Origin: a virus
Direction: 5' to 3' (one strand)
IMG/VR virus record: IMGVR_UViG_3300028742_000011
Length of the DNA stretch: 64,000 nucleotides
In this document: positions 1 through 64,000 of the stretch, one piece after another
How the letters are laid out: each line of letters starts with the position of its first letter
How positions within the stretch are numbered: the first letter of the stretch is position 1
The notes under the pieces: generated by a model
What the model was told of the DNA's origin: nothing
Seen by the model: the letters and a program-made list of their open reading frames with translations, nothing else
Database searches by the model: none
Made by a program: the position numbers and the translations under genes

Positions 1-366
1 GGCCGCCTGCGGCAAGAGCTGAGAGACTGGAAGCGCCAGAACGTAATCGATACGGCCCGGTTGTGCGAACTACGCACTGAGCTGGAAGACGCACGCAGCA
101 AGGTCATCCCCGGCAATGAGTTCGTACAGAAGCTAGATCGCAAGATTGTGCAAAATCTTTCGAGTGACATCTACAAATACCATCTCCTTCACACCGCTGG
201 GTTCAAGCAGAGGGTCGATGAGCTGTTCCCTAACGAGGAGTACGTTCATCCTTTCGAACCGACTCACCCGGATGTACAAGTGGCCACGTTACTCTTCACA
301 GGACCGGAGAAAGTCGAGTTGGCGATTCAACAGGTACCGGAAGGTATCTTGGAGGCAAAACTGTAA
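1..366 (+). CDS. Hypothetical protein, 5'-truncated at the window edge
   Basis: The frame is open from nt 1 with no upstream stop, so the listed TTG at 61 is probably internal. No recognisable motif. Confidence 0.4.
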   Translation, partial: GRLRQELRDWKRQNVIDTARLCELRTELEDARSKVIPGNEFVQKLDRKIVQNLSSDIYKYHLLHTAGFKQRVDELFPNEEYVHPFEPTHPDVQVATLLFTGPEKVELAIQQVPEGILEAKL

Positions 367-758
367 TGAGACCTTGGATTGGGGTAGACTTGGACGGCAC
401 CTTGGCACGCTATGAGACGTTTGTTAGTCCTACACACATCGGTGAACCTATACCACTGATGGTTGAGCGTGTCAAGTCATGGTTGAGGTTCGGGTTTCAG
501 GTAAAGATCATGACGGCCCGCGTGTACGCTCCCTCTCTCACCGACAACGTGAGCGAGAAAGAGTTCCACAAGCGCAACCTAGACGCCCGCCGCGCACGCA
601 AGGCTATCGAGGAGTGGTGTGCCCTACACATCGGGTACACGCTCGAAGTCACTTGCACGAAAGACTATGGGATGCTTGAGCTGTACGATGACCGTGCTGT
701 GCAGGTCGAGAAGAACACTGGCCGGTTGGTAGGATACACTACACGTGCCACTACCTAG
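366..758 (+). CDS. HAD-superfamily phosphatase (small nucleotidase / polynucleotide 3'-phosphatase-like)
   Basis: N-terminal IGVDLDGTLA is the HAD motif I (DxDGT). KIMTAR fits motif II (S/T). The start overlaps the upstream stop (ATGA). Confidence 0.55.
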   Translation: MRPWIGVDLDGTLARYETFVSPTHIGEPIPLMVERVKSWLRFGFQVKIMTARVYAPSLTDNVSEKEFHKRNLDARRARKAIEEWCALHIGYTLEVTCTKDYGMLELYDDRAVQVEKNTGRLVGYTTRATT

Positions 759-1017
759 ACGCATATCAATAGCTTGCTTTCAAAGAGACGGGTGGAAGTG
801 TCGTCACTGCAATAGCAGAAACGGCCTCCACCCGCATCATTTGATCTACCAGTCCCACGGCGGCCCGGACGATCTATGGAACCTGCTGACGCTCTGTGCG
901 GGCTGCCACCGCGCTCACCATGACGGCTTCCTCGACATCGAGTGGACGATACTTGACGCAGGCCCGAGGCCCGAGGTACAATTCATCAGGCGTAAAGGAT
1001 GGAAACCAACATGGTAG
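745..1017 (+). CDS. HNH endonuclease
   Basis: CRHCNSRNGLHPHHLIYQSHGGPDDLWNLLTLCAGCHRAHH shows the zinc-knuckle Cys pairs plus the HH...N...H HNH core. Confidence 0.7.
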   Translation: MPLPRRISIACFQRDGWKCRHCNSRNGLHPHHLIYQSHGGPDDLWNLLTLCAGCHRAHHDGFLDIEWTILDAGPRPEVQFIRRKGWKPTW

Positions 1018-1027
1018 GTAATGACTA

Positions 1028-1351
1028 ATGAATCGACAGTACTGGGATACAACTCTCCCCGTGGACCGAAGGACAACCGTTCTACTAACCAAGGGAGCAG
1101 TCCCAACTCTGACGCGAGAGAATAACCCGCGCTCCGTGCTCCTGCACACTCTCCTCGACATGGAGAAGCAGAAGGACCGGATAGACCTTGAAGAGAGACA
1201 CTTCATGGTCGTCGCAGCCGGTGCGAAGGAACCCCAAGGCTACACGTACGTGGGTACCGCAGTTCCGAAGAACAGGAACAGCACTGTCTGGCTCGTCTTT
1301 GAGGACGCGAAGAACACCGGAGTAAATGCCGTACCGACCATACCAATCTGA
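1028..1351 (+). CDS. Hypothetical protein
   Basis: ORF in line with the gene array. No motif recognised. Confidence 0.35.
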   Translation: MNRQYWDTTLPVDRRTTVLLTKGAVPTLTRENNPRSVLLHTLLDMEKQKDRIDLEERHFMVVAAGAKEPQGYTYVGTAVPKNRNSTVWLVFEDAKNTGVNAVPTIPI

Positions 1352-2975
1352 GATGCACGAGGCCAGCATCAAGGCTTACGATGCTGGGATTCACTTACAA
1401 CTCATCAGTGCGGCGACCGGGACTGGTAAGACGCAGACCTTCGCTGGCATCCCTGACGTATTTCGTTCGCGTCTCCCCGGCCAGATGCTTGTGCTGGCGC
1501 ACCGCGAAGAGCTGATCGATCAGGGCATCAAGAAGATCAAAGAGGTGAACCCACACCTTACCGTTACGAAAGAGATGGCGGGCGACATAGGCGACGTGAA
1601 TGCTGACGTGATCGTCGGATCGGTCGCTACACTGGGCAACAAGAACTCTGTCCGAGGGGAACGGTTCCCTTGGCACAACATCGACAAGATCATCACGGAC
1701 GAGGCACACCATGCAACATCTGACACTTATCGGACAGTTTATTCTCTTGCTGATGTTCTTCGTCCTGATACACATAAACTCCATCTTGGAGTTACCGCGA
1801 CTCCTCAGAGGGCTGACGGCAAAGCTCTCGCAGAGATTTTCAAGCGAATTATTTACGAGTATTCCCTACGCAGGGCGGTTGAAGAGGGCTATCTCGTCGA
1901 GCCTCATGGCATCCGAATCAAGACGAACACAAGCCTCTCAGAAGCCAAGTCTTCCAATGGCGATTACTCTGCCAGCTCTCTCGCAGCCATCATCAACAAC
2001 CCCGAGCGAAATCAACTCGTCGTCAAGGCATGGCTCGACCACGGTCAAAACCGTAGGACAATTGGTTTCACTGCTGACATCCAGCACGCCTTGGATTTGG
2101 TGGCGATGTTCAAATACTATGGAGTCAAGGCTGAAGCTATCTGGGGGGATGACCCGGAGAGAAAGGCTAAGATCGCTAGGCACCAGAGTGGCGAGACCAC
2201 AATCCTTCTCAACTGTGGCGTGCTCACGGAGGGGTACGACGACCCGGCGATTGGCTGCATTCTACTCGCTCGACCCACAAAATCGGGAGTACTCTACTGT
2301 CAAATGGTCGGTCGAGGGACGAGACTATTTATCGGGAAGACCGATTGCATCGTCATTGACGTGGTTGACTCGACGGCGAAGAACTCGCTTCTCACCCTAC
2401 CGACACTTCTCGGTCTCTCCACCACACTTGACCTAAAGGGCAGAGGTGTGCTATGGGCCGCACGGCAATTGGAAGAGGCGGCGAAGGACTATCCACAGAT
2501 CGACTTCTCGAAGCTCGTAGACATCGACTCCATAACATCTCATATCGAGTCTGTCAACCTGTTTGAAGTGAAGTTCCCTGAGGAGGTGCAGACCAACTCA
2601 GAGCTTACGTGGTACACGTCACCCACAGGTGGGTACATCCTGAAGCTGCCGGGTGAGTACTGGCAGAAAGATAAAGTCACCATCGATCAGAATCTACTTG
2701 ACAAGTGGGAGGTCATCGGTGATATAAAGGGATTGCGTTACCGTGGTGAGCGCGACACAATGGAGGAAGCCTTCCGTGCCGCAGACAAGCTCATTGACGA
2801 TAAGATACCTGAAGCGTTGAATCTCCTGAAGCAAAAGGCCGGGTGGCACGACAGGCCCGCGACCGAGCCTCAGAAGAAAGCCATCAAGCGGTACTACCCC
2901 GGAAGGGCTATACCGCACGACCTAACTAACGGCGCGGCCTCCCGCCTGATTGGACTGGCCAAAGCGAGAAAGTAG
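1326..2975 (+). CDS. Superfamily-2 DEAD/DEAH-box DNA helicase
   Basis: Walker A is AATGTGKT and motif II is DEAHH. The helicase C-domain carries TEGYDDP and QMVGRGTR (motif VI). Confidence 0.8.
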   Translation: MPYRPYQSEMHEASIKAYDAGIHLQLISAATGTGKTQTFAGIPDVFRSRLPGQMLVLAHREELIDQGIKKIKEVNPHLTVTKEMAGDIGDVNADVIVGSVATLGNKNSVRGERFPWHNIDKIITDEAHHATSDTYRTVYSLADVLRPDTHKLHLGVTATPQRADGKALAEIFKRIIYEYSLRRAVEEGYLVEPHGIRIKTNTSLSEAKSSNGDYSASSLAAIINNPERNQLVVKAWLDHGQNRRTIGFTADIQHALDLVAMFKYYGVKAEAIWGDDPERKAKIARHQSGETTILLNCGVLTEGYDDPAIGCILLARPTKSGVLYCQMVGRGTRLFIGKTDCIVIDVVDSTAKNSLLTLPTLLGLSTTLDLKGRGVLWAARQLEEAAKDYPQIDFSKLVDIDSITSHIESVNLFEVKFPEEVQTNSELTWYTSPTGGYILKLPGEYWQKDKVTIDQNLLDKWEVIGDIKGLRYRGERDTMEEAFRAADKLIDDKIPEALNLLKQKAGWHDRPATEPQKKAIKRYYPGRAIPHDLTNGAASRLIGLAKARK

Positions 2976-3292
2976 TGTCAAAGCCCAAGATTTACGAACT
3001 CTCGAAAGAACAGAACGACGCGATGGGCAGTCTTGCTAACGGGAAGAGTCCGATCAAGATTGCCGTCGAGCCTAACCCTGAGGATGACCAAGAGACAAAA
3101 GATCGCTTGACAAAAGTACTCGGACAGTGCGACGATCTAGTCAAGCTTGGATTCATCAAAGACATCACGAACAAGTACGCAGAGGACGTAGCGATATCGA
3201 AGCTCAAGACTGGGCGCGGCATCAAGATGTTCCTCATCACCGATGTGGGCTACGATATGTTTCACGGCCCTAAGAACCCCACGATCCACTAA
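2975..3292 (+). CDS. Hypothetical protein
   Basis: ORF coupled to the helicase stop (ATGA overlap) and acidic. No motif. Confidence 0.4.
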   Translation: MSKPKIYELSKEQNDAMGSLANGKSPIKIAVEPNPEDDQETKDRLTKVLGQCDDLVKLGFIKDITNKYAEDVAISKLKTGRGIKMFLITDVGYDMFHGPKNPTIH

Positions 3293-3303
3293 CCTGCAAA
3301 GGA
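3287..3303 (+). promoter_or_regulatory. Conserved 17-nt motif CACTAACCTGCAAAGGA (RBS-containing) 5 nt upstream of ATG 3309
   Basis: Identical 17-mer with identical spacing recurs at 5090..5106 upstream of ATG 5112. It contains AAAGGA. Confidence 0.5.
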
Positions 3304-3308
3304 CGCCC

Positions 3309-4589
3309 ATGATTACGAACCAGTCTGACCTCGACGCCGTACTTGGAGAAGGTGCATCCAATACCATTCTCGGGTACAACACTATCCTTGACCGCCGCGA
3401 CATCCCCGAGCCGAAGAAGGCCAACCATCAGGCCAAGATCGTGAAGATCGAAGCCCTCCTGCCCCACACCAATGCCGACTCCCTCTCCCTCGTTCAGATC
3501 GATGGCTTCCAAGTCGTCGTGCGTAAGGGTCAGTTCCATCCGGGTGATCTGGGCGTCTACATCCAGCCAGACTCCATCGTGCCCCAAACCGAGGCGTTCA
3601 AGTTCATCTGGGAAGCGTACGTCGGCCTCGACGGTACGGTGCCTGAGAACAGACGGCGTATCACGGTACGCAAGTTCCGCAAGGAGTGGAGCGAAGGTCT
3701 CTTGCTTCCTCTCACTGACTTCACTGAGCTGACGGACGGCGCGACCGGCGCGGTCGATCCTTTCTGGAACGCACCGGGTCTGGACATCTCCGACATCATC
3801 GGTGTGACACACTACGATCCCGATGTCGTCGAGAACACACAGGGAGCCAAGGCGTCGAGTGCCAACTCACCGCGCCGAAAGTTCCGGTACCCACGTACTC
3901 TCCGTGGCTGGTTCCATCTCATCAAGCGTATCATCGCTGGGCGCTCGTTGCGTGAGACGACCAAAGACGTGTCGTTCAGCATCCCCGTCTTCGACGTGGA
4001 GGGCTTCAAGAACTACCCGAACACGTTCGAGGAGAACGAGCAGGTAGTTGTTACTGAGAAGGTCCACGGATCGAATGCGCGGTTCATCGCCATCGATGGT
4101 GAAATCTTCGTGGGTTCCCGTAACCAGTGGAAGGCCGACAACGGTTCGACCGTCTGGCACAAGGTTCTCAAACAGAACGAAGACCTGACGCGCTGGCTGC
4201 TTGAGCACCCCGGCCATGCAATCTACGGAGAGGTGACACCTACCCAGAAGAACTTCCCGTACGGGCCGAAGGACGATGCTGTGGAGGGTGAGGTTCGGTT
4301 CTTTGCCTTCGACATCCTGACCCCGCAACGCGAGTGGATGGACTACGGTTCCTTTAGCTTCTCTCTGCTGTCGTACCCCGGCATCGAGATGGCACCCCTC
4401 CTGTACCTTGGGCCGTACAACAAAGACAAGATCATGACGCTGGTGGATGGACCTTCATGGGTCTACCGTGCTAACCACATCCGCGAGGGTGTCGTCATCA
4501 AGGCCACCAAGGAGCGCACGGTTCGAGGACTGGGCCGAGCGATGCTAAAAATCGTGTCGAACACTTTCTTAGAGGGTGACTCTAAGTAA
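3309..4589 (+). CDS. RNA ligase: Rnl2-like nucleotidyltransferase with an N-terminal tRNA-binding (Myf/EMAP-like OB) domain
   Basis: Nucleotidyltransferase motif I is VTEKVHGSN, matching KxHGxN of T4 Rnl2-type ligases. N-terminal KIVKIEALLPHTNADSLSLVQIDG...GDLGVYIQPDS resembles tRNA_bind OB domains. The start is moved to Met 3309 because of the conserved upstream motif. Confidence 0.6.
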   Translation: MITNQSDLDAVLGEGASNTILGYNTILDRRDIPEPKKANHQAKIVKIEALLPHTNADSLSLVQIDGFQVVVRKGQFHPGDLGVYIQPDSIVPQTEAFKFIWEAYVGLDGTVPENRRRITVRKFRKEWSEGLLLPLTDFTELTDGATGAVDPFWNAPGLDISDIIGVTHYDPDVVENTQGAKASSANSPRRKFRYPRTLRGWFHLIKRIIAGRSLRETTKDVSFSIPVFDVEGFKNYPNTFEENEQVVVTEKVHGSNARFIAIDGEIFVGSRNQWKADNGSTVWHKVLKQNEDLTRWLLEHPGHAIYGEVTPTQKNFPYGPKDDAVEGEVRFFAFDILTPQREWMDYGSFSFSLLSYPGIEMAPLLYLGPYNKDKIMTLVDGPSWVYRANHIREGVVIKATKERTVRGLGRAMLKIVSNTFLEGDSK

Positions 4590-4631
4590 CGAGATCGTCC
4601 TCGGGGTAGCAGTCAATAAGCCTTATACAGA

Positions 4632-5078
4632 ATGGATGAAGACTGCACCCCGCAGGCTCGATGGGCTGATAAGCTAATTGGTAAACTGTCTGCCTCCAAA
4701 GCAGAACTTCTTCGTTCGAGTCGAAGTCGGCCCGCCATTAGAAAGGTTCCTATGAGTAAAGCTGAGAGCATCGCCAATTTCGCGGTAGACACCGATGGCA
4801 AAGAAGTCCCCATCAGGTACAAGGCCGCCGAGCTTGTCAACCATCCTGCACCTACGGGTTACATCTGGCAGCGTCGAAACACTTACGATGAAGGCGCTCA
4901 GGAGTACATCAACAAGATCGAGAATGAGAAGGACTTTGGAGAAGGCTTCAACCCTGAGTCCATCCGCAAGTGGAAGGATCGCATCATTGCCAAACAGAGT
5001 AAGTCCTTAGAGGGTTTGAAGAGAGACGACCCGAACAAATACCACGCCAGTGATTACTACATCGCGGTGACTCACTAA
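4632..5078 (+). CDS. Hypothetical protein
   Basis: ORF only. Confidence 0.35.
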   Translation: MDEDCTPQARWADKLIGKLSASKAELLRSSRSRPAIRKVPMSKAESIANFAVDTDGKEVPIRYKAAELVNHPAPTGYIWQRRNTYDEGAQEYINKIENEKDFGEGFNPESIRKWKDRIIAKQSKSLEGLKRDDPNKYHASDYYIAVTH

Positions 5079-5089
5079 CAACTGTGATA

Positions 5090-5106
5090 CACTAACCTGC
5101 AAAGGA
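5090..5106 (+). promoter_or_regulatory. Second copy of CACTAACCTGCAAAGGA motif upstream of ATG 5112
   Basis: Exact repeat of 3287..3303. Confidence 0.5.
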
Positions 5107-5111
5107 GTCAC

Positions 5112-5306
5112 ATGAACAACGTATCGTGTACGACCGCCCCCGCCGACCGTCAGGCCGGTAGCACCGACTGCCAATACATCGAAGAACTCAAAGAGCTGCT
5201 GGTCGAGCGTGGTAACTGGATTGCCCGCGCCAAGACGATCTTGCAGGCTGCCCGAGACAGCGATCTTGTCTGCGTTCCTCAGGGGTTTATCAATGAGTGT
5301 CAGTAA
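5112..5306 (+). CDS. Hypothetical small protein
   Basis: Preceded by the conserved RBS motif. Confidence 0.4.
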   Translation: MNNVSCTTAPADRQAGSTDCQYIEELKELLVERGNWIARAKTILQAARDSDLVCVPQGFINECQ

Positions 5307-6375
5307 CCCGGCTACGAGCCTCTACGACCTTTGTGAGCACTGCGGGCACCTGTATAAGGTCCACTTCGACTCCAAGTGCGGACACCTTCACCATGACGCC
5401 GATGAAAACCTGCCCCTCGGCCAGTGTTCTTGCCCCGGCTTCTCCAAGAAGCAGGAGCTAATGCTGAACCCCTGCGCCGAGATTGACTTGGGTACTGGCT
5501 TACCGGTTGAGATAGATGTACCTGAGATGCCGTTTCCTGAGGCTCCAGAGGGGGTACAAGGCGTCGTTGACCCTGAGACGGGGGTTACCACTATCCCTTT
5601 CCCCACAGACGCTTCTATGACCTTTGAGCCTAAGGCCCTGTCTTGGGAGCAAGACCTTGCCCGGATGTGTATCTGCGGCCACACTAAGGGCAGGCACACT
5701 CAGATTTTGACCCACGAAGATGGAAAGGTGACCGGGGGCATCTGTTGTGCCACAGCGTCCACTAAGGATTATTCTTACTGCCCGTCCAAGTGCCAGAAAT
5801 TCACCGAAGTGGTCACGCTGGTTATCGAGACGGACCCTAATGGGGCTGCGAAGATGGCGGCACTGAAAGACAACGCTCCCATCGTGCTGATGAATCAAGG
5901 ACCGAATGCAGGCAAGTACAAGCATCTCATCATGGACGACGTGGTGGGGTTCGGGAAGACGACCTCAGGGAAGCCACCGCTGACAAAGGACATACACAAG
6001 TCCGTGATGTTCGGTCTGGGCTATGGTAAGTCCTTGACAATGAGCGACCTAGATTACGGTATGTTTCACGACGAGATGTACCTCTACAACAAGAAGCCGA
6101 AGATATTAGAGCACTCCGAAGGACAGTTGGAGGGCGTGGCCAACTGGCTCTGGAAGGCCGGGGGTATCAAGAAGACTTTTATCCAAGGTCACGACCTACG
6201 GGATATATGTATCGCGTACGCTGCTGAGGCGATGCGGGAGATGACCGAGAACTTCGACTCCAACGTGGAGAAGGCCGTGCAGAAGCGGATGGCCTTCGAG
6301 AAGAAACAACACAAAGACAAGTGCATCCCGTCGTACAAGAAGAATGGCCGTAAGTTCCGCGATGACAACGGTTGA
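5293..6375 (+). CDS. Hypothetical Cys/His-rich (zinc-finger-like) protein
   Basis: Start is placed at the internal Met after a GGGG RBS. CEHCGH...CGHLHH...CSCPGF cluster. No catalytic motif recognised. Confidence 0.45.
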   Translation: MSVSNPATSLYDLCEHCGHLYKVHFDSKCGHLHHDADENLPLGQCSCPGFSKKQELMLNPCAEIDLGTGLPVEIDVPEMPFPEAPEGVQGVVDPETGVTTIPFPTDASMTFEPKALSWEQDLARMCICGHTKGRHTQILTHEDGKVTGGICCATASTKDYSYCPSKCQKFTEVVTLVIETDPNGAAKMAALKDNAPIVLMNQGPNAGKYKHLIMDDVVGFGKTTSGKPPLTKDIHKSVMFGLGYGKSLTMSDLDYGMFHDEMYLYNKKPKILEHSEGQLEGVANWLWKAGGIKKTFIQGHDLRDICIAYAAEAMREMTENFDSNVEKAVQKRMAFEKKQHKDKCIPSYKKNGRKFRDDNG

Positions 6376-6400
6376 CAACCTAAAGCTTTAGTGTTACACT
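6372..6400 (+). promoter_or_regulatory. Promoter TTGACA-N17-TACACT
   Basis: Exact -35 TTGACA (6372-6377), a 17-nt spacer and -10 TACACT (6395-6400), upstream of the primase-helicase. Confidence 0.55.
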
Positions 6401-6462
6401 AGGTTCATAAGTCATTGGAAGTAAACACCCGTAAGGCGTGGGTGAATATATACAGGAGTTGA

Positions 6463-8487
6463 GTGAAGATACCGGAAGCGTTCACTGGCTCACAGGCGAT
6501 GCAGCTTGTGGTCAGTCAGGGTTGGAAGTACAGAGAAGTATCTAGTCCCAAGATCGAAATCGAGAGATGCCCGTATTGCAAGAAGGACGGGTTCCATTTA
6601 GGCATGGAGATTCATGGGGCCGGGAGTGGGCAGACAAACAGGGACGGTCTGCATGGGTGCGTACACTGTGGCAAGGGTGGTAACCTTTACACACTGAAGC
6701 AGCATTTAGGAATCGTACAGGCGAACATCGAGAGCCGCAGGGACTCGGGTAGTTCTGGGGAGAATAAGAAGCAAGAGGAGCTGCCGGATACGGAAGCGTG
6801 CCACGAAGCACTGCTGGCCGACGAAGCTGCTCTGGACTATCTGGTCAACGGTCGTGGCTTCTCGATGGACGTTATCGGGAAGATGAAGCTGGGCCTTGTG
6901 GAGAAGAGGTTCTTCCGAGGTGTAGGTGAAGTGCGGGCGCTCGTGTACCCGTACATGGTCAACGGCAACACAGTGTTCTGCCACTATCGAACGCTGCCGA
7001 CGATGCCACTGTCTGAGAACTTGGTACCCAAGGCGTTCAGTTCGCCAACAGGATGGCCGGTTCCGTTGTACAATGGTGAAATCCTCAACGATCAGAATCT
7101 CACTGAGGCGACGTTCGTAGAGGGTGAGCCGGACGTAATCTGCGCGATTGACCACGGCGTAAAGAACATCTGCGGCGTGCCGGGTGCAAACTTCAAGAAG
7201 GCCGAGTGGATCGATTCCCTCGACAGACTGGACAAGGTTTATGTCTGCTACGACAAAGATGCGGTGGGCCAGAAGGCTGCGCAGGAACTCGCTAATCGCA
7301 TTGGAATCGAGAAGTGCTGGAAGATTATTCTGCCGGACTTTCAGGTTACGACCGAAAAGGGTGAGCAGCGAAATGGCAAAGACCTGAACGAGTGGTTCAC
7401 ACAAGGCGGAGGAACGCCTGAGGCATTCGAGAAGCTGAAGGAAGAAGCTCAGCTCTTCGACGTGGCCGGTGTAGCGTCCTCTAAAGACTCCATGCAGGAG
7501 TTCTACGACGAACTTGAGGGGAAGACAACATTAGAGCCAAAGTACAAGACGCAATGGCCATCGCTGAACAAGCTGGTAGGGTTCGAAGATGGGGACGTGA
7601 TCGATATCCTAGCACCGGAGAAGATCGGAAAGACTACGTTCGCCTTGAATCTGATGGACCACATGGTTTCAGCATACGGCGAGGACGGGGTTTTTATCTG
7701 CTTGGAGATGACTCGCGCTCGTATGGCACGCAAGTGGGTCTCTTATCTTGGGCAGGTAGCTGACAACATTCCGAAGTCGGTGGAAGAGGGTGAAGCTCTC
7801 AAGGCCGCCTTCATGGAAGCGAGGTCAACTGTACAGGCTATCACAGCAGCACGTGAGGGTGATCTGTACTTCTGCTATCCCAAGTACAAGTCGGTCGAGG
7901 ACATCTATGGTCTGATCCGTGACGTGATCCGCCGCTATGGTGCGAAGTGGATTTGTATCGACAACATTCATCGTCTGGCAGACTCAACACCCTACGACAA
8001 CAGAACGCAGCACCTCTCACAGATATCGAAGATCACGAGTCAGATCGCCAAGGACTACGGTGTGAAGCTGGTACGCATTCTCCAGCCGAACCGTATCAAG
8101 GCCGGGGCAATCGTCTCATCGGATAACACGGATGGTTCGTCTCAGATCGCAAAGGACTGCGACTGCACGATCACCCTTCACCGTACGAAGCTGGGAGAGC
8201 TTAGTGCAGACGACTTCGAGAAGATCGGATATGTGGAACAGGAAGCTGCCTTCGGTGAGGATGTTCTTACTGGCGTGCCTCTATCACGCTATTCGAGTGG
8301 CGGCTACTGTACGCTTCACGTCAACGGGGAGACCAGTACGTTCATGGAGAAGAACGAAGGCCAGATCGCAAAGATGAAGGCTGACTCCAACAAGAACGTG
8401 GGTCACGAAAACCAGTTGGCTAATCTGGGCGTCGTCCTCAAGAAGGACTACACTGGCGAAGTTCCGATGGGAGATGTGGTCTTCTAA
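6463..8487 (+). CDS. Bifunctional DNA primase/helicase (T7 gp4-like)
   Basis: N-terminal zinc-binding CPYC...HGCVHCG. TOPRIM-like EGEPDV...CYDKD. DnaB-family C-terminal domain with Walker A APEKIGKTT. Confidence 0.85.
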   Translation: MKIPEAFTGSQAMQLVVSQGWKYREVSSPKIEIERCPYCKKDGFHLGMEIHGAGSGQTNRDGLHGCVHCGKGGNLYTLKQHLGIVQANIESRRDSGSSGENKKQEELPDTEACHEALLADEAALDYLVNGRGFSMDVIGKMKLGLVEKRFFRGVGEVRALVYPYMVNGNTVFCHYRTLPTMPLSENLVPKAFSSPTGWPVPLYNGEILNDQNLTEATFVEGEPDVICAIDHGVKNICGVPGANFKKAEWIDSLDRLDKVYVCYDKDAVGQKAAQELANRIGIEKCWKIILPDFQVTTEKGEQRNGKDLNEWFTQGGGTPEAFEKLKEEAQLFDVAGVASSKDSMQEFYDELEGKTTLEPKYKTQWPSLNKLVGFEDGDVIDILAPEKIGKTTFALNLMDHMVSAYGEDGVFICLEMTRARMARKWVSYLGQVADNIPKSVEEGEALKAAFMEARSTVQAITAAREGDLYFCYPKYKSVEDIYGLIRDVIRRYGAKWICIDNIHRLADSTPYDNRTQHLSQISKITSQIAKDYGVKLVRILQPNRIKAGAIVSSDNTDGSSQIAKDCDCTITLHRTKLGELSADDFEKIGYVEQEAAFGEDVLTGVPLSRYSSGGYCTLHVNGETSTFMEKNEGQIAKMKADSNKNVGHENQLANLGVVLKKDYTGEVPMGDVVF

Positions 8488-8924
8488 TGAAAGCGTACAC
8501 TGCCCGAGAGAGGGCGAAGGATACCTACCTCCAGAAGCACTACTGCATCACTCTGGCAGAGTACAAACGAATCTGGAATCATCAGGGCGGGAAGTGTGCC
8601 ATGTGCCGCCGCCCTGAATCAGACTTCAGCAAGGGCTTCGCGGTCGATCACGATCACAAGACCGGGTTGATCCGAGGACTCCTATGCTGGTTGTGCAACA
8701 AGAAGCTGGGCAAGTTCCAAGACGATGATGTGTTGGTTCGCTCCGCTGCTGAGTATGTGACATCGCCACCGGCCACCGCCGTACTGGGTACGCCAAGGCA
8801 TAGTCATCCGGGCCGAGTAGGATCGGATAAACGAAACAAGCTGTGTGGGATTACACCCCGCAAAAAGAAGACGAAAGGACGTAGTGGCAGCAAGGGACGA
8901 GCGACCAAAGCAGTCAGGAATTGA
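8487..8924 (+). CDS. Endonuclease VII family (Holliday-junction resolvase / HNH-like)
   Basis: CAMCRR...FAVDHDHKTGLIRGLLCWLCNKKLG matches the T4 Endo VII signature DHDHxTGxxRGxLCxxCN. Confidence 0.8.
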   Translation: MKAYTARERAKDTYLQKHYCITLAEYKRIWNHQGGKCAMCRRPESDFSKGFAVDHDHKTGLIRGLLCWLCNKKLGKFQDDDVLVRSAAEYVTSPPATAVLGTPRHSHPGRVGSDKRNKLCGITPRKKKTKGRSGSKGRATKAVRN

Positions 8925-9393
8925 GAAGTACAACGAGGAGTTTCGGTTCAACAAGAACGCATTTGATGATGTCATGGGTGATCCCTATGCGCTTGAGCCG
9001 TCACTAGGCAACTACCAGAAGCTTCAACGGCGCAGCTCGATCCGAGTAGCCAACAACGAGTTCGACATGGGCAAGGCCACAAAGACACCGGGCCAGCCTA
9101 ATGTTCAGGACTTCTACTGCGACGTTGACAGATGCATCACGGATGTGCTTACGAAGGACGAACAGGTTAGGTTCACTGATACCTACATCTCCGAGTACGG
9201 CAACGTCTTCACCCCGAAGGAGCGCATGAGAATTGAGCAGAAGGTCGGAAAGCTTTTCCGTCTCCGCAAAATCTCACCCGTCTCAAAGTACTTCAACGGC
9301 GTCCGACGAGAGTCGGTTCGCGCACAAGAGAGGATGAAACGCAATGGCAGCAGCAACACTAGTCGAGCAGGACAACCAGCCCTTAGTCTCTGA
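8845..9393 (+). CDS. Hypothetical protein (true start probably downstream, near 8970)
   Basis: The ORF overlaps the Endo VII 3' end in another frame. Confidence 0.3.
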   Translation: MGLHPAKRRRKDVVAARDERPKQSGIEKYNEEFRFNKNAFDDVMGDPYALEPSLGNYQKLQRRSSIRVANNEFDMGKATKTPGQPNVQDFYCDVDRCITDVLTKDEQVRFTDTYISEYGNVFTPKERMRIEQKVGKLFRLRKISPVSKYFNGVRRESVRAQERMKRNGSSNTSRAGQPALSL

Positions 9394-9547
9394 GCTTCGC
9401 AGGCAGCTCCGGTACGAGATCAACGGTGAAGACATCACCAACCCAGAGAAGTTTGCTCTGGAGCAGAAGTTCGGGCTTACTGACCCTGTGTTACTCCAGC
9501 GGGAGCGTAACGCTATCTTCGCGGAGGAGGCTCTGGGCAATGACTGA
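9344..9547 (+). CDS. Hypothetical small protein
   Basis: ORF with an ATGA overlap to the next gene. Confidence 0.3.
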   Translation: MAAATLVEQDNQPLVSELRRQLRYEINGEDITNPEKFALEQKFGLTDPVLLQRERNAIFAEEALGND

Positions 9548-9983
9548 AGCTCCTGAGGAGGTACGGTTCATCCCCACGCCGAAGCAGTACACGCGGGCCG
9601 AGGCCGGGAAGCTCAACCTGAAGAACTTCACCCACAAGCATCAGACTGTTCCGATGTGTGGGCACAAGTTCATCGCTCAGCGAGAGCCGCGTCACTCGAA
9701 CTGCGAGGCTTGCTGGTTCGCGTTCTTCAACGTGCATGGTGAGTTTACCCAAGCCGTCGAGGATGCACACGCCAAGGGCGGCGACGATATGATTATCGCG
9801 CTCAAGGGCAGGAAGTTTCTCCAGAGGTTCCTTCGGTTCATGGGCAGTGTGGCCAAGCTGAAGATGGCACTGGAGGCAAAGGAAAAGAACAATGGGAGCA
9901 CTCAACCAACTGAAGGGAGTATTAGGCACGGCGAAACCGTCACCCAAGGCGACCTCTTCGGTACCACCGCCAGCGGCAGCTAA
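9540..9983 (+). CDS. Hypothetical protein with a Cys-rich (HSNCEACW) zinc-ribbon-like segment
   Basis: ORF. The start at 9540 overlaps the upstream stop. Confidence 0.35.
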   Translation: MTEAPEEVRFIPTPKQYTRAEAGKLNLKNFTHKHQTVPMCGHKFIAQREPRHSNCEACWFAFFNVHGEFTQAVEDAHAKGGDDMIIALKGRKFLQRFLRFMGSVAKLKMALEAKEKNNGSTQPTEGSIRHGETVTQGDLFGTTASGS

Positions 9984-11028
9984 GGGACTAAGCAAGAAGG
10001 AACGCTTCGCCATGCTGGACGCAGTAGCGGTAACACTCAACAAGCAGTTCAGCACGGATGAGAACAAGGTCACCACGTCTCTCGTGCGCCTAGACAAAAA
10101 GCTGGGTGTACCAATGCCCAGCTTCTCTACCGGCATGATGTCGGTGGACTACGGAGTCATCGGGTGCGGCGGCGTACCTAAGGGCCGCATCATCGAAATC
10201 TTCGGGCCTCCGTCAGCCGGTAAGACTACCATCACTCTGGAGATCATTGCCGATGTACAAGCACAGGGGGGAATTGCAGCGTTCGTGGATGCGGAGCACG
10301 CTCTCGATCCGAACTACGCTCAGGCGTTGGGAGTCAACGTCAAAGAACTCATGGTCTCTCAGCCCGACTCAGGGGAACAGGCTCTCGAAACTGCGGAAGC
10401 ACTTGCGCTATCTGGAGCGGTTGATATCGTCGTGGTAGACTCAGTGGCCGCGCTCACACCTCAGGCTGAGCTTGATGGTGAGATGGGCGACAGTCACATG
10501 GGCCTACAGGCCCGACTGATGTCACAGGCTATGCGTAAGCTGCGGGGCGCGTGCGCTCGTAACAACGTGACCATCATCTTCATCAACCAGATTCGTGAGA
10601 AGATCGGTGTGATGTTCGGCAGTCCTGAGACCACTACAGGAGGCAAGGCGTTGCCCTTCTACGCCTCTGTACGCCTCGACGTTCGTCGTCTGGGTGGGGA
10701 TGGGTCAAAGATCACGAGCGGCGGCGTGGAGATCGGTGTAAAGACCAAGATCAAAGCCGTGAAGAATAAAGCCGGTGCGCCGTTCCGCCAGACTGAAGTG
10801 AACCTCATCTACGGTAAGGGTATCGACAAGTTCGCAGACATGGTAAAATTTGCCAAGGACTGCGGCGTCATCACTGGTACGAGCTGGCTGAGCTTCAACG
10901 GAGAGCAGCTAGGTCAGGGTCTCGACAAAACGGTGTTGACACTTCGGGACAATCCTGATACAGTGGAGAAGATCAAGAAGGAAATTGCTAAGGCTATACA
11001 GGCCCAGCAGGAAGCAGACGCGCAATGA
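9892..11028 (+). CDS. recA: RecA recombinase
   Basis: Walker A GPPSAGKTT. Typical RecA stretches FVDAEHALDP, VVVDSVAALTP, IFINQIREKIGVMFGSPETTTGG and LPFYASVRLDVRR. Confidence 0.9.
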   Translation: MGALNQLKGVLGTAKPSPKATSSVPPPAAAKGLSKKERFAMLDAVAVTLNKQFSTDENKVTTSLVRLDKKLGVPMPSFSTGMMSVDYGVIGCGGVPKGRIIEIFGPPSAGKTTITLEIIADVQAQGGIAAFVDAEHALDPNYAQALGVNVKELMVSQPDSGEQALETAEALALSGAVDIVVVDSVAALTPQAELDGEMGDSHMGLQARLMSQAMRKLRGACARNNVTIIFINQIREKIGVMFGSPETTTGGKALPFYASVRLDVRRLGGDGSKITSGGVEIGVKTKIKAVKNKAGAPFRQTEVNLIYGKGIDKFADMVKFAKDCGVITGTSWLSFNGEQLGQGLDKTVLTLRDNPDTVEKIKKEIAKAIQAQQEADAQ

Positions 11029-11177
11029 GTGAACCGGTAACCATCAAATGCGGTGAGGTATTCTGCGAACTATGTGGAGACTGCATCGCGTGCTACAGTG
11101 AAGACCCCTGCTATGGGGACATGGACGCTAATGGGAATCCGGGCACTCACTACTATTCTGACCCGGAGGCGGTATGA
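11025..11177 (+). CDS. Small Cys-rich protein (50 aa, not in ORF track)
   Basis: MSEPVTIKCGEVFCELCGDCIACYSEDPCYGD.. The ATG overlaps the recA stop (ATGA) and the stop overlaps the next ATG. Confidence 0.3.
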   Translation: MSEPVTIKCGEVFCELCGDCIACYSEDPCYGDMDANGNPGTHYYSDPEAV

Positions 11178-11407
11178 GTTATGCAGCACAGAAGTTTCTA
11201 GTGGTCTTTGGGTCCATCGCAATCTTGGCATTTGCTCTGTTCGCGGTGGTCTATGAGAACCAGCAGTGGCAGAAGTACGCCACCGATCACCACTGCGTAT
11301 CGGTCGGCACCAAGGCTGGTCAGTACGTCTACACCGCCAAGGGCGGAGGGTGGACTGCGGATCAAACGATCTATCACTGTGACAACGGTGAGGAACAGAT
11401 TAGGTAA
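11174..11407 (+). CDS. Hypothetical membrane protein
   Basis: N-terminal hydrophobic helix FLVVFGSIAILAFALFAVV. Confidence 0.4.
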   Translation: MSYAAQKFLVVFGSIAILAFALFAVVYENQQWQKYATDHHCVSVGTKAGQYVYTAKGGGWTADQTIYHCDNGEEQIR

Positions 11408-11419
11408 CACGGAGGCGTA

Positions 11420-11725
11420 ATGGTCGAAGTAGCCATCAACATGATCCCCGGTAACGGAGCACAGCCGTACAAGCTGGGACTGATCCACATCGCCAATGAC
11501 ACAACCGGCGACATGGTAAACGACAACTACGACGTAGCTCTGCTCGAAGCCCACAAGGGCAAGACTTACGGGAGCGTCATCAACGGTCGCGTGGAGAACT
11601 TCTGCCGCCGCGATAAAGGCGTGATGGAGTTGCTGGCTGAAGCATTGAAGGCGACACTCGGAAGAGTGGAAGCTTGCCTTGCTGAGCAGAGCATCCATAG
11701 CACGGATGGTTACCCTCGATGCTAG
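11420..11725 (+). CDS. Hypothetical protein
   Basis: ORF. Confidence 0.4.
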   Translation: MVEVAINMIPGNGAQPYKLGLIHIANDTTGDMVNDNYDVALLEAHKGKTYGSVINGRVENFCRRDKGVMELLAEALKATLGRVEACLAEQSIHSTDGYPRC

Positions 11726-12393
11726 TCTTCATCTGGACGGCGCTCGTTTACTTGGCGTTCTCTTTCGTGGCGGCGTATTCGATACTGACCGTCCGAGACT
11801 TCTTTCGGCGCTGGTACCAAGAAGGCCCGGAGTTCTTCCTCGTGAAGATGTTCAAGTACGTTGACATCTTCCGCGATGGCACGACCGACATCTACCTGAG
11901 ACGGTTCTATATCTACCCGCGCACCGGTCCCACCGAGGACAACAAACTGGTACCGCGCCTCTACCTGCACAAGTTCTATCGCGGGGACGAAGACCCACAC
12001 ATGCACGACCATCCGTGGCCGTTCACCAGTCTCATCCTGACCAAAGGGTACTGGGAGGAGACACCGTGGGACGCGAAGGACGACAAGGACTGGGAGATCG
12101 GTGAGACCCGTTACCCATCGTGGGGGCCTGATGAAGGCGACTGGCGAGAGCGCAAGTTCTACCCTGCCTTGAGCATCCTCCGCCGACCGGCAACGTGGAA
12201 GCACCGTGTCATCCTTGAAAAGGGTGGGCAGGCGTGGACGCTTGTCAAGACTGGTGTGAAGGAACGGAGCTGGGGCTTCTGGGTCAAGGACACTCTCTGC
12301 CCGTGGCGTCAGTACAACGACGGCGTTTGCTACTGCACCCCTGAAGAGAAGGTTGCGGCGACGAACGATCCCAACCACGAGGCGTCCTCATAG
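11719..12393 (+). CDS. Hypothetical protein with an N-terminal TM helix and an HxD...H-containing segment (HMHDHPW)
   Basis: ORF. A possible metal-binding motif is noted only. Confidence 0.4.
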   Translation: MLVFIWTALVYLAFSFVAAYSILTVRDFFRRWYQEGPEFFLVKMFKYVDIFRDGTTDIYLRRFYIYPRTGPTEDNKLVPRLYLHKFYRGDEDPHMHDHPWPFTSLILTKGYWEETPWDAKDDKDWEIGETRYPSWGPDEGDWRERKFYPALSILRRPATWKHRVILEKGGQAWTLVKTGVKERSWGFWVKDTLCPWRQYNDGVCYCTPEEKVAATNDPNHEASS

Positions 12394-12421
12394 CGTTCGC
12401 TGGCATAGAGAAAGAGGTCAA

Positions 12422-12700
12422 ATGACGTTCAACATCACGCAGAAGCACATCGACGCGGGCGACACCTCTATGGGTTACTGTCCCATTGCTCTGGCAGTCA
12501 CGGAGGCCCTAGGTGATAACGCCTACGTTCTCGTAGACTACAAGACAATCTACATCGGAGATTACGGTGAGAGCACGGGACTGAAAAAGGGCAAGTCATA
12601 CAACCTTCCCAGCTCCGCAATCGCGTGGATCGCAACACATGACGCCAAGTTCCCCGGCACCACACCTAAGCCATTCTCGTTCGAACTGGAGATCGCATGA
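12422..12700 (+). CDS. Hypothetical protein
   Basis: Met 12422 follows the AGAAAGAGG RBS. The listed ORF starts earlier, at 12353. Confidence 0.4.
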   Translation: MTFNITQKHIDAGDTSMGYCPIALAVTEALGDNAYVLVDYKTIYIGDYGESTGLKKGKSYNLPSSAIAWIATHDAKFPGTTPKPFSFELEIA

Positions 12701-12927
12701 CATTCACACTCACTACAGAGAACGGATCGGTCTACACGATCAACGAAGAAGCGAAGACGTGGCACCGGCTGAAGGAGGCCTCGCACTCTGAGAGTCTGCG
12801 CACGATACACGGTACGTTCGACGAGTACTCCATAGAGGACGGTACCCTGACGCTGCTGTCACCCGGCCTTGAGTTCGGCACGCGCCTTATACGGACGAGC
12901 CGGATCGTGAAGATGGAGACGGCGTAG
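12697..12927 (+). CDS. Hypothetical protein
   Basis: ORF with an ATGA overlap. Confidence 0.4.
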   Translation: MTFTLTTENGSVYTINEEAKTWHRLKEASHSESLRTIHGTFDEYSIEDGTLTLLSPGLEFGTRLIRTSRIVKMETA

Positions 12928-12939
12928 TAAAGGAGAATC

Positions 12940-13392
12940 ATGAACATTAGAATGACCTACGACCCTCAGGGGTTGTACGCAACAGAACGACGCGAGGCAC
13001 TGAAGCTCGTAGCGTATCAGGACCAAGGTAAGGTCTGGAGCATTGGGTACGGCCACACTGGGCAGGATGTCTACCCCGGTCAGGTCTGTACGAAGGAACA
13101 GGCGGAGAACTGGCTCAACCACGATACCCTAGTGGCCCAGAACGCAGTCAACGATTACGTCAACGTACCGCTTACGCAATTACAGTTTGACGCTCTGGTC
13201 GATTTCGTGTACAACATAGGAGTAACTGCTTTTCGAACTTCCGAGATGCTGAAGGCGCTGAACCGTAAGGATTACGTCGAGGCTGATGCCCAGTTCAAAC
13301 GCTGGGTGTTCGTGAAGGGACAAGTAAACCGTGGCCTTGAGAACCGACGCGAGGCTGAGTCAGAAGAGTTTGAAGGTAACCCGAACGCCTAG
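12940..13392 (+). CDS. T4-type lysozyme (glycoside hydrolase family 24, muramidase)
   Basis: The layout resembles T4 lysozyme: catalytic Glu (ATERREAL), Asp 9 residues later (YQDQG), then SIGYGHTG, plus the conserved FDALVDFVYNIG region. Confidence 0.8.
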   Translation: MNIRMTYDPQGLYATERREALKLVAYQDQGKVWSIGYGHTGQDVYPGQVCTKEQAENWLNHDTLVAQNAVNDYVNVPLTQLQFDALVDFVYNIGVTAFRTSEMLKALNRKDYVEADAQFKRWVFVKGQVNRGLENRREAESEEFEGNPNA

Positions 13393-13562
13393 GAGGGCGA
13401 TTGGAGAACGAGATCACAATCCGGTACAACACAACTACCGGACAATTTGAAGTCAACCTATTCCACGGTCATCGAGAGTTCGAGGCCGTGGCTTCTGTCC
13501 TTAGCGAAGCACTCACCGATCTAGCGGAGCAGCTAGAGTCCTACGGGTTCTAAGAGGCTCAA

Positions 13563-13709
13563 ATGTCATTCACACGCATAGTCTGTATCGTTGTGGCCAT
13601 TGTTCTGGCGGCACTCCTCGTGAGTCCTCAGACGGTGGTCATTTGTGTTGCAGCCTGCATCATAGCCGAGGGAGCGCACATCTACCTCGTGAAAGGTCAC
13701 CGTGCCTGA
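13563..13709 (+). CDS. Small hydrophobic membrane peptide (48 aa)
   Basis: MSFTRIVCIVVAIVLAALLV... is a single TM helix. It lies downstream of the lysozyme and could be a holin- or antiholin-like peptide. Confidence 0.3.
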   Translation: MSFTRIVCIVVAIVLAALLVSPQTVVICVAACIIAEGAHIYLVKGHRA

Positions 13710-13858
13710 GTATCGAATCGAAGAAGGATGGGTCTTCCACCGGGAAGGCCCTAAGAACTGGTCGCGGCGTTACTACCAGAACTGGAGCTGTGTCTACTAC
13801 CGCGAGGGCTACAAGACCATCTCCGCTGCGCAGAGGGGCACCCTGAGCGGAGAGCAGC

Positions 13859-14335
13859 TTGAAGCTTAGCGCCAAGTTCCTAGCCGCCTGCGACATCTAC
13901 CTTGAGTGGGAGAAGTGCTCCTCGCCGTTAGGGGAGCACGCGTCCCGCAAGGTCAAAGCACCGTGGATGGCGGATTGTATGTCGAAAACGACCGCACAGG
14001 AGGCCCTATACGCCTTCGAGACGCATGGGGAGGTATTCTACGTCCACCCTTTAGAGCTTGAATTGGCGCAGCGTCTCTTCTATGGGAAGGCCAACCGGGA
14101 CTGGTGGACGAAGGAGATCGGCTGGTGGACCAAGCACGCCGAGTTCTACCCGGAGGACTTTCTCGTACACCTGACGCCCGAGACCTTCAACCAGCTCTTC
14201 CGGCGTTACCCTCGTGTCGATCTAACCCGGCACGTCTACGACAACACCTACACCGATGAAGAGCTTGACAGAGACCTGAGGCGGTGGTACCTTGGAATGG
14301 AGACAGAACGAGATGACGTTAGGATTACCAGATAG
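13859..14335 (+). CDS. Hypothetical protein
   Basis: ORF. Confidence 0.4.
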   Translation: MKLSAKFLAACDIYLEWEKCSSPLGEHASRKVKAPWMADCMSKTTAQEALYAFETHGEVFYVHPLELELAQRLFYGKANRDWWTKEIGWWTKHAEFYPEDFLVHLTPETFNQLFRRYPRVDLTRHVYDNTYTDEELDRDLRRWYLGMETERDDVRITR

Positions 14336-14507
14336 GATGACCAATCGGGAGTGGATCGCTAGGCGTCTGCTCTGGAGCTTTGGCATCCCGGCCAATCAAG
14401 GGCACAAGTTCTACAAGCGCCTGAAGCTGGTGGTTGTAGGCAAGCTCCACTTCGAGGTTCACAAGTATGACTTCCACAACGAGCGAGAGCCGGTGGAGAT
14501 CAAATAA
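14292..14507 (+). CDS. Hypothetical small protein
   Basis: Last ORF before the terminator. Confidence 0.3.
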   Translation: MEWRQNEMTLGLPDRMTNREWIARRLLWSFGIPANQGHKFYKRLKLVVVGKLHFEVHKYDFHNEREPVEIK

Positions 14508-14512
14508 AAAAG

Positions 14513-14547
14513 GCCCCCACCAGATGATTAGTCTGATGGGGGCTTCT
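14513..14547. terminator. Putative bidirectional intrinsic terminator between the convergent arms
   Basis: AAAAAA then a GCCCCCACCAGA / TCTGATGGGGGC stem (one mismatch) with loop tgattag, then a TTCTTCG tail. It sits at the + / - convergence point. Confidence 0.45.
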
Positions 14548-14771
14548 TCGTGTCAAAGTCTTCTGTACAGGTTGATTGGTCTGGTGGGTGGGCGGTGGCA
14601 GTATCTAGTCGGAGCTACGTGGAAGTGATCTGGCTGATGACGATGTGTGTGCTGCTGTCCAGCCAGCATAATTACTGATAGTGCGATGTCCTTCAGCATG
14701 GGGCATCCTCCCTGTCAAGTAAGACGTGAAGGATGCCCGCTGGGTTGTCTTAGTCTCGGACTATATCAAAA

Positions 14772-16418
14772 TCATGACCCACACGTACCTCCTTTACCCA
14801 GCTCACAGATATCCATAGCTTCCACGAATATCTCGTCCTTGTGCTTCATGGCCGTCGCCCACTTGACTGCTGTGAGAGGCTGGCCGCCGCGTGCGCCGTC
14901 AGGGTAGACTGTCATGCCCCTCAGGAACGGCAGATGCTTCATGAGCATGTCACCGAACGGCTTCACCGTGTCGGCGTTGTTGTACTTAGTTCCCCACTCG
15001 GGGAGGTTGAGGGTTGAGCTGATGGCGTGATCCACATACTGCTGGAGCCATGCTTGGAAGGCGATACGGCGCTCCGGTTCCTGAGCCAGTGTGTAAGCGT
15101 CCTCAATGGCGTCGGGATCAACCTCGCCGGATTCGACGAGTCGCTTCGCCACAGGGTCTAGGACGTACTGATACTTCCAGACGTTTGCATCGACGTATCG
15201 ACGTTTGTACGCGGCACAGAACAGAGGCTCGATGCCAGTCGTAGTTCCCGCAAGGATACCAATGGTTCCTGTGGGTGCAATCGCACGTGTCTTGACAGGT
15301 CGGCTAATGCCCCAGATGTCTGCTTGGCGCGCAGCCATTTCAGTTGACTGCGCGTAGACTCGCAGGTAATCTTCGAGTTCGACTGAGGGTCCATACGGTA
15401 GTCCTTTCTTGAGCATCCACTCGTGAAGCCCCATAAGCCCTAGGCCGAGCCGACGATTCTTGGAGCGTACTTCCCCCACCTTATCGTACGGCAGGTCGCT
15501 GTAGACGCTGCCAGCCAGCAAGAAATGGGTTCCTAGGAGGGTGACCTCTACCATCTCTCCGACATTTGCGATGTTGGCCATGTTGATCGAGCCAAGGTTG
15601 CAGATGTCAGAATCGTCAGCCGAGGTGACTTCGGTACAGGCGTTGCGTAGGTCTTCGCCAGCGTTCTTCCCAGTGTCAACGGAGAAGCCGGGTTCGGCGG
15701 TACGGAGCATACGTTCGACCGTCTGCCAGTACACATCCTGTGCCCAGAGGTGGCATTCGTTATTCTCGTCCGCGTAAGCTAGGAAGAACTCGTCATCCAG
15801 ACAGACGGAGATGTTGGTGCCATCCATCGTCGCCGGGAAGTTGAAGTCCTTGAGCTTCATCGCTCGTACCTCAGGCGTCCAGTCCTTCATGGCGATGAAC
15901 TTGAAGATGTCCTTGTGAGACCAGTTGAGTCCGGCCCATAGCGCCGAACGGCGTGAGCCGCCCTGCTTGAGACCGCGACCGCATTCGTTGGTCATCTGCA
16001 TCAGGGCTAATGGCCCGCTGGCCACGCCGCCTGTGCGCCCGATAGGAGAGCCTTCGGGTCTGATGAGTGAGTAGTTGGTGCCTAGGCCCGCGCCGGTACT
16101 GAGGCCCATTGCGTGCTTGTGCAAATGATCTGCCCACCCTTCGCGGCTATCGAGCACGCGCATGAGCAGGCAGTTTTGAGTCTGATGGAAGGGCTTGCCC
16201 GAGGCGTAGAGGTACCGGCCTCCGGGGATGAACTTCATTTCAGTGATGAGTTGGGCTGTGCGCCGGATGGTCTCTTCAGATGCTCCGACCGCGCTGAGCA
16301 CGTGGTACGCGACTCTGTATGCTATCTCTGGCCACGTTTCCTTCGAACCGTCGATCTTTGTCTCAGCATACTTCTGAAGCATGATCGTCAGTTGGAACGT
16401 ATTCATTACGCTATTCAA
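14772..16418 (-). CDS. nrdJ: Ribonucleotide reductase, class II (adenosylcobalamin-dependent, NrdJ-like, monomeric short form)
   Basis: N-terminal LQKYAETKIDGSKETWPEIAYRVA resembles the NrdJ effector region. It has the active-site NC(L)LM cysteine context and a C-terminal GGTCGS motif. Confidence 0.7.
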   Translation of the reverse strand: MNSVMNTFQLTIMLQKYAETKIDGSKETWPEIAYRVAYHVLSAVGASEETIRRTAQLITEMKFIPGGRYLYASGKPFHQTQNCLLMRVLDSREGWADHLHKHAMGLSTGAGLGTNYSLIRPEGSPIGRTGGVASGPLALMQMTNECGRGLKQGGSRRSALWAGLNWSHKDIFKFIAMKDWTPEVRAMKLKDFNFPATMDGTNISVCLDDEFFLAYADENNECHLWAQDVYWQTVERMLRTAEPGFSVDTGKNAGEDLRNACTEVTSADDSDICNLGSINMANIANVGEMVEVTLLGTHFLLAGSVYSDLPYDKVGEVRSKNRRLGLGLMGLHEWMLKKGLPYGPSVELEDYLRVYAQSTEMAARQADIWGISRPVKTRAIAPTGTIGILAGTTTGIEPLFCAAYKRRYVDANVWKYQYVLDPVAKRLVESGEVDPDAIEDAYTLAQEPERRIAFQAWLQQYVDHAISSTLNLPEWGTKYNNADTVKPFGDMLMKHLPFLRGMTVYPDGARGGQPLTAVKWATAMKHKDEIFVEAMDICELGKGGTCGS

Positions 16419-16427
16419 TTTCTTTCG

Positions 16428-16826
16428 TTACCCTTCTTTGTGTTGCTTCAAGTACGCATCCGCCTTAGATGCCCACTCTAGATTCTCTATGAAGTGCAGG
16501 CCAAGATTACAACGACGACAAAGTAGACCACGAACTTTTCCAGTTACGTGGTCGTGATCGATACACATACTTTTGAACCCTTGGAGATCACCATCTACGC
16601 CACATATATCGCACAGACCTTTGTGTGCTGTGAGAAACTCCTCAAGCTCCTCATTCGTCATCTTATAGGCACGCTTACGGTGGTAGTTAGATTTACGTTC
16701 AGGATCAGAGTGGTATTTAGCCTTACTCGCAGCATTGATACGGTCTTTGTTAGCACGGTAATAGGCTCTACTTCTAGCCCTAGCCGCTTCTTGTTGGTCC
16801 TCAGTCAGGAGCTTTCGTCCTATCAT
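16428..16826 (-). CDS. Endonuclease VII family nuclease (second copy)
   Basis: CDICG...CIDHDHVTGKVRGLLCRRCNLGL carries the same DHDHxTGxxRGLLCxxCN signature. Confidence 0.7.
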   Translation of the reverse strand: MIGRKLLTEDQQEAARARSRAYYRANKDRINAASKAKYHSDPERKSNYHRKRAYKMTNEELEEFLTAHKGLCDICGVDGDLQGFKSMCIDHDHVTGKVRGLLCRRCNLGLHFIENLEWASKADAYLKQHKEG

Positions 16827-17608
16827 AGAACCGCGTGGAGAACAAACCCTAGAGTTACGCCAACTCCTACGCCAGCACCATATAAAAACGCCTTCAACTT
16901 GCCGCGTCGCGCTGAAGCCTTTACCGAGGCTACTTCGGCCTTACATGCTTTCGTCTGGTCTCCCAGTTGAGTGTTCAAAGCTGTGACCTGAGACTTCAGG
17001 CCGGTTGTCAGATCGTCAGAGGATGTAAGCTCTGCGTTCAAGTTGGTGTTCTCTGTCTGCGTGTCAGTTAGGTTCTTCGAGAGCACGGGTACAGATTCGA
17101 GTTGGGTAACAGTGGCCAACGCCGCCTGAGGCGATACGGTGACCCCTGCGGTTGTGGCAGTCAAGTCGCCCGGTGCTGCCTGAATAAGAGTCGCCCATCG
17201 ATTGCCAAGAAGCGGCAAGGGAAGATTCTTATCGGTGGCTACTTGCTGCTGTAGCACGACCGTGCGGGTGTTGACCTGCTGAGTTAGCTGAGCGTTCTGC
17301 TGTGTGAGTTGAATCACAAGCGCCTGATACTGCGCCGTCTGGCCTGCTACCTGAGCGGCGAGGGCTTTGCTGTTCTCGGATGCAACGGCGAGTTGCTGTT
17401 GCGCGAGACTAGCGGCGGCCTGATCTTTGGTGGCCTCGCGGTCGAAGTACTTGCTCACTCCGAAGACGAGAAAGGAAAGCACGAGGACTACGAGGATAAG
17501 GCGTTCGTGATTCTGAAGCCACGTCTTCGTCGTAGCAACAGTCGTTGCCACAGGGACCACCGGGACTGCTGGTGCAGCCGGGGTTGTCGTTTGGGTTGGT
17601 GCTGACAT
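16823..17608 (-). CDS. Membrane-anchored Gln/Ala-rich coiled-coil protein
   Basis: An N-terminal TM helix (LILVVLVLSFLVFGV) followed by long QQ/AA heptad-like repeats. Confidence 0.4.
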   Translation of the reverse strand: MSAPTQTTTPAAPAVPVVPVATTVATTKTWLQNHERLILVVLVLSFLVFGVSKYFDREATKDQAAASLAQQQLAVASENSKALAAQVAGQTAQYQALVIQLTQQNAQLTQQVNTRTVVLQQQVATDKNLPLPLLGNRWATLIQAAPGDLTATTAGVTVSPQAALATVTQLESVPVLSKNLTDTQTENTNLNAELTSSDDLTTGLKSQVTALNTQLGDQTKACKAEVASVKASARRGKLKAFLYGAGVGVGVTLGFVLHAVL

Positions 17609-17611
17609 ACA

Positions 17612-18103
17612 TTACTCCTCTTTCAAAACATCATTGAAGTCAAGGAACGCTCCGTACTTGACATAGAGCGGGTGCCACGGTCTGTCTTCGGTTCTACGGA
17701 CACAGAGAAGGTTGCGACCCTTGATAATTCGCATGACCTCTCTGCCCCTATACCGTAGGGAAGGTTTGGTGTGAATAAACGAACCCCACGCACATACCAC
17801 ATCGGCACCTACGGGGATGGATTCGATGACACCATTGTTGAGCGCCCCAACCACATCCGATGGAGTACTGGTCAATTCTATTGGGTCGGTAGCGCGGTAG
17901 GCAAATAGGTTGACTACCATAATAGCTCCGTAACCATTGAGCCTTGCGAAGCCAATACACTTTTTGATGGTGGCATCGTCATTCATAGCATCGGCGGTCG
18001 ATGGATTGAGCATTACCCAGTATAAGACAGGCAAAGACGCATCCCACTCACGTGTGAGGGAATAGCGGTACACTCCTTCGATAAATGCGGTTTTGTGCAT
18101 CAC
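17612..18103 (-). CDS. DUF1643-family protein
   Basis: N-terminal R..L.R.W...P.L.WVMLNPSTAD...DDAT matches the DUF1643 signature as remembered. Confidence 0.5.
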   Translation of the reverse strand: MMHKTAFIEGVYRYSLTREWDASLPVLYWVMLNPSTADAMNDDATIKKCIGFARLNGYGAIMVVNLFAYRATDPIELTSTPSDVVGALNNGVIESIPVGADVVCAWGSFIHTKPSLRYRGREVMRIIKGRNLLCVRRTEDRPWHPLYVKYGAFLDFNDVLKEE

Positions 18104-18114
18104 TCCTCCTAGAC

Positions 18115-18143
18115 GGAAAAAGGCCCCTCCCGAAGGAGGGGTA
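18115..18143 (-). terminator. Intrinsic terminator (minus strand)
   Basis: Stem CCCCTCC/GGAGGGG with loop CGAA. On the minus strand it is followed by CCTTTTTCCG. Confidence 0.55.
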
Positions 18144-18156
18144 GCTGCGTCGTCGT

Positions 18157-18360
18157 CTATTCTTCTGGTGTCCAGATAAGGATCACCACGTACAACCCGT
18201 TGGAGATTGAGAATCCCTCAAGGCTATATCGATTGGTTGGGTCTAGGGCCAGCGTATTGAGACGCTGTTCCATCTCCCTTGGCCCACGAAACGTCTCAAC
18301 AAGTACGGGCTTGAAGTTCGGGTCTCCGAGTGGTGTGAAGTTCATTGGACTCACTCGCAA
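18157..18360 (-). CDS. Hypothetical small protein
   Basis: ORF. Confidence 0.3.
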   Translation of the reverse strand: MRVSPMNFTPLGDPNFKPVLVETFRGPREMEQRLNTLALDPTNRYSLEGFSISNGLYVVILIWTPEE

Positions 18361-18653
18361 CTCGGGATGGGATTGAATCGGCTAGGCGGAGCGAGAGGGT
18401 TGAATTGACTCTCTGGCTTCACGGGATTGAATTTGCTTGGGACAGTCACGGGATTGAATTGACTGACCGGGGTGACGGGGTTGAACTTTCCGTCTGCTGG
18501 CTTGGCGTCGAAGAACTCCTGAAGGACATTACAGTCTGCGCCTTTGTTGCCCTGCTTCATTGAGTCCATTAGAACTTCTCCCTCGACTTCTGGTAGCTGG
18601 CTGAGCTTACTTTGCCATGCGCCACGTGGTCGATTACTTCTAGGTTCGTCCAT
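18351..18653 (-). CDS. Protein with five tandem x-F-N-P-[VLI]-x-P repeats
   Basis: KFNPVTPVSQFNPVTVPSKFNPVKPESQFNPLAPPSRFNPIP. The underlying DNA has a 27-nt period gggattgaat-type repeat. It overlaps the neighbouring HNH ORF on the same strand (18569..18653), so the exact starts are uncertain. Confidence 0.4.
   Translation of the reverse strand: MDEPRSNRPRGAWQSKLSQLPEVEGEVLMDSMKQGNKGADCNVLQEFFDAKPADGKFNPVTPVSQFNPVTVPSKFNPVKPESQFNPLAPPSRFNPIPSCE
18366..18500. repeat. Five tandem 27-nt repeats (coding for the FNPV peptide repeats)
   Basis: Repeated GGGATTGAAT(T/C)G... units are visible on the + strand. Confidence 0.55.
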
Positions 18654-18862
18654 GCACAGTCGAGCTTGTTCTCGTCCTTGTGGTGTACGTCCTCGCCCTG
18701 CCTGAGCTTCCGGCCCAGCATTGCTTCTGCGACAAGAGTGTGGACACGTACGCCCCGATGCGGGCCTGCGCTGATGCGCGGGTATCCTTTCTCATCAATG
18801 TACGTTCCGTAGATTTCTCCGTCTTCGCTATTCACGAAGCGCCCCTTCTCGTCTCTCGGCAT
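18569..18862 (-). CDS. HNH homing-endonuclease-like protein
   Basis: GYPRIS...VHTLVAEAMLG...DVHHKDENKLDCAWTNLEVIDHVAHG matches the HNH_3-type motif. Confidence 0.65.
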   Translation of the reverse strand: MPRDEKGRFVNSEDGEIYGTYIDEKGYPRISAGPHRGVRVHTLVAEAMLGRKLRQGEDVHHKDENKLDCAWTNLEVIDHVAHGKVSSASYQKSREKF

Positions 18863-19426
18863 CTAGCTGTTCCCCTGTGCTGCGTTGTTGATATAGCCCA
18901 TGCCGACCTGTTGATTCAAGGTGTCGGACTGCAAGGTGAACTGGTCACGAGCCGCCGCTTGCGCCTTGGCCGCCTGCTCCAGTGTGTGCTTCGCTACGCG
19001 CTTAGTCACCCAGTCTTCGAGTTGGTGTGCCACCTCAGGGAACACACCGGCTGCGCGGTCGTCGATCAGGTTGCCGTTGGCCTGAGCGTCCAATAGGATG
19101 CCGAGGCACGCACGGGCATGGCCGAGGTGATGCACACCAGAGTCTTCTGCTACCTCTTGCTTTTCAGCCCAGCTCTGAAGGTGTCGTAGAGCTGCGTGGA
19201 TGTAGATATTGGCGACTACGTTCTTCTCTCGCCAGTTGCGGTACCCGTACTTCAGGTCACCGTCGAGCATTGCACAAGCTTCGTGCGCCATCGCTACCGG
19301 GCACACTTGGCCCAGCGGGACTTTCTTACTGCCCTGAAGGTCTTTCGGATTTGTCGTTGTAGCCTTCGATTGTGCTGCCGTGTAGGGCAGGCAGCTTCCT
19401 ACCAGACTTAGATTGTTCGCTTGCAA
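18863..19426 (-). CDS. Hypothetical protein, possibly related to phage dATP/dGTP diphosphohydrolase N-terminal domains
   Basis: The DGDLKYGYRNWRE motif is recalled from phage dNTP pyrophosphohydrolase-like domains. This is a low-confidence memory-based call. Confidence 0.3.
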   Translation of the reverse strand: MQANNLSLVGSCLPYTAAQSKATTTNPKDLQGSKKVPLGQVCPVAMAHEACAMLDGDLKYGYRNWREKNVVANIYIHAALRHLQSWAEKQEVAEDSGVHHLGHARACLGILLDAQANGNLIDDRAAGVFPEVAHQLEDWVTKRVAKHTLEQAAKAQAAARDQFTLQSDTLNQQVGMGYINNAAQGNS

Positions 19427-19685
19427 AGCGTCTCCTCGCTTTTCGTTTCTTGAACCAGTGCTTCAGCTCGTCCCAGAACGTGATCTTCTGCACGTAAGCT
19501 TTCCACGGGTCACGGTGTATCAACTGCCACAGGCGCTTGTCGCCCGCGACCATGAACACGTCTCCAAGCTCGTAGTTCGCAAGAACTGAGCTAGGCTCTA
19601 CTATTTTTATCTTTGGCACTGAACAGCTCCTTGGTCTTACCAACGATCCAATCGACTGCCGCATTGTACCAGTGATATTGGACAA
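19326..19685 (-). CDS. Hypothetical protein
   Basis: ORF. Confidence 0.3.
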   Translation of the reverse strand: MSNITGTMRQSIGSLVRPRSCSVPKIKIVEPSSVLANYELGDVFMVAGDKRLWQLIHRDPWKAYVQKITFWDELKHWFKKRKARRRFASEQSKSGRKLPALHGSTIEGYNDKSERPSGQ

Positions 19686-19806
19686 CCACCATGTTACGGG
19701 CGGTTCTCTTTGTCACTATCCAGCGTGTGCCGTCTGTGTGGGTGATGATGTCTCCCACCTGATCTTGCCGTACGAGTTCTTCATCTACCACGAAAGGTTC
19801 AGACAT
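19591..19806 (-). CDS. Hypothetical protein
   Basis: ORF, first gene downstream of the promoter at 19898..19926. Confidence 0.3.
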   Translation of the reverse strand: MSEPFVVDEELVRQDQVGDIITHTDGTRWIVTKRTARNMVVVQYHWYNAAVDWIVGKTKELFSAKDKNSRA

Positions 19807-19897
19807 AGGTGTCCTTTAGAAAGACATGAGCAGCTTCTCCGGGTAGCGTGGTAACTCCGGCCTCTACTGCTCACGTCCTTAGGCTGATTTAGATGTT

Positions 19898-19926
19898 AGT
19901 GTACATCCGAGAACCGTGAATGTCAA
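19898..19926 (-). promoter_or_regulatory. Promoter TTGACA-N17-TACACT (minus strand)
   Basis: The + strand reads AGTGTA-N17-TGTCAA, the exact reverse complement of the conserved promoter. Confidence 0.55.
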
Positions 19927-19933
19927 TCTGTTT

Positions 19934-20203
19934 TTACGACCCTATTACCGAGATCACGTCGGCAGTCGTTCCGTCAATCCAGATGTCGTTGAGGTTTCCC
20001 TCACGCAAAGGAATCTGAACAGACAAGCCCTTCTCAAGCAGGTACCCAGTGGTTGCGGTCTCTGTGGGAGAGGCACTGATCGCTACGTTGGCAGTGTTAG
20101 TGCTTTTCGCAGTGACCGTAATCGAGTTCACCACCGGGATGTTCGGCAAGTTCTGCGGCGTCCCGGTGGTTGCGATTGCTACTTGTAAAGCTACTAAATT
20201 CAT
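19934..20203 (-). CDS. Hypothetical protein
   Basis: ORF. Confidence 0.35.
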   Translation of the reverse strand: MNLVALQVAIATTGTPQNLPNIPVVNSITVTAKSTNTANVAISASPTETATTGYLLEKGLSVQIPLREGNLNDIWIDGTTADVISVIGS

Positions 20204-20212
20204 TTCAGTCCT

Positions 20213-21580
20213 TTAGTCGATCTCCGTGTGGTAAAATTGAGCCACTAACCCACGATCTTTGTTCCAGACCAATGCTTCTGCGACTCGCAGGTTGCCGGTA
20301 AAGGTGTTGTCAGAGTGCCATGCGTCAGGCGGGCAGAGTGCGGAGAAGGTGCGTACACGTACGCCGAACTTCTCATCCAATGCCGTCTTGTGCTTGTGAC
20401 CCACGTGAATCTCGCGGAACTTAGTGCGACCGAACTCCTTAGGCCACTTCGATGCAAGCCACATGCCGTAGTCGGCCTGCTTACCTTCGTGCCCGTGGAC
20501 GAGAACGATGAAGCACTCACCCCACTCGACTGTCTTCGCCTTGGTCGGTTCGTTGTCTACGATAACGTCCTCGTAGTCATAGAAGCGACACTCAAGCGAA
20601 TCACCCATCGTGAAGGTGCTCAACGTATCGTGGTTGCCGGGGATGAGCTTTACCTCGACCGGCGCGATACGACGAAGCTTCTCGATTGTCTCCACCAGCA
20701 TCTTACGCACAGTCTTGTAGACCTTGTGGTAACGGCTGTCGGTGTCCACCTTGGTTCCGCTGTATGTGGTGCCCTGAATGTTGTCGGTCTGAAGCAGGTC
20801 GTTGCCGACGCCCAGAACGATCTTGTCAAAGCTGTACAGTGACGCCTGCGCTAGGAGCGAGTCCAGTGCGCGACGGTAGGTCTCGATGGAGATGTTCAGG
20901 TCGTAGTCCGCGTACCCAGTCTCCTTCGACCACGCAAGCTTGCCTGCATGGAGGTCGGGGATAAGCAGTTCGAGGATGTTGCCTGTACCGTGTACGCGCT
21001 GCTTGGTGTAGCGCGGTACGAAGCTGGCTCTGCTTTTCAGCTCAGCCTTCAGCTCCTCAATCTCTTCGCGTACCTCTTTGCCGTTCTTCTTTGGCTTGAA
21101 GGTCGCCTGTACTTGCCAGACGGGGGTGATGATGGGGGCCGTGGACTCGCGGTGCCAGTGTCGGCTAGAGCCTACGGTCTTGGGGAACCCGGCCATCGCC
21201 CACTGGTTGCACTTCCAGCGTTCCACTTCCCAGATGTCCAGATCGACATTACAGACATCCAGAAGCTCTTCGAGGGTTCGAATGTTCTTCTCGGACTTCT
21301 TGACGATCTTCATCTTGTCGTCGGCGTACTCTACGCTCTCGACTAACTGACTCTTATCTTGTGGTTGATTCGAATCACCCTTGCTCTCCTTTGGCTTCGG
21401 GCCGGAAGGCGTAACCAATACGCCAGCCGCCTGTAATGCTGCCCCGTACGATCCAAACACATTTCGAATTTGACGTTCGCTGTATTGTCCGTGTTCGAGG
21501 TAGACCGATCTGCTTGCCCCGCCATGCGCTGCGGCCACTCGCTTTAGGTCTCTTGTAATGTCCTTCTGTGCTCCGGTCAT
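20213..21580 (-). CDS. Calcineurin-like metallophosphoesterase (Mre11/SbcD-like) with an N-terminal extension
   Basis: Phosphoesterase motifs DLHAG, GVGND, GNHD, VHGHEG and GHKH. Confidence 0.7.
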   Translation of the reverse strand: MTGAQKDITRDLKRVAAAHGGASRSVYLEHGQYSERQIRNVFGSYGAALQAAGVLVTPSGPKPKESKGDSNQPQDKSQLVESVEYADDKMKIVKKSEKNIRTLEELLDVCNVDLDIWEVERWKCNQWAMAGFPKTVGSSRHWHRESTAPIITPVWQVQATFKPKKNGKEVREEIEELKAELKSRASFVPRYTKQRVHGTGNILELLIPDLHAGKLAWSKETGYADYDLNISIETYRRALDSLLAQASLYSFDKIVLGVGNDLLQTDNIQGTTYSGTKVDTDSRYHKVYKTVRKMLVETIEKLRRIAPVEVKLIPGNHDTLSTFTMGDSLECRFYDYEDVIVDNEPTKAKTVEWGECFIVLVHGHEGKQADYGMWLASKWPKEFGRTKFREIHVGHKHKTALDEKFGVRVRTFSALCPPDAWHSDNTFTGNLRVAEALVWNKDRGLVAQFYHTEID

Positions 21581-21622
21581 CTTCCTCCTGTGGTAGATTT
21601 GTCTTGCTTAGCCATTGTGAAT

Positions 21623-21651
21623 AGTGTACCCTATTCCGCGTCCAGTGTCAA
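21623..21651 (-). promoter_or_regulatory. Promoter TTGACA-N17-TACACT (minus strand)
   Basis: AGTGTA (21623-21628), N17, TGTCAA (21646-21651) on the + strand. It overlaps the 3' end of the upstream gene. Confidence 0.5.
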
Positions 21652-22062
21652 GTCCACCTTGGTGATCTTCTTTTTGACAGGTCGCTTAGTGACTTTGCGT
21701 GCTGGCTTGGAGCGGGCTGGCATCATCTGGGCCACTGGTGAAATGTAGAAGGTTCGGAAGTCCCCTCGCATTTCCTTTAGCTCCGAGACTACCGCTGATG
21801 TCTGTGAGTCGAGCTTTGTCTCCAGCTTCTCACTTAGGTTGTCGATTTTTGCTCCGAGGGATGTGATACCGCTGTTGACGTATCCCACACTTGTGTGCAA
21901 CTCTGCTAGGTCTTTCGTTCGTATTTGCTTCACCCAGTCGAATCCTTTATAGGTCGTGATGATGACAGCTACGACGAACGCAATAGACTTCCATTCAGTT
22001 GCCAGCCAGTTCACGAATTGAATCGCGTTGCTGACGTTATGGGAGTCAAGGGGTAGTTGCAT
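21631..22062 (-). CDS. Membrane protein (possible lysis accessory or spanin-like)
   Basis: N-terminal TM WKSIAFVVAVIITTY. Adjacent to the holin-like gene. Confidence 0.35.
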   Translation of the reverse strand: MQLPLDSHNVSNAIQFVNWLATEWKSIAFVVAVIITTYKGFDWVKQIRTKDLAELHTSVGYVNSGITSLGAKIDNLSEKLETKLDSQTSAVVSELKEMRGDFRTFYISPVAQMMPARSKPARKVTKRPVKKKITKVDLTLDAE

Positions 22063-22345
22063 CTGGGCCTCCGTCGTTCTTCTTGTTCATTACCTTGTTG
22101 ACACCGTAAGCGGCCTGCGCGCTGCCCACTAGTGCTGCTGCGCCCGCAAGATCGGGCATAGCGTGGTTATGGATGACGAGATAGCTGCCCCAGAGGATGA
22201 CGGCAACGATGATGAGAAACCCGGATGTACGGCTATAGGAGCCGGACCCATCGGGTTCAGACAGAACCTCGCGTAGAGGAGGCGGCAAGTACTTTTCGTA
22301 CTTCTCCAGCTTCCCCACTAGGGATGGAATGAATTTGAAAGCCAT
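22046..22345 (-). CDS. Small membrane protein, holin-like
   Basis: TM helix FLIIVAVILWGSYLVI plus a second hydrophobic segment and a charged C-terminus. Next to the putative hydrolase. Confidence 0.4.
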   Translation of the reverse strand: MAFKFIPSLVGKLEKYEKYLPPPLREVLSEPDGSGSYSRTSGFLIIVAVILWGSYLVIHNHAMPDLAGAAALVGSAQAAYGVNKVMNKKNDGGPDATTP

Positions 22346-22351
22346 ACGTCC

Positions 22352-22765
22352 TCACTTGAAGCAGGCGAAGGAATTGCTCTCGCATACGCGAGGGTGGCTC
22401 TCCTTGTCTGCCAGAATCTTATTCAGGAAGAACGGCGTGTTCACGCGGCGAAGGTCAGCCCAGTACATAGCGCCTTTTGCGTGATCCATCGTTTGATCGA
22501 AGATCGCTTCTACATCGTGAAGCAGATGGATGAACCCCGGTTCCCAGATTTGTGGCTTCTCTAGTGGTCGGCCAGCGTCCCCTGCATCTGCAAGGTACTT
22601 GGGCATGGTCTCGATCACGTCGAGGATGTTGCCCCAGCCGGACTTCACACGGTTCATCAAGCACGACATAATCATGCACGAGACCTGATGGCCGCCGTAT
22701 TCTTTACCGTAGAGCCAGCCCTGATATACGAGCTGGCCCTTCAGGTAATCGTCTTGTCTAAGCAT
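22352..22765 (-). CDS. SleB-like cell-wall hydrolase (Hydrolase_2 family) candidate endolysin
   Basis: CMIMSCLMNRVKSGWGNILDVI resembles the conserved (V/I)xNRVxS...fp.ti motif of SleB-type hydrolases. Memory-based. Confidence 0.4.
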   Translation of the reverse strand: MLRQDDYLKGQLVYQGWLYGKEYGGHQVSCMIMSCLMNRVKSGWGNILDVIETMPKYLADAGDAGRPLEKPQIWEPGFIHLLHDVEAIFDQTMDHAKGAMYWADLRRVNTPFFLNKILADKESHPRVCESNSFACFK

Positions 22766-25632
22766 TAGCTACTCTTTTTCTTTGGCTTGGGTTTGTCGTC
22801 CGTGCCAAGTCCGCGCATACCGGCCACCGACGAAGGTGGAAGTCCGGGTGCTCGTGGCGTGATCTTCAGGTTGCCCTTGGCATCTGTCTCCATCTTGTTG
22901 CTGGAGAGAGGTGTCTTCTCGATGTCGTCGAGCCACGGCTGTAGGCGGGCCTTTGTTTTGGCATCACCCTGCGTGTACTTCTGGACAATCGTAGCCTGCT
23001 TCTCACGTGGGATATCGGTCATCGTCTTGCCCTGCTTGCGCAGGCTGTCAACGTCAGAGATATCGAACGCGGAACCGTTCTGAGGATCGGCAGGAATCTT
23101 CGCCTGAATGCTAGGCGGGAGGTTGTTCTGCCACACGTGCGTTAGTTCATGCGCGGTCGTAGACGCCTTGTTGTCGTCGTACGCCTGCTGGTTGTTGATG
23201 CGGATGGTGTTGTTGCCAGCGCCCTGATCTACTTCTGCGACTGAACCGCGACCGTCAACCGCTGTGCCGCCCTGACCTTGTACTATGGTGGGCTGTACGG
23301 CGTGCTGCACGTTCTCTAGGGCCGGTGGTAGGGTTGCCCCCTTAGGGTCACCATACGTCGGCGCTGAGTCGTTGTTGTCACTAGGGACCGGTTCGTTGAG
23401 AGTAGGCTGCTGTGCGCCCGGAGCTATTGCAGCGTTAGCGCCCGCTTTGATGATGTTCTTAGCACCTGTGCCCGCGTCACGCACGAATGCGCCGGGACCG
23501 GCTGTACCAAGATCACCCTTCTCAGCAAGCTTACCTGCTGCACGGAATCCTGCCCACGTCTTAGGATGATTCGCAACGAAGTCTATGAGTTCTCGACCGT
23601 GCTGGATGCCACCTACGCCGCCCTCATGCCCTGCAACGAATGCCAGAAGTGTGGAGAGGCCCGCGCCCGCGACCGGTGAGATCGTACCCGCCGCTGCACC
23701 AACTCCGCCGATGAGTCCGGCACGGTTGAGTAGCTGAAGGTTCTTCACGGTCTTAGCATCGCCTGCCAAACTCTCCATGTAGTCCTTGGGTCCAATCGTC
23801 GGTGCGTTAGCTCCGAAGAAGTTCTCCTTGGTCTCATCAGTGAGCTTGTTCCATAGACCGGTGAACTTGGCCGCGTTGAATTGGCCGTTGTCCGAGGTCT
23901 TCTGTAGCAGGTTGCTGAACACATCCTTGGCGAAGTTACGACTAGCCTCAGGTCCAATGATCTGCTGGAGGTTGTCTAGGTTGAAGTCCTTTGCACCGCC
24001 CTTCGGTGCGCCCGAGGCGCTTTTGTAGCGAAGGAACGCACTGGCTGCTTCGTCTGACTTACCTTCCATCAGTCGCTTGATGATTGGGTTATCGTAGCGC
24101 CCGATCTGCTGGCGGTAGTTATTGCGGAGAGCCTGATAATCATCAAGAGCTTGCGCGGCCTCTGGATGGTCCGAGTTCTCCGCGATGTTCTGGATCGTGT
24201 CGTCGATTGCGGAACCGCCTGCACCGCCGTTCGCTGAGCCATCCCATAGGAGGGCATTCAACGCACGCTGGTCAGGGCTGCCCGGAACCGAGTCACGTGC
24301 GGCTTTGCCAACAGTCTGGCGGAAGCGCACTAGGTTCTCAATGTTCCAATCCGGCAGGTCTTCCTGCTTTGGCTCTACATCCGGCTGCTCGACGGCCTTA
24401 CCGTCCGCACCTAGGATAGTCGGCTTGTTCTTATTCGCTTCTGCGGCGGCCTCTTCAGCCTCTTCCGTGACGGGTGCCTTACCGCTGGCTGCCATCTCAA
24501 GTAGAGCGCGAGTCTTAGGTGAAAGCTTCTCGCCTGAGACTTCCTTAGCGCCCGTGGTCAGAGGGTGATCCTCTGGGTCCGGGTCTTGAAGAAGTTCTTT
24601 GGCCTTCTGCGCGATTGGCGAGGTCTCGTCGGCGGGAGCTGTTGCGTCTCCTAGTCGCCCTTGCAAGTCCTGAATACCAGTCTCGTAGTTCGCGTGGAGC
24701 TTGTCCTTCGCATTCTGCAATGCACCCTGAATGCGCTGGCCTACTGTGAGGCTGTCCGGCGCTGCGTTGGTTGCGTCCGCGAGGTCTCCTGCGGTTTCAC
24801 CAACCTTGCCAATAGCTTTTCCGACTGCCTTCGCCCCTGCTCCCAGTCCTGCACCCACCGTACCGAGTACGCCTGCGGTACCGGCCATCTCTGCACCAGA
24901 CTTCGCGGCTGCTCCAAGGTCTCCCCCAGTTCGGTCGAACGTCTGCGCTCCCTGCACTGTGCCTGCGCGTAACGCCTCAGAACCAATGCCGATGAGCTTT
25001 GCTATTTTGGGGTACTGCTGAACGAGCTGTGCTTCCTCAGGAGAAAGCTCTGCTGCTGCCTTCATGCCTGCGGTGCCCAGTTTGAGAGCGTTCATTAGTC
25101 GGGGTGACTGCTCGATGACTTTGAAGACCTGCGACATCTTCTGGAGCTTGTCGCCCATCGCTAGGCCCTTGAAGGCTGCTTCGCCGCCAAGGAACTCCAT
25201 GAGGGTTTCTCCGCCATAGCCCATCTCGTTGAGACCGGGGTTCTCGCGGTTCTGCTCCTGAAGGCGCTGCTGTCCCTCGTTCAATGAATCTGTAACAGTC
25301 TTCGGCACAATATCGTGACCGACAGTATGCTGTCCAACCTTATTGGCGATTGATGCTGCGCCCTGAAGGGTGCTCGTGAGTCCTTGGCCCATGCCGTTGC
25401 CAACTGCTTCTGCGCGGCTAGTCAAGTCCTGCACACCCTGACCGATGCGGTCATACCAAGGCGCGTTAGGATCGATTCCACCTACGTGGATAGCCGGGGC
25501 CTGCTGTGCGTCATGTGGTGCGTCGTCAACTGTATATCCCTGTGGCAAAGCCGACCCCTGTGAAGGGGCCGGTGCCGGGGAGTCATCGACTGTGTATCCA
25601 GCAGGAAGCTGCTGGCCGTTTGGCTGACTCAT
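22765..25632 (-). CDS. Large low-complexity virion/ejection-type protein (955 aa) with an HExxH motif
   Basis: Begins MSQPNGQ like its neighbour. Gly/Ala-rich with TAHELTHVWQ (HExxH) near the C-terminus. Confidence 0.45.
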   Translation of the reverse strand: MSQPNGQQLPAGYTVDDSPAPAPSQGSALPQGYTVDDAPHDAQQAPAIHVGGIDPNAPWYDRIGQGVQDLTSRAEAVGNGMGQGLTSTLQGAASIANKVGQHTVGHDIVPKTVTDSLNEGQQRLQEQNRENPGLNEMGYGGETLMEFLGGEAAFKGLAMGDKLQKMSQVFKVIEQSPRLMNALKLGTAGMKAAAELSPEEAQLVQQYPKIAKLIGIGSEALRAGTVQGAQTFDRTGGDLGAAAKSGAEMAGTAGVLGTVGAGLGAGAKAVGKAIGKVGETAGDLADATNAAPDSLTVGQRIQGALQNAKDKLHANYETGIQDLQGRLGDATAPADETSPIAQKAKELLQDPDPEDHPLTTGAKEVSGEKLSPKTRALLEMAASGKAPVTEEAEEAAAEANKNKPTILGADGKAVEQPDVEPKQEDLPDWNIENLVRFRQTVGKAARDSVPGSPDQRALNALLWDGSANGGAGGSAIDDTIQNIAENSDHPEAAQALDDYQALRNNYRQQIGRYDNPIIKRLMEGKSDEAASAFLRYKSASGAPKGGAKDFNLDNLQQIIGPEASRNFAKDVFSNLLQKTSDNGQFNAAKFTGLWNKLTDETKENFFGANAPTIGPKDYMESLAGDAKTVKNLQLLNRAGLIGGVGAAAGTISPVAGAGLSTLLAFVAGHEGGVGGIQHGRELIDFVANHPKTWAGFRAAGKLAEKGDLGTAGPGAFVRDAGTGAKNIIKAGANAAIAPGAQQPTLNEPVPSDNNDSAPTYGDPKGATLPPALENVQHAVQPTIVQGQGGTAVDGRGSVAEVDQGAGNNTIRINNQQAYDDNKASTTAHELTHVWQNNLPPSIQAKIPADPQNGSAFDISDVDSLRKQGKTMTDIPREKQATIVQKYTQGDAKTKARLQPWLDDIEKTPLSSNKMETDAKGNLKITPRAPGLPPSSVAGMRGLGTDDKPKPKKKSS

Positions 25633-25645
25633 GTATTACCTTTCC

Positions 25646-28102
25646 TTAGAAGAGCGTGTTCGCGCCGTTGAGCTGATAGCCCACGACGTTCTTCTGCGCA
25701 TCGCGGATAGCCTTAGCGCCATCAGGTAGCTGGCGTGCTGGCTGGCCTGAGTTCTGCCCATAGCCGCCACGAGAGAACGTCTTGTGATCGACGAGGTAGT
25801 CCGGTATGTCTTCACCCGTCACACGCTTGTACTGCTGAGCGGCATCGACTGAGACTGGCTTCTTACGCTCGATCATCTTTGGCAAAGAGCCGTCGTACTG
25901 ACGGTAGTTCTCTTCGATCTTATCCAGTGCTGCGCGGGCTGAGGTCTTCATGCTGTCCGGCACGGTGAGCAATGCCTTCGTAGCACTCTGAGTCTTACCG
26001 TCGTCGCCAACTGGGAAGAAGTCGTGATGGGAGTGCGCAAGTTCTGCCTCGCCCGGTTTGTTACCGTTCGCGTAGAAAGAGGCTGACTCTTCACCGGCCT
26101 TGTTCGCCATCGTGTTGTAAGCACCGCTGTAGCCGTTGACGGCTGCAAGTGGGTTAGCGTGGTATGCGTCCCACGTACGTCCCAAGTGCTCAAGGTACGT
26201 CGAGGCTGCTGCGCTAGTCTTTGCTCCCTTGCCGACGCCCGCGTACTCCTGTGCGGTCTTGGCGTAAGAGTTCATGTCGGTCATGTTGAAGCTTGGATCG
26301 TATGCGTGAACATCGGCGTTGATACTTCCGCCGAACTTCTTCGCACCGGCATACAAGCTCTGGATGTCCTTACCAGATGCAATCGCCTGAATGTACTTCG
26401 CACGCTCTGGATCGATTTTCGCCAACGCATCCAAGAACGCATGGTTTACACCATCAGGGTTCTTGTAGTTCGCATCAGTGATCGTCGACGCAAGCTCTGG
26501 GTGGGTCAGGTTGTCGATAGCATCCGAACCCGAAGCCTTACCCTTTGCAGGAATCCCGTTCTTGACATTCGTGTCAATAGATGCCTGCGTACGGCTTGCC
26601 TCGTCCTTGTAGACGGAAGCTGACTTGATGTACGCTGCGGTCTGCTCTTCACGACGCTTCGAAGCTTCCTCAAGAGGAAGGACTGCTGCCTTCTCGGTTA
26701 CCGCTGCTTGAGCCTTACGGACTGCCTCATCTGCCGCCGTCTTATCAGCGGATTGCTTGAAGGCATCCTGCGGGATAAGGTTGCGGTACTGTGCGATGAC
26801 GTTAGGATCAACCTTGTTCTTCTCCATCATGTCCACAGCCTTGTCGAACGGGACGTTCGAGTACTGGCCGATGATCTTCAATCCGGTAGGAGTGATATCA
26901 CCTGATGCGAGTGACTGGCGAAGGTTTGCATCGAACTGAGTTGCCTCAGCGTCCCCGCCCTTCAACTGTGCGAACTGCTTGTTGATCTGATTCTCTGTGA
27001 TCTGGTAGCCCTGAGCAATCGCCATACCGCCAACAACGAGACCCGCCTTGATACCGGCGCTGCCCGTGAAGTTCTTCGGCACTGCGTTGCCCTTGTCGTC
27101 CAGAGTGAAGTAGCCGGGGATACGCATATCCGCGAGAAGCTTGGCCGTCTGCTGTGGAAGCTCGATCTTCTTTTGAGGATCGATGACGGTGTAAGTATTC
27201 TCGTAGTGGTCACTGCCGTCTGGGTTCTTGCCTACCTGAACCACACCGTCAGGGATCGCCATATCCTTCGTCACATGGTACTTGGACAGAAGGTCACTTT
27301 CGTGAACGCCGGATTCTAGTGCCGCGCCGACTGCATTTACATTTTCAAGGATTGGCTTGGCGACATCCGAGAGCTGCTGATGATACTGCTGCTCCATGAC
27401 CGACGTGCGTAGTGCGTTCTGATGTGTCTGGAAGTTGGTCTGGGTGACCTGAGCCTGACGTGCCTGATCCTGAGCTGCCTGAGCCTGCTGCTGGGCATCC
27501 TGCTGCTGACGCTGTGCCATGACCTGCTGAGCACCGCCCGCCGCTGCGCGACCCTCTGCACCCGGTCCCTTTTCGCCTAGGCCGCTGAGTGCGCCGGTAA
27601 GAGCCGCGATAGCGATGGCTTTCCCGATCTGGCCGTTCGACATCTGGACTGGCGTATCGATACGCTTTCCGGTGTTCGGGTCAAACGTCGTCTGGATACG
27701 CGGACCGCCGCCGAGTGCCTGAGCAATCGAGTGGATGATCCCGCCTGCCTTGACTAGGGGGTGGGTAGCTGGGTTGTTCGGATCGTTGGCCGGAAGGCCC
27801 TGAGAGGAACCGGATTTATCCGCAGGAGGGGTGTTCGGTCCCACTTGGGGTCCACCCTGATCCTGAGATGCCGGTTGCTGGCCCGCATTGCCACTTCCTT
27901 GCCCCTGAGGGGTCTGGGAGGTAGGGTTGGGTGTTCCGGGGGTATCGGACGCGCCTGAGGCGTTTACTGAGGTTGCGTCCCCGGCGTCAGGGAGGGTAGC
28001 TGCCTGATTGGGTGCCGGGGCCTGTGTGTTGTCACCTGTCCAGTTCTGGTTAGGAGCTGGGATAGGCTGCTGCTGGTCGTTCTGTCCGTTAGGCTGGCTC
28101 AT
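25646..28102 (-). CDS. Large low-complexity virion/ejection-type protein (818 aa), paralogue of the 955-aa protein
   Basis: Same MSQPNGQ N-terminus and a similar upstream translation-initiation sequence. Gln/Ala-rich coiled-coil middle. Confidence 0.45.
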   Translation of the reverse strand: MSQPNGQNDQQQPIPAPNQNWTGDNTQAPAPNQAATLPDAGDATSVNASGASDTPGTPNPTSQTPQGQGSGNAGQQPASQDQGGPQVGPNTPPADKSGSSQGLPANDPNNPATHPLVKAGGIIHSIAQALGGGPRIQTTFDPNTGKRIDTPVQMSNGQIGKAIAIAALTGALSGLGEKGPGAEGRAAAGGAQQVMAQRQQQDAQQQAQAAQDQARQAQVTQTNFQTHQNALRTSVMEQQYHQQLSDVAKPILENVNAVGAALESGVHESDLLSKYHVTKDMAIPDGVVQVGKNPDGSDHYENTYTVIDPQKKIELPQQTAKLLADMRIPGYFTLDDKGNAVPKNFTGSAGIKAGLVVGGMAIAQGYQITENQINKQFAQLKGGDAEATQFDANLRQSLASGDITPTGLKIIGQYSNVPFDKAVDMMEKNKVDPNVIAQYRNLIPQDAFKQSADKTAADEAVRKAQAAVTEKAAVLPLEEASKRREEQTAAYIKSASVYKDEASRTQASIDTNVKNGIPAKGKASGSDAIDNLTHPELASTITDANYKNPDGVNHAFLDALAKIDPERAKYIQAIASGKDIQSLYAGAKKFGGSINADVHAYDPSFNMTDMNSYAKTAQEYAGVGKGAKTSAAASTYLEHLGRTWDAYHANPLAAVNGYSGAYNTMANKAGEESASFYANGNKPGEAELAHSHHDFFPVGDDGKTQSATKALLTVPDSMKTSARAALDKIEENYRQYDGSLPKMIERKKPVSVDAAQQYKRVTGEDIPDYLVDHKTFSRGGYGQNSGQPARQLPDGAKAIRDAQKNVVGYQLNGANTLF

Positions 28103-28112
28103 GATACCTTTC

Positions 28113-28979
28113 TTAGAATGTCGGCACGGAGCTACCCATGCTGGATACGTTCACTGACGGTGCCGCCGCGCTGCCCGCTGTCATCCAGTTGCCACCCGAC
28201 AGGGAGTCGGCTACACCTTCACCGGTAAACCCACCCGAGGCTGGGCTGCTGCCGCCGCTGCCCATAAGACTACCTAGACCGCCGCTTACAAGGCTGCCTG
28301 CTACACCGCCGAGAGCACCACTGACCGCCTGCATCCACGAGTTGTTCTGCGTTGCAATCTGGTTGGCAGTACTAGCACTCGCCGCACCCGCACCCGTCGC
28401 CGCGCTGCCCGCCGAAGTCGCCGGGTTGAACGCTTGGTCAGCGCCCGCTAGTCCTTGGACCGCTGCTTGGTAGTTCTGTCGGCCAGTCGCATAGTTGTTC
28501 TCTGTGATCTGTCCGAGTTCGTTGGCCGTATTGTTTGCGCTGGAGACCGCGATGTTCGCGTTGACTCCTGCGTTAGTTCCACTCTGGAGAGCCGCGTTGT
28601 TACCGCCGCCCTGCGCTGCCTCTGCCTCGCCTGCCGCTTCCTTGGCGTTCGTATAAGCTCGACCGTTCTGGGTGATGGCCTGAGAGTTGAGGTCTGATAC
28701 CTCGCCCGCGCTGAAGCCCTGCTGACTTGGCCCTGCGGCCACAGTCGGAGCGAAGGTGCTCTGAAGTTGGTTGAAGACGCTGGAGGCGTTGCCGAAGACT
28801 TGGCTGGCCTGCTGTGTCATCTGCTGGTAAGCGGTCGCCTGCTGTGCCTGCACATTGTTCTGTGCCGAGGTAGCCCCACAAAGGAGTTCGACTGTTCCAG
28901 TGTACTCGAAAGCGTCGAAGGTGTCAAGCTTGTACTGGTGTCCGTCCCAGATGTAGTCAAGTCGTGTGTAAATTTTCAT
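28113..28979 (-). CDS. Hypothetical Gly/Ala/Ser/Asn-rich protein
   Basis: Start set at Met 28979, coupled by ATGA to the upstream gene. The listed ORF extends to 29135. Confidence 0.4.
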   Translation of the reverse strand: MKIYTRLDYIWDGHQYKLDTFDAFEYTGTVELLCGATSAQNNVQAQQATAYQQMTQQASQVFGNASSVFNQLQSTFAPTVAAGPSQQGFSAGEVSDLNSQAITQNGRAYTNAKEAAGEAEAAQGGGNNAALQSGTNAGVNANIAVSSANNTANELGQITENNYATGRQNYQAAVQGLAGADQAFNPATSAGSAATGAGAASASTANQIATQNNSWMQAVSGALGGVAGSLVSGGLGSLMGSGGSSPASGGFTGEGVADSLSGGNWMTAGSAAAPSVNVSSMGSSVPTF

Positions 28980-29362
28980 TAGATGAACTTCCTTAGTTCG
29001 CCTTCGCTCTCGACAAAACCGAAGCGTTTGATGCAGAAAGCTTTGAGCAGTGGGTTGCTCGTGTTGAAGATGACTTCCTTGAACCCGTTCTCTCGCGCCT
29101 TCGCAGCGAGTGGCGGGAAGCCCTCTGTCATGCACTTGATGTTTCTTCGTGCATCATTGTTGTCTAGGAACTGAATGTCGATCCTGAGCGCCGGGGTTCC
29201 TTTGACGAAAAGAATTGGCCCGCTCTCGTCTTCGTAGACTTTTGTGGCTGTGCCGGGTTCAATGAAGAACTCTGGTCCTGTCTCGCTATGATACTCATCC
29301 TGAGACAAGCTCAGCTCTAGCAAGGAAAGATCGCTCTCCTCTAACAGTCTGTCCGTTACCAT
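28979..29362 (-). CDS. Hypothetical protein, possibly acetyltransferase-like
   Basis: Weak resemblance to the GNAT C-terminal fold (GF.E..N...F..KRFGF). Confidence 0.3.
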   Translation of the reverse strand: MVTDRLLEESDLSLLELSLSQDEYHSETGPEFFIEPGTATKVYEDESGPILFVKGTPALRIDIQFLDNNDARRNIKCMTEGFPPLAAKARENGFKEVIFNTSNPLLKAFCIKRFGFVESEGELRKFI

Positions 29363-29407
29363 GATGCCTTTCTAAAATTGCGGGGCGATGTTCTGCCCCT
29401 TGGTTTG

Positions 29408-31810
29408 TTACACGATGCCTGTTATAAGTCCGTTGTGTACGGTCACTGTCTTACTGTCCTGACTAACGAACGTGCCACTTGCGCCTTCGTAGATAGTGCC
29501 TCCTACGTTTGTCCAATACGTGTTGCATTGGAAGTCGCCATCGACTGACCAGCGGCCTAGTGACGGTGACAAGTCCAGTTGCCCAGCGTAAGCCACGCGG
29601 ATGACAGTAACGTCCTCAGGAGTAGGGTTGCCCGCTACGAATGGATTAGCAACGTATATGACAGCAGTGGCTTGCCCAAGGGGTTGAGGTGCATTACTGA
29701 AATACACACCTTGACTGTACGGGCCTTGCATCTGTAGGCAAGCCGGTGCGAACAAAGTGTTAGCGGCTACTCCACCGTTTTGGTAGTACGATACGGGGTT
29801 CTCGTTGATGAGGTTGATGTGGGCTGTATTCCCACCGGCCCATCCACCACCGCCAACGGTGAGTTGTATGCCGGAACTACCGTGACTAGAGTTTGAAGGC
29901 GTTGTCTGCTGTTTGGTAAACCAAGCTGCGGTACCTCCAAATACAGGGTAGTGCGGATTCTCTACTAGGTCTCCTGCTGTCCACGGAACGTTGTTCTGCT
30001 CAATATGACCGGCTGGGTTGTAGTAGTCCGGGTTGCTGACAATCTCTGCGCCGGGGTAAACGGTGAACTCAGCTTCCGCAGAGCCGTCGAATGCCCACTG
30101 TTCGCTGCCAGCTTGGGGCAAGTGGTTGAACTGAATACCACCGCCGACCTGAAGGCCGTAGATGAGATTCACGCCGTCCAAAGAACCGAACGCGTAGTAG
30201 CTCGAACGCATTCCAGAGAAAGCAAGGTTAGCTGCCGAACTAATGTACCCACCAGCAACTCCGCCCTTGAATAACGTAACCAAGAAGTTAGGATTACGCA
30301 GCAAGCACGTTACACGCTGAGTGATATTGGTTCCACTGCCAGTCGTAGTCACGGCTGTCACCACTGACTGTTCTGGATAGTTGCTACCTGCTACTGAGAT
30401 GTGGTCACCTACACTAAAGCCATTGGTGTTCCCGTTGAAGGTTACAAGGGCAACACTGAATGTGCAAGGCACCGGTGAGTCCGTCGTACACTGCTGATTA
30501 GGAATACCAAGCCAGTTGTTCGCACTCTCAAGACCTGCATCTTGCCAGAAGGCAGTACCGCCGATAGCAGGAGTGTTATCTAGGTTTCCATTTCCTGTGG
30601 ACTGGTAAACGTGACCATCAGTGAATAACACAATCTCTCGGTTAGTGTACGTCTCGGCGCTGCTCCAGTTCGGGACAAACTGATACCCGATAGCAGTCGA
30701 TACAGGAAGTGTTCCCGTAGTCGTCGGCATTTGGAAAAAATACGTGCTGGTTGGAGTGCCGTTGATCGTAAACACCACATCGGTAGTAGAGCCTGCACAG
30801 CGAGTCGTACAGATCGGTCGGCTGATGTTCAGCATGAACGCGCCGTCAGTCGTCCAGTTGTTGCCGGACGTTGCTGCGCTCCACACAGGGGCGCGGTCGT
30901 TCACTCCTGTTGAGGAGACAACCGTACCGTGGTAATAGCCGAAGTTCTCATTCAACTCTGACTGCGTACCAGTTACGCCTTCGTCTGACGCCGCTGACAC
31001 ACCGCCGTCCGTGAACACATAGCCATACGTGGCCGCTGTGTCACCGGTTGCGTGCTTATGGATGATGTGCGATATGCTCTGGTGGATTCCTCGCACGCCC
31101 GAGTTGAACTGGGTGACGAAGCCCTTACCTACAGTCCATCCCCCCTCGTTGCCGAGGGAGAAACCAGAACCCTGAATAGTCCCATTCAGCGACAGCACGT
31201 TCCAGTTCTGGAAGTAGTTGTAGTCGCTTATGTTCGGATAGAAAGTGCTCGAAGGGAGCGTTACTGGGTGTTGGAACGGGAAGCCAATGGAAAGTGTTCC
31301 GGCCCAGAAGGAATCATACTGGTCGGATTGGTTAGCATTGTTGAAAGTTGGCGCACTACTGTTAGCTCCGCCCTGAACACTCAAACCATCTGAAGTGTAG
31401 AAGGCAAGCTGATTAGCGGTACCAGCAACTACGCCACCGTCGCCCGGTTCTCCTTGTGGCCCCTGAGCCGCGAACGGTGCCCAAAAAGTTGTATCAGTGG
31501 GCACCTCATCCGTGCTGGCCTGTAGAGCAATAAAGCTTCCGCCGTTATAGAATACGACATCGTTTAGAACGTAAGAGGTACTGCTTGACCACTCACCCTT
31601 TGGAAGAATGTTGACCTGCCCGCCTCCGCCCGGTTCTACATAGGCGGAGATGTGGCCCATGCTATCCGTCTGCCAGTTGATGTTGACCATTCCCTCTGGC
31701 GGGGATGGGAGAGTATCACTCAGGCACGTCTGCCCATACTCGCGCAGAAGACGGTTTAGGTCTTTTGTCGGCTGATACTCAAAGAAGTTCTGATGAAGGG
31801 GAGCGCCCAT
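29408..31810 (-). CDS. Tail fibre / tail spike protein (800 aa)
   Basis: Its N-terminus is paralogous to the 31832..32644 product (LL..GQT.LS.T.P..PEG..N..WQ.D..G.ISAY.E.GGGG). Thr/Gly/Ser-rich beta-type sequence. Confidence 0.5.
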   Translation of the reverse strand: MGAPLHQNFFEYQPTKDLNRLLREYGQTCLSDTLPSPPEGMVNINWQTDSMGHISAYVEPGGGGQVNILPKGEWSSSTSYVLNDVVFYNGGSFIALQASTDEVPTDTTFWAPFAAQGPQGEPGDGGVVAGTANQLAFYTSDGLSVQGGANSSAPTFNNANQSDQYDSFWAGTLSIGFPFQHPVTLPSSTFYPNISDYNYFQNWNVLSLNGTIQGSGFSLGNEGGWTVGKGFVTQFNSGVRGIHQSISHIIHKHATGDTAATYGYVFTDGGVSAASDEGVTGTQSELNENFGYYHGTVVSSTGVNDRAPVWSAATSGNNWTTDGAFMLNISRPICTTRCAGSTTDVVFTINGTPTSTYFFQMPTTTGTLPVSTAIGYQFVPNWSSAETYTNREIVLFTDGHVYQSTGNGNLDNTPAIGGTAFWQDAGLESANNWLGIPNQQCTTDSPVPCTFSVALVTFNGNTNGFSVGDHISVAGSNYPEQSVVTAVTTTGSGTNITQRVTCLLRNPNFLVTLFKGGVAGGYISSAANLAFSGMRSSYYAFGSLDGVNLIYGLQVGGGIQFNHLPQAGSEQWAFDGSAEAEFTVYPGAEIVSNPDYYNPAGHIEQNNVPWTAGDLVENPHYPVFGGTAAWFTKQQTTPSNSSHGSSGIQLTVGGGGWAGGNTAHINLINENPVSYYQNGGVAANTLFAPACLQMQGPYSQGVYFSNAPQPLGQATAVIYVANPFVAGNPTPEDVTVIRVAYAGQLDLSPSLGRWSVDGDFQCNTYWTNVGGTIYEGASGTFVSQDSKTVTVHNGLITGIV

Positions 31811-31831
31811 TTTATTCTCCGATTGCCTTAC

Positions 31832-32644
31832 TTAGTTCGCGTAGTACGGAATCTTTGCGTTCGTACCGTTGATCTGTATATCCAAGTACCCTGCTGGAGT
31901 TGCCGGTAGAGCAGACGCACCACCCGCCGTAGCACTAGTGGAAGTTGAGTTACCGTTCAGGAACAAACCAACATTCAGAGTAAACCCTGTGCTATTTGTG
32001 AAGAACGTCTGGGTAGGTGTGTCAACGCCGTTGGAACTATTGAACGCAAGATACCCGCCCGACTGCCCTGTACCCAGATTGGAGGATGAAAAAAGCTCTA
32101 TAGCGTTACTGCCTTGGGAGAACCAGATAGCACCTATGTTCGAATCAGCAAACGTAGGAGTTCCGGCGTCTGTCAGTGTGATGGCCGATTGTGATATCTC
32201 GACTGCTCCGGAAGCTATGGTAACGACAGGACTGGTGCCACCGATACGGAACTGAAAGTTTCCCTCGTTTAGGGTATCAAAGTAAAAATTAGGGTCTGCG
32301 GGAGACGCTACGAAACCTTGACGTAAACCATTCGCGTTGTTGCCACTAAGCGTTACACTGGCGTAGGTACTCGACGGTATTTGCTCGGCCAGTAAGTTAG
32401 GTACGGCTGTAAAGTTACCGTCCCCGTCAGTCGTCTGAATAGAGTTTACCGGTCCCGACGCAGTGCCACCCCCGCCACCGCCCTCGGTGTAAGCAGAGAT
32501 ATTTCCGAATTGGTCGAACTGCCACGTGACGTTAGTCGCGCCCTCTGGGGCTGCGGGGACTGTGTTGGAGAGTACCGTCTGACCGTTCTGAAGCAAGTAG
32601 TTATTCAGGGTCATAGGGATCGGCTGAAGAATGTTGTTACCCAT
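31832..32644 (-). CDS. Tail fibre protein
   Basis: N-terminus paralogous to the 800-aa fibre. C-terminus INGTNAKIPYYAN shares the K-I-P-Y-Y-A end motif with two other proteins. Confidence 0.5.
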   Translation of the reverse strand: MGNNILQPIPMTLNNYLLQNGQTVLSNTVPAAPEGATNVTWQFDQFGNISAYTEGGGGGGTASGPVNSIQTTDGDGNFTAVPNLLAEQIPSSTYASVTLSGNNANGLRQGFVASPADPNFYFDTLNEGNFQFRIGGTSPVVTIASGAVEISQSAITLTDAGTPTFADSNIGAIWFSQGSNAIELFSSSNLGTGQSGGYLAFNSSNGVDTPTQTFFTNSTGFTLNVGLFLNGNSTSTSATAGGASALPATPAGYLDIQINGTNAKIPYYAN

Positions 32645-32657
32645 TTTGAAATCCTTT

Positions 32658-33446
32658 CTATATGAATCTAAGATACGCCTGTATGATCTGCGTAGTTATC
32701 GTGTTGGGACCATTCCAAGTGAGTGTCACAGTGATCGCGGATGTGGTTGCGATGGTGCTCGTCTGGGCTGGACCGGGAATTACAATACCACCAGAGACCG
32801 TGTTCTGGAACAAGGGAAGTGACACTAGAGAGTTCACGCTTGTCGAGCCGTTATTGTTGACAATACGGAATCCGCCAGAGGCATACCCTGATGTACCAGT
32901 TATACCGTTCCATCCGAGATTGATACTTCCGTTGATAACAAGGTTCCAAAGGTTCGTACCGAATGCGCCAGTACTTCCATCGGCTGTGAATGCAAACTCC
33001 AATCCTTTGCCTACCGGTACTGTGTTAGCCGCGATGGTAAAGCCGATAATGTTTTGTACCGCTCCGGTTCCGGTAAAAACGCTACCGGGTTGGAAGTTAG
33101 TGATAATCGTACTCGCGCCTGTAGGCGTCGGAGCATTGATCGTCACCGTGCCGCCTGATTCCGTCAGGGTGATGTTTGTTCCCTCCTGAAGGTTCAGAAG
33201 AGTTTGTGTGGAGTTGAGTGTGCCATTGGTTTCTAACGTGGGGCCGCCCGCCGCTGGCGCTGCCAGTGATAACGTCCCTTCAGTAGCGTCGTAGGTCAAT
33301 ACCTCTCCGCCCGTGGGGAAGCTGACATCCACCGGTACACCTTGGATGCCTTGGACCGTGACTGTAGAGCTGCCTGCTGTGGAAGCTACGTCGCCCTGTA
33401 GGGGATAGATCGCTGCGCCCCCGCCGCCTACTATTTCACGATTCAT
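32658..33446 (-). CDS. Tail fibre-like protein
   Basis: Gly/Thr-rich beta-rich protein within the fibre cluster. Confidence 0.4.
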   Translation of the reverse strand: MNREIVGGGGAAIYPLQGDVASTAGSSTVTVQGIQGVPVDVSFPTGGEVLTYDATEGTLSLAAPAAGGPTLETNGTLNSTQTLLNLQEGTNITLTESGGTVTINAPTPTGASTIITNFQPGSVFTGTGAVQNIIGFTIAANTVPVGKGLEFAFTADGSTGAFGTNLWNLVINGSINLGWNGITGTSGYASGGFRIVNNNGSTSVNSLVSLPLFQNTVSGGIVIPGPAQTSTIATTSAITVTLTWNGPNTITTQIIQAYLRFI

Positions 33447-34147
33447 TATGCCTCGATTGGAACGTATGTCACGTTCACCGTTACTGGGACTGCCGCGTTG
33501 CTCAGGTTGGTGATGGTGATGTAAGCGTTGGGTGCTTGCGGGCTGTCGCCGTTAGCCCCTATGCGATTCTGGAAGCTCCAACTTAGTGGAGCTGTGTCGA
33601 GAGCTACATCGGTCACGATGCCCTGTGTGCTGCCCGCAGGAGGTGCCGTATCAAGTGCGCGAGACAAGTCTGCAATCTGCTGGAAGTTCGTTCCATACAG
33701 TTCCACACGCGCCGGTACACTCGATGACACGCTAAGAAGTTGGTAGCTGCGCGAGACCGCGAGTGTGCCTTGAAACTGCGCCCCCGGTCCTAGCACTGTG
33801 GTTGTGATCGCAACGTTCTTCGCCACGGTCTGAGCTGGAGGAGGATTGCTTCCCCCGCTCGTCTGTGCGACCGTTGTGACTACTGCGTTACCGCCGCTAC
33901 TGCCGCCCGATATACCATTCACGACTGGTGAAAGGAATCGATTCTGAGGAACCTTACCGCCCTGATAGAACTGACGAAGGCTGTCCGGTGCCGCCTGAAA
34001 GATAGGAGGCAACGGACAACGCATCATCGTGCTCATTACGGGTTCGAGTCCCGTTGTGGGAGGTAAGGATGCTTCTGGACTAGCAGGTCTCTGAGCCGGT
34101 GTGTAACCGGACAAGTTACGATTAGTTGCTTCTGCTATCGTTGGCAT
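33446..34147 (-). CDS. Tail protein (hypothetical)
   Basis: Coupled to both neighbours by ATGA overlaps. Confidence 0.4.
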   Translation of the reverse strand: MPTIAEATNRNLSGYTPAQRPASPEASLPPTTGLEPVMSTMMRCPLPPIFQAAPDSLRQFYQGGKVPQNRFLSPVVNGISGGSSGGNAVVTTVAQTSGGSNPPPAQTVAKNVAITTTVLGPGAQFQGTLAVSRSYQLLSVSSSVPARVELYGTNFQQIADLSRALDTAPPAGSTQGIVTDVALDTAPLSWSFQNRIGANGDSPQAPNAYITITNLSNAAVPVTVNVTYVPIEA

Positions 34148-37100
34148 TAGGCCTCCTGTAGGAACCCTCCATAGATCGTCAGAGCGAGTAACTCATTAGC
34201 AGCCGACTGGACGCCGAAGTCCACATTGACCTGCATGTGGCGACATACCGCTGGTTCTTGTTCATCCGTCAGGTAGAACCTCTGCGCGTTGAGTGACTTA
34301 CTCGGTGCCAACGTCGGAGGATCATTTACGGAGTGCTTCAAGATTTCGAAAGACCCTGTATAGTACGGGACTGCCTCATCGAGAATTACTCCCAGTACGA
34401 GCGGTGTTCCGATTCGCACTGCTTCCGTCGATATGAAACTAACCTCTGCAATTTGTCCGGGCTGCGCCAAGACTGCGGAGCCGAGGACTGCACTGGCCGG
34501 AAACGCTACGCCGTTGTCGGTGTATGCGTTCAGGTCGCGGTGTAGTATCGGGCCGGAACCGGTTGGTCCAAGGAGCAGATTGTGGATGCCGGGTGACACC
34601 TCGATGCTCTGTATGGCTTTGACGCCTCCCACGATGTTAGCGAAAGGACACCACGTATAGCCCGTCTCAGGTGCCGGTGTCGGCATAAGGCGGTACCATC
34701 CAAACTGACCATCTCCAATGTACCATGCTTGGTCCTCACCTGTGACCTGCCATGCCACGTAGACGTTTGCCGGATTCCACGAGACGCCCGGTTGTCCGGT
34801 GTCCAATCGAATCTGATCGCCAATTGGGAATGCAGCGTACGTGATACCAGCAGCCGGGTCGATGATACAGAACTGACTGTCGGTCGTGAAGAAGCCAATG
34901 ATGGAACCGTTGATATCGAGAGCGTTGTAGCTCAAGAGACCGACGCCCTGCATGATCGGTATGCCACTCGTGATCGGGGAAGTTGAGGTGCCGCTTCCTT
35001 GGATCAGGTAAACGTCCGAGACCGTGAAGACCATCAGACCGCTTGTGGTAGGAACGAGTCGCTTGACGAGTGACGGGAAGGTGTCGAAGTTCAAAGGCGG
35101 TGTGCCGTTGACTCCGTTGCCGACCGGTGTATCCGGTCCTGCTGTCCAGTACACGATGTTGCCTATGCTGTACCAGATGCGATTCAGGTGATACGCCAAG
35201 TTGATAGCGCCCGATGCTGGCGGCGTGTTCTCTCCCTCAAGAGGTGCGGAGATAAGGTTGTTCAAGCCGGTGTCCGGTGTCGTGTCAACGTACCCCGATG
35301 TGAGGTAGGTCGAAAGCGGTACCGTGTACGTCTCGTCTCCGGGTCCGGGGATAAGGAAGGGTGTACTCTGTCCATCCGTCGTTCGGAAGATCGCTACGAA
35401 GTCGGCCTGCGGATCAATCATAGATGGGTCGAGTCCTGCACCCGGAGCGAACGTCACACCCGCGAAACCGATGTGGTTGCCCGTGGCCGCTGACAGCGGT
35501 CCAGCATTTGATACCGTGTTGTCCAGCGTGTTGACAAGTGCGATAGCGTACTGCCAGCCGCCATTGAAGGTGCTTAGCGACCCCGGAGGCGGTGACGAAG
35601 ACGGCCCTTGATTGATCCAGATGAGAGGAGGATTATCAAGCGTCAAGCCGTTGAGTGCCGCATTGAATGTCGGTGCTGTCGTCCCGGTGATGCCCGCACG
35701 GAAAGGAGCTTCTGTGTTGCTGGCCGGATCGATGATGGTTGTGTCTGGAAGCGTATAGTTCGTCTTCGCTGTCCAAACGAAGTCTGTGACTGGCCCGATG
35801 TTGCTCCATGTGAACTGACCCGAGGATTCAACCACGGTAGCATACGCGGGCGCGAACGCCGTGCTGAATGCTGGCCATGCGGGTTCGTTCGTGCCGCTCG
35901 TCGGGGTGCCGAAGGGTATAGGGTTGCCGTTGCACGTGACCTGAAGCTGCATACCTGAGTGGAACCAGTATGCGTAATCGATCTCAAAGCCATAGGTGCC
36001 CGCGCTAGGGAAGTTGACCACAAAGTTATTCGTGGAGAACCCACCCGCCTCGAAGCGGTTGTTATTACCGCCGAACACAGGATAGCCCATGTTCAAGGTC
36101 ACTGTCTGGTTAGGGATGATCGGGTTGACATTCGTGCCTGATATAAGCGCAGCGCCGCCGCCGATGCCCCAGAGAATGCCATCGTGTGATGTGATCTGGA
36201 AAGCGTACTGTCCTGCAACAGGAACGTTGAAGGTGCCAAGGATGATGGACTGGAAGTCATGCTGGATCGATGGGAAAGGAACCTGAGTCCCTGTCGTCTC
36301 GCCCGCGCCGTTCAAGTTGTTCCACTGCTCCTGCGCTCCCGAACCTGTCGGGATGCCGGTCATCGACAAGCTTTCCAACGAGGTTGAGCTGGCGATGGCG
36401 CTGCCAGTGGTCACGGGGTTGTAGAGCTGAATCGTACCGGAGATAGACCCCGCGTTGTACAAGTACTGCGAGACATTACCACTGTTGATGTTTACGGTCT
36501 GCCCAGTCGAAAGTTGAAACAGGCTGTTCGTGCCCGCTGCGTTACCGATGACAAAGTGCCCGTCAGCGTACGCGGTGTGAGCTTCCCATACTAGGGAGGC
36601 TGCGGTCTGAATCATAGTCCAGACTGCGGTACCATCCGTGGTCGTGCTCCCAACACTGGTTGCCCATGTCGGAGTTGCCGTACCAGACATACCGACTGTG
36701 GATACCTGCTGAAGATTACCGTTGGTGTCGATGATTACGCCAGCAAGAGAGTACGAGGTGTTGGCTGTCCACGCTACTCGTGACGATCCAACCACGGGTG
36801 TAAGCGTGCCCGTAGGAGCAACAATTCCCCAATTCTCAAGAGGGTTGCCACGATTAGTCCAGACAGTAGTACCATCGGTTGTGAGACCTCCCTGAAAGTT
36901 GTTTCCCTCAGCCGGTACCTGCGGGTTCCATGTGGGCGCGGTGCCCCCGGAGATGCCTGCGGTCGTGAGCTGCTGAATGTTGCCATTAGGGTCGATGAGG
37001 AAGGTAGTGTCGAGCGGGGTGCCGTTGCCGGTCCAGTTCGTGTCGGCTGCCCACACTACGAGAGTCTGAAGCCATTTCTTCTGATCGATACCGTTGCCGA

Positions 37101-37575
37101 AGTAGAGCGTATTCCCTACGCTCTGCATGTACGACTGTCCCGCGTTAGAGCTGGTCTTCGTCCATACAAGGGTCTTTACCCCTTGATACAAAGAGTAGAG
37201 AGCCGAGGTCTGATCGACCATAATCTTGATCTGCTCATCGGTCTGGCTGAAGAGACGGAAGTTATAAAAACTGTCTACGTCATTCCATCCGTTGTTATCG
37301 TAGACAGAGTTGCCATAGCGACGGGCTAGGGTAAGCTTGTTAGTTACCTCTACGTTGACACCCGCTATCAGAGCGTCACCATTGGCACCGTAGAACTTCT
37401 CTACGATACGAGTGGTCGCTGCATCACGCAGAGGACTTCGGTTCGTCCAGATACCGCTGCTCCATCTTCCAGTATATATAGGCGCGAATCTTACCTGCTT
37501 CTGTGGTTGCGCTCCTGCCAATCCGAGTAGGTTGGGCATTGTTACTCCTTGTCTTCTATTTGGGATTGTGCCCAC
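34147..37575 (-). CDS. Large tail protein (1142 aa; tail tube, baseplate or central fibre candidate)
   Basis: Size and position within the tail module. Asn/Thr/Gly-rich. Confidence 0.45.
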   Translation of the reverse strand: MGTIPNRRQGVTMPNLLGLAGAQPQKQVRFAPIYTGRWSSGIWTNRSPLRDAATTRIVEKFYGANGDALIAGVNVEVTNKLTLARRYGNSVYDNNGWNDVDSFYNFRLFSQTDEQIKIMVDQTSALYSLYQGVKTLVWTKTSSNAGQSYMQSVGNTLYFGNGIDQKKWLQTLVVWAADTNWTGNGTPLDTTFLIDPNGNIQQLTTAGISGGTAPTWNPQVPAEGNNFQGGLTTDGTTVWTNRGNPLENWGIVAPTGTLTPVVGSSRVAWTANTSYSLAGVIIDTNGNLQQVSTVGMSGTATPTWATSVGSTTTDGTAVWTMIQTAASLVWEAHTAYADGHFVIGNAAGTNSLFQLSTGQTVNINSGNVSQYLYNAGSISGTIQLYNPVTTGSAIASSTSLESLSMTGIPTGSGAQEQWNNLNGAGETTGTQVPFPSIQHDFQSIILGTFNVPVAGQYAFQITSHDGILWGIGGGAALISGTNVNPIIPNQTVTLNMGYPVFGGNNNRFEAGGFSTNNFVVNFPSAGTYGFEIDYAYWFHSGMQLQVTCNGNPIPFGTPTSGTNEPAWPAFSTAFAPAYATVVESSGQFTWSNIGPVTDFVWTAKTNYTLPDTTIIDPASNTEAPFRAGITGTTAPTFNAALNGLTLDNPPLIWINQGPSSSPPPGSLSTFNGGWQYAIALVNTLDNTVSNAGPLSAATGNHIGFAGVTFAPGAGLDPSMIDPQADFVAIFRTTDGQSTPFLIPGPGDETYTVPLSTYLTSGYVDTTPDTGLNNLISAPLEGENTPPASGAINLAYHLNRIWYSIGNIVYWTAGPDTPVGNGVNGTPPLNFDTFPSLVKRLVPTTSGLMVFTVSDVYLIQGSGTSTSPITSGIPIMQGVGLLSYNALDINGSIIGFFTTDSQFCIIDPAAGITYAAFPIGDQIRLDTGQPGVSWNPANVYVAWQVTGEDQAWYIGDGQFGWYRLMPTPAPETGYTWCPFANIVGGVKAIQSIEVSPGIHNLLLGPTGSGPILHRDLNAYTDNGVAFPASAVLGSAVLAQPGQIAEVSFISTEAVRIGTPLVLGVILDEAVPYYTGSFEILKHSVNDPPTLAPSKSLNAQRFYLTDEQEPAVCRHMQVNVDFGVQSAANELLALTIYGGFLQEA

Positions 37576-38021
37576 TTACCCATAAGAACTAGCTCTTCCA
37601 TAGAGGCGTCATTCTTCATGGCATTAGCCCGCATTGATACGACCTGAACATTGCCCTTTACATAGCCTAGCTCTGGTCGTATCTTATCCAAGCTTGGAGA
37701 ATTAGGAGAACTGACTCCAACACCGCCTATCAGCGGGATTCCAAGAATAGGACAAAACTCTGGGATGACAATATCTTCCCTGTCGAGAGTGAACGGTATA
37801 CCCTTGGACTTAGCGCGGCCTTTTACGTACTGCCACATCCATCGCTCAGGGTGAGCCTTTCTCCATCTACGCTGGGCAGGGCCATGTACGTCTGGGTTGT
37901 AGCCTTTATGCGCGTTTGATTCACATTCTATACACGCCGAACGTTTACCATCACTGCTCCCCGGCCTGTCGTAGAACTTGTCCAGTTCCTTTGGCTTTTT
38001 GCATTTCGAGCAGACCTTCAT
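37542..38021 (-). CDS. HNH endonuclease (zinc-finger plus S-LD(K/R)I..GY..GN.Q.V....N..K type)
   Basis: N-terminal CSKCKK...CIEC. C-terminal PSLDKIRPELGYVKGNVQVVSMRANAMKND is typical of phage HNH homing endonucleases. Confidence 0.6.
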   Translation of the reverse strand: MKVCSKCKKPKELDKFYDRPGSSDGKRSACIECESNAHKGYNPDVHGPAQRRWRKAHPERWMWQYVKGRAKSKGIPFTLDREDIVIPEFCPILGIPLIGGVGVSSPNSPSLDKIRPELGYVKGNVQVVSMRANAMKNDASMEELVLMGKWAQSQIEDKE

Positions 38022-38029
38022 GGTTTCCT

Positions 38030-38521
38030 TTAGACGGCATAGAGAGCTATCTTGTACGACGTGCCGTTGATGAGCACTGGCAAGAACGCCACTGGGTTAG
38101 CGGGCAGCGTCTCAGCTCCACCTGTTGCTGTGGTAGCGAGTGTGGTCCCTGCAATGACGAGCTGCGCTGGTGGTAGCACTGCTATCTGCTGCGGCACCCA
38201 AGTCCCGATGTTGAATGGGGACGGCGTGCTTATGACTTGCTGTGGGTTCGGTCCCCACACGCGCTGGCCGTCCGCGTTGTAGGCCGTCACGTTATAGTAC
38301 GTGTTGGCGGGAAGGAGCACGTCGTTCGGCCATACCTCAGACCCCGCGACAACGTTGCCGCTGCCGTCGAGGTCCACCGTCACCCTGTAACCGGACACGA
38401 CTTGTGTGGTGTCGTTGACCTGTGCGTCTTGGCTCAACTCAAAGATGAGTGAGCCGCCCGCGAGAGCGTTGCCCAAGGCATCCTGAAAAGCTCCGCCTGT
38501 GATTTCGTTGAGTGATGCCAT
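38030..38521 (-). CDS. Tail-fibre-associated protein (163 aa)
   Basis: Paralogous to the 39931..40275 product (V.VDLD.GGNV.GS..W.N..L..NT.Y....YNADGQ.V). Ends INGTSYKIALYAV. Confidence 0.4.
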   Translation of the reverse strand: MASLNEITGGAFQDALGNALAGGSLIFELSQDAQVNDTTQVVSGYRVTVDLDGSGNVVAGSEVWPNDVLLPANTYYNVTAYNADGQRVWGPNPQQVISTPSPFNIGTWVPQQIAVLPPAQLVIAGTTLATTATGGAETLPANPVAFLPVLINGTSYKIALYAV

Positions 38522-38529
38522 GTCGCTCC

Positions 38530-39921
38530 TTATACTGCGTAGTACGGAATCTTCACCGTGGTGCCATTGATCGTTGTCTCCCAGAACCCAAGCGGGTTGG
38601 AGGGAAGCGTCTCACTACCTGCGGTGGCAGTTGTCGCTGTGACAGCAGAGTCAAGGTTCAAGTTTGGTACGTGGAACTCAGCATCGCCGGGGGAACCATT
38701 GTGAAGCAGTGTGAGCTGCGTGGTCGGTGACGTGCCTGTGCCGATGGTGCATGTCCAGTTCCAGTTGTCGGACTGCGATGCACTGCCGTCCCAATACTGG
38801 TTGGCGTGTCGGAACTCAGGGGCCGCCATGTTGCCGCTAGTGCTGGTTGCACTCACTGCGGTTAGCACTGAGGTGCCTAGCGAGGAGAACCCCGCATCAA
38901 ATTGTGTCCCACCTTGGACCACAAGGGACGCGCCTTGGATGTTTCCTTGAACGCTAATGTTCGGCACTTGAAACTCAAATCCTGAGCCGGATGCATTCGT
39001 ATGCGTAAGGATCAGAGTTGAGGTGGGATTCGCACCCGTCCCAAGATTTACGGCGAACTGCCAGTCGTCCGGCACACTCGCTGAGCCGTTCCAGTAATTG
39101 CTCTGGAAGATCAGAGGAGCAGCGTTCTGGTTGTTGCTGCCCGTCGCTGTGTTGCTGCTATAGAGGAACGCCTGATTGGAAGCAAATAGGCTTCCACAAC
39201 TTACGTTACCGTTGAAGTCACCATTATTGCCGTTGAAGTCAAGGGCAAAAACATCAGTGGCGTACTGAACGATAGCTGTGCCAGTTGAACCTGTGTGACT
39301 AAAGAACAGAGTGCTGGTCGGGTCGGTTCCCGTACCCGGCTGAACCTGTACAGACCAAGTGTCTGGCGCTGATGCAGTGCCATTCCAATATGCACCCGTC
39401 AGTCCAAGCACAGGTGAGTTCTGGTTGTCGCTGCTCGTCGCCGCCGATGCCGTGGAGATTGAAACGTCGGAAGCAGAAGTCCATCCGTCTTCAAACGTCT
39501 GGGTGGCTGTCCAGTTATTATCAACGTTGAGCAATGCAACGTTGGCTAGGATGTTGACCCATGTGCCGGTCGAGAATACCTGTAGGGTACTCGTCGCCGT
39601 ATCCCATACGGTCCACCCGGCGTTGGGAAGGAAAAACTCCCACCCCGGCACCTTGGTGTTATTTCCGCTCTGGGTTATCTCTGTAGACCATACCGCAATC
39701 GCGTTGTGTTGGCCCGTCCACGCGCCCGAGGGGGTTCCCTTGAGTAAATAGGCATCCCCGTTCGACGGAGAGCTTGGCGGGGCTGTGGTGGTCGTGTTGA
39801 TGACTGCTCCCAGAAGGAGGGCATCGATAGCACGAAGGAAGGGTCGGAACTGGTCGTAGTACGCTTCCCCGATGTCCGCGTTGATAAGCAAGCCCAGACG
39901 AGGGCCAAGATCGACTGCCAT
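38530..39921 (-). CDS. Tail fibre protein (463 aa)
   Basis: Thr/Ser/Gly-rich repeats. Ends INGTTVKIPYYAV. Confidence 0.5.
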   Translation of the reverse strand: MAVDLGPRLGLLINADIGEAYYDQFRPFLRAIDALLLGAVINTTTTAPPSSPSNGDAYLLKGTPSGAWTGQHNAIAVWSTEITQSGNNTKVPGWEFFLPNAGWTVWDTATSTLQVFSTGTWVNILANVALLNVDNNWTATQTFEDGWTSASDVSISTASAATSSDNQNSPVLGLTGAYWNGTASAPDTWSVQVQPGTGTDPTSTLFFSHTGSTGTAIVQYATDVFALDFNGNNGDFNGNVSCGSLFASNQAFLYSSNTATGSNNQNAAPLIFQSNYWNGSASVPDDWQFAVNLGTGANPTSTLILTHTNASGSGFEFQVPNISVQGNIQGASLVVQGGTQFDAGFSSLGTSVLTAVSATSTSGNMAAPEFRHANQYWDGSASQSDNWNWTCTIGTGTSPTTQLTLLHNGSPGDAEFHVPNLNLDSAVTATTATAGSETLPSNPLGFWETTINGTTVKIPYYAV

Positions 39922-39930
39922 TGAAACTCC

Positions 39931-40275
39931 TTAGGATGCAAACTCACTGCCGAAGGCTTCACCGAAGCCCGCTTCCGGGCCGGTACCTTGCACGACAATG
40001 TAGAGATTGGTTAGAACTTTCTGACCGTCCGCGTTGTACGAGTTCAGAAGGTAGGCCGTCGTGTTGGGTAGCATGGCGTTGTTTCCCCAGAATGTTGGGG
40101 AGCCTTCTACGTTGCCGCCTGAGTCGAGGTCTACTTGGACGACAGCTCCAGCACAGAGCTGGCCGCCGTCCGGGGTTTGTGTGTCTTCAGTTACGCGGAT
40201 GATGAGGTAACCGTCAGAGAGTGGCGACCCATCAAGATCAGTAAAGTTGGTGACGGGAAACGGCACTCGTGGCAT
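39931..40275 (-). CDS. Small tail-associated protein (114 aa), paralogue of the 163-aa protein
   Basis: Shared domain as noted for 38030..38521. Confidence 0.4.
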   Translation of the reverse strand: MPRVPFPVTNFTDLDGSPLSDGYLIIRVTEDTQTPDGGQLCAGAVVQVDLDSGGNVEGSPTFWGNNAMLPNTTAYLLNSYNADGQKVLTNLYIVVQGTGPEAGFGEAFGSEFAS

Positions 40276-40276
40276 G

Positions 40277-41197
40277 TTATGACCCCATTGCTTGCGCGGC
40301 CTGCGTGACCTTGATTTGCTCCGCCTGCGGCTGGCCAGTGATAGAGTACCAGTTCTGAAGGAAGATGTTGCGCTGCGTCTCGCTTAGGCCAGTGTTCGTA
40401 GCCAGCAGACTGCTGATGAACTTACCGTTCGCTGTAGTGAAGCGAGGATCGTCCGCGAAGAGCCACATCAGGCTGAGGAAACCCCAGTTATAGATATGCG
40501 CGTACTCGTCGGGGATCGGTGCCCATGTCTGCTTTGTCTTCGTGAAGAGCGAGGGCTTAGCCTGCATCTGTAGCGTCACAGGGTATGCCTTGTCGGGTGT
40601 CGGCATAAGGCGGAACGTTAGGTTACCGTTGCCGTCATCGAACTGCGCCGACACGTACGTGGGACGGGCAATCTTCTCTTCTACCGATAGATCGATCTTG
40701 GTCTGAAGCTGCTTCCATATCGGCCCGTTCGAGGTGGTGTCCATGACGGCACCGTTCTCGATCCATGCCATCGTGTATTCGCCTTCGACCTGTGGATCAC
40801 CGATATTGCCCTTGTTGGTCCACGTCACAGAGCCATCAGTCGTAGTGCCTGTGGCTGTGTGATTCCACGTAGGAGAGGAAGAGCCGGTCGTACCCGCTGT
40901 CGTACAGACTTGGGAGTTACCGGCATCATCCACAGTGAACCATCCGAGTTTTACTGCTGCACTCGCGGTGTAGTTGAAGAGGGTGTAGTCCTGCTGGTTG
41001 GCGACGGCGATGAAGCCCGTGACCACGCGGTTCCAACGCCAGATGAAGGGCGCACCAAGCATTGTCTGCTTGACCATGTTGGCCGATGTCTTGGCCGGTT
41101 CGATGAAGTTGCCCGTCGCGCTGTCGCGCATGAAGTTGAGCTTCTTTGCGAACTCGATAGTGTCGAGAAGTCGGATGCTGCTGCTAGGTGCTGACAT
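40277..41197 (-). CDS. Virion structural protein (hypothetical)
   Basis: ORF in the structural module. Confidence 0.4.
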   Translation of the reverse strand: MSAPSSSIRLLDTIEFAKKLNFMRDSATGNFIEPAKTSANMVKQTMLGAPFIWRWNRVVTGFIAVANQQDYTLFNYTASAAVKLGWFTVDDAGNSQVCTTAGTTGSSSPTWNHTATGTTTDGSVTWTNKGNIGDPQVEGEYTMAWIENGAVMDTTSNGPIWKQLQTKIDLSVEEKIARPTYVSAQFDDGNGNLTFRLMPTPDKAYPVTLQMQAKPSLFTKTKQTWAPIPDEYAHIYNWGFLSLMWLFADDPRFTTANGKFISSLLATNTGLSETQRNIFLQNWYSITGQPQAEQIKVTQAAQAMGS

Positions 41198-41603
41198 GGG
41201 AGTGACCTTTCAAATAATTCGTCATCTTTTCGATGAGGTCGGGATCGTCTCCCAACTTACCGATGATGAGGTTGCATCGAGAGCAGAGCACAGCGCGGTA
41301 ACTTCCCGGCTTACTGTGGTCATGGTCTATATGCCACTTCTTCTCAAAGCCTTGACCCCACGTGCAGTCAGAGGTTCCACAGATGGCACAGCACCCTCCC
41401 TGAGAAGCAAGGATCGCATCCCTCTTCTCAAGGGAGTCTATTCCATAGCGTTTACGAAGTACTGACTCAGTTCTCAGTCTATTCATGACTGCTGGTTTTT
41501 CAAAACGCCTAAGTCTCATGGATTCCCTAGGGCATTCTTTACAGCGCATACGACCTAGGGTGTCAGCCACTCTAGTATGTCCTTTACTACATAAGTTACT
41601 CAT
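41184..41603 (-). CDS. Endonuclease VII / HNH-like nuclease (third copy), inserted in the structural module
   Basis: CAICGTSDC...WHIDHDHSKPGSYRAVLCSRCNLIIG is a variant DHDH...R..LC..CN signature. Confidence 0.6.
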   Translation of the reverse strand: MSNLCSKGHTRVADTLGRMRCKECPRESMRLRRFEKPAVMNRLRTESVLRKRYGIDSLEKRDAILASQGGCCAICGTSDCTWGQGFEKKWHIDHDHSKPGSYRAVLCSRCNLIIGKLGDDPDLIEKMTNYLKGHSHVST

Positions 41604-41617
41604 AATAAAGAACTTAC

Positions 41618-42724
41618 CTACCAGGGTCCGTATGGATTACTGGGCGACATCGGGTTAGTGCCCCATGAACTATCCATGACAGAAGTGCCGGGGTAGAAGC
41701 CGTAGTTGTCTTGTTCGCGGTCGCTCTGACGTACTGCCTTGTCGAGAGCCTGCTCCCATATCTGACGCTCCATCGTGTACTTCGCTCGGACCTTGGGATC
41801 AGGGTTACGGCGATAGCACTCTGCGAAGAAGCCCTGTTTGAAGGCCCATTCGAAATCGTCAGGGAGTGGTTCTAATGTCTGGCCCACAGAGTAGAAGCGA
41901 GGAGCCTTCTTCTGTCCTTGGCATACGATGACCCACTGAGTACCGTTCTGGGGAGGGATGGGGTTCAGTCGTAGGCCCTGACCTGATGGATTGATTGCCG
42001 TCCAGACTACAGTGCCATCTTGCACGGTCGTTGCCGTGATGTTTGGACTCTTGACCGTTGGATACGCCGGGTTAGTTGGCCAGTCTGGTTGCGTGTTCCC
42101 GCAGGTTCCAAAGGTGGTCAGCGCCCACAGGTTACCGTTCGGGTCTGTGATGCATGTAGTTGCGTTGGTCGGGGTTTGCAGCGTCAGTAACGGCGACGTA
42201 TAGATTACGCCGGGGCCGGGGTTCTGAAGGCCGCCGCGCCCAAGCCCGAGAGACGTAGTGTCGCCTGAGGGGTTGTCCGTGGTCGGGCCGAGAGGTGTCT
42301 GTCCCCACGTTCCAGTTTCCAGCATGGAATTTGGGAGCCAGCAGATTTTAGCCGGGTAGCCTGTCTGGTCATAGGTGACCATGAGGTCTTTGTTGACCTC
42401 GACGGGCTGTTTGAATTTTGGGATGGAAGTCTGATTGATCTGCGATGCCCACGCTGCTTCTAGCCAGCCAAGGTTCACCAGTCCGGGGATGAAGTAGTCC
42501 TGCTGATAAGAGATGGTGCAGAACTGAGGTAGGTTGGCACGATTCCACTTCCAGTTGTACGGCTGTGCAAGCGGGCCGCCGTTGATGAGCGCCTGCATGA
42601 CATCGTTTGCAATTGAAAGGGCTGGGCCTTGGGAAGAACCGCCTGTAGCTAGGGCAGGAGATACGTCTCCAAGAGTTGCTGCGTCGTCCATAACTTCCTG
42701 AAGAGTGATCGAGCTATTAGGCAT
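41618..42724 (-). CDS. Virion structural protein (hypothetical)
   Basis: ORF in the structural module. Confidence 0.4.
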   Translation of the reverse strand: MPNSSITLQEVMDDAATLGDVSPALATGGSSQGPALSIANDVMQALINGGPLAQPYNWKWNRANLPQFCTISYQQDYFIPGLVNLGWLEAAWASQINQTSIPKFKQPVEVNKDLMVTYDQTGYPAKICWLPNSMLETGTWGQTPLGPTTDNPSGDTTSLGLGRGGLQNPGPGVIYTSPLLTLQTPTNATTCITDPNGNLWALTTFGTCGNTQPDWPTNPAYPTVKSPNITATTVQDGTVVWTAINPSGQGLRLNPIPPQNGTQWVIVCQGQKKAPRFYSVGQTLEPLPDDFEWAFKQGFFAECYRRNPDPKVRAKYTMERQIWEQALDKAVRQSDREQDNYGFYPGTSVMDSSWGTNPMSPSNPYGPW

Positions 42725-42785
42725 GTGTTCTCCGAATTGAGCAACCGGCTGTCACGGTGCCTGCTTGATTTTCACAGTCTGCGCC

Positions 42786-43433
42786 TTAGCGCAATGTTGC
42801 GTTCTTGGTGTTCTCACGGTAGAACTCGCCACCGTCAGAGTACTGGAAGATCACGCCCTTTGAAGGAGTGTTCTTCGTTTGGAAGTTGACTGCCTGCTTG
42901 TAGATTGCAAGAGCTGCGTTGTACGATTCCTGAGTCTTGTGATCGGACTTGACTGGGGGCTTCCAAGTCTTACCACAGCGCAGGCATCGCACCCATGTGT
43001 CGCCGTTTGCGAACGTGTGCATCAGTACTGCGTAGTCAGGTGAGTCACCCTTTCCGCCGACGACGCCGCCAGCTCCGTTGCCACCCTTGTGGTGGTTGCA
43101 ACGATTCTGTTGCATCGCTTCGTTCTTGCGAGTGGACTCGATGGTCGCGCCCTTGGTGTACGCCTCTTGGCGAATGTTCGCACGCTTTAGCTCTCGCTCT
43201 GCGAGACGATCATTGATGTCTTCGAGGTTAGCTTTGCGCTCCTGAAGTTCGAGCTTCTTTAGTTCAAGCTCAAGCTGCTTGCTCTCGATCTCAAGCTCTT
43301 CGAGAGTCTTGGTCGCGGCTGACTTCACCGGGGCCTTGGGTGCTTCCTTTTCCTTTGGTGCGAGAGATGCTAGAACCTGCTCGGCCTTAGCCTTGCTCTC
43401 CAATTGAATGTCATTCAAAACCTGTTCGCTCAA
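42786..43433 (-). CDS. Hypothetical protein: N-terminal coiled coil, C-terminal Cys/His cluster
   Basis: KKLELQERK coiled coil. CNHHKG...CLRCGKTW. Confidence 0.4.
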   Translation of the reverse strand: MSEQVLNDIQLESKAKAEQVLASLAPKEKEAPKAPVKSAATKTLEELEIESKQLELELKKLELQERKANLEDINDRLAERELKRANIRQEAYTKGATIESTRKNEAMQQNRCNHHKGGNGAGGVVGGKGDSPDYAVLMHTFANGDTWVRCLRCGKTWKPPVKSDHKTQESYNAALAIYKQAVNFQTKNTPSKGVIFQYSDGGEFYRENTKNATLR

Positions 43434-43456
43434 AACCTATCCTCCTTTAGGATGTA

Positions 43457-44104
43457 CTACTCCTCACCGTGAAGGGTGAGTTTGTTGCCGTTGTTGCGGA
43501 ACGCTTGAAGCGATGCGTTGTAGCGGTGGTAAGCGTCGGTGACCTTAGGCCGACCGAAGAGCTTATTCGCTTTCTCCTCAGTGATGATGCCCTTGAGGAT
43601 TAGTTGAAGAAGTGGTGTGCGCCACCCGCGCCGACGCTCGGCCAGTGGTACGCCGTGGTCATCGAAGTTGAGAACCGAAAGCTCCTGCATCCATCCTTGC
43701 TGGACCCAGCACTGTACGGTCTGCTCTCCGCCCGGAGTGAGCGCGACATAGAGGTCGGCTTTATCTAGGTGGACGTGCTGTCTGTAGTGGCACTCTACAC
43801 CGGCCTTACGAAGACGGCTGATAAACTCTGTGTGCGTCATTGGGGTTCCGACACGCGCTTGCGCGTCATCGTACTCCTCTTTCGTCGCCCACTGGTACTG
43901 CTCAGAGAGTTCGTCGTTCATCTCTTTCTGGCGGTGAAGCTCTTCTTTGTTCTCGTTGCTTGCGAAGTTCGAATCGTATACGCGCTCGGCGTACTCCTCT
44001 ACGGCAAGCTCAAGCTGCTTCGACATCTTGGTGGACATCTCTGCTGCGTATGTCTCCCAAGGCGCTGCTGTACTTGTGTGCGTGCCGGTAACTGCTGGTT
44101 GCAT
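43457..44104 (-). CDS. Hypothetical protein
   Basis: ORF. Confidence 0.4.
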   Translation of the reverse strand: MQPAVTGTHTSTAAPWETYAAEMSTKMSKQLELAVEEYAERVYDSNFASNENKEELHRQKEMNDELSEQYQWATKEEYDDAQARVGTPMTHTEFISRLRKAGVECHYRQHVHLDKADLYVALTPGGEQTVQCWVQQGWMQELSVLNFDDHGVPLAERRRGWRTPLLQLILKGIITEEKANKLFGRPKVTDAYHRYNASLQAFRNNGNKLTLHGEE

Positions 44105-44264
44105 TCAAGACTCCCCTCTTGAATCAAAATGTGCCCTCTCGTACGAAGTCGATCACTCTCGTAGGAGAGAGTCGCGGCATCTTCAACTGGCCGGTCGAAG
44201 AGCTGCGAGATAGGCGCGTGAGGTTGCCTAGGGACACTGGGTAATCCACCCTCGTCCCATTGCC

Positions 44265-44594
44265 TCAGTTGCCTGTAGAACTCGTAGTTGCATCGGAATT
44301 AGCTGCGGCTTGCACGCGGTCGTAAGAGGCGATTGCTCTCAGCGCGAAATCAACTAGTTCTTCATAGTTCTCTGGTCGTAGCTCACTACTGAAGCCGCCT
44401 TCCCTCCAGAGTCTTTCCAATGCTACCTCTGCTTCGCTTGGAGCGTCGAACAGCTCCGCGATAACTTCGTCTGCTTCTGCTCGAAGCTGAGCCGACTTGC
44501 GTCGGAGAACTGTATTTACTGCACGCAACACTCGGTTGTTGCGACGGGCCGCGCTATCATAAGCGGGCGAATCGATGTACGCTTCTTTGGACAT
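44265..44594 (-). CDS. Hypothetical protein
   Basis: ORF. Confidence 0.35.
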   Translation of the reverse strand: MSKEAYIDSPAYDSAARRNNRVLRAVNTVLRRKSAQLRAEADEVIAELFDAPSEAEVALERLWREGGFSSELRPENYEELVDFALRAIASYDRVQAAANSDATTSSTGN

Positions 44595-44633
44595 AATAGG
44601 CGGCTCCTCTTCCGCCTTTCTGTTTGGGTTGAA

Positions 44634-45317
44634 TTACGGTACGACGTTGACAGCCACATCCGCGTAAACCTTCTGCGCAGGAAGTGTCTTTCCAGCCACG
44701 ACAATCGTCCCGCCAGCGTTAGCAAACGGATACGATACTTCGACGGTCGATCCACCGGTCACGCCGTTGGCTGAAAGAACGCCAGTGGTGGAAACGGAAA
44801 CAACCTTGGCTGTGCTGCCCGCAGGCAGCTCGCCGCCAGTGCCAGAAGTCAGCGAGGCCGCGCCGTCAGCAAAGTACGTGAAACCATTGGTACCGGTCTC
44901 CTGTACGGTTGCTGTTGCTGCGTGGGTCTCAGCGACAGTCGTGGTGCCTGTGTCGATGGTGATGCTGGTCGTGGTGTTCGCGGTCACGATACCGGCTGCG
45001 TTGTTCACAGCGTTGGTGAAGCCTGCGGTCACTGCGGACTTGCCAACAAGGGTGTTCGTTGCTGGTAGGCCGGTGCCGGTGAAGACTCCGTTGGCCGCCG
45101 CTGCACTCAGGGTGTAGACGGTGCCGGGGGTGATTTCGTTGCCGGAAGCATCCTCAAGCGTCGGGTCAAGCTGGAACGTCTCAGGGAAACCATTGCTTCC
45201 AGTGATGGAGATGGTGACCTGATTGTGTCCGACCTTATTGCTGATTGGGGACTCATTGCCGGGAACTACGACTCGCGCTGGGATGCCGAGGCCGCTAGTT
45301 GCTGCTGGATAACTCAT
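44634..45317 (-). CDS. Ig-like virion protein (head decoration or major tail candidate)
   Basis: Thr/Gly/Ala-rich beta-sandwich-like sequence immediately downstream of the major capsid gene. Confidence 0.4.
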   Translation of the reverse strand: MSYPAATSGLGIPARVVVPGNESPISNKVGHNQVTISITGSNGFPETFQLDPTLEDASGNEITPGTVYTLSAAAANGVFTGTGLPATNTLVGKSAVTAGFTNAVNNAAGIVTANTTTSITIDTGTTTVAETHAATATVQETGTNGFTYFADGAASLTSGTGGELPAGSTAKVVSVSTTGVLSANGVTGGSTVEVSYPFANAGGTIVVAGKTLPAQKVYADVAVNVVP

Positions 45318-45349
45318 GTTGATGTTTCCTTTCTATTGGTGATCCGATA

Positions 45350-45389
45350 CAAAAAGAAATGGCTCCCGAGGTTTTTAGTCTCAGGAGCC
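45350..45389 (-). terminator. Intrinsic terminator after the major capsid gene (minus strand)
   Basis: Stem GGCTCCTGAG/CTCGGGAGCC (1 mismatch), loop actaaaaac, followed on the minus strand by ATTTCTTTTTG. Confidence 0.55.
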
Positions 45390-45395
45390 AGTGTC

Positions 45396-46427
45396 TTAGC
45401 TGATTGCGGAAGCCGCATCAATCTCACGGATACGGATGGTCGTGTCAGGACCAAGCGAAGTCGTGAAGTGAACGCGGTACGAAGTCCAGCCGGGGATCAG
45501 CCCTTCAGGATCGGCAACAGTTGGCTCAGCGTTCTGCACAATGTTGCACTTGATGTTCTGGTACTCACCATCTCCGAACTCGGTGTCGCCCTGTGCTCCA
45601 AGCTTGATGCTGTAGATGCCATCACGCCCAAAGATGTAGGTACGAAGCGCCGTCAGGCCAGTCACACCCTTGTAGTTCGGGGTGGTGGTAACCTGATTGC
45701 TCTGGAAGAAGTGAACGCCCGAGGACGGAAGTTCGATCATCTCGGTCAAGTCCACCGAAACGAGGTCTTCCATCTTCATCAGCCCGACCGGGGTGTGCTT
45801 CAAGATGTCGATAGGTGCGTTGTTGCTGACATCCGAAAGTACATCGCCCAATGCGAACGGGTGAATGACGCCGCAGAATGCCTTGCTTGCTTCGTCGAAC
45901 GGACGTACCGAACGGCCAGCAAGAGACTGCACTGCGTTACGAATCTGGTTCAGGCTCAGCGAGGTGAAGGCTGTGGTCGAAGTTGCACCAAGCTGCACAA
46001 GCACGCTGGAGTCAACGCTGGCTGCGCCGTCAGCGGTTGCACGGACGAGACCAGACAAAGACTCGCCAAGACGGTATGCAAGCTCACGGGCGACGTTCTC
46101 AACAGTGTTGTCGATTGCCGTAGCAAGAGACAGACTGGAGAAGTTAGCGTAGTCAGCGTACTCACCGATGGTGGCAGTCGTGGTAAGGACGGAAACGGAG
46201 ATCGAGCTGCCCACGGTTCCTTCGTTGGTCTGCGCGGTGTTCGCAGCCAGAGGAACGTACATGAACATTTCGTACTGGTTACCGGACTTGGTTGGCAGGT
46301 CCAGACGCTCGGAGCAAGCTACGAACGGGGTCTGCGCTTTGAGGTTTTCACGGAACTTCTTGTCATAGAACTTTACCGTGGACTGAGGAAGGTTGCCCTG
46401 TAGATTTCCAGCAGGAGTGTAACCCAT
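45396..46427 (-). CDS. Major capsid protein (HK97-fold candidate)
   Basis: 343 aa. Position fits: scaffold and portal upstream, terminator downstream. Preceded by a long structured 5' leader. Confidence 0.6.
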   Translation of the reverse strand: MGYTPAGNLQGNLPQSTVKFYDKKFRENLKAQTPFVACSERLDLPTKSGNQYEMFMYVPLAANTAQTNEGTVGSSISVSVLTTTATIGEYADYANFSSLSLATAIDNTVENVARELAYRLGESLSGLVRATADGAASVDSSVLVQLGATSTTAFTSLSLNQIRNAVQSLAGRSVRPFDEASKAFCGVIHPFALGDVLSDVSNNAPIDILKHTPVGLMKMEDLVSVDLTEMIELPSSGVHFFQSNQVTTTPNYKGVTGLTALRTYIFGRDGIYSIKLGAQGDTEFGDGEYQNIKCNIVQNAEPTVADPEGLIPGWTSYRVHFTTSLGPDTTIRIREIDAASAIS

Positions 46428-46527
46428 TGTGATTATCCTTTACTTCAAAGACATCACTTACTTCTCGCCTTCTCCTCCCAGAGATGATGAGTAGTGTGTC
46501 GCTGCCTTTTATGTGAAGACAATCCCT

Positions 46528-46630
46528 CTGCTCGTAATCCGACGAGTGTTTGCGATTGCGCGGTCAAGGTCTCTGACCGGCTTTTCCTCAGCACATATCT
46601 AAGGTGTATCGTTCCCTGTAATCCGACAGG
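46528..46630 (-). promoter_or_regulatory. Structured 5' leader of the capsid gene: two hairpins sharing loop GTAATCCGAC plus a third hairpin
   Basis: Hairpins CTCG-taatccga-CGAG (46528..46546), CCTG-taatccga-CAGG (46615..46630) and CGGTCA-aggtctc-TGACCG (46561..46579). Confidence 0.4.
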
Positions 46631-46645
46631 ACTGTACACAGTACT

Positions 46646-47068
46646 TCAGACGAAGCGTTTCCGCATGGTCACGCCATGCTGTCGTGCTCCGTAAATGTTT
46701 GGTTCAAAGGAAGCGATGCGATAGCCCTGATCGAAGTAAAGCTTCTGTGCAGGGTTCTCGACTCTACAATGCAGCCAGCCACTTTCGTAGCTCTGCTTGT
46801 AGTGCTTCTCAAATTCTTGTAGGAGAGTTGTTGCAGCGCCCCGTCTGCGATAGTCAGGGTCTACTGCAACACTCCAGATGTATGGTGTCCCTTTCGAGAC
46901 TTCCGAGATAAGGTGCGCCTTGATGCGTTTGTCTACGATGACCCACGCTGGGTTGGAGGCAAGTATCTTGCGCAACTGATGCTTCGGACAGATGTCGTCA
47001 GGATACAGTCGCTCCACTTGATCGACTAGGTAGTCGGTCTCAGATTGCAGCGCCAGCCTGATGTCCAT
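46646..47068 (-). CDS. GNAT-family N-acetyltransferase
   Basis: WSVAVDPDYRRRGAATTLLQEFEKHY is the motif A acetyl-CoA site (R/Q-x-x-G-x-G/A). Confidence 0.65.
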   Translation of the reverse strand: MDIRLALQSETDYLVDQVERLYPDDICPKHQLRKILASNPAWVIVDKRIKAHLISEVSKGTPYIWSVAVDPDYRRRGAATTLLQEFEKHYKQSYESGWLHCRVENPAQKLYFDQGYRIASFEPNIYGARQHGVTMRKRFV

Positions 47069-48171
47069 TAGCCCTTCTTCATCAACTTCTCAACCTTAGC
47101 GGCGAATCCCTTCTCGCTCAGCAGACGGCGCTTGTACTCGTCGGGCGGCATCGCGTCGATGGCACGCATACCGGTGAAGGTGCGCGTGGGACCGACTTGA
47201 TTTCCCTTCTCGTCATACTGCTTGAACTCGTAAACGATGTCACTTCCTACAGGAGCACTTACGCCCTCACTGCGGGAGTTGCCATTGTTCAGGCCGGTAG
47301 GAACCCTTGAGGCAACAGGCTTAGCCGCGACAGGCGGTTCTGTAGCCAATGCCGGGTGCTCGGTAGGAGCAACGCGCTCGACTGGAAGCTGGTTCTCAAT
47401 CGGAAGCGTCTCGACCACGCGGGCCGGTTCGACGTACTCGTTTGGATCGGCAGGAGGCTGCTCGGTGAATCCCACGACATTGCTAGGCGGTGTTACCGGA
47501 GAGACGGGAAGTTCTACGACTTCCAACGACGTAACCAATACGCCCTGATCCAAGAGGAACAGGTAAGCCTTCTCGAAGTTCTCTGCGACCGGCGCGAGGT
47601 TGTAACGATCCATCCAGCCGATAATGGCCTGCATGTTCTCGGGACAAATTACGTACTCGGGATTGCGACGTTTGAAGATGTCAACTTCTCGCTGAGCCTG
47701 TACGTTGTCCACCTTGCCCTGAAGGTCAGAGATGACGGTGCGCAGACCTTCGCCAGAGATGCCGTAGGAAGCCTCCACGATGGTCTGTGTGGCCTTGTCG
47801 AACGTTTCTGGGTCTAGGAGCTGCTGGGAAAGTTCTAGGCGCTCTGAGGCGCTTAGCGTGCGCGGATTGAACTGCACACCCGCGACGTTGCGCGGTGCTC
47901 TCTCGTCAATAGACTGCTGGTCTAGGATTCCCAGACGGTTGTTGCGAGTCTCTGTTCGCAGTTTTCGGATAAGCTCAGTGTTCTGCTTGACGAGCTTATG
48001 GTTCAGCTCATCCTGCGTGCGGTACTTGATGACCTGCTTGCCGCCGATGGGACGGTTGTCTTCGTCAGTCGGCTGATACTCAAAGCGAAGTTCTGGCAGG
48101 TCCGAAGGAATGCCGTTCTCTTGTTCGTTACTCAAAGTGGTCAAAGATCGTCCCCTCCTCAGAAGACTCAA
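47068..48171 (-). CDS. Putative scaffolding protein
   Basis: Position between portal and capsid. Charged, helix-rich composition. Confidence 0.35.
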   Translation of the reverse strand: MSLLRRGRSLTTLSNEQENGIPSDLPELRFEYQPTDEDNRPIGGKQVIKYRTQDELNHKLVKQNTELIRKLRTETRNNRLGILDQQSIDERAPRNVAGVQFNPRTLSASERLELSQQLLDPETFDKATQTIVEASYGISGEGLRTVISDLQGKVDNVQAQREVDIFKRRNPEYVICPENMQAIIGWMDRYNLAPVAENFEKAYLFLLDQGVLVTSLEVVELPVSPVTPPSNVVGFTEQPPADPNEYVEPARVVETLPIENQLPVERVAPTEHPALATEPPVAAKPVASRVPTGLNNGNSRSEGVSAPVGSDIVYEFKQYDEKGNQVGPTRTFTGMRAIDAMPPDEYKRRLLSEKGFAAKVEKLMKKG

Positions 48172-48580
48172 GTAGATCGTCAGATGTACTTGCTGGCGGC
48201 CCCATCTGAAGCACGCCGTCTGTTACGTCAGCCTGCACTTCGAGGGCCTTGCGGCTGCCGAGGTACTGACCGACTTCGTTATTGATTCTCTGGACGCCGC
48301 CTTCATAGAGCTGAGCTGCTACCTTGGCGCATCGGTGTTTCTCGATCACGTCCTCTGTATCTTCGGACGGAGTATTGATGGTATCCAATATGAACTTGGT
48401 GCATTCATGATCGAAGATTCGCTGTATATGTCGCCAGCCAGCAGAAGAAATGGTCTGCGTAATCTCCGCCTGCTCATGAGGTGCTAACACAAGGATGGGT
48501 ACGAAATTTGAAATGCTGCGTTCGATCACTAGCCCTCCCCGGCAGTGATATGGAATTTGGCTGTTGGGGTGCTCCCCCAT
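48128..48580 (-). CDS. Hypothetical acidic protein
   Basis: ORF. Confidence 0.3.
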   Translation of the reverse strand: MGEHPNSQIPYHCRGGLVIERSISNFVPILVLAPHEQAEITQTISSAGWRHIQRIFDHECTKFILDTINTPSEDTEDVIEKHRCAKVAAQLYEGGVQRINNEVGQYLGSRKALEVQADVTDGVLQMGPPASTSDDLLESSEEGTIFDHFE

Positions 48581-48616
48581 TTACTCTGCTGGTCCAAGCA
48601 GACACCGATCCATGTC

Positions 48617-50746
48617 TTATGCAACTGTAGGCTGTTGTCCTTCCAACCCGCCAGTGCTCGGCAACCCTTCGGTCGCTTCACTCTGAGCGTTGTCCTTGAA
48701 CGACTCACGTACCAAGTCACGCTTGATGCGATTGTCGTTAGACTGGTCTTCAAGCTGCTGCTTCTGCTGGAACTTCTGTTGGTTGCTCTGTGCAGTAACG
48801 GCGGCTTTGGACGCGGCCTGCGCCTGCTGCGATGCAGCGGCACGCTTCTGTTTCATTTCCGGCGTCATCTTCTTGATGATGTCGTTCTTGTTCTTCCACT
48901 CCGTTGACTCGATCCACATCATGACGATTTCCTTCCAGTTGATGTACTCCTCGTTGATGTCAGCGAGAGATTCAACAATCTGGGGGTTCTCAAGAATCTG
49001 TGTGATGAGAGTCATCGACTGCGCCATTGTGCGTTTCGCCGCAAGCGCGGCACCGGCCAGTACTTCGAACTCGATCTTAGCCGCGTGAAACTGGTCAAGG
49101 TCTACTTCGTAGTCGTCGCCCATCTCTTCGCCCAGTACTGCATAAATCTCGGCGTCTGATAGGTATCGCATGACGAGCATGTCGAGGATGTAGAGGAACG
49201 GGCTGAACACCTGTTCGATGAAGTTGTCGAGCGGCCCGTCGAGACGAGTCGCGCTTGCACTTGCGAGGATGCCTGCGCCTCCTGCGGTGCGCCCCATAGA
49301 AGAACGGGGGCCGGATGACGAGCCTTGTACGAGCGCTTGATCTGCGCCCGATGCGGACTCGGTTGCCTTCTCTGACTCGCTTAGGGCCGACCAGATGTCT
49401 GGTGGAACCTTAGGAGTGTCGAGTAGGTGATATGCTTCTTTGGCGATACCGTCCACAGTTAGAATCTTACCGATCCCGGTGCGTATCATTTGCGTCGGCG
49501 CGTTTGTGTCGCGCTGGCGAAGATAGATCGGGTTGATCCCGAACGACAGCATCTTCAGAATTGCGTTGATGGTGCCTTGGTCGACGCGCTGATTCTGTCC
49601 GACGATAAGGCCGAGGCCCATGCCGTAGAATGCCTTGGCGCGGTTCCACCAGTTTGCACTGAGGAACGGGATAACGCCGAACTTGTTCTGTCCGGTGAAG
49701 ATCACTTTCTTGCGGTCGATGACAAGAACCTTGCGGTTTCTATCCCAATACTCAAGCACTTCCATCTTCTTGAAGAGCATGTCAGGGGTCACCTGAATGT
49801 TCATCTCTTCAGCATGGTGAACTGCACCGCGCATGTACGCCATTGTGTCGCTGGCGAGTACTGGTGCTACGTTCGTGCCGGATGGTGCGAACCACCACTT
49901 GCGAAGCTCGTCTTCAGACTTCGGCAACTCCCACCCATCTTTGTCCGGGTGATCTTCGGGAAGCTCTTCGAGAGCTGCGCGGATATCGTTGAGCTGGTAG
50001 AAGTCCATGTAGCGAACGTCGATCACGAAGTCTGCTTTGCGGATATCCCCGACATCGCACTTCGGGTCTACGAACACCTTGTTGATCGGGCGCGACTCGA
50101 AGAACGGTCGCGGCACAACACGGGACTTACGCTTCACGTCTGGGGGTACATCCAGAGGAACTTTCTGCGTGACCTGATCCTGTCCTACACCACCAGTGAT
50201 CGTGGTCGTAGTGGACTTGCGTTCCCACGTTACCACTTCCTTGTAGTCAACTCCCCACTTCCAGATGCCGGTGCCGAGGCAAGCCATCTGTTCGAGTCCC
50301 CACTTGGTTTCGGTCTTGAATCCACAGTCGTTCAGCAAATAGCTGAAGAGCACGGTCTTGGCATCTATGGTGTCTTGACTCGTGCCTGAGCGCGGTCGGA
50401 GTACCATCGGAGGGTCTGCATAGAACAGGCCCTTGTAGAGAGAGGGTACGACAGAGTTCACTACCTTTGCTACTGTAAATCGTTGTACGTTAGGTTCGAG
50501 GACGTATGTGTTCTCGTACACTGACATCGGGCGCGGCGACTGGTAGAGCAAGTCGGCATCACGCCACAAGAGGTTCCACTGCTTCTCGCTGATGAAAGCT
50601 TCGGCTTTGCTGGCGCTTCCAAGCACGAGTGCTAGGTCAGCGTTTAGGGTCTTGAGGGTTCCACCCTTGCCGTAGTCCAATGGGTCAAGCGTCTCACGTG
50701 CTACACCGTCCGCGACTATCCCCGGAGCTTCATTTAGTTCAGCCAT
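48617..50746 (-). CDS. Portal protein
   Basis: 709 aa, immediately downstream of the large terminase. Acidic/Gln-rich C-terminus. Confidence 0.55.
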   Translation of the reverse strand: MAELNEAPGIVADGVARETLDPLDYGKGGTLKTLNADLALVLGSASKAEAFISEKQWNLLWRDADLLYQSPRPMSVYENTYVLEPNVQRFTVAKVVNSVVPSLYKGLFYADPPMVLRPRSGTSQDTIDAKTVLFSYLLNDCGFKTETKWGLEQMACLGTGIWKWGVDYKEVVTWERKSTTTTITGGVGQDQVTQKVPLDVPPDVKRKSRVVPRPFFESRPINKVFVDPKCDVGDIRKADFVIDVRYMDFYQLNDIRAALEELPEDHPDKDGWELPKSEDELRKWWFAPSGTNVAPVLASDTMAYMRGAVHHAEEMNIQVTPDMLFKKMEVLEYWDRNRKVLVIDRKKVIFTGQNKFGVIPFLSANWWNRAKAFYGMGLGLIVGQNQRVDQGTINAILKMLSFGINPIYLRQRDTNAPTQMIRTGIGKILTVDGIAKEAYHLLDTPKVPPDIWSALSESEKATESASGADQALVQGSSSGPRSSMGRTAGGAGILASASATRLDGPLDNFIEQVFSPFLYILDMLVMRYLSDAEIYAVLGEEMGDDYEVDLDQFHAAKIEFEVLAGAALAAKRTMAQSMTLITQILENPQIVESLADINEEYINWKEIVMMWIESTEWKNKNDIIKKMTPEMKQKRAAASQQAQAASKAAVTAQSNQQKFQQKQQLEDQSNDNRIKRDLVRESFKDNAQSEATEGLPSTGGLEGQQPTVA

Positions 50747-50754
50747 GTTTCTCC

Positions 50755-52791
50755 TTAGTTGAATAGATCGGCAAACGGGTCAGTGCCCATTGGCTCATCG
50801 CGGAACATACGGCTGTTGTCGATCTGGAACGCAGTCACCGGGTTGTCATCATTCACGAGCTGGGCCTTTATGTTCATGTGAGCATACTTGCCAATACCGT
50901 GTACGAGTTGATGACGTTCGTGGTTCTGTTGATCTGCAACATACTGCGAGTTCACCATGTCCACTTTCGATCCCACATCGGCATAAGAGATGAACTGCTC
51001 AACCAATAGGGATAGTGCGGAGATAATGTCGTCGTGTGTGTCGTCGCTGGTGCCCGTGAAGGCTTCGAGTTCGTTGTAGAGTTCGTTCAACCCTTCGCAG
51101 GAGTTGAGGAAGAACATACGCTCGTCGCCAAGCAGTCGGAGTACCGGCTTGGCTTTCATCTGTTTCGAGTTAGACTTCTTGCCGAGGCCCAGAGAGCAGT
51201 ACTCAATCGGAATGCTGATTTGCAGCTTGTCCATCTCTCGACGGAGTTCGCGTCCCATCCACTTCACGCCCACCGAGTCTTCGATGGCGATTCGCTTAGG
51301 CTTCCATTTGTACGCTGTGTTGGCGATAACCGCAGGCAGCTCGATCTCGTTGAATCGTCCGCGCACCATGTTGAGGATGTAGAAACGCCCGCCATATATC
51401 AGCGTGGTCAGGATAACGGTGTAATCGGCCCATGACTTTGTTGAATACGCTGTGTCTACTGTCGTCACGACTACGCCTTGCGGCGGCAGCATGTTGTGCG
51501 GGATAGTGCGCTTCATCAGAAGGGCACGCTCGAACTTGATACGGTTGATCTTTCTCGGGTTGTTGAGGTACTTGATGGCGAACCCTTCCGGGTCCGTCTT
51601 TCTCTCATCATACAAAAAGCTAAAAGGCAGACGCTCAGGGAACCAGAGTTCATAGTCTGGACCTTTGGCGTCTACGTCGGTCTTGCCTTCCTTGATCGCT
51701 TGATCGGTGAGCCACATTGCGGCTCGAAGGTAGGTCTTGGTCTTGTACTCGATGTTCAGTCGCCCGGAGTCAACGCTGCCAGTGATGAGGTTCGACAGAC
51801 CCTCTTCCTTGATGAACGTTTCCTGCTGCTTGATCTTCTCGCCGTAGTAGTCCTTCTCGTCGTACCACGTACCGATTACGTCCATGAATCCGTAAGGGTG
51901 AAGCATGGCTCGATCAATACTGATCTGCTTAGCGATTTTCTTCAAACGGTCAACGGTTTGACTGTTCTCGTTCGTGATAACGTCGTCCAGCTTCATCACG
52001 TCGAAGTGCTTACCGACGAGGGCTTGTCCGATGGACGCGGCCTTCACGGTTGGCTCTTTCTGATCGCCCTGCGCTGGGGAGTGATACTCGAACTGAGTGC
52101 CTGAGGCTGGAGGAACACAGTGCTCAGGGAACAACGTTTGGAACATGCTTTCAGACCATTCCTCTGTCTCTTCGTCGAAGAAGAGCTTGGGCACGAGTAC
52201 CGGCTTGCCGGTCTTGGTGTCGAGCTTCTGCGACTCTATGAGAGTGAAGTGGTTCTTGACTTCTCCGAGGAAGTCACTGGCGAGGTCGAACACACCCGTC
52301 AGGATCAGAATGGTAATCGCGGGGTAGCAACTCACCCACTGAACCACGTCTGCAATGTCGATAGAAGATTTGAACCCGCCTCGTGGGACTAGCAACATTC
52401 GATCCTTGAGGTCAGTATACTGGTTGGCAAACTTCTCTACTGTTACGAAAGTCGGGTTCTTCTGCACGAAAAACTTGTTGCAAATTTCTTCGTGGGTATT
52501 CACGGTGACCTTGTTGTAGGTTTCCAACAGGTGACACATGAAGAACAGGTTGGTCTGGGCCATGAATCGAGCGATGAGCAATAGCTCACCGGTTGAGTCG
52601 TCCAGCGCCTCCTTGTTCATGTCTAGCGCACGTTTCCATGACGCATAAACCTTCTCGCGCTGACCGTCAGTGAGCTTCGAAAAGCTCTTCTTGGCCAACG
52701 CTAGGATATCTTCGTTACTTGTTTCACGGAACTGATAGTTCGGGTTCGTCTTACACGAGGCGATTAGGTCTCGTAGTTTCTGAAGCTTCAT
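50755..52791 (-). CDS. Terminase large subunit
   Basis: 678 aa. The ATPase region has a deviant P-loop VPRGGFKSS. The C-terminal RNaseH-like nuclease has acidic motifs (VVVTTVDTAYSTKSWADYTVI). Confidence 0.65.
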   Translation of the reverse strand: MKLQKLRDLIASCKTNPNYQFRETSNEDILALAKKSFSKLTDGQREKVYASWKRALDMNKEALDDSTGELLLIARFMAQTNLFFMCHLLETYNKVTVNTHEEICNKFFVQKNPTFVTVEKFANQYTDLKDRMLLVPRGGFKSSIDIADVVQWVSCYPAITILILTGVFDLASDFLGEVKNHFTLIESQKLDTKTGKPVLVPKLFFDEETEEWSESMFQTLFPEHCVPPASGTQFEYHSPAQGDQKEPTVKAASIGQALVGKHFDVMKLDDVITNENSQTVDRLKKIAKQISIDRAMLHPYGFMDVIGTWYDEKDYYGEKIKQQETFIKEEGLSNLITGSVDSGRLNIEYKTKTYLRAAMWLTDQAIKEGKTDVDAKGPDYELWFPERLPFSFLYDERKTDPEGFAIKYLNNPRKINRIKFERALLMKRTIPHNMLPPQGVVVTTVDTAYSTKSWADYTVILTTLIYGGRFYILNMVRGRFNEIELPAVIANTAYKWKPKRIAIEDSVGVKWMGRELRREMDKLQISIPIEYCSLGLGKKSNSKQMKAKPVLRLLGDERMFFLNSCEGLNELYNELEAFTGTSDDTHDDIISALSLLVEQFISYADVGSKVDMVNSQYVADQQNHERHQLVHGIGKYAHMNIKAQLVNDDNPVTAFQIDNSRMFRDEPMGTDPFADLFN

Positions 52792-52818
52792 GATCCTCCA
52801 ATCATGGGGAGGATCAGA

Positions 52819-53028
52819 TTAGTGATGCCACCCGTTCATTGTTTCCGCGAATTGTGCCATCTTACGAGTATGTGGATTGTCGCTGTTCTTCGCGCTCTCC
52901 AACTTGTCGTGCGGAATTGTCTTGCCCTCTGGAACGCCAAGAGCGCGGTGCAGGCCGCCCTTGTTCAGATGGGACAACGCTCGATGCAACGAGACGTTGT
53001 GCATAGGTTTCTCTTCGTGATCTGCCAT
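52819..53028 (-). CDS. Hypothetical small protein
   Basis: ORF. Confidence 0.3.
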   Translation of the reverse strand: MADHEEKPMHNVSLHRALSHLNKGGLHRALGVPEGKTIPHDKLESAKNSDNPHTRKMAQFAETMNGWHH

Positions 53029-53366
53029 TACATGCCTGCCATAGGAGATGCTGCGGCTGCTCCTGAACCTGCCGCTGGGGGAGCTGCTGCGCCTGCGGCG
53101 GGTGCCGCGTTAGCTGGTGAGCCGGGATCGCTCGTGTCTTCGCCGGGGTTCGGCGTGCCCATAGTGGCCATAGAGTGAGCTGCCAACTCGTCGTCGCCCT
53201 TGGTGACGTGCTCTTCCATCGGGTGATGGCTAGGGTGAGTGTGGTGATGCTCGTGGATTACGTGTCCCGGTGTCGCGCTCTTACGCGAGACAACGTGACT
53301 GATCTCTTTCTTTGGCTTGTCGCCGTCGCCAGCCATATCGTGCGCTACTGCGTGCTTCCAACCCAT
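53028..53366 (-). CDS. His-rich / Ala-Pro-rich hypothetical protein
   Basis: HVIHEHHHTHPSHHP followed by a PAAGAAAPPAAG tail. Confidence 0.3.
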   Translation of the reverse strand: MGWKHAVAHDMAGDGDKPKKEISHVVSRKSATPGHVIHEHHHTHPSHHPMEEHVTKGDDELAAHSMATMGTPNPGEDTSDPGSPANAAPAAGAAAPPAAGSGAAAASPMAGM

Positions 53367-53368
53367 CG

Positions 53369-53869
53369 TTATGCCTTTCGTAATTTCTCAGCGAAGTAGT
53401 CCCAATGGGTCTTCGCAAACTGCCGTACTCCGATGCCGGGGTCGTACTTGGCGTACAGTGTACGGTAAATTTTCTCGGAGTGAATGAAATTACCTGCTAG
53501 TTCACCTATTGCTCGTAGGTAGAGCATTGCCGTTGTTGGGCCACGGGAGTGACCCGCGTTACACGCGACCAGAACTTTGTCGCCTGCCGCCAATCGTTTA
53601 TCGATGAACTCAAGACCGCGCTCCACCATTTCTTTGGGAATGAAGTGGGGGTCTTGGGGGTCAATGAAGTTCAGTGCCCGTCTGCCGGGTTGATCCACTG
53701 ACAGGTAATGCGCCCCTTTGGGTGCTCCGAGAGATTCATAGCCAAGCGTGTCTCTATGACCGCCCGGACCTTCCTTGCAGCAACGAAGGACAGACCAGCC
53801 GTCCTTGCCTTTGATCTTGAGGTAGTCGGAATCGTCACCGACGTACAAGCTGCCGATGACGTTTTCCAT
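53369..53869 (-). CDS. Dual-specificity / tyrosine protein phosphatase
   Basis: VLVACNAGHSRGPT is the CX5R catalytic loop. The domain starts IGSLYVGDD. The listed ORF runs to 54175 across tRNA-Pro, so the start is taken as Met 53869 (Met 54004 is an alternative). Confidence 0.65.
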   Translation of the reverse strand: MENVIGSLYVGDDSDYLKIKGKDGWSVLRCCKEGPGGHRDTLGYESLGAPKGAHYLSVDQPGRRALNFIDPQDPHFIPKEMVERGLEFIDKRLAAGDKVLVACNAGHSRGPTTAMLYLRAIGELAGNFIHSEKIYRTLYAKYDPGIGVRQFAKTHWDYFAEKLRKA

Positions 53870-54131
53870 GCAGCCTCCGAATGGGGTGTACGGTGGAAGT
53901 CGAATCCACCAGAAGACAGCTTCACAGGCTGCTGCTACGGTTCCCAGAGTAGCCACGTACACAGTGTTGCGCCGGAAGTATTCACGGCTGATATGGTGCT
54001 CCATGAGGGCGTCGAACCCACACGCCCGAAGGCACCGGTTTCTTAGACCGGCGCGTCTGCCAATTCCGCCAACAGAGCACTTGAATCTAATGTGTGCCGA
54101 GATTATAAGGCTCTCGGCTGGCCTATCAGTA

Positions 54132-54208
54132 TGGTCTGGGTGAGAGGATTTGAACCTCTGACAACTCGCTTCCAAAGCGAGGACTCTACCAGACTGAGCT
54201 ACACCCAG
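54132..54208 (-). tRNA. tRNA-Pro (anticodon TGG)
   Basis: Folded by hand into a canonical cloverleaf: acceptor CTGGGTG/CACCCAG, anticodon loop TTTGGAA, T-loop TTCAAAT, encoded CCA. Confidence 0.8.
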
Positions 54209-54213
54209 ATGAA

Positions 54214-54690
54214 TTACGCTGGGTTGCTCGGGGAATTCGTAAACACGATCTCAACGGTGGCTGTGCGTACGCCGTTCGCGTTGACGGTCACAGTGATGAC
54301 GCCAGTACCAACGAGGTTGAGCACGGTGCCATCTGGATCGGTGATCGTGGCTGTTGCGGTGATGTTGGCGGTACCAACGGCTACGGCGGTGACGGTAGCA
54401 CTGAAGTCAGTGTTCTCTACCAGCGTTGCGACCGCAGCGTTATCGATGCTCCAAGAGGCAGCAGTTACGACGCCGAGGGAAGCTTCACCGTTTGCTTGAA
54501 GGCCCTGCACGATTGCGAGGACATCATTTGTAGCAACGATGGTTACAGTATTCACAAGAGGTGCTGACATGGTTGTTCTCCAAAGTATTTCAATTGCGAC
54601 GGTTCGTTCTCTGTCGCGGCGATGCCTATTGCGTTTGTGAGTCCTGATGACAAGGCCCACAATGAGCACGAGTATCAGGAACGCGATCAT
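54214..54690 (-). CDS. Big_2-like (bacterial Ig-like) domain protein with a possible N-terminal TM anchor
   Basis: TATATITDPDGTVLNLVGTGVITVTV is Ig-like. An alternative start at Met 54570 has a GGAGA RBS. Confidence 0.4.
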   Translation of the reverse strand: MIAFLILVLIVGLVIRTHKRNRHRRDRERTVAIEILWRTTMSAPLVNTVTIVATNDVLAIVQGLQANGEASLGVVTAASWSIDNAAVATLVENTDFSATVTAVAVGTANITATATITDPDGTVLNLVGTGVITVTVNANGVRTATVEIVFTNSPSNPA

Positions 54691-54932
54691 GCTGTAGTAA
54701 CCTTCTGGCCGTCCGGGGTCTCGCCGTACTTCTGGCGGAACTCATCCACGCTCAAGAAAGCACGATCCCAATTCTTATCAGTCGTTTTCAACCCTGCTGC
54801 TGGGCAGGTCCAAGTTCCTCGTGTGTAAAGCACTTTACCTCTCCTTGTAAAAGTTGCTGACTGCTTCGATAAAACACTTCGCCAGTCGCTTGCGTGTTTG
54901 CGAGGGTGGACTGACCGCCTTGGGCCGACCAC
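54687..54932 (-). CDS. Hypothetical protein
   Basis: ATGA-coupled to the downstream gene. It overlaps the 54788..55093 ORF in another frame, so one of the two starts is wrong. Confidence 0.25.
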   Translation of the reverse strand: MVGPRRSVHPRKHASDWRSVLSKQSATFTRRGKVLYTRGTWTCPAAGLKTTDKNWDRAFLSVDEFRQKYGETPDGQKVTTA

Positions 54933-55093
54933 GTGATTTGAGGTTGCGGATAGTACGGATACGCTGGCGCAACTTCTGGATACGCTCGTCCGCAGTGATT
55001 ACATCGTCCGCATCCGGGGCAGACGGTTGGCTGTTGGTACGGCACATAAGTCACCCCGTTCAAACCCGGTACTTGCGTTACGTCGATGTTCAT
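54788..55093 (-). CDS. Hypothetical CxxCxxCxxC protein
   Basis: CPGCGRCNHCG cluster. The start is coupled (TAATG) to the upstream gene. Confidence 0.3.
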   Translation of the reverse strand: MNIDVTQVPGLNGVTYVPYQQPTVCPGCGRCNHCGRAYPEVAPAYPYYPQPQITWSAQGGQSTLANTQATGEVFYRSSQQLLQGEVKCFTHEELGPAQQQG

Positions 55094-55317
55094 TAGTCGG
55101 TCAGTGCTACCAGTGGTTTGGCCTTAGCCTCTTCCGCTGCTTTCTGCTTGGCTGCTGACGCCTGTAGCGTCTGCTGCACAAAACTGTTCAGGACTACGTT
55201 GGCGTAGTCGGTGGCGAACTGCATGTGAATATCGTCCATAGGGATTTGAAGTCCCTTGTACGTCCACACCTTTGCGAAGTTCTTCGCGTCCTCGGGTAGC
55301 ACCTTGAATGGCTGCAT
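55093..55317 (-). CDS. Hypothetical protein
   Basis: ORF. Confidence 0.3.
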   Translation of the reverse strand: MQPFKVLPEDAKNFAKVWTYKGLQIPMDDIHMQFATDYANVVLNSFVQQTLQASAAKQKAAEEAKAKPLVALTD

Positions 55318-55715
55318 TATTCACCGGCCTTTTTAGAAGGGGCAAGCAGTGCTTCGAAGACGGTTCGGATATTCTCCGAAGCCTCAGCCTCGATCTTGGT
55401 AGGTGGCGGAAGTGTCTCTGTGTCTTCGGCGTCTAACCATTGAATGACTTTAGGGTTGCCGAACTGGGTCAACAGGATGCTGTAGAGCAATTCCTTGTCC
55501 TTGGCCTCTTGTTCGGTCATCGGCACTGCTTTGCCGTTCTTGTTTCCAATTGAGAAGTGCTTGCCCAGCAATGCGGCCAGCAGGCGGCGGTTACCGCTCA
55601 GGCGCTCATCCTTGATGATCGTCGCCAGAACAGTGTTATAGTCCCTGATCCTGACCAGCTTCGGCTGCTTCAGGGCCACTTCGTTTCGTTTTAGAACTTC
55701 GTTTTTCTTCGACAT
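55317..55715 (-). CDS. Hypothetical protein
   Basis: ORF. Confidence 0.35.
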   Translation of the reverse strand: MSKKNEVLKRNEVALKQPKLVRIRDYNTVLATIIKDERLSGNRRLLAALLGKHFSIGNKNGKAVPMTEQEAKDKELLYSILLTQFGNPKVIQWLDAEDTETLPPPTKIEAEASENIRTVFEALLAPSKKAGE

Positions 55716-56160
55716 AGATCACATCACAGGGAAGTGAGCTGTCCATGACCCAGAAGCGTGTCCGCGTCTTGCCCTTGTTGACGGAAGTGATCCCGCACAA
55801 CGGGTGCATATCGCGCACACATCCTTCATAGTCAACCGGAGACATCACCGCGTCCCATTGTGGGTGCGTGTGTATGTAACCAATGACGCTCTTCCCGCGC
55901 TCCTCAGCACGTTCTCTAACTTTGTTATACTCCGTGACGTACCACGAGACCTGCTGCTCTGTCTGCGTGTGGTAATCCTTGGTGTACTCGAAGCTATCAA
56001 TGACAATCAAGTCTTTGGCTTTCACCTCACCAACGAGGTAGGCCATGATCTCTTTGTCGGACTTACGAGCCAGCTTGCGGAAATAATCGAGCTGGCTCTT
56101 TTTGAGTTTTACTCGATTCGACATCGCGTTGTTGGCCCCTAGAAAGGTACCGGCATTCAC
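55636..56160 (-). CDS. JAB/MPN (JAMM) metalloprotease domain protein
   Basis: GYIHTHPQWDAVMSPVD matches the JAMM motif HxHx7Sx2D. Its 3' end overlaps the 55317..55715 ORF on the same strand (55636..55715). Confidence 0.6.
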   Translation of the reverse strand: MNAGTFLGANNAMSNRVKLKKSQLDYFRKLARKSDKEIMAYLVGEVKAKDLIVIDSFEYTKDYHTQTEQQVSWYVTEYNKVRERAEERGKSVIGYIHTHPQWDAVMSPVDYEGCVRDMHPLCGITSVNKGKTRTRFWVMDSSLPCDVIYVEEKRSSKTKRSGPEAAEAGQDQGL

Positions 56161-56210
56161 CGGTATGGTAGCTCTATTAGGCGTCCCGTAGGACGACGGC
56201 TACGCTAATA

Positions 56211-56285
56211 TGGTGGACAAGAAGGGGATTGAACCCTTGACCTTCTGCTTGCAAAGCAGTTGCTCTCCCGCTGAGCTACACGCCC
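56211..56285 (-). tRNA. tRNA-Ala (anticodon TGC)
   Basis: Folded by hand: D-arm GCTCAGCGGGAGAGC, anticodon loop TTTGCAA, G3:U70 wobble present, T-loop TTCAATC, CCA encoded. One mismatch at 6:67. Confidence 0.75.
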
Positions 56286-56429
56286 ACTTGAATCTAATGT
56301 CTCCCCGGAGGAGTCTTGCGACCGCGAAGCCGGGGGTTAGCGCCGTAGCGCGAATGTGTGCCCGATTTTTACATCGCAGGCGGGGATGGACGGTTGCGCG
56401 GAGCGCGTACCGACAGACGTGTTAGAAAA

Positions 56430-56553
56430 TGGCTCACGGGGCTGGGATCGAACCAGCGACCGTTCGGTTACTTTTCGAGATTCCAGAGTTGCACTGGAGC
56501 GTGGCGTTCCACATCTCGCACAGCCGAATGCTCTACCGCTGAGCTACCCGCAA
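56430..56553 (-). tRNA. tRNA-like gene interrupted by a 56-nt insertion (including a 41-nt structured core) in the anticodon loop (GTG/His-like anticodon context)
   Basis: Canonical acceptor (TTGCGGG/CCCGTGA), D-arm (GCTC-AGCGGTA-GAGC), T-arm (GCTGG-TTCGATC-CCAGC) and CCA. The anticodon stem TTCGG/CCGAA encloses 56 nt (loop 5 + 41-nt core + 10) containing a 6-bp helix CGAGAT/ATCTCG and two hairpins. Confidence 0.5.
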
Positions 56554-56559
56554 ATGAGC

Positions 56560-57099
56560 TTAGATTTTCTGCCCAGAACGAGTATTGTAATTAGCGATCT
56601 TCGCTTCGATGTCAGCAACACGAGCTTCAACGTCAGCAGACACGCTAGATACTGCGGTCTTGACGGCTGCAACCGGCTTTGCTGCGGCGGTCTCAAGAGC
56701 CTTGACGCGGGCAATGAGTGCCTCTAGGTCAGTCTTGGATGCGGCCTCAACATGCTGGACAACAGTCTTCACTGCGGTGACCGGCGCTGCTACTGCGGCT
56801 TCAACCTTCACGGCCTCAGTCTTCACATCAGCTTCGACCTTGGCTGCATCAGCCTTGGCTTCAGTCTCAACCTTTGCCACTTCTGCGGTAGGGTGGATGA
56901 CGTGCTGTACTGCGGTCTCGACTACCTGACCGACGTGCTTGACTTCTGCTTCGACCTTCTGCGCTACGGTCTGTTGAGCAACGGGAAGTTTGATCGCGTG
57001 CTGGACGGGTACTGGTCTTAGACTTGCGACGGTGTTTCCTGCTGCGGGTGCCTGTGGCATTGTATCTCCTTGCTCCTCACGTACTTGATACGCTTTCAA
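56560..57099 (-). CDS. Ala/Val/Lys/Glu-rich repetitive protein (histone-H1-like low complexity)
   Basis: Repeated VEAxVK / KVEAEVK units. Immediately downstream of the promoter at 57198..57225. Confidence 0.4.
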   Translation of the reverse strand: MKAYQVREEQGDTMPQAPAAGNTVASLRPVPVQHAIKLPVAQQTVAQKVEAEVKHVGQVVETAVQHVIHPTAEVAKVETEAKADAAKVEADVKTEAVKVEAAVAAPVTAVKTVVQHVEAASKTDLEALIARVKALETAAAKPVAAVKTAVSSVSADVEARVADIEAKIANYNTRSGQKI

Positions 57100-57197
57100 A
57101 TAACGGCGGTGGGTAGGGCTTTACAGCTCCTAGGAGGAGGCCCACTCGCCTATCTCGTGACTCTTGGAGGGCTTCTTTCCCTCAACTGTCTAATACC

Positions 57198-57225
57198 AGT
57201 GTAGCACCCTTTTTTCGAAAGTCAA
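57198..57225 (-). promoter_or_regulatory. Promoter TTGACT-N16-TACACT (minus strand)
   Basis: The + strand reads AGTGTA-N16-AGTCAA. Confidence 0.45.
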
Positions 57226-57693
57226 TACGTGGGTGTCTCAAGTCATTGATTCTACAGGTGAATAAATCTTCTGTGTTGTAATGCTTGACTTTAGTGGGTA
57301 CACCTCCGGCATATCCCCTGTCCTTACTCCATCTATCACCATCTGGTCTGTGCTATTGCACCTCTACTAGACACTGTGGCGATTTCCAATGAAGCTTTGT
57401 GGACAATCAGTTGGTATTCCATGCCTAAAACCACACCCAGTCCCCTGCTTGACCCCCTCAAGCTTCGAATTGAGTCATTAGTACGCTGTCTGGATGTGCG
57501 CTGTGCCAAGGTTTTTGTTTGTAAGGACTTGTGAAGACTAGGACGTTATGCCGGTAAGATCATGCGAATCATCATGAAATGTGGGATACTACCCACCCGT
57601 TCCCTAGAAAACTGCTTGTTAGCAGAACCCTGTTGCGTTGTTCGTACGTGATGCTGTCTTGACGGTTGTCTCCCGTCGATTGAAACAAATACT

Positions 57694-57722
57694 AGTGTAG
57701 CATGTGGATGACTATCTGTCAA
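57694..57722 (-). promoter_or_regulatory. Promoter TTGACA-N17-TACACT (minus strand)
   Basis: AGTGTA (57694-57699), N17, TGTCAA (57717-57722) on the + strand. Confidence 0.55.
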
Positions 57723-57743
57723 CCCCTTTTATTCCCTTTAGAA

Positions 57744-58223
57744 TCAAAGAGGTGCGTGATTGTGTTCTTTGGACAGATCGTCGCACTCGGTATTCTGCTC
57801 TCGCGGAATCCACGTGTAGTCGATGGAGAGACCCTTCAGGACTTCCAGATCGGCGTGCGCGTTGAACGCCTTACGCCAGAATGGGTAGTAGAGCTTGTCC
57901 TTCTTCGGACTCCAGATGCCGCTCATCATGTTGACAACGAGCTGTGAGTCGCCGTACACTGTCAACGTATCTGGTTCCACACTGCCGGACTTGACACGCT
58001 GCTCAAGATGCGCTGACAGGTATTCGAGGCCGTAATAGAGCGCGTCGAACTCAGCGACGTTGTTGCTCATCACTGGATTCGTACCGGTTACGCCTGAGTT
58101 CTTGAAGATCAGGCGAGGGAGCGCGTCGGCGCGGTTGAACTCTTTGAGTACGAAGCCCCACGCGGCGGTGCCACCGGGGTTGGGCCAGCAAGACCCATCG
58201 AAGTGTAAGACGAAATGTGCCAT
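57744..58223 (-). CDS. rnhA: Ribonuclease H (type 1)
   Basis: HFDGSCWPNPGGTAAWGFVL (DGS..GG), NNVAEFDALYYGLE (catalytic E), VYGDSQLVVN (D), ...ECDDLSK (D). Confidence 0.75.
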   Translation of the reverse strand: MAHFVLHFDGSCWPNPGGTAAWGFVLKEFNRADALPRLIFKNSGVTGTNPVMSNNVAEFDALYYGLEYLSAHLEQRVKSGSVEPDTLTVYGDSQLVVNMMSGIWSPKKDKLYYPFWRKAFNAHADLEVLKGLSIDYTWIPREQNTECDDLSKEHNHAPL

Positions 58224-58246
58224 GAGTCTAATGTATCACAGACCGC

Positions 58247-58275
58247 TTGACAAGTCAATGGTTGTTTGCTACACT
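58247..58275 (+). promoter_or_regulatory. Promoter TTGACA-N17-TACACT upstream of the DNA polymerase gene
   Basis: TTGACA 58247-58252, 17-nt spacer, TACACT 58270-58275. Confidence 0.55.
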
Positions 58276-58371
58276 ATGAACAGTCGCAAAGATCACCGGC
58301 AGGGATTTAGAAAAACTATACCACTTTTTCTGAACGGGACCGGTAGGAGCGATGTGAACTGAATTGAAGAA

Positions 58372-61068
58372 TTGCAGCCAATCACCCCGATTGACATAGA
58401 AACACTCACGCCCCCACTCAAAGTTACTTTCATCCAGAGCCTCGAAGAGCTTGCTTCTCTTCAGGATTTCTTTGCGCGTGTCCAAGCGAACGACAAAGGT
58501 GTACTCGGATGGGACGTTGAAACGACCCCGTTGAAGGACTACTTCTTCCGGCGCTGCCGTACTGTCCAGTTTGGTAACAACGTCGAGCAGTACGTGATCG
58601 ACCTCTTGCCCTTCTGCGACAACGATCCGAACCTACTCTTCTCATGCCAAGGTCAGTACGGCGCGAACCTTCCTCCAAAGCTCAAAGAGTTGATGCTCAT
58701 ATTGGAGCCTGTGTTGTGCTCTCGAAACTTCCTGAAGGTCGGCGTGAATCTCGGCTTCGAGTACATGACCTTCTACTGGAACTTCGGCCTGCGCACGTAC
58801 AACTACTACGATTGCTCGATGGCGGAGAAGTGCATCTGGGCCGGGGCGCACTCGATGAAGGACTACGGCTACTACTCCATGAACGAGATGATGGAGCGTT
58901 ACTTCCGAAAGACTGTGGACAAACAGTATCAGGAATCGTTCACTCTCGACGCAGTGCTTGAGCCGGGTCAGATCAAATACGCCGCACTCGATACGCGGTT
59001 CCCACTGAACATCATGATGGCCCAGAAGGTCGTCGCGTCCGGCATTCGCCTGAAGACTCTCAAAGAGAAGGGCAGCCCGATGGCCAAGTTCATGGAGAAC
59101 CTTGAGCCTAAGAACTCCAGCAACGAGCCTATCGTCATGGGCGACAATCTCAACGAGATTGTCCAGATCGAGAATGACGCCATCGGCATGTTCGAGGACA
59201 TGCACATCCACGGTGAGCGCATGGACAAGGAGAAGTGGCGCAAGCGTATCGACGGCAAGATAGCCGAGCTGACCGCGCTCTATAGCGACTCGCTCGACCC
59301 GTACTTCATCCCTCTCGTCGGCAGCAAGTACGACATAAATACTGATGCTGAGATCGATGCGAAGGAAGCGCAGTGGAAGGCGTTCAACGTCGTCTCCCCG
59401 GCTGAGCTGGAGCTGAAGAAACAGATCGCGGTCTACAAGAAGGCGGGCGACACTGCGGCGATGGCGCACCTCGAAATGCAGAAGGCTCTGCTTGAGCAAC
59501 AGCGTAAGGATTTGAAGGAGACGCTGAAGACTGAGCACAGCGACATGAAAAAGAAGCGGACGAAGATCAAGAACCTCGCCGCCAAGTGTGAAGGCGCGGC
59601 ACTCATCAACTACAGTAGCGATTCCCAGCTATTAGCGGCCCTACAAGAGATCAAGGGCCTCAAGTCGATGAAGAAGTGCGACGATGACACACTGGCGAAG
59701 TATGAGGCCAAGGGCTTCGCTATCTGCGGTTCAATCCGCAAGCTTCACACTCTGTCCAAGGAGATCGGGACGTACGGATACCAGTGGGCTACAGAATGGA
59801 CGAGCAAGCCATGCAAAGAGGAAGGGTGGTTGCACCCCGGCGACGGGCGTCTGCATTGCGTCTACAACCAGTACGATGCTGAGACTGGGCGTTCCTCATC
59901 GGAGAAACCTAATGGCCAGAACCTACCGCAGGACGAAGCAGTTCGCTCCTGTTTTATTGCTGATCCTCCTAACGAGTCCATACGTGTTTCTGATTGCTGC
60001 AATGCTGACGCGCCTCCTCGTGAGGGCATCTATGTTGCGGACTTCTCTGTGCCCGGATTTAGGTGCTCCGCCTGCGGAGAGCTTTGTAACACCCACGCAG
60101 AAGAGTATGTAATCATCACCGCCGATATGTCCGGCGCGGAGCTTCGTATCATCGCGGAGCTGGCACAAGACCCGGTGTGGATCGGTGCTTTCGGTCGCGG
60201 CGAGGACGTTCACTCTGTAGGCACTGAGATTCTGCACGAGCAGGGCTGGGTAGTCCTGACTGAACCCGGCTGCAAGTACTATGCGAAAAAAGAGAACGGC
60301 GAACCGGCGCGGCAGAAGTGCAAATGCAAAGGACACGCTGAGCTGAGGAACGAAAACAAGAGCACGAACTTCCTGCTGGCGTACGGCGGCGGCCCAAGCA
60401 AACTCGCGCAATCAATCGGCAAGACGGTCGAGAAGGCCGCTGAGCTGATGGAGCTGCACTCCAAGAAGTTCCCGCGCATCTGGGCATACCTTGAGCAGTC
60501 TGGCAAGAATGCCTACATGAATAAACGCTCGTTCGATATGTACGGTCGGCGTCGTCTCTTCCCAGACCCCACGTGGGATCGTGCGAAGGAGAAGGCGAAG
60601 GTTGACAACGAAGAGAAGCTGAGATTGTCACCTGAAGAGGCACAATTGAAGTACGACCTCTTCGTCAAGAACAACAACCGCAAGCCGGACAAAGAAGAGC
60701 TGTGGTTCATCGAGCACAACCAGCCGACTCAGAAAGAGATCGGTAAGGCAATGGGCGCGATGTCAGGCTCTATCGAGCGCCAAGGAAAGAACCACGCCAT
60801 TCAGGGTACGAACGCCACGATCATCAAGCTGGCGGGCGGTTGTGGGTTCGACAAGGACGGAGTGCCGTACCTGTGGCATACTCTTCCCACCTTCCGTGCG
60901 CGTCTCATCAAGATGGTGCATGACGAGCTTGTGGTACAATGTCCTAAGCACAAAGCCACTGAGGTAGCAAAGCTGATCGGTGACGCATTCAAGCGGGCCG
61001 CAGCGGTGAAGATGACAGCAGTGGTCATGGAGTTCGATTCGAACATCGCGGAGTGTTGGAAAAAATGA
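58372..61068 (+). CDS. polA: Family A DNA polymerase (Pol I-like) with 3'-5' exonuclease domain
   Basis: Exo I GWDVETT. Motif A ADMSGAELRIIAE. Motif B KSTNFLLAYGG. Motif C VHDELVV. Confidence 0.9.
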   Translation: MQPITPIDIETLTPPLKVTFIQSLEELASLQDFFARVQANDKGVLGWDVETTPLKDYFFRRCRTVQFGNNVEQYVIDLLPFCDNDPNLLFSCQGQYGANLPPKLKELMLILEPVLCSRNFLKVGVNLGFEYMTFYWNFGLRTYNYYDCSMAEKCIWAGAHSMKDYGYYSMNEMMERYFRKTVDKQYQESFTLDAVLEPGQIKYAALDTRFPLNIMMAQKVVASGIRLKTLKEKGSPMAKFMENLEPKNSSNEPIVMGDNLNEIVQIENDAIGMFEDMHIHGERMDKEKWRKRIDGKIAELTALYSDSLDPYFIPLVGSKYDINTDAEIDAKEAQWKAFNVVSPAELELKKQIAVYKKAGDTAAMAHLEMQKALLEQQRKDLKETLKTEHSDMKKKRTKIKNLAAKCEGAALINYSSDSQLLAALQEIKGLKSMKKCDDDTLAKYEAKGFAICGSIRKLHTLSKEIGTYGYQWATEWTSKPCKEEGWLHPGDGRLHCVYNQYDAETGRSSSEKPNGQNLPQDEAVRSCFIADPPNESIRVSDCCNADAPPREGIYVADFSVPGFRCSACGELCNTHAEEYVIITADMSGAELRIIAELAQDPVWIGAFGRGEDVHSVGTEILHEQGWVVLTEPGCKYYAKKENGEPARQKCKCKGHAELRNENKSTNFLLAYGGGPSKLAQSIGKTVEKAAELMELHSKKFPRIWAYLEQSGKNAYMNKRSFDMYGRRRLFPDPTWDRAKEKAKVDNEEKLRLSPEEAQLKYDLFVKNNNRKPDKEELWFIEHNQPTQKEIGKAMGAMSGSIERQGKNHAIQGTNATIIKLAGGCGFDKDGVPYLWHTLPTFRARLIKMVHDELVVQCPKHKATEVAKLIGDAFKRAAAVKMTAVVMEFDSNIAECWKK

Positions 61069-61217
61069 AGATGCCTCATATCAATCCGCACCTTATACCG
61101 AACGTCATGATCGCACTTGACTTCGCAGCAGCGGCAGTGTACGCTTCAGATAAGAACTGGAAGCAGACGGTCTACTGGCTACTGTGTGCAGCCATCGTCT
61201 ACGTGGTGACATATTGA
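61065..61217 (+). CDS. Small membrane protein (50 aa, not in ORF track)
   Basis: The ATG overlaps the polymerase stop (ATGA). Hydrophobic LLCAAIVYVV. Confidence 0.3.
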   Translation: MKMPHINPHLIPNVMIALDFAAAAVYASDKNWKQTVYWLLCAAIVYVVTY

Positions 61218-61225
61218 TCGAGCGA

Positions 61226-61537
61226 ATGGACAGTCTATGGGAGCGCGGCGAATATCTCCTGTTCAAGGATGTGGGGAAGGCCCGTAAAGGCGGCACTACC
61301 CACGTCTTTGACGTGATGTCTAAGACCGGCGCTGCACTGGGAATCATCAAGTGGTTCCCACACTGGCGGAAGTACACGTTCCACCCCGGACCCGAAACAG
61401 TTTTCGATCCAAAGTGCTTGACAGAACTATCCGAGTACTGTACACTGAAAACAGTCGAACACAACGCAGGTAAGGGATACCCCAGAGACTATAGAGGTTT
61501 CTGCAAACCGAAGGTTGACAATCCCGATCAAGTTTGA
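61226..61537 (+). CDS. Hypothetical protein
   Basis: Start chosen at Met 61226. The listed ORF starts at 61184. Confidence 0.35.
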   Translation: MDSLWERGEYLLFKDVGKARKGGTTHVFDVMSKTGAALGIIKWFPHWRKYTFHPGPETVFDPKCLTELSEYCTLKTVEHNAGKGYPRDYRGFCKPKVDNPDQV

Positions 61538-61544
61538 TACAATT

Positions 61545-61945
61545 CAAAAAGTTACGCATGGTATGAAGCTCCAAAGTCGGTAGACGGACGTGGGTTCGAA
61601 TCCCACCATCTCCACCAAAACAACTCGTAAGCGTACTGCATACGGGGATGTCAAGGTTTCGACGGATACAGATAGAAGAGTGGACTGTGCAGGTGCCTAG
61701 CGACCTTGACTGCTGGAAAAAAAGAACTGTCACCGAAAGTGTCAGCCACAGCCGTGTCCGTTTCAGCGTTCGCAAGAGCGTTGTTGCAGCACAGCTACTT
61801 GCGGCCTAATAACCGCTGGGGCCTCTTGACGGGCCTAGCAACAGAAGGGGGAGCGATCCCCCAGTCTAAACATTTACGTGGGAAGGCTGACGAATGGATT
61901 TTCATGGGGTCGGTCGGCGGGTGATTGGGGTTGTCACTGGCGAGG
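61545..61945 (+). ncRNA. ssrA: Circularly permuted (two-piece) tmRNA (ssrA) candidate
   Basis: The upstream acceptor piece ends ...GACGGACGTGGGTTCGAATCCCACCATCTCCACCA (T-arm, 3' acceptor strand, CCA), very like the E. coli tmRNA 3' end. The coding piece starts 26 nt downstream with GGGGATGTCAAGGTTTCGACGG (cf. GGGGCUGAUUCUGGAUUCGACGGG). GGGGATG pairs with CATCTCC including a G3:U70 wobble. The in-frame tag ends ...AAQLLAA-TAA-TAA at 61786..61812, followed by CCGCTGGGGCC (cf. E. coli UAAUAACCUGCUUAGAGCC). The ends are approximate. Confidence 0.55.
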
Positions 61946-61962
61946 GTTTATAAAGGAGATGT

Positions 61963-62241
61963 ATGTCTGGACAAGAGCAGTTGGTAAAAGGCGGCAAGAG
62001 TTCGTTTCCGTTCTTCTCTATTTTGACCTTGATTTTTGTCGTCGCTAAACTTGCTGGGTTCTTCCCGCATTCATGGTGGATTGTGTTCATACCCCTGTGG
62101 GGACCGATATCGGTACTGGTGGCACTGTCGTTGCTGTTTATTCTGGCAGCGTTGATCTTCGCAATAGTGGGTTCCGTTATCGACGAGATCGATAAGGTAC
62201 GCAGCAAGAAAAAGAAAGACGACGGTAAATGGCTCTCCTGA
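61963..62241 (+). CDS. Membrane protein (2-3 TM helices)
   Basis: AAGGAG RBS. Hydrophobic FFSILTLIFVVAKLAGFF and VLVALSLLFILAALIFAIV. Confidence 0.45.
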   Translation: MSGQEQLVKGGKSSFPFFSILTLIFVVAKLAGFFPHSWWIVFIPLWGPISVLVALSLLFILAALIFAIVGSVIDEIDKVRSKKKKDDGKWLS

Positions 62242-62369
62242 TTCTGTTCCTCGCATTCTTCTTCCTACTGGTCGGCGCATCAGTTACGGCGCTGGCGCTG
62301 GGATACCTCGCGTATCGAGTGTATCAGTTCTTCTACAAACGTCGAGCGCTCAAGGCGTACGGCTTTTAG
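62229..62369 (+). CDS. Small membrane protein (46 aa)
   Basis: MALLILFLAFFFLLVGASVTALALGYLAY... Confidence 0.3.
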   Translation: MALLILFLAFFFLLVGASVTALALGYLAYRVYQFFYKRRALKAYGF

Positions 62370-62374
62370 ATTGT

Positions 62375-62449
62375 TGTGAGGTAGCTCAATGGCAGAGCAA
62401 TCGCTCGATAAGCGAGAGGTTGAAGGTTCAACTCCTTCTCTCACAACCA
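62375..62449 (+). tRNA. tRNA-Ile-like (anticodon GAT) with an atypical anticodon loop (C33)
   Basis: Acceptor TGTGAGG/TCTCACA (one G:U). D-arm GCTC-AATGGCA-GAGC. Anticodon stem ATCGC/GCGAG (27:43 mismatch), loop TCGATAA. T-loop TTCAACT. CCA encoded. Confidence 0.55.
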
Positions 62450-62790
62450 AATGCAACTGTGGTCGAGAGTATGTGTACGACCGTGCTAAGGGGCACAAAC
62501 GACATATTTGCAATTCCTGCAATGCCAATAGACGTAGGAATGAGATCAAAAGGCGTATGGTTGAGTATAAGGGTGGCAAATGTGTCGCCTGTGGTTACGA
62601 TAGATGCATCAGGGCTTTAGGATTTCATCACCTTAGTCCTGCCAGCAAAAACTTTGATCTTTGCAGGGCATACACTAAGCCTTGGGAGACCGTCAAGACA
62701 GAGTTGGATAAGTGTGATCTACTGTGTGCTAATTGTCACATGGAAGAGGAAGACTTACTTACTCGACAAGCCGGGGAGTGGCGCAAATAG
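62389..62790 (+). CDS. HNH endonuclease (CxxC...HH...CxxCH type); the 5' end of the ORF overlaps the tRNA, so the true start is probably downstream
   Basis: KCVACGY...ALGFHHLSPASKNFDL...KCDLLCANCHME. The first 61 nt of the ORF overlap the tRNA at 62375..62449. Met 62557 or a GTG after the tRNA are candidate starts. Confidence 0.5.
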   Translation: MAEQSLDKREVEGSTPSLTTKCNCGREYVYDRAKGHKRHICNSCNANRRRNEIKRRMVEYKGGKCVACGYDRCIRALGFHHLSPASKNFDLCRAYTKPWETVKTELDKCDLLCANCHMEEEDLLTRQAGEWRK

Positions 62791-62996
62791 ACGCACGGCC
62801 CATGGGGGCCGGTATAGTGCAGGTATACCTCGTAAGAGCGAGTCCTGTCTCCCCGACCATTTCAAGCTGGCTCAACGTTCTTATCCCCGTCTTCATGAGC
62901 CATCCAAATAAAAGACAGAATGGGGAGCTGACAGCTTGCGTGAAGTTGTTGACTTTTTGAAGCATCAGGTTTACAATACGAAAACAAGATGCGTTT

Positions 62997-63072
62997 GGCG
63001 GGATAGCTCAGTTGGTAGAGCAGCGGACTCATAATCCGAAGGTCGGTGGTTCAAATCCATCTCCCGCAACCA
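62997..63072 (+). tRNA. tRNA-Met/Ile2 (anticodon CAT)
   Basis: D-arm GCTC-AGTTGGTA-GAGC. Anticodon loop CTCATAA. T-arm GGTGG-TTCAAAT-CCATC. CCA encoded. G1:A72 mismatch. Confidence 0.7.
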
Positions 63073-63107
63073 AGTTCTGTAACTAAACCGGTAACACAGG
63101 GAGATTT

Positions 63108-63926
63108 ATGAAGCGCGGATATATTCTGTTAGCAATTCTGGTACTGGCCTCGTTGGTAACTCTGGCGACTCTGGGATGTAATACTGTGTCCCCAAACAAC
63201 GGCTTTGAAGCCGTACTCGTCGAGAAGCCACTGATCTTCGGACACGGCGGTGTAGATGATACGCCTGTGAAGACCGGCCTGACGTTCACAGCGCCCACCA
63301 CCTCAGCCATCTTTGTCAACATGCAGCCCATCGCAGTCACGGAAGACCTGAAGGACTTGATGTCCAGCGACGGCGTGCCTTTGGAGTTCGATCCACAGCT
63401 CATCGTCCAAGTTGATGACTCTGTGAAGCTCATCAAGAACTTTGGTGAGGCGTGGTACCCCAACAACATCCAGCGCCAGTTCCAGAACTACGTGCGCCAG
63501 TCGGCCAAGAAGTACGACTCTAACGAGACCGCCATCAAGTCGTCAGCCATCGAGGTGATCGAGCAGGAGGTCACGAAGAACCTGAGTGACTACATTGTGG
63601 CCACCAAGATTCCCGTGCATGTGGTCCGCGTGACCATCGGCAAGGCCAACCCACCTGACCTCATCAAGCACCAGCGTGTAGAGACTGCTGCGCAAGAGCA
63701 GCGCGTCAACACCGAGGCGCAGCGCAAACTGGCTGAGGACTCACGTAAAGCCGCCGAGCTTTCCCGCGCTGAAGCTGACAACGCTTACCGAAACCAGATG
63801 GGCCTCTCGCCCGATCAGTTCATCCAACTGGAGCGCGTCAAGATGCAGGCTAATGCTTGCGCCAACCCTAACTCCCGCTGTATCTTCAACGACGCTAAGG
63901 TGCCGTTGATCCTAGAAGGCAAGTAA
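63108..63926 (+). CDS. Lipoprotein with an SPFH/band-7 (HflK/C-like) domain
   Basis: Signal peptide plus lipobox LATLGC. The SPFH-like core (DPQLIVQVDD...IKHQRVETAAQEQRVNTEAQRKLAEDSRKAAELSRAEAD) is called from memory of the family. Confidence 0.45.
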   Translation: MKRGYILLAILVLASLVTLATLGCNTVSPNNGFEAVLVEKPLIFGHGGVDDTPVKTGLTFTAPTTSAIFVNMQPIAVTEDLKDLMSSDGVPLEFDPQLIVQVDDSVKLIKNFGEAWYPNNIQRQFQNYVRQSAKKYDSNETAIKSSAIEVIEQEVTKNLSDYIVATKIPVHVVRVTIGKANPPDLIKHQRVETAAQEQRVNTEAQRKLAEDSRKAAELSRAEADNAYRNQMGLSPDQFIQLERVKMQANACANPNSRCIFNDAKVPLILEGK

Positions 63927-64000
63927 TCGAGATGGGCGGCCACCCTAAAGGTGGACACAGCCGTCACATAGGTGGATACCCTAGCAGGGTCGCAATGCCA

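Follow-up and report, generated by a model that had tools for sequence, protein, structure and literature searches.

The early gene array of the soil phage analysed here may constitute a toolkit for repairing RNA breaks, in which two RNA ligases and two cap-less HAD-superfamily phosphatases would protect translation from host RNases; we put the probability of this reading at roughly 0.45. The proposed members are an Rnl1-type ligase and a cap-less HAD protein encoded upstream of the window (the whole 64,000-nt stretch of DNA that was analysed), the 130-residue HAD phosphatase HAD130 (366..758) and an Rnl5-type ligase (3309..4589). In the manner of the T4 Pnkp phosphatase domain, the HAD proteins would strip 3'-terminal phosphates off broken RNA, after which Rnl1 would close breaks in tRNA loops and Rnl5 would close nicks in base-paired RNA or RNA:DNA, the phage tRNAs and tmRNA contributing to the defence of translation. 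Such a set is plausibly a variant of a known phage counter-defence, of the T4 Rnl1/Pnkp arrangement, possibly with the kinase missing. The Rnl5-type ligase and HAD130 are each new members of families already known in phages, as documented for Rnl5 ligases (PMC1807946, PMC7261155). A preliminary description of this DNA had joined HAD130 and the ligase in an RNA-repair module, a reading that our analysis partly supports.

The window carries an early/replication gene array of a ~97-kb phage whose nearest cultured relative is Tunturi_3, a phage of Tunturiibacter (Acidobacteriota). Its 5' edge falls in the middle of the array, and the upstream part was located on L007, a contig of the same phage (99.98% identity; L007 base 9636 is window base 1). 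The full order on L007 is GNAT, Rnl1-type ligase, HAD (175 aa), p95, p255, p212, HAD130, HNH, DUF7352, helicase, p105, Rnl5 and tRNA-Trp, and it is kept across relatives, Tunturi_3 included, at ~40–60% protein identity. Every window feature of this array lies on the plus strand. The window opens inside the p212 gene, whose 3' part (1..366) is truncated by the window start and open in frame 1 from base 1; the complete gene (L007 9363-10001) encodes a predicted membrane protein of 212 aa with a hydrophobic N-terminal half, is translationally coupled to the HAD130 gene, and gave no match in a family search. Between HAD130 and Rnl5 lie an HNH endonuclease of 90 aa that is outside the repair function (745..1017; PF01844 1.6e-8 and many HNH PHROGs), a DUF7352 protein of 107 aa (1028..1351; PF24043 2.1e-8), an SF2 helicase of the ResIII/DEAD type (549 aa, 1326..2975; PF04851 3.3e-23, phrog_16 1e-78) that is syntenic across the clade and found in 37 of 62 related loci, and the small conserved protein p105 (2975..3292). 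Homologues of p105 recur at ligase loci, upstream of the ligase in 19 of the 62, and searches of Pfam, PHROGs and NCBIfam returned no family for it. A tRNA-Trp(CCA) gene (4663..4737; ARAGORN, Rfam 52 bits) starts 74 nt 3' of the ligase, as it also follows the ligase in L005, L001, L003 and L021.

Sequence comparison assigns the ligase to the Rnl5 family (DraRnl/NgrRnl type), in which it forms part of a divergent subfamily (phrog_968, matched at 7e-45 over the full length). The gene is real and intact. Although its reading frame stays open back to 3243, several observations favour 3309 as the start: AAGGA lies 8 nt upstream, the gene before it stops at 3292, public contigs (P0121, L007) carry an identical call of 426 aa, and the N-termini of homologues agree. 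An N-terminal OB domain (aa 42-135, 3432..3713; PF21189, E 1.2e-16) precedes a C-terminal nucleotidyltransferase domain (aa 244-416, 4038..4556; PF09414 RNA_ligase, E 7.2e-22), and no domain follows motif V. The KxHGxN adenylation motif described previously is present as EKVHGSN (K251-x-H253-G254-x-N256; K251 at nt 4059-4061) and is invariant across 56 homologues, as are motif III E308, motif IV E393-G394 and motif V K414 (56/56). These catalytic residues align with NgrRnl K170, E227, E312 and K326, whose roles are established (PMC7261155). Both domains match NgrRnl (5cot) in a profile search of the PDB (E 1.9e-24), in which T4 Rnl2 (2hvq), the second-best solved relative, covers the nucleotidyltransferase domain alone (E 2.7e-4). 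The top NCBIfam match is TIGR02306 (RNA_lig_DRB0094), at 129.9 bits and so under its equivalog cut-off of 151.15. Given the Rnl5 architecture and the complete set of catalytic residues, the enzyme should self-adenylylate at K251 with the help of its OB domain and seal 3'-OH/5'-PO4 ends.

The preliminary description had called the adenylation motif of this ligase Rnl2-type. An Rnl2 identity is one that we reject: the protein stops 12 aa past motif V without the C-terminal alpha-helical domain of Rnl2, and TIGR02307 reaches 19.2 bits where its cut-off is 197. T4 Rnl2 shares the related nucleotidyltransferase domain, the EKxHGxN motif I and the nick-sealing type of activity, but it has no N-terminal OB domain. 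DNA ligase and capping-enzyme identities were likewise rejected, the Pfam, NCBIfam and PDB profile matches being to RNA ligases (PF09414, TIGR02306, NgrRnl), in agreement with the original assignment. With DraRnl and NgrRnl the protein shares the OB-nucleotidyltransferase layout, termination soon after motif V, the KxHG motif I alongside motifs III, IV and V, and D88 as the conserved counterpart of NgrRnl Asp53 in the OB domain. Unlike these enzymes, it is 426 rather than 339-342 aa long and has an N-terminal extension of ~35 aa and a conserved basic interdomain linker of ~40 aa (P-R-T-L-R-G-W); NgrRnl Lys121 is replaced by an invariant His168, and Arg149 by a non-conserved Gly/Ala.

Resemblance of the OB domain to tRNA-binding domains had been proposed from the sequence, and it holds by structure, not by profile. 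Structure comparison places the domain in the same OB-fold subtype as tRNA_bind (EMAP/Myf) domains, and the EMAP/Myf/PheRS-B2 domains are its nearest structural relatives besides Rnl5. Unlike the tRNA_bind domains of Trbp111, CsaA, PheRS beta B2, the MetRS C-terminus and EMAP II, it does not match Pfam PF01588 at E <= 0.1, and the PDB profile search with the ligase found no tRNA-binding protein at E <= 10. In characterised Rnl5 enzymes, sealing is directed at nicks in duplexes and not at broken tRNA loops, and activity on single-stranded RNA is feeble (PMC4408790, PMC7261155, PMC5397189). Their OB domain works in lysine adenylylation, not tRNA recognition (PMC4408790, PMC7261155): it touches the ATP gamma-phosphate and promotes adenylylation (PMC7261155). 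The earlier suggestion that this architecture suits the sealing of broken tRNAs is weakened by these properties. Some ligase homologues carry JGI COG-based names reading 'tRNA-binding EMAP/Myf-like'.

HAD130 is a candidate polynucleotide 3'-phosphatase, judged from sequence and structure comparison. Its gene is real and intact, with an ATG overlapping the upstream stop (TAATG) and GGAGG 11 nt 5' of it. Across 65 homologues there is little or no variation in the motifs D8-x-D10-G-T12, T50-A-R52, K99-D100 and D108-D109-R110, which form a complete Asp-nucleophile phosphatase site, HAD motifs I-IV, on a minimal, cap-less Rossmannoid fold. Cap-less HAD enzymes tend to act on macromolecular substrates or to be capped by oligomerisation. 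By three methods Pnkp phosphatase domains score best among characterised relatives, as the small phosphatase was first read, and T4 Pnkp/PseT may be the closest characterised enzyme in structure; sugar and acid phosphatases follow by a narrow margin, and naming is mixed. The DxDGT, (S/T)-x-R and DD-R motifs are shared with T4 Pnkp at an identity of ~21-24%, and hhalign to T4 PseT 162-248 gives a probability of 48%. The window protein does not match Pfam PF25109 (HAD_PNKP), which 9 of the 65 homologues match, all below threshold (best E 0.0018). Two minimal HAD proteins of structural-genomics origin that rank among the closest known proteins, BT_0820 (PDB 2obb) and VC0232 (PDB 1xpj), have no known substrate and are therefore uninformative on function.

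The better-supported partner of the HAD phosphatases is Rnl1 rather than Rnl5, because the slot right after the Rnl1 gene carries either HAD type in relatives. Rnl1 with the HAD gene that follows it is thus also the better candidate pair for tRNA repair. The Rnl1-type ligase (L007 6663-7844; PF09511 1e-19, phrog_562 1e-54 over the full length, T4 Rnl1 2c5u 7e-11) is overlapped at its 3' end by the HAD gene in a conserved arrangement. This slot holds a p175-type HAD in nine distinct relatives and an HAD130-type gene in four others, which indicates selection for a phosphatase beside Rnl1; the linkage is known from one syntenic phage lineage and hence reflects few independent events. Phage RNA-repair systems that combine RNA ligases with stand-alone HAD phosphatases are known (PMC7824862). 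As in T4 rnlA-alc-pseT, ligase and phosphatase genes lie on the same strand a few genes apart, and in Streptomyces phages Rnl1 adjoins a full-length Pnkp amid tRNA genes. The arrangement differs from T4 in that the phosphatases stand alone (130 and 175 aa), two distinct HADs accompany two distinct ligases, and the array has no kinase domain, either fused or separate. The neighbouring HAD bears the misnomer 'phosphoheptose isomerase'.

The proposed module of HAD130 and Rnl5 itself fares less well. Its two genes are separated by 2.5 kb and four other genes. A possible, if doubtful, alternative is that they are functionally unrelated neighbours within one early gene block, HAD130 being a nucleotide or sugar-phosphate phosphatase such as a 5'(3')-(deoxy)nucleotidase in nucleotide-pool or DNA metabolism. 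The HAD130 family is present in >500 viral contigs, and of the best 80 related viral loci, 7 have a homologue of Rnl1 or Rnl5 no more than 10 kb away and 73 have none, with no other conserved neighbour in the 80. Beyond the clade the family occurs without RNA ligases, beside DNA-replication and nucleotide-metabolism genes: in phiRSL1 its gene abuts DNA polymerase I, and in Vibrio phage PVA7 it has thyX on one side and exonuclease/polymerase genes on the other. The failure to find a kinase partner in the sequence examined or in Tunturi_3 also favours this alternative, whereas the Pnkp domains as best-scoring characterised relatives, the HAD130-type genes in the post-Rnl1 slot and the cap-less fold argue against it.

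It is also conceivable, though unlikely, that the role of Rnl5 lies in the replication, recombination or repair of phage DNA, where it would seal RNA-3'-OH nicks in RNA:DNA hybrids, rather than in tRNA repair; ribonucleotide-terminated strands from primed synthesis or break repair would be examples, in parallel with the radiation protection conferred by DraRnl. Characterised Rnl5 enzymes seal nicks in a template-directed manner: the strand with the 3'-OH has to be ribonucleotide, and DNA is tolerated on the 5'-PO4 side. Loss of DraRnl makes D. radiodurans sensitive to ionising radiation (PMC1807946, PMC4408790, PMC5397189); both the preference and the phenotype favour such a role. Throughout the clade Rnl5 is flanked by the SF2 helicase and a primase-helicase, followed by endonuclease VII and RecA/UvsX, a position that fits a role in DNA replication or repair no less than one in RNA repair. 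Against it stand the presence in the same array of typical RNA-repair components, an Rnl1-type ligase and phosphatases, the tRNA-Trp gene 3' of Rnl5 in several relatives, and the direct adjacency of Rnl1 and Rnl5 in L117/L118. In addition, Okazaki-fragment nicks, with their DNA 3'-OH and RNA 5' end, would have the wrong polarity for the Rnl5 substrate preference.

Healing of the T4 type, with HAD130 supplying the 3'-end step, had been envisaged, but it appears incomplete here because the phosphatase comes without a 5' kinase, as was noticed at the outset. Walker-A motifs in the window are confined to the helicase, primase-helicase and RecA ORFs, to which L007 and L012, a second strain of the phage, add an AAA ATPase. 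The search for a P-loop polynucleotide kinase was negative over the ~84 of ~97 kb of the phage that it covered, 20 kb of flanks included. It was likewise negative in a relative's counterpart of the greater part of the remaining 13.6 kb, in the relatives' arrays and in the complete Tunturi_3 genome. Since no 5' kinase was seen in the phage, the substrates of the RNA-break repair toolkit would be ends that are already 5'-phosphorylated, or else a host or unrecognised kinase would act. An improbable extension is that this Acidobacteria-phage clade performs kinase-independent RNA repair or processing with Rnl1, Rnl5 and one or two stand-alone Pnkp-like HADs, which may reseal RNAs cut by metal-dependent PIN/Toprim defence nucleases that leave a 5'-phosphate, or may splice a phage tRNA with a 49-nt anticodon-loop insertion.

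In the window ARAGORN predicts six tRNAs and Rfam adds one more; a permuted tmRNA is present as well, bearing out the at least five tRNA genes and tmRNA first reported. The gene at 56433..56553 (121 nt) fits the full Rfam tRNA model with an insertion of ~50 nt in the anticodon loop, which ARAGORN's intron mode reads as tRNA-Asn(GUU) with a 49-nt intron; it is also present in L012, and its insert folds as a helix with two hairpins. That RNA of the phage itself, instead of damage caused by the host, is what the ligases and phosphatases act on, for example in a protein-dependent splicing of this tRNA in which they would join its halves once the insertion is excised, is very improbable: the conserved gene and an insert matching no Rfam ribozyme or group I intron at E <= 0.01 would suit it, but the insert folds no better than shuffled sequences (z = -0.69), the insertion-bearing tRNA was not found in Tunturi_3, which shares the ligase/HAD array, or by pattern search in IMG/VR, neither a splicing endonuclease nor a kinase turned up, and the gene could be disrupted or decaying.

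If the RNA-break repair reading holds, phages of the little-studied soil Acidobacteria counter RNA-cleaving host defences in a T4-like way with a set assembled from other parts (Rnl5, stand-alone HADs and no kinase), which would widen the range of phage RNA repair and give the physiologically uncharted Rnl5 family a testable biological setting. Kinase-independent repair or splicing, if true, would be a mode so far without experimental description in phages. Practical value is limited because both families are known from phages and the pairing of HAD130 with Rnl5 lacks specific support; the gain lies in corrected annotation, namely Rnl5 in place of Rnl2 and HAD in place of 'phosphoheptose isomerase', and in a fuller array located beyond the window edge.

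The window opens inside a conserved gene array, which changes how the ligase and the phosphatase encoded near its start are to be read. Window base 1 corresponds to base 9636 of L007, a contig of the same phage, at 99.98% identity, and the array upstream of it (L007 6232-10001) runs in the order GNAT acetyltransferase, Rnl1-type ligase, 175-aa HAD, p95, p255 and p212, the last being a membrane protein whose 3' end occupies window positions 1..366. The Rnl1-type ligase (393 aa) matches PF09511, phrog_562 over its full length (E 1e-54) and T4 Rnl1 (2c5u, E 7e-11). The end of its gene is overlapped by 8 nt by that of the 175-aa HAD (p175), which carries a DFDGT motif, is homologous to 2obb (2e-9) and belongs to phrog_1238; the 'phosphoheptose isomerase' label of that PHROG is inappropriate here. 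The order Rnl1, HAD, p255, (HAD130), helicase, p105, Rnl5, primase-helicase, endonuclease VII and RecA is kept in relatives with 40–60% protein identity and in Tunturi_3, a cultured phage of Tunturiibacter (gp74 Rnl1, gp72 HAD, gp68 helicase and gp64 Rnl5). A megablast search for a near-identical cultured phage found none, Tunturi_3 being the closest at ~48% protein identity. The identities of the two window enzymes as an Rnl5 ligase and a cap-less HAD phosphatase are solid; that the wider array is an RNA-repair module is a reasonable idea, to which we give a probability of about 0.45.

Plus-strand replication genes lie at both ends of the window, with a long run of large minus-strand ORFs between them, and the RNA genes comprise seven tRNA genes and one permuted tmRNA. 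Both enzyme genes lie where the preliminary description placed them. The 130-aa phosphatase HAD130 (366..758, +) starts at an ATG that shares bases with the upstream gene's stop codon and has a GGAGG ahead of it. The ligase (3309..4589, +) lies in an ORF open from 3243, and 3309 is its real start, given an AAGGA 8 nt upstream, the stop of the preceding gene at 3292, the prediction of an identical 426-aa protein in public contigs and agreement with the N-termini of 55 homologues. A promoter and terminator scan of 1..6500 gave a site count not above chance. A 90-aa HNH endonuclease gene (745..1017, +) lies between the HAD130 gene, which it overlaps by 13 nt, and DUF7352; L007 has a gene call for it, whereas the near-identical contigs L008-L010 contain the DNA without the call.

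HAD130 is established as a stand-alone cap-less HAD phosphatase. Its predicted structure is very confident (pLDDT 95.4), and the HAD signature is complete in a 65-sequence alignment (D8-x-D10-G-T12, T50-A-R52, K99-D100 and D108-D109-R110). The preliminary description had proposed that it could supply 3'-end healing; the phosphatase part of that proposal stands, while the likeness to Pnkp is by a small margin only. No Pfam model reaches E 0.1 with HAD130, and the 'Swiss-army-knife' HAD family gave no Pfam match. Its PHROGs match is phrog_415 'polynucleotide kinase' (E 1.6e-7), HAD_PNKP is the sole Pfam HAD family matched repeatedly by its homologues (9 of 65, all sub-threshold), and hhalign against T4 PseT residues 162-248 gave a probability of 48%. 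The Pnkp phosphatase is thus best read as its closest known kin, a candidate relationship. Comparisons also returned class C acid phosphatase (8.9), GmhB (7.8) and deoxyribonucleotidases (7.4–7.6), and predicted viral structures carried mixed names (polynucleotide kinase, nucleotidase and capsule phosphatase). That HAD130 is a nucleotide or sugar phosphatase functionally unrelated to the ligases is an alternative that we regard as possible, at somewhat lower odds than the repair module. Domain fusions among the homologues consisted of uninformative tails only.

Gene neighborhoods bear on the same alternative from both sides. Many metagenome contigs, 35–97 kb long, encode exactly the HAD130 protein, and >500 viral contigs encode its relatives. 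Among the 80 best viral loci, an Rnl1 or Rnl5 homologue lies within 10 kb in seven, all from the one syntenic clade to which this phage belongs, and no other conserved neighbor was found outside that clade. HAD130-family genes adjoin DNA polymerase I in the cultured phage phiRSL1, sit between thyX and polymerase genes in Vibrio PVA7, and occur among ParB-like and ATPase genes in Rhizobium phages. Across 62 viral Rnl5-ligase loci, Rnl1 was present in 27, p255 in 36, HAD130 in 13 and a p175-type HAD in 11. The slot directly after Rnl1 holds a p175-type HAD in nine distinct relatives and a HAD130-type gene in four others. That two HAD types replace each other in a single slot is the strongest genomic argument for a functional link between the phosphatases and a ligase, and the ligase it names is Rnl1 rather than Rnl5. 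The pairing of HAD130 specifically with the Rnl5 ligase, as originally proposed, is weak. The arrangement echoes rnlA-alc-pseT of T4 and that of Streptomyces phages, in which the nearest outside Rnl1 homologues adjoin full-length Pnkp among tRNA genes. Stand-alone HAD phosphatases alongside RNA ligases have been noted in comparative work on phage RNA-repair systems (PMC7824862). p255, the most constant neighbor of Rnl1, showed no catalytic-looking conservation and no family match. In two more distant relatives (L117/L118; IMG/VR contigs 3300020579_000008 and 3300050821_006485), an Rnl1-type gene lies immediately upstream of an Rnl5-type gene.

The window ligase had been described as Rnl2-type; the KxHGxN motif on which this rested is literally there, but the family is Rnl5. 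The protein matches PF21189 (PHA02142 OB-fold, aa 42-135, E 1.2e-16), PF09414 (RNA_ligase, aa 244-416, E 7.2e-22) and phrog_968 'RNA ligase' over its full length (E 7e-45), and among solved structures, sequence similarity links it only to the entries for the RNA ligase of Naegleria gruberi (NgrRnl). A 56-sequence profile aligns both domains to NgrRnl (E 1.9e-24), the next match being the nucleotidyltransferase domain of T4 Rnl2 (E 2.7e-4). The best NCBIfam model is TIGR02306 (DraRnl/DRB0094 family; 129.9 bits, under the equivalog cut-off of 151), whereas the Rnl2 model scores 19 bits against a cut-off of 197, which together with the profile rules out Rnl2. Pfam and PDB sequence and profile searches returned no DNA ligase or capping enzyme. 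The invariant catalytic residues K251 (in E-K-x-H-G-x-N), E308, E393-G394 and K414 align at K251, E308, E393 and K414 with NgrRnl K170, E227, E312 and K326, whose roles are described (PMC7261155), and motif I has the same KxHG form as in DraRnl (K165/H167/G168; PMC1807946). Only 12 residues follow motif V, so the ligase lacks an Rnl2-type C-domain, as expected of Rnl5. Sequence comparison thus gives a solid assignment to a divergent, phage-rich Rnl5 subfamily whose members are extended at the N-terminus and have a basic linker, itself conserved, between the two domains. Rnl5 ligases in phages are already known (PMC1807946; PMC7261155). Both proteins belong to known phage-borne families, and two ligases with two HADs, possibly without a kinase, make a modest variant.

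The N-terminal OB domain is structurally like tRNA-binding domains, as first intuited; the likeness matches JGI labels on some ligase homologues, and the DraRnl N-module was likened to PheRS B2 in its original description (PMC1807946). At the profile level it is PF21189, not PF01588. In NgrRnl and DraRnl, lysine adenylylation requires this domain, which touches the gamma-phosphate of ATP, yet a pre-adenylylated nick can be sealed without it; these enzymes act on nicks in duplexes whose 3'-OH strand is RNA and are only weakly active on single-stranded RNA, tRNA loop breaks being the province of Rnl1 and Rnl4 (PMC4408790, PMC7261155). The suggestion that the OB architecture suits the sealing of broken tRNAs is therefore weak. 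These substrates fit a second alternative, in which Rnl5 is a nick sealer in replication or repair; we consider it possible, at slightly lower odds than an unrelated HAD130 phosphatase. Both alternatives are compatible with parts of the RNA-repair reading.

A Walker-A scan for a kinase covered the window, 10 kb on either side, the arrays of relatives and the complete 97.6-kb Tunturi_3 genome, and found only helicase, primase-helicase, RecA and AAA ATPase, bearing out the initial failure to recognize a kinase domain. The scan covered about 84 of about 97 kb of this phage, and a relative's equivalent of most of the other 13.6 kb or so contained no kinase candidate. With a phosphatase and no kinase, T4-type healing of 2',3'-cyclic-phosphate/5'-OH breaks cannot be completed. 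Either the breaks would already bear 5' phosphates, left by metal-dependent nucleases, or a kinase that is unrecognized or comes from the host takes part, or the HADs have another role. The Tunturi_3 'kinase' gp59 was rejected as the missing enzyme, being a small protein-kinase-like protein with no homologue in this phage by tblastn and HMM. Its family (L156 16535-17113 and about 30 related loci; 165–190 aa, no Pfam match) carries the motifs G-x-F-R-x-V-Y...V-V-K-V-P, D-N-x-G and L-K-I-I-D-L-G and directly follows primase-helicase in many relatives, a position held here by endonuclease VII. Tunturi_3 gp90 (L161 651-1208) was likewise rejected as an RNA 2'-phosphotransferase, since its sequence opens with the LYHGT motif and the N-terminal half seen in Tpt1/KptA is missing; no homologue of it was found in the portion of this phage that was covered.

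One tRNA gene, 121 nt long (56433..56553, −), aligns in full to the Rfam tRNA model (47 bits) and bears a ~49-nt anticodon-loop insertion; in its intron mode, ARAGORN calls the gene tRNA-Asn(GUU), placing a 49-nt intron after position 35. The inserted segment folds to a helix that carries two hairpins, and no ribozyme or intron family in Rfam matches it. The gene is kept in the sister strain (L012) and absent from Tunturi_3, and a pattern search of IMG/VR did not find it. Splicing of this phage-encoded tRNA by the ligases and phosphatases, or kinase-independent repair of 5'-phosphate breaks, is improbable. The permuted, two-piece tmRNA (61522..62015, +; Rfam core 61555..61809) encodes the tag peptide GKADEWIFMGSVGG and has a homologous permuted counterpart in Tunturi_3 (L161 24173-24397). 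A tRNA-Trp(CCA) gene (4663..4737, +) immediately follows the gene for the Rnl5 ligase, as in L005, L001, L003 and L021 and not in nine other relatives examined. The tRNA-Leu and tRNA-Pro genes have as their immediate neighbor the gene for a dual-specificity-type (DSPc) cysteine phosphatase of 166 aa (53372..53869, −; motif C-N-A-G-H-S-R), which is 76% identical to Tunturi_3 gp146 and is a candidate for another end-modifying enzyme; a 268-aa ORF at 53369..54175 overlaps these tRNAs and is probably over-extended. About 415 nt past the window end, L012 (11308-11901) encodes a metallophosphoesterase of the calcineurin-like type (197 aa), which shares 47% identity with Tunturi_3 gp132 'phosphoesterase'. 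Since bacterial Pnkp uses an enzyme of this fold to heal 2',3'-cyclic phosphate ends, the protein may by analogy be part of the same toolkit.

Follow-up and report, generated by a model that had tools for sequence, protein, structure and literature searches.

Predicted housekeeping-type promoters share a uniform TACACT -10 box in a soil phage akin to Acidobacteria phage Tunturi 3

Introduction

Why should promoter-like sites scattered over both strands of a phage genome carry one and the same non-consensus -10 hexamer, TACACT? An earlier note on this DNA had listed six such sites, each with a TTGAC-type -35 box, and had suggested that the hexamer reflects selection for a particular host sigma factor or for an additional phage regulator. 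The DNA analyzed here (the window) is a stretch of 64,000 nucleotides that is 93% coding and covers roughly two thirds of a virulent-looking phage genome of ~97 kb. Its source is a soil phage akin to Acidobacteria phage Tunturi 3. The closest isolate is Tunturiibacter phage Tunturi_3 (PP885686), with amino acid identities of 62% for the large terminase and 59% for the DNA polymerase, and the metagenomic relatives used for comparison have DNA polymerases 46-66% identical to that of the window phage.

The host of the window phage is probably an acidobacterium. TTAA is wholly missing from the window phage and about 25 six-base palindromes are lacking. This very unusual restriction-site avoidance profile is common to the window phage, Tunturi_3 and the unrelated Tunturi_4, the latter two having Tunturiibacter hosts, which suggests a Tunturiibacter-like host for the window phage as well. 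Promoters go unmentioned in the Tunturi paper, and a limited literature search found no paper describing acidobacterial promoters.

Results

The pattern search that the earlier note had proposed, for TTGACA-N16-18-TACACT, returned seven exact N17 copies and one N18 copy, to which a single TTGACT-N16-TACACT is added (Table 1). All six sites listed previously are present at the coordinates and on the strands given, although the count of "at least six" was too low, having missed 28899..28927 (-), 61418..61446 (+) and 57931..57960 (+). The -35 box is thus exactly TTGACA in eight of the nine copies and TTGACT in one, and the spacer measures 17 nt in seven copies, 16 nt in one and 18 nt in one. In 100 dinucleotide-preserving shuffles, the expected number of exact N17 patterns was 0.00 (7 observed), and that of TTGAC-N15-19-TACACT was 0.17 (9 observed). 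TACACT occurs 30 times in the window, and the hexamers split cleanly into nine that have a 5-6/6 match to TTGACA 16-18 nt upstream and 21 whose upstream match is 4/6 or less. A relaxed pattern, TTGAC[ACT]-N16-18-TAnnnT, is found 17 times in the window compared with 2.2 expected from Markov simulations.

Table 1. Predicted promoters with a TACACT -10 box, sibling promoters with other -10 boxes, and counterparts in related phages
Position	Strand	Elements	Context in the window	Counterparts
6372..6400	+	TTGACA-N17-(TGt)TACACT	Primase/helicase promoter, upstream of gene 6463..8487; -35 box overlaps stop codon of ORF 5209..6375	Tunturi_3: TTGACA-N17-TATAAT, 49556-49584, directly ahead of its primase/helicase gene
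19898..19926	-	TTGACA-N17-TACACT	In 127-bp gap after ORF 19934..20203; then small ORF 19591..19806 and protein 18863..19426 with dATP/dGTP diphosphohydrolase N-terminal domain	Tunturi_3: no TTGAC-type counterpart seen at this junction
21623..21651	-	TTGACA-N17-TACACT	Exonuclease promoter, upstream of DNA-repair exonuclease gene 20213..21580; overlaps final 21 nt of ORF 21631..22062	Tunturi_3: TTGACA-N17-TATAGT, 31070-31098, upstream of homologous gp29
28899..28927	-	TTGACA-N17-TACACT	Within codons, sense strand, 5' part of Tunturi_3 gp23 homologue	Tunturi_3, homologous gp23 codons: TTGACA-N17-TATGAT, 23553-23581 (Tyr-Asp)
57198..57225	-	TTGACT-N16-(TGc)TACACT	Hub promoter, minus-strand arm	-10 TATAAT, TATACT or TATAGT
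57694..57722	-	TTGACA-N17-(TGc)TACACT	Hub promoter	L015 (TACACT), Tunturi_3 (TATAGT), L005 (TATACT)
57931..57960	+	TTGACA-N18-TACACT	Antisense within RNase H gene 57744..58223, codons for TVYGDSQLVVN	Promoter-like sequence in L015 only (TATACT, synonymous Val GTA vs GTG); absent in six other relatives
58247..58275	+	TTGACA-N17-(TGc)TACACT	DNA polymerase promoter, upstream of gene 58372..61068	Eight relatives: -10 TATAGT, TATAAT, TAAAGT, TATACT, TAGGAT or TAAGAT
61418..61446	+	TTGACA-N17-TACACT	Within codons, 3' end of ORF 61226..61537 (last ~30 codons)	Same codons: TACATT (L015, L014), TAGACT (L023)
58230..58258	-	TTGACT-N17-(TGa)TACATT	RNase H promoter; ATG at 58223	Ten relatives
61515..61543	+	TTGACA-N17-(TGa)TACAAT	tmRNA promoter, 12 nt upstream of permuted tmRNA 61555..61809	
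62949..62977	+	TTGACT-N17-TACAAT	tRNA-Met promoter, 20 nt upstream of tRNA-Met 62997..63072	

While the -35/-10 pair is exactly conserved, the spacers and flanks are unrelated from copy to copy, and beyond the two hexamers there is no conserved sequence and no common palindrome among the copies. A TGn extended -10 element is present in four of the nine (6372, 57198, 57694 and 58247), and in two further copies TG immediately abuts the -10 hexamer. The base at -13 varies (G, C or T), and the three copies with C at this position, from the hub and the polymerase promoter, read TGCTACACT. Eight copies, including all six of those listed previously, are co-directed with the local genes; the exception, 57931, points to the DNA polymerase gene. 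The claim that all sites but 21623 are intergenic stands for the original six (6372 touches only the upstream stop codon) but not for the full set, in which five copies are essentially intergenic, another reaches into the end of the gene upstream, and three (28899, 61418 and 57931) lie wholly within coding sequence.

Comparison with related phages indicated where these sites come from. For at least seven of the nine, Tunturi_3 or the metagenomic relatives have a TTGACA-N16-18-TAnnnT promoter at the matching gene junction, namely at the primase/helicase, the exonuclease, the gp23-like internal site, the DNA polymerase, the two hub promoters and the site that follows the polymerase gene. The -10 boxes of these same-junction promoters vary at positions 3-5 only. 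The distant relatives have promoters with other -10 boxes at the same junctions, and hence the sites are older than the hexamer. Among TTGAC-anchored sites, TACACT accounts for 9/17 in the window compared with 2/134 in the 13 relatives examined (Fisher p = 1.4e-8). None of the 17 window sites has T at hexamer position 3, which 60/134 sites of the relatives have, whereas C at this position is found in 15/17 and 29/134, respectively; TAC also begins the -10 box of most promoters in the regions flanking the window. Most of the TACACT-bearing promoters were inherited, to judge from the shared junctions.

The copies embedded in coding sequence obtain TACACT by codon choice (Tyr-Thr in place of Tyr-Asp, Val GTG in place of GTA, and Leu CTG in place of TTA). 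At 28899, Leu-Asp codons supply cTTGACa and Tyr-Thr codons supply TACACT; a terminator-like hairpin, judged by eye, precedes this site at 29363..29407. The 61418 site, the first of two tandem promoters upstream of the tmRNA, is written in codons for Leu-Thr ... Cys-Thr-Leu, and its Leu-Thr is encoded by TTG ACA in all four phages that share these codons. The putative promoter at 57931 may be a side effect of conservation of the GDSQLVVN motif in the encoded protein. With spacers that are unrelated and three copies embedded in codons, the uniformity of TACACT argues for selection on the hexamer itself.

Several features of the hub are shared with the relatives. In seven of eight relatives, counterparts of the 57198 promoter retain the 16-nt spacer (L010 and L022 have 17 nt), together with the "ccta TTGACA" context and a transcribed box, ggtattagAgAttgAg. 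This promoter would drive the minus-strand arm, starting with ORF 56560..57099 and the tRNAs, followed by the terminase and structural genes. A terminator-like hairpin with a T-run (57606..57625) lies ~82 nt downstream of the 57694 promoter, whose product is therefore probably a short non-coding RNA. The hairpin and T-run occur in the window, L015 and L024 with differing stems, as judged by eye (RNAalifold gave no confirmation). The -35 box of the polymerase promoter at 58247 adjoins that of the divergent RNase H promoter to form the 12-bp palindrome TTGACAAGTCAA, and in most relatives the transcribed leader of its counterpart contains a conserved box around GCAGAGAYC.

TACACT is not the only -10 box in use. 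The ATG of the RNase H gene is located 6 nt past the -10 box of its promoter, which implies a leaderless mRNA, and the same -10 box, 6-nt gap and ATG recur in ten relatives (L008 has an 8-nt gap). This promoter and those of the tmRNA and tRNA-Met sit precisely ahead of the genes they serve, and the placement of these siblings, together with the same-junction promoters in the relatives, supports taking all nine sites as genuine -35/-10 promoters, as the earlier note had done for its six. Besides the nine TACACT copies, the window contains about 8 TTGAC-anchored promoter-like sites with other -10 boxes (e.g., TACAAT, TACATT or TACGCT). The ~20 kb of the same genome flanking the window contains seven co-oriented TTGAC promoters, with TACTGT, TACATT, TACGCT, TACTAT, TAGACT and TAGTCT among their -10 boxes, and no TACACT copies. 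The notion of a strictly conserved single promoter type therefore does not hold, as about 15 further TTGAC-anchored promoter-like sites carry other -10 boxes.

Discussion

It is very likely that the nine sites are housekeeping (sigma-70/sigma-A) type promoters, mostly inherited, in which the -10 box changed in parallel to TACACT. The promoters themselves are of an ordinary bacterial type, and the unusual part is the uniform TACACT -10 box, which is specific to the lineage of the window phage. Like the canonical TTGACA-N17-TATAAT promoter, they have a perfect -35 box, a spacer of 17 +/- 1 nt, T1, A2 and T6 of the -10 box, a TGn in some copies, and a location ahead of genes and RNA genes. The most likely reader is the primary-sigma holoenzyme of the host RNA polymerase. 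Sigma region 4 would contact the perfect TTGACA, with the geometry fixed by a spacer of 17 +/- 1 bp and an extra extended -10 contact supplied by TGn in four copies. Sigma region 2 would read TAnnnT with base specificity at A2 and T6 only, so that TACACT would be tolerated. The predicted start of transcription is some 7 nt beyond the -10 box. Two divergent arms would be driven from the hub at 57.1-58.3 kb, and the promoters would also serve the DNA polymerase, the primase/helicase, the exonuclease, the operon of the MazZ-like protein, the tail and lysis gene block, and the RNA genes. The parallel shift would have required one step from TATACT, which is common in the family. The most likely purpose, by inference, would be a -10 box held below consensus by design and matched with a consensus -35 box, which would give the hub, replication and late promoters, as one class, equal strength and an equal response to host polymerase state.

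A different view, which we regard as unlikely, is that TACACT is a lineage-specific signal that marks a class of promoters read or timed by an altered host polymerase, either through a phage polymerase- or sigma-binding protein or through a variant sigma factor of the host. In that case regulatory information would reside, in an Acidobacteria phage-host system, in bases -10 to -8, which are usually held to be read only weakly.

One form of this idea, quite unlikely in our estimation, is a separately regulated class in which a phage protein reads or masks the -10 region and turns the promoters of the hub, replication and late genes on or off as a group. Such a protein might bind sigma, regulate by binding DNA, or be a small sigma-like protein that has gone unrecognized. 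The distribution of the hexamer is consistent with such a class, as the nine copies are confined to the part of the genome that holds the hub, replication and late genes, the seven co-oriented promoters of the small-ORF (presumed early) arm on either side of the window include none, and the RNA genes use TACAAT instead; the absence of TACACT from the ~20-kb flanks fits simple tuning equally well. That seven or more inherited promoters changed in parallel to a single hexamer also implies selection on bases that sigma normally reads weakly. However, no sigma, anti-sigma, helix-turn-helix or RNA polymerase domain was found by PHROG/Pfam among the window proteins tested (Pfam screen: most small window proteins outside the structural block; about 14 kb of the genome lies outside the data), which does not favor the phage regulator suggested earlier, and no phage sigma factor or polymerase is annotated in Tunturi_3. 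The lack of conservation outside the two hexamers, with differing -10 flanks and no common palindrome, also speaks against a dedicated reader, and the same-junction promoters of Tunturi_3 have near-consensus TATAGT or TATAAT boxes that need no helper. Promoters for a phage sigma factor or polymerase (T7-like, N4-like or phiEco32-like) were rejected, given that no such gene was found among the proteins tested and that the motif is of the host consensus type. T4-type middle promoters (MotA/AsiA) were likewise rejected, as every copy has a -35 box and no MotA box replaces it.

It is also conceivable, but highly doubtful, that TACACT is an adaptation to a host whose primary or stationary-phase sigma factor favors C at -10 positions 3 and 5. 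The near-universal C at position 3 in the window and the TGCTACACT copies point in this direction, as do a few unrelated environmental phage contigs that have two or three TTGACA-N17-TACACT sites (3/3 in L055 and 3/5 in L031). The -10 box of sigma-S promoters has a consensus of about CTAYRCT, the TAYRCT type being found in Proteobacteria, and TACACT fits it. Sigma-S is a proteobacterial factor, though, and its promoters usually have a weak -35 box, whereas C at -13 is missing from six of the nine window copies and the -35 box fits the consensus perfectly; a sigma-S type promoter was therefore rejected. Moreover, Tunturi_3 and Tunturi_4, whose shared avoidance profile suggests a similar host, use ordinary TAT-type -10 boxes, and the tmRNA and tRNA promoters of the window phage itself carry TACAAT, unlike TACACT. 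These observations, along with the occurrence of the hexamer in unrelated phage contigs and in predicted E. coli promoters (see below), weaken its reading as the mark of one sigma factor or regulator.

That the copies are non-independent, as a cassette spread by duplication or gene conversion, a non-promoter repeat (e.g., a protein-binding site) or a product of chance, is barely credible: seven copies do share twelve identical bases, but their spacers and flanks are unrelated, at least seven stand at junctions where the promoter of distant relatives has a different -10 box, they obey promoter rules in their spacing of 17 +/- 1, in the TAnnnT that relatives retain and in their gene-wise orientation, and the shuffles gave 0 matches.

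The housekeeping-type reading may be placed beside known promoter systems. There is a close likeness to the unannotated promoters of Tunturi_3 and the metagenomic relatives, which agree with those of the window phage in junctions, -35 box, spacing (including the 16-nt hub spacer), the leaderless RNase H and an early sub-family starting TTGACAcgttt, but have TATAGT, TATACT, TATAAT or TAAAGT where the window phage has TACACT. In E. coli, predicted sigma-70 promoters with a TACACT -10 box include those of acpP (TTGCAA-16-TACACT), edd, sodC and ydhC (PMC3946193). There the hexamer is an occasional variant, whereas in the window phage it occurs in half of the strong promoters and always with a perfect or 5/6 -35 box. 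In phage T5, the sigma-70 holoenzyme transcribes all three gene classes (PMC7472727). The window phage resembles T5-type phages that rely on the host polymerase in its many near-consensus host-type promoters, large, virulent-looking genome and divergent arms, and in that no phage polymerase was detected. The temporal classes and polymerase-binding proteins of T5 are known from experiment, whereas the promoters described here are read from sequence; the window phage also stands apart from T5 in its uniform non-consensus -10 box.

Results

PHROG scans identify the window as phage DNA, with genes for large terminase, portal, a tail-fibre-like protein and ribonucleotide reductase on the minus strand and those for DNA polymerase, primase/helicase and helicase on the plus strand. 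Among isolates, only Tunturiibacter phage Tunturi_3 (PP885686, 97.6 kb) is close, a podovirus whose isolation host was an acidobacterium from Arctic tundra soil (PMC11924767); identity to it is 62% in the large terminase, 59% in DNA polymerase and 95% in the major capsid protein. Metagenome contigs of 96.7-97.0 kb contain near-identical copies of the window, which is thus about two thirds of a ~97-kb genome; about 83 kb of this genome (window plus fetched flanks) was examined. Genes run outward from a hub of divergent promoters at 57.1-58.3 kb. Terminase, structural and lysis genes lie on the minus arm together with tRNAs, exonuclease and ribonucleotide reductase. DNA polymerase, tmRNA, further tRNAs and small ORFs are on the plus arm, which then continues round the circle into the replication genes at 1-14.5 kb.

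The earlier note had read six TACACT-bearing sites in the window as promoters correctly oriented to their genes. A pattern search found all six of them to be correct and added three that had been missed. Seven sites match TTGACA-N17-TACACT exactly, a pattern that gave no match in 100 dinucleotide-preserving shuffles, and the looser TTGAC-N15-19-TACACT adds two, for a total of nine against 0.17 expected. TACACT occurs 30 times in the window; nine copies have a 5-6/6 match to TTGACA 16-18 nt upstream, and the other 21 have at most 4/6. The shuffles and this two-way split by -35 quality rule out a chance origin of the motif. Eight of the nine sites are oriented with the local genes. The window is 93% coding, yet five sites lie essentially between genes and another one overlaps the upstream gene only at its end.

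Coordinates of promoters and other elements (window positions unless another sequence is named; a single number is the first coordinate of a site)
Feature	Position	Strand	Description
6372	6372	+	TTGACA-N17-TACACT
19898	19898	-	TTGACA-N17-TACACT
21623	21623	-	TTGACA-N17-TACACT
28899	28899	-	TTGACA-N17-TACACT
57198	57198	-	TTGACT-N16-TACACT
57694	57694	-	TTGACA-N17-TACACT
57931	57931	+	TTGAC-anchored, N18, TACACT
58247	58247	+	TTGACA-N17-TACACT
61418	61418	+	TTGACA-N17-TACACT
RNase H promoter	58221..58258	-	TTGACT-N17-TACATT
tmRNA promoter			TTGACA-N17-TACAAT, ends 12 nt before permuted tmRNA
tRNA-Met promoter			TTGACT-N17-TACAAT, ends 20 nt before tRNA-Met
Permuted tmRNA gene	61555..61809	+	two-piece
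Permuted tmRNA gene, Tunturi_3 (L002)	39172..39396	-	two-piece
Permuted tmRNA gene, relative L015	8064..8328	+	two-piece
Hub inter-promoter region	57226..57687	-	~460 nt without conserved ORF
DNA polymerase 5' leader	58282..58371	+	conserved box
Capsid gene leader	46428..46645	-	two hairpins
Capsid gene leader, Tunturi_3 (L001)	6247..6468		two hairpins
tRNA-like element	56433..56553	-	121-nt Rfam tRNA match, 47 bits
MazZ-like protein	18863..19426	-	187 aa

Comparison with relatives, the sibling promoters and the placement of the sites all back the promoter reading of the note, and that the nine sites are promoters is well supported at the level of sequence. Tunturi_3 has 28 TTGAC-N17-19-TAnnnT sites, and a search of it returned no TACACT promoter. 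It has counterparts upstream of primase/helicase (-10 box TATAAT), exonuclease gp29 (TATAGT) and DNA polymerase (TATAGT), in the hub, and within gp23 (TATGAT), in the 5' part of its coding sequence, at codons homologous to those at 28899. Among additional relatives, retrieved from metagenomes in IMG/VR, JGI and Logan and with DNA polymerases 46-66% identical to that of the window, the lined-up hub and polymerase regions have clear matching promoter sets. The 16-nt spacer of 57198 is kept in seven of eight relatives and is 17 nt in L010 and L022; its counterparts also retain the 'ccta TTGACA' context and the transcribed box ggtattagAgAttgAg. Site 61418 occupies the identical Leu-Thr ... Cys-Thr-Leu codon position in four phages, and in most relatives a conserved box lies in the leader downstream of the polymerase promoter. 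The weakest promoter case is 57931, which lies antisense in RNase H at conserved GDSQLVVN codons, with promoter-like sequence kept only in the relative L015.

Sibling promoters in the window are positioned exactly as working promoters require, which supports promoter identity. In addition to those preceding the tmRNA and tRNA-Met genes, the RNase H promoter has its -10 box only 6 nt ahead of the ATG, which would make the mRNA leaderless. Ten relatives share this layout (with 8 nt in L008), and it holds family-wide for either orientation of the gene to that of DNA polymerase, divergent or in line; RNase H in the window, L015, L023, L024, L014 and L010 is inverted relative to Tunturi_3, L021 and L022. 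Site 58247 abuts this divergent promoter, with the paired -35 boxes forming TTGACAAGTCAA, and the two promoters therefore probably compete for polymerase.

The preference for one -10 hexamer is lineage-specific. Across 134 TTGAC-anchored sites in 13 relatives the main -10 boxes are TATAGT (13), TATACT (13), TATAAT (8) and TAAAGT (8). TACACT accounts for two of these 134 sites versus 9 of 17 in the window (Fisher p = 1.4e-8), and T stands at hexamer position 3 in 60 of the 134 versus none of the 17. TATACT, common in the family, is one step from TACACT. At least seven sites are inherited, which implies parallel change to one hexamer in the lineage of the window phage. Recent duplication or gene conversion is ruled out because the nine copies show no resemblance among their spacers or flanks and the sites are older than the hexamer. 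Where copies are embedded in codons, the window has Tyr-Thr (TAC ACT) versus Tyr-Asp (TAT GAT) in Tunturi_3, Val GTG versus the GTA that yields TATACT in L015, and Leu CTG versus TTA in L014. Together with the parallel change, these codon-written copies argue for selection on the TACACT hexamer itself, as opposed to drift or duplication. Apart from the near-identical copies, no relative exceeded 66% DNA polymerase identity, and intermediate stages of the change are therefore not visible.

No further TACACT promoter was present in the ~20 kb of flanking genome examined, where co-oriented promoters have the -10 boxes TACGCT, TACTGT, TACTAT, TACATT, TAGACT and TAGTCT, the last two belonging to an early sub-family that starts TTGACAcgttt and is common to Tunturi_3, L022 and L023. 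The RNA-gene promoters have TACAAT. TACACT therefore marks not all promoters but those of the hub, replication and late genes; C at -10 position 3 is close to genome-wide in this phage. An IMG/VR scan for TTGACA-N14-TGCTACACT matched at least 120 unrelated contigs; among the matches listed, a few contigs had two or three TACACT promoters (e.g., L055, 3/3; L031, 3/5) and none was related to the window phage. TACACT promoters are not unique to its lineage.

Discussion

Which polymerase reads these promoters? The nine sites follow a textbook housekeeping-sigma design, with a consensus -35 box, 17 +/- 1 spacing and a -10 box with T1, A2 and T6, and four of the nine carry a TGn motif. Several E. 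coli sigma-70 promoters, among them those of acpP, edd and sodC, are also predicted with TACACT as their -10 box (PMC3946193). A phage-encoded sigma factor, anti-sigma factor or RNA polymerase was absent from PHROG and Pfam scans of the window's large and most small proteins and from the Tunturi_3 annotation. The best reading, by inference, is that the host holoenzyme with its primary sigma factor would transcribe from the TACACT promoters, much as the host polymerase transcribes every gene class of phage T5 (PMC7472727). The TACACT sites are phage promoters of the ordinary host type that are newly recognised in an Acidobacteria phage family.

A further question is why a single hexamer was favoured. 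Our preferred reading is tuning of one promoter class: the consensus -35 box and spacer would be paired with a shared sub-consensus -10 box that is harder to melt, and the class would thereby gain uniform strength and response. An alternative is that a phage regulator acts on this class. Such a regulator would be compatible with the restriction of TACACT to hub, replication and late promoters, but no protein supports it, nor does any operator outside the hexamers. No extended operator common to the copies was found around the -10 box. The box AACAGTCG, which follows three copies (28899, 58247 and 61418) and at 58247 is part of the family-conserved DNA polymerase leader, looks like shared start-site context.

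A preference of the host sigma factor for TACACT is not favoured, because Tunturi_3 and the unrelated siphovirus Tunturi_4, whose hosts resemble the one inferred for the window phage, use TAT-type -10 boxes, although the host species may differ from that of the Tunturi phages. The inference of host comes from an extreme avoidance of restriction sites, compared over the whole window, Tunturi_3 and Tunturi_4 (L001-L004), L021 and L152. TTAA has no copies in the window (66 expected), Tunturi_3 (154 expected) or Tunturi_4 (65 expected); the relatives L023, L006 and L010 have 93, 158 and 39 copies. Also absent from the window are about 25 six-base palindromes with 4-31 copies expected each (e.g., CGATCG, GAGCTC, GCCGGC, CCGCGG, TGATCA, CTCGAG, CTGCAG and AGATCT), and this profile overlaps those of Tunturi_3 and Tunturi_4. 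The overlap suggests that these phages share a host group rich in restriction systems, and points to a Tunturiibacter-like host with similar systems. Bacterial genome contigs searched for a host gave only four weak and uninformative matches in assorted metagenome-assembled genomes, including a Terracidiphilus contig at 46% identity.

Avoidance itself does not account for the hexamer, as none of the avoided sites overlaps TATACT, TATAAT or TATAGT, and GTAC-containing palindromes and GTATAC are not avoided. Base composition is rejected as the cause of the C-rich -10 box because L015 (54.7% GC) and Tunturi_4 (55.4%) are close to the window (54.6%) yet use TATACT or TAT-type boxes. Depletion of TATAAT (1 copy vs 3.8 expected) is largely due to trinucleotide content and does not account for the hexamer either. 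A 2-aminoadenine (Z-base) genome was also rejected: the MazZ-like protein matches only as an N-terminal dATP/dGTP diphosphohydrolase domain (PF18909, E = 1e-20), and no PurZ-like gene appeared in the window scans or the Tunturi_3 annotation.

Host-type promoters in a phage are expected in themselves. Our search turned up no publication that describes promoters of Acidobacteriota or of their phages, and promoters go unmentioned in the Tunturi paper (PMC11924767). The locus and its relatives provide a set of strong promoters that is ready for use and validated by comparison, with a consensus -35 box, 17-bp spacing, often TGn, and leaderless and tandem arrangements, which could aid annotation of these phages and expression tools for a hard-to-manipulate phylum. 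The parallel hexamer shift is a small, clean natural experiment on constraints within the middle of the -10 element.

Additional sequence elements

One or more non-coding RNAs probably occupy the region that separates the two hub promoters. Blocks in this region are conserved with L015 and L024 (e.g., CACGTAC..CAACG, TTCTAGGnAACGGGTGGGTAGT, CGTCCTAGTCTTCACAAGTC, CAGCAGGGG and ACAGGGGA..TGCCGnAGGT), despite DNA polymerases only ~65% identical to that of the window; the hub had no family match in Rfam. A hairpin and T-run lie ~82 nt downstream of 57694 and also occur in L015 and L024 with differing stems, which suggests a short non-coding transcript. RNAalifold on the three sequences did not recover this terminator hairpin because of alignment gaps.

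The box in the DNA polymerase leader, around ACAGTCGCAAAGATCACC and with a family consensus of about GCAGAGAYC, may, speculatively and by analogy with T4 gp43, be a translational operator. The major capsid gene leader is 81% identical in DNA to that of Tunturi_3, versus ~67% in genes. Its two hairpins, in which the loop is invariant and the 5-bp stems covary (CCTGT-CGGATT-ACAGG and CTCGT-CGGATT-ACGAG in the window; GTAGT-CGGATT-ACTAC and CCAGT-CGGATT-ACTGG in Tunturi_3), are a candidate protein-binding RNA element. The stretch from 29.4 to 57.1 kb has no TTGACA-type promoter anywhere. In Tunturi_4, which has annotated integrase and repressor genes and is apparently temperate, the conserved pattern common to the promoters is much longer, aac(a/c)tc TTGACACCAAAt.AAAAC..GTG TAnnnT, which suggests an overlapping regulator site.

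The permuted tmRNA (Rfam RF04321, 76 bits) is conserved in the window phage, Tunturi_3 and L015 and goes unmentioned in the Tunturi_3 paper (PMC11924767). ARAGORN made no call on the tRNA-like element, which may be a tRNA with an intron or large insertion.

Follow-up and report, generated by a model that had tools for sequence, protein, structure and literature searches.

A predicted circularly permuted tmRNA gene in a phage related to Tunturiibacter phage Tunturi_3

Two-piece tmRNAs in bacteria and phages

The two-piece tmRNA of betaproteobacteria was reportedly described by Sharkady and Williams in 2004, and the Caulobacter/alphaproteobacterial form is said to have been described by Keiler, Shapiro and Williams in 2000. 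The gammaproteobacterium Stenotrophomonas has a standard one-piece tmRNA. Where two-piece tmRNAs have been characterised, enzymes of tRNA processing cleave the precursor, and the two resulting RNAs stay base-paired (PMC11915505). In Acidobacteriota genomes, 1589 standard versus 5 beta-type permuted tmRNA calls have been reported (PMC11915505 Table S2). Among phages, the tmRNAs known in 2014 were one-piece (PMC4131195), and a survey of phage isolates published in 2022 gathered 133 unique tmRNAs, 53 of them two-piece, with 50 of these 53 coming from marine or aquatic samples (PMC9004378). The tmRNA of the Stenotrophomonas phage Marzo has been called betaproteobacterial-class (PMC8928761). The tmRNAs annotated in GenBank for the Stenotrophomonas phages Marzo and Yut2 were found to be permuted on scanning, and phage DLP_6 carries an unannotated copy that is permuted too. 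The Stenotrophomonas phage tmRNAs scored 113-125 bits with R1, a lineage model made in this analysis, and 119-137 bits with the Rfam model RF04321; together with marine viral contigs, these phages pass the betaproteobacterial model RF01850 at 95-141 bits.

Given the known phage two-piece tmRNAs (PMC9004378), the Stenotrophomonas cases and the Acidobacteriota counts, a phage-borne permuted tmRNA, even where the host phylum uses the one-piece form, is an established kind of gene. The original prediction for the locus described here is supported in interpreting it as a permuted tmRNA, but the rarity that it implied has to be toned down, since two-piece forms are recorded in that survey of phages and permuted ones occur in Stenotrophomonas phages.

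The phage and its permuted tmRNA gene

The window, that is, the whole 64-kb stretch of viral DNA that was analysed, was compared with PHROG profiles, which revealed a large terminase (50755-52791, minus strand) and a portal protein (48617-50746, minus strand), and further a tail fibre, a primase-helicase, a helicase, a ribonucleotide reductase and an exonuclease. With its genes for a terminase, a portal protein and a tail fibre and those for a primase-helicase and a DNA polymerase, the window bears out the earlier description of the locus as phage-encoded. The only close cultured relative is Tunturiibacter phage Tunturi_3, a podophage of 97.6 kb with an Acidobacteriota host from Arctic tundra soil, to which the identity is 59% for the DNA polymerase (58372-61068), 62% for the terminase and 74.5% for the portal. 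An identical terminase protein is present on metagenome contigs from many samples. Judged solely by its kinship to Tunturi_3, the phage of the window probably infects an acidobacterium. A scan of 185,579 species-representative genomes with a DNA-polymerase profile gave one distant match, with 26% identity, in a Saccharibacteria MAG, and the exact UGUCA-type pattern of the permuted core (see below) occurred in 0 of these 185,579 genomes; with no pattern match and no close polymerase, the representative genomes thus yield no prophage copy and no direct evidence of the host.

The locus is very probably a functional circularly permuted ssrA gene of a tailed, lytic-type phage akin to Tunturi_3. When the whole 64-kb window was searched against the 4227 families of Rfam 15, RF04321 (tmRNA_permuted) matched at 61555-61809 on the plus strand over its full length (model positions 1-213) with 76.0 bits and an E-value of 8.8e-13, the gathering score being 47, and this was the sole non-tRNA Rfam match at or above the gathering score in the whole window. 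ARAGORN independently called a permuted tmRNA at 61522-62015, with another tag. Because of the score of 76.0 bits against 47 and the independent ARAGORN call, the resemblance to tmRNA is not attributable to chance, and both searches, which had been proposed together with the original prediction, came out in its favour: the curated threshold of a tmRNA covariance model is cleared and the permuted form is called. Among the lineage-specific models, the best in a permissive regional search was beta_tmRNA (RF01850), with 46.8 bits (gathering score 84) and an alignment that covers the tRNA-like core only (model positions 81-162 of 331). RF01849 (alpha), RF01851 (cyano) and RF00023 (standard) gave no match at the gathering score in the window, and the sub-threshold beta match outscored the three of them in the permissive search. 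Since RF04321 is passed but RF01850 is not (46.8 against 84), the predicted RNA is a permuted tmRNA, yet atypical for each of the alpha, beta and cyanobacterial lineages.

The features of the gene and of its predicted RNA are the following:
61515-61543, plus strand: sigma-70-type promoter, TTGACA-17 nt-TGATACAAT (TG-n-TACAAT), from a consensus scan
61550-61617, plus strand: acceptor piece, about 68 nt, from the RF04321 alignment (model positions 1-63), its 5' end being deduced from the promoter
61556-61559, 61568-61571, 61580-61582 and 61584-61586, plus strand: 3'-side strands of helix P2, from the RF04321 alignment
61590-61606, plus strand: T-arm, GUGGG-UUCGAAU-CCCAC, from the sequence, Rfam and relatives
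61607-61613, plus strand: 3' acceptor strand, CAUCUCC, from its 7/7 pairing with 61644-61650
61614 and 61615-61617, plus strand: discriminator A and CCA, from the sequence
61618-61643, plus strand: intervening segment, 26 nt, aligned to the unpaired linker of RF04321
61644-61862, plus strand: coding piece, about 219 nt, from the Rfam alignment up to 61809 and, in its 3' part, from relatives and folding
61644-61663, plus strand: 5' acceptor strand GGGGAUG (61644-61650) and conserved block GUCAAGGUUUCGAC, from the sequence, Rfam and the alignment of relatives
61663-61665, 61667-61669, 61678-61681 and 61687-61690, plus strand: 5'-side strands of helix P2, from the Rfam alignment
61691-61716, plus strand: putative pseudoknot PK1, with stem 1 from the Rfam alignment and stem 2 read from the sequence
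61691-61694 with 61703-61706, plus strand: PK1 stem 1, AGGU/ACCU, from the Rfam alignment
61696-61701 with 61712-61716, plus strand: PK1 stem 2, CC(U)AGC/GCUGG, from reading of the sequence
61729-61812, plus strand: tag reading frame, with GUC as resume codon (61729-61731), VTESVSHSRVRFSVRKSVVAAQLLAA up to 61806 and TAA TAA at 61807-61812, from the stops, Rfam and relatives
61801-61804 with 61813-61816, plus strand: helix 5, GCGG/CCGC, from the minimum free energy (MFE) fold
61816-61838, plus strand: hairpin of the 3' domain, CUGGG...CCUAG, from relatives and folding
61839-61846, plus strand: conserved single strand CAACAGAA, from relatives
61847-61862, plus strand: terminal hairpin, GGGGG-AGCGAU-CCCCC, from relatives and folding

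The acceptor piece includes the 3'-side strands of P2, the T-arm, the 3' acceptor strand, the discriminator and an encoded CCA, and the coding piece comprises the 5' acceptor strand, the D-loop analogue (with GGUUUCGACGG at 61655-61665), the 5' side of P2, PK1, the tag frame, helix 5 and the 3' hairpins. All that the original prediction stated about the sequence was confirmed by reading it. The segment with the T-arm, the 3' acceptor strand and CCA (61590-61617) is located 5' of GGGGAUG (61644-61650), the acceptor strands pair in 7 of 7 positions, and their third pair is the 3:70 wobble G61646:U61611, in which U61611 corresponds to U70. The tag frame was likewise confirmed, with its ...AAQLLAA end (GCG GCC at 61801-61806) followed by two stops (61807-61812) and the box CCGCUGGGGCC (61813-61823). 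The statement that the coding part is followed by neither a T-arm nor a CCA holds as well, the next tRNA-like element in the 3' direction being a bona fide tRNA-Ile at 62375, identified by both ARAGORN and Rfam. A tRNA-Ala-like acceptor stem, G3:U70, the discriminator A and the CCA end are thus all present, and the permuted order is found in the window and in all 37 distinct relatives. The intervening segment varies freely in the relatives, both in sequence and in length (10 to about 40 nt).

Relatives were collected with an exact search pattern of the permuted core (TCCACCA, 12-42 nt, GGGNNTGTCANGGTNTCGAC), which was found in 15 IMG/VR contigs and 49 metagenome contigs, and with a looser permuted pattern, which was found in 105 viral contigs. 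The collected relatives are marked by the D-loop block UGUCANGG, a block that was also the search pattern. A blastn comparison of the region with 50,697 phage records gave no match at E 1e-5; at E 1 there were short matches of the tRNA-like domain only, leading to Stenotrophomonas phages. The L010-type tmRNA had no blastn match in the phage collection either.

The tRNA-like domain has been supported by several analyses, in line with the original prediction that the two pieces would fold into it. RNAalifold, applied to 26 non-identical relatives, recovered unguided the T-arm, the split 7-bp acceptor stem and P2a, and 11 of the 18 predicted pairs showed compensatory changes. When the predicted pieces of the window were cofolded (MFE), they formed the acceptor stem and the T-arm. 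Pairs were counted by transferring the structure from the window's Rfam alignment, with slid partners as control: 74% of cells were paired in a MAFFT alignment versus 40-48% with slid partners, and 80.6% versus 42-53% in a covariance-model alignment of 37 distinct sequences. In these 37 relatives the acceptor stem and T-arm were 100% paired with compensatory changes, which affect all 5 pairs of the T-arm, and G3:U70 was invariant (37/37). The alignment columns GGG..UGUCA.GGU.UCGAC were also invariant, partly by construction because the same pattern was used for searching.

Helix P2, which links the acceptor to the coding piece, is present: in the 37 distinct sequences its segment P2a is paired to 91% and P2c to 77.5%, and compensatory changes occur in each of the two. 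Segment P2b was 33-41% paired in the family alignments; by eye it covaries, with GCUC/GAGU in the window, GUGAC/GUCAU in the relative L051 and GUGGUC/GAUCAU in the relative L021. The columns of the putative PK1 were 41-45% paired in the family alignments, alignment quality being limiting. The MFE fold prefers over P2 an alternative interrupted helix of 61551-61573 with 61817-61839; this helix was rejected, as equivalent complementarity is absent by eye in L051 and P2a and P2c covary. Both stop codons lie inside the loop of helix 5 in the MFE fold, and this hairpin is kept in relatives by other sequences (GGCAG/CUGCC, GGCUG/CAGCC, GGCUGU/ACAGCC). The 3' domain of the relatives shows an H-type pseudoknot or two hairpins around ..AACAGAA.., often with a clear terminator at the end; the window's gene has no U-tract there and is not followed on the plus strand by an intrinsic terminator of the U-tract type. 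The right limit given in the original prediction (61945) lacks support: the last feature kept in relatives is the hairpin ending at 61862, and nothing speaks for an extension beyond it. The 3' end of the coding piece predicted at 61862 is itself approximate.

A homologue of the gene is present in Tunturi_3 (9213-9437, 63 bits), in a gap between annotated genes and in a syntenic position downstream of the DNA polymerase. The program tRNAscan-SE is not known to be built for finding tmRNA. It was the sole RNA-gene finder used in the Tunturi study, and the Tunturi_3 paper gives three tRNAs and never mentions a tmRNA; the GenBank record of the phage has no tmRNA annotation. ARAGORN misses the permuted tmRNA of Tunturi_3. 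In terms of annotation, the lesson is that ARAGORN flags the window's gene with a wrong tag and misses the Tunturi_3 copy, and the merged model RF04321 finds both.

Tag peptide, predicted mode of action and alternative readings

The double stop, together with the point where the RF04321 alignment ends (...GCuGCcUAA), fixes the tag frame. Read in this way, the tag is most likely VTESVSHSRVRFSVRKSVVAAQLLAA, with 26 residues (61729-61806), which would be added behind the charged alanine. The predicted tag carries AVTESVSHSRVRFSVRKSVVAAQLL; the peptide expected from Tunturi_3 is AVNKIDRS...ATMLAA. A start-less internal frame, the ...QLLAA end and the stops in the loop of helix 5 are present, and translation of the frame is predicted from them. 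In most relatives the resume codon is GCC, GCA or GCU, behind an A-rich single strand that ends in ..AAnU, and codons other than Ala (GUC, GUG, GAC) are also often seen in the collected relatives. The aligned resume sites are GAACU GUC in the window, GAAUC GUC in Tunturi_3 and GCGU GUG in the relative L067, so that the window has GUC (Val) versus the usual GCN. The start of the tag resembles that of the relative L020 (ATEGVN...). Soil and peat relatives have long tags too, of 17-33 residues, ending in LAA, MAA or AAA; the same range of 17-33 aa marks the soil branch. The relatives L021 and L051 share ...DSM..KVLAFVPR... despite synonymous changes (Ser TCT/AGT, Val GTG/GTC, Phe TTC/TTT, Gln CAA/CAG), and a peptide kept through such changes points to selection on the tag in these two sequences. 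The tag GKADEWIFMGSVGG proposed by ARAGORN (about 61880-61924) was rejected: its position is 3' of helix 5 and of the hairpins that are conserved, its C-terminus is not of the ...AA type, and it has no counterpart in the relatives that were read.

This frame bears on a reading of the RNA as a tRNA-like decoy, which would bind SmpB and/or be charged with its mRNA part unused, and would titrate or re-route the trans-translation of the host. A role of this kind has been suggested for mycobacteriophage DS6A, whose tmRNA-like gene lacks a tag, and RNAs of the DS6A type, with a tRNA-like domain only, have been reported as tmRNA inhibitors (PMC4131195; PMC11915505). Against a decoy, the window has a tag that is complete, in frame and canonical in its ...LAA end, with a double stop and helix 5; the tags of the relatives have the same C-terminal character, with the L021/L051 peptide kept through synonymous changes; and the family is matched both in the A-rich spacer and in where the resume codon stands. 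The weak PK1 support in the window's family and the atypical resume codon are the local features that speak for a decoy, which is nevertheless considered quite unlikely.

Transcription of the gene is expected from the promoter at 61515-61543, which has 11 of 12 matches to the consensus and an extended -10 TG. The predicted transcription start is at about 61549-61551, around 5 nt ahead of the first paired base, and the promoter would thus drive the tmRNA gene from a position just 5' of the first paired bases. A near-consensus promoter directly upstream is difficult to reconcile with a decaying relic, that is, a tmRNA gene that was acquired once and has lost expression and function. A relic would also hardly retain the intact acceptor pairs (7/7), G3:U70, A73, CCA, the T-loop UUCGAAU and an open tag frame with stops, and the compensatory changes in relatives indicate continued selection on the structure. 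The scores below the lineage-specific thresholds (beta_tmRNA 46.8 versus 84) and the lack of a clear terminator would be compatible with decay, but on the whole this reading is very unlikely.

The weakest reading, which is most improbable, takes the region for an attP fragment from the tmRNA gene of a host, or for a small protein gene (ORF 61648-61809, 53 aa) that by chance adjoins a tRNA-like fragment. In its favour, tmRNA genes are frequent integration targets of phages and genomic islands, which often carry 3' pieces of such genes (PMC4131195, PMC9004378), and the 53-aa ORF starts with ATG and lies in the tag frame. Against it, the window has more than a 3' fragment, with both acceptor-stem halves, P2 and the tag all there in the permuted arrangement; a host-derived fragment would not be permuted, as Acidobacteriota tmRNA is nearly always one-piece (1589 standard versus 5 permuted calls); and the ORF was rejected as a gene because its ATG falls within the acceptor strand without a ribosome-binding site and the long frame is not conserved, given the in-frame stops just 5' of the resume codon in the relatives L024 and L010 (e.g. 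UAA in ..AUAAAU GCx).

If the gene works as a permuted tmRNA, the preferred reading, a single precursor would be transcribed from the strong sigma-70-type promoter matched in the sequence. In this precursor the upstream 3' acceptor strand pairs with the downstream GGGGAUG and, with the T-arm and P2, makes up the tRNA-like domain, as shown by the covariance model, covariation and folding. By analogy with the known two-piece tmRNAs, a cut by RNase P 5' of G61644 and 3' trimming to the encoded CCA would remove the 26-nt spacer from the precursor and leave two base-paired products, the acceptor piece (about 68 nt) and the coding piece (about 220 nt). The RNA may be charged by the host AlaRS through G3:U70 and A73, and host SmpB and EF-Tu would bring it to stalled ribosomes. 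Translation would resume at GUC 61729, add (A)VTESVSHSRVRFSVRKSVVAAQLLAA and end at the two UAA codons within the loop of helix 5. Of this, the frame with its homology is observed and the tagging is predicted; the ...LAA end would be a degron of the type recognised by ClpXP. A tblastn search of the 64-kb window for SmpB, a weak test with an E. coli SmpB sequence as query, gave nothing below E 1, so that function would depend on a compatible SmpB and AlaRS of the host. The small ORFs flanking the gene (61184-61537 and 61963-62241) had no match in Pfam. For the phage, the benefit would probably be extra ribosome-rescue capacity during infection.

Comparison with known systems

What is particular to the window's gene is its Tunturi_3-like soil/peat lineage, the fact that it diverges from each of the three lineage models, its Val resume codon, its long and basic tag and the oversight of the copy in the cultured relative. 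In kind, the gene leaves the understanding of tmRNA and of phage biology as it was; it gives the few Acidobacteriota-type soil phages known so far a predicted RNA for ribosome rescue. As the cultured Tunturi_3 carries an overlooked homologue, this phage and its host Tunturiibacter psychrotolerans X5P2 constitute a ready experimental system for a two-piece tmRNA entering a one-piece host. It is conceivable, but rather doubtful, that phages propagate a clade of permuted tmRNAs of their own, evolving largely apart from the cellular ssrA lineages, and that the window's gene is a member of it. The points behind this reading are the D-loop block of the collected relatives, the long tags of the soil branch, the frequent non-Ala resume codons and the occurrence of the exact pattern in 15 viral and 49 metagenome contigs against 0 of the 185,579 species-representative genomes. 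If this were true, phages would deliver a permuted RNA into hosts with one-piece tmRNA such as Acidobacteriota, and the long basic tag would do more than mark proteins for ClpXP, e.g. selective routing or competition with the host tag.

The phage ssrA genes of mycobacteriophages (Bxz1 group) and Bacillus phage G are also located in tRNA-rich genomes, but have the standard order (PMC4131195). The Caulobacter/alphaproteobacterial two-piece tmRNA is the mechanistic paradigm (summarised in PMC11915505); it differs from the window's gene in being a cellular chromosomal gene with its own lineage-specific structure and a short tag of the AANDNFAEE... type, and the window has no match to the alpha model at threshold. 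Marine phages (OM43 phage Melnitz, pelagimyophages and cyanophages) share with the window a phage-encoded two-piece ssrA, which in Melnitz lies behind an early promoter (PMC9004378). However, the Melnitz ssrA groups with alphaproteobacterial genes and has a glutamine riboswitch in its 3' domain (PMC9004378), whereas the window's gene is closest to the beta-type model and has no Rfam riboswitch match; moreover, it comes from a soil/peat phage, unlike the 50 of 53 two-piece phage tmRNAs from marine or aquatic samples (PMC9004378).

The betaproteobacterial two-piece tmRNA (RF01850) has the same permuted order and gives the best lineage-specific score for the window's tRNA-like domain, although the D-loop analogue is UGuaCUGG in the RF01850 consensus and UGUCAAGG in the window. 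The genes of the Stenotrophomonas maltophilia myophages (Marzo, Yut2, IME-SM1, Mendera and Moby) and of DLP_6 are, like that of the window, phage-borne, placed among tRNA genes and arranged with CCA before GGGG, and the Marzo tag also begins with GUC (VAANDDSYTVRIAA). These tmRNAs pass RF01850 (95-104 bits versus 84), whereas the window reaches 46.8 bits; their tags have 13-14 aa and are ANDD-like, in contrast to 26 aa in the window; and their D-loop block is UGCCA or UGCCC instead of UGUCA. The phages themselves are also different, those of Stenotrophomonas being T4-like, with genomes of about 160 kb, and that of the window being kin to the 98-kb podophage Tunturi_3.

Permuted tmRNAs in Tunturi_3, DLP_6 and soil and peat contigs

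Permuted tmRNAs were also located in the genomes of two named phages, Tunturiibacter phage Tunturi_3, a cultured relative with an Acidobacteriota host, and Stenotrophomonas phage DLP_6:

Tunturi_3 (L001), ~9204-9526, equivalent to PP885686.1 ~88083-88405, complement: unannotated permuted tmRNA between gp134 and gp133.
DLP_6 (L077, KU682439.2), ~1441-1784: permuted tmRNA scoring 137 bits with the Rfam permuted tmRNA model RF04321 and 104 bits with the betaproteobacterial two-piece model RF01850.

The Tunturi_3 gene, with the predicted tag VNKIDRSVVAVVPASRKVRVAQFATMLAA and the resume codon GUC, was missed by ARAGORN and is absent from the published description of this phage. The DLP_6 gene, which carries the tag ANDDSFAPMAIAA, is flanked by two hypothetical CDSs with a small overlap with each, and no annotation for it is present in the record.

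Unusually long tags (27-33 amino acids) were found in five soil and peat viral contigs with a tmRNA of the window type (L018, L021, L042, L051 and L063). An internal motif ..K/N-V-L-A-F-x-P.. is common to L018, L021 and L051, and it is kept between L021 and L051 despite synonymous codon changes; a looser version, NLLMFP, is present in L042, and the L063 tag lacks the internal motif. A different permuted tmRNA with the short tag AETPAYAMAA was found in L010, L027 and L070, very large viral contigs (45, 162 and 248 kb) from the same peat metagenome series, and therefore two-piece tmRNAs are carried by several unrelated phages in this habitat.

Upstream promoter match and alternative pairing

A second strong promoter match precedes the window tmRNA, lying within the upstream 117-aa ORF and about 100 nt ahead of the tmRNA promoter:

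61418-61446, +: sigma-70-like promoter match, TTGACA-17-TACACT (10/12).

In the minimum-free-energy cofolding, helix P2, which joins the acceptor piece to the coding piece, was replaced by an interrupted pairing of 61551-61573 with 61817-61839 (16 pairs), in which the acceptor piece contributes its 5' tail and the partner strand comes from the hairpin region after the tag. By eye, this pairing has no counterpart in L051, and it could represent either an alternative conformation of the precursor or chance complementarity.

Interrupted tRNA, ORF with an RNA ligase domain and HNH-like ORF

Three further features of the window concern tRNA genes:

56433-56553, -: tRNA with an insertion, full-length Rfam tRNA match (47.1 bits).
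3243-4589, +: ORF with domains PF09414 (RNA ligase) and PF21189 (OB-fold).
62389-62790, +: ORF with zinc-finger and HNH-like motifs (CxxC ... CANCH), between tRNA-Ile and tRNA-Met.

The interrupted tRNA was not called by ARAGORN. When folded, it gives an ordinary cloverleaf whose anticodon loop holds an additional structured segment of ~49 nt (52 nt versus 3 in the Rfam model). Removal of this insertion would leave CU-GUU-AA, corresponding to tRNA-Asn. In Tunturi_3, a tRNA-Asn(GTT) with no such interruption lies to the same side of the DNA polymerase gene. The length of the insertion is well below that of a group I intron, and the locus may represent either a small intron of an unusual type or a disrupted gene.

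The ligase and OB-fold ORF adjoins tRNA-Trp (4663-4737), and its domain content and position suggest a phage-encoded function in RNA repair or ligation, which could be connected with the interrupted tRNA or with host defences targeting tRNA.

The listed start of the HNH-like ORF overlaps tRNA-Ile (62375-62449), and no Pfam match was obtained at E 1e-3. This ORF is possibly a homing endonuclease within the tRNA cluster, of the kind annotated beside the tmRNA of the Stenotrophomonas myophage Marzo.
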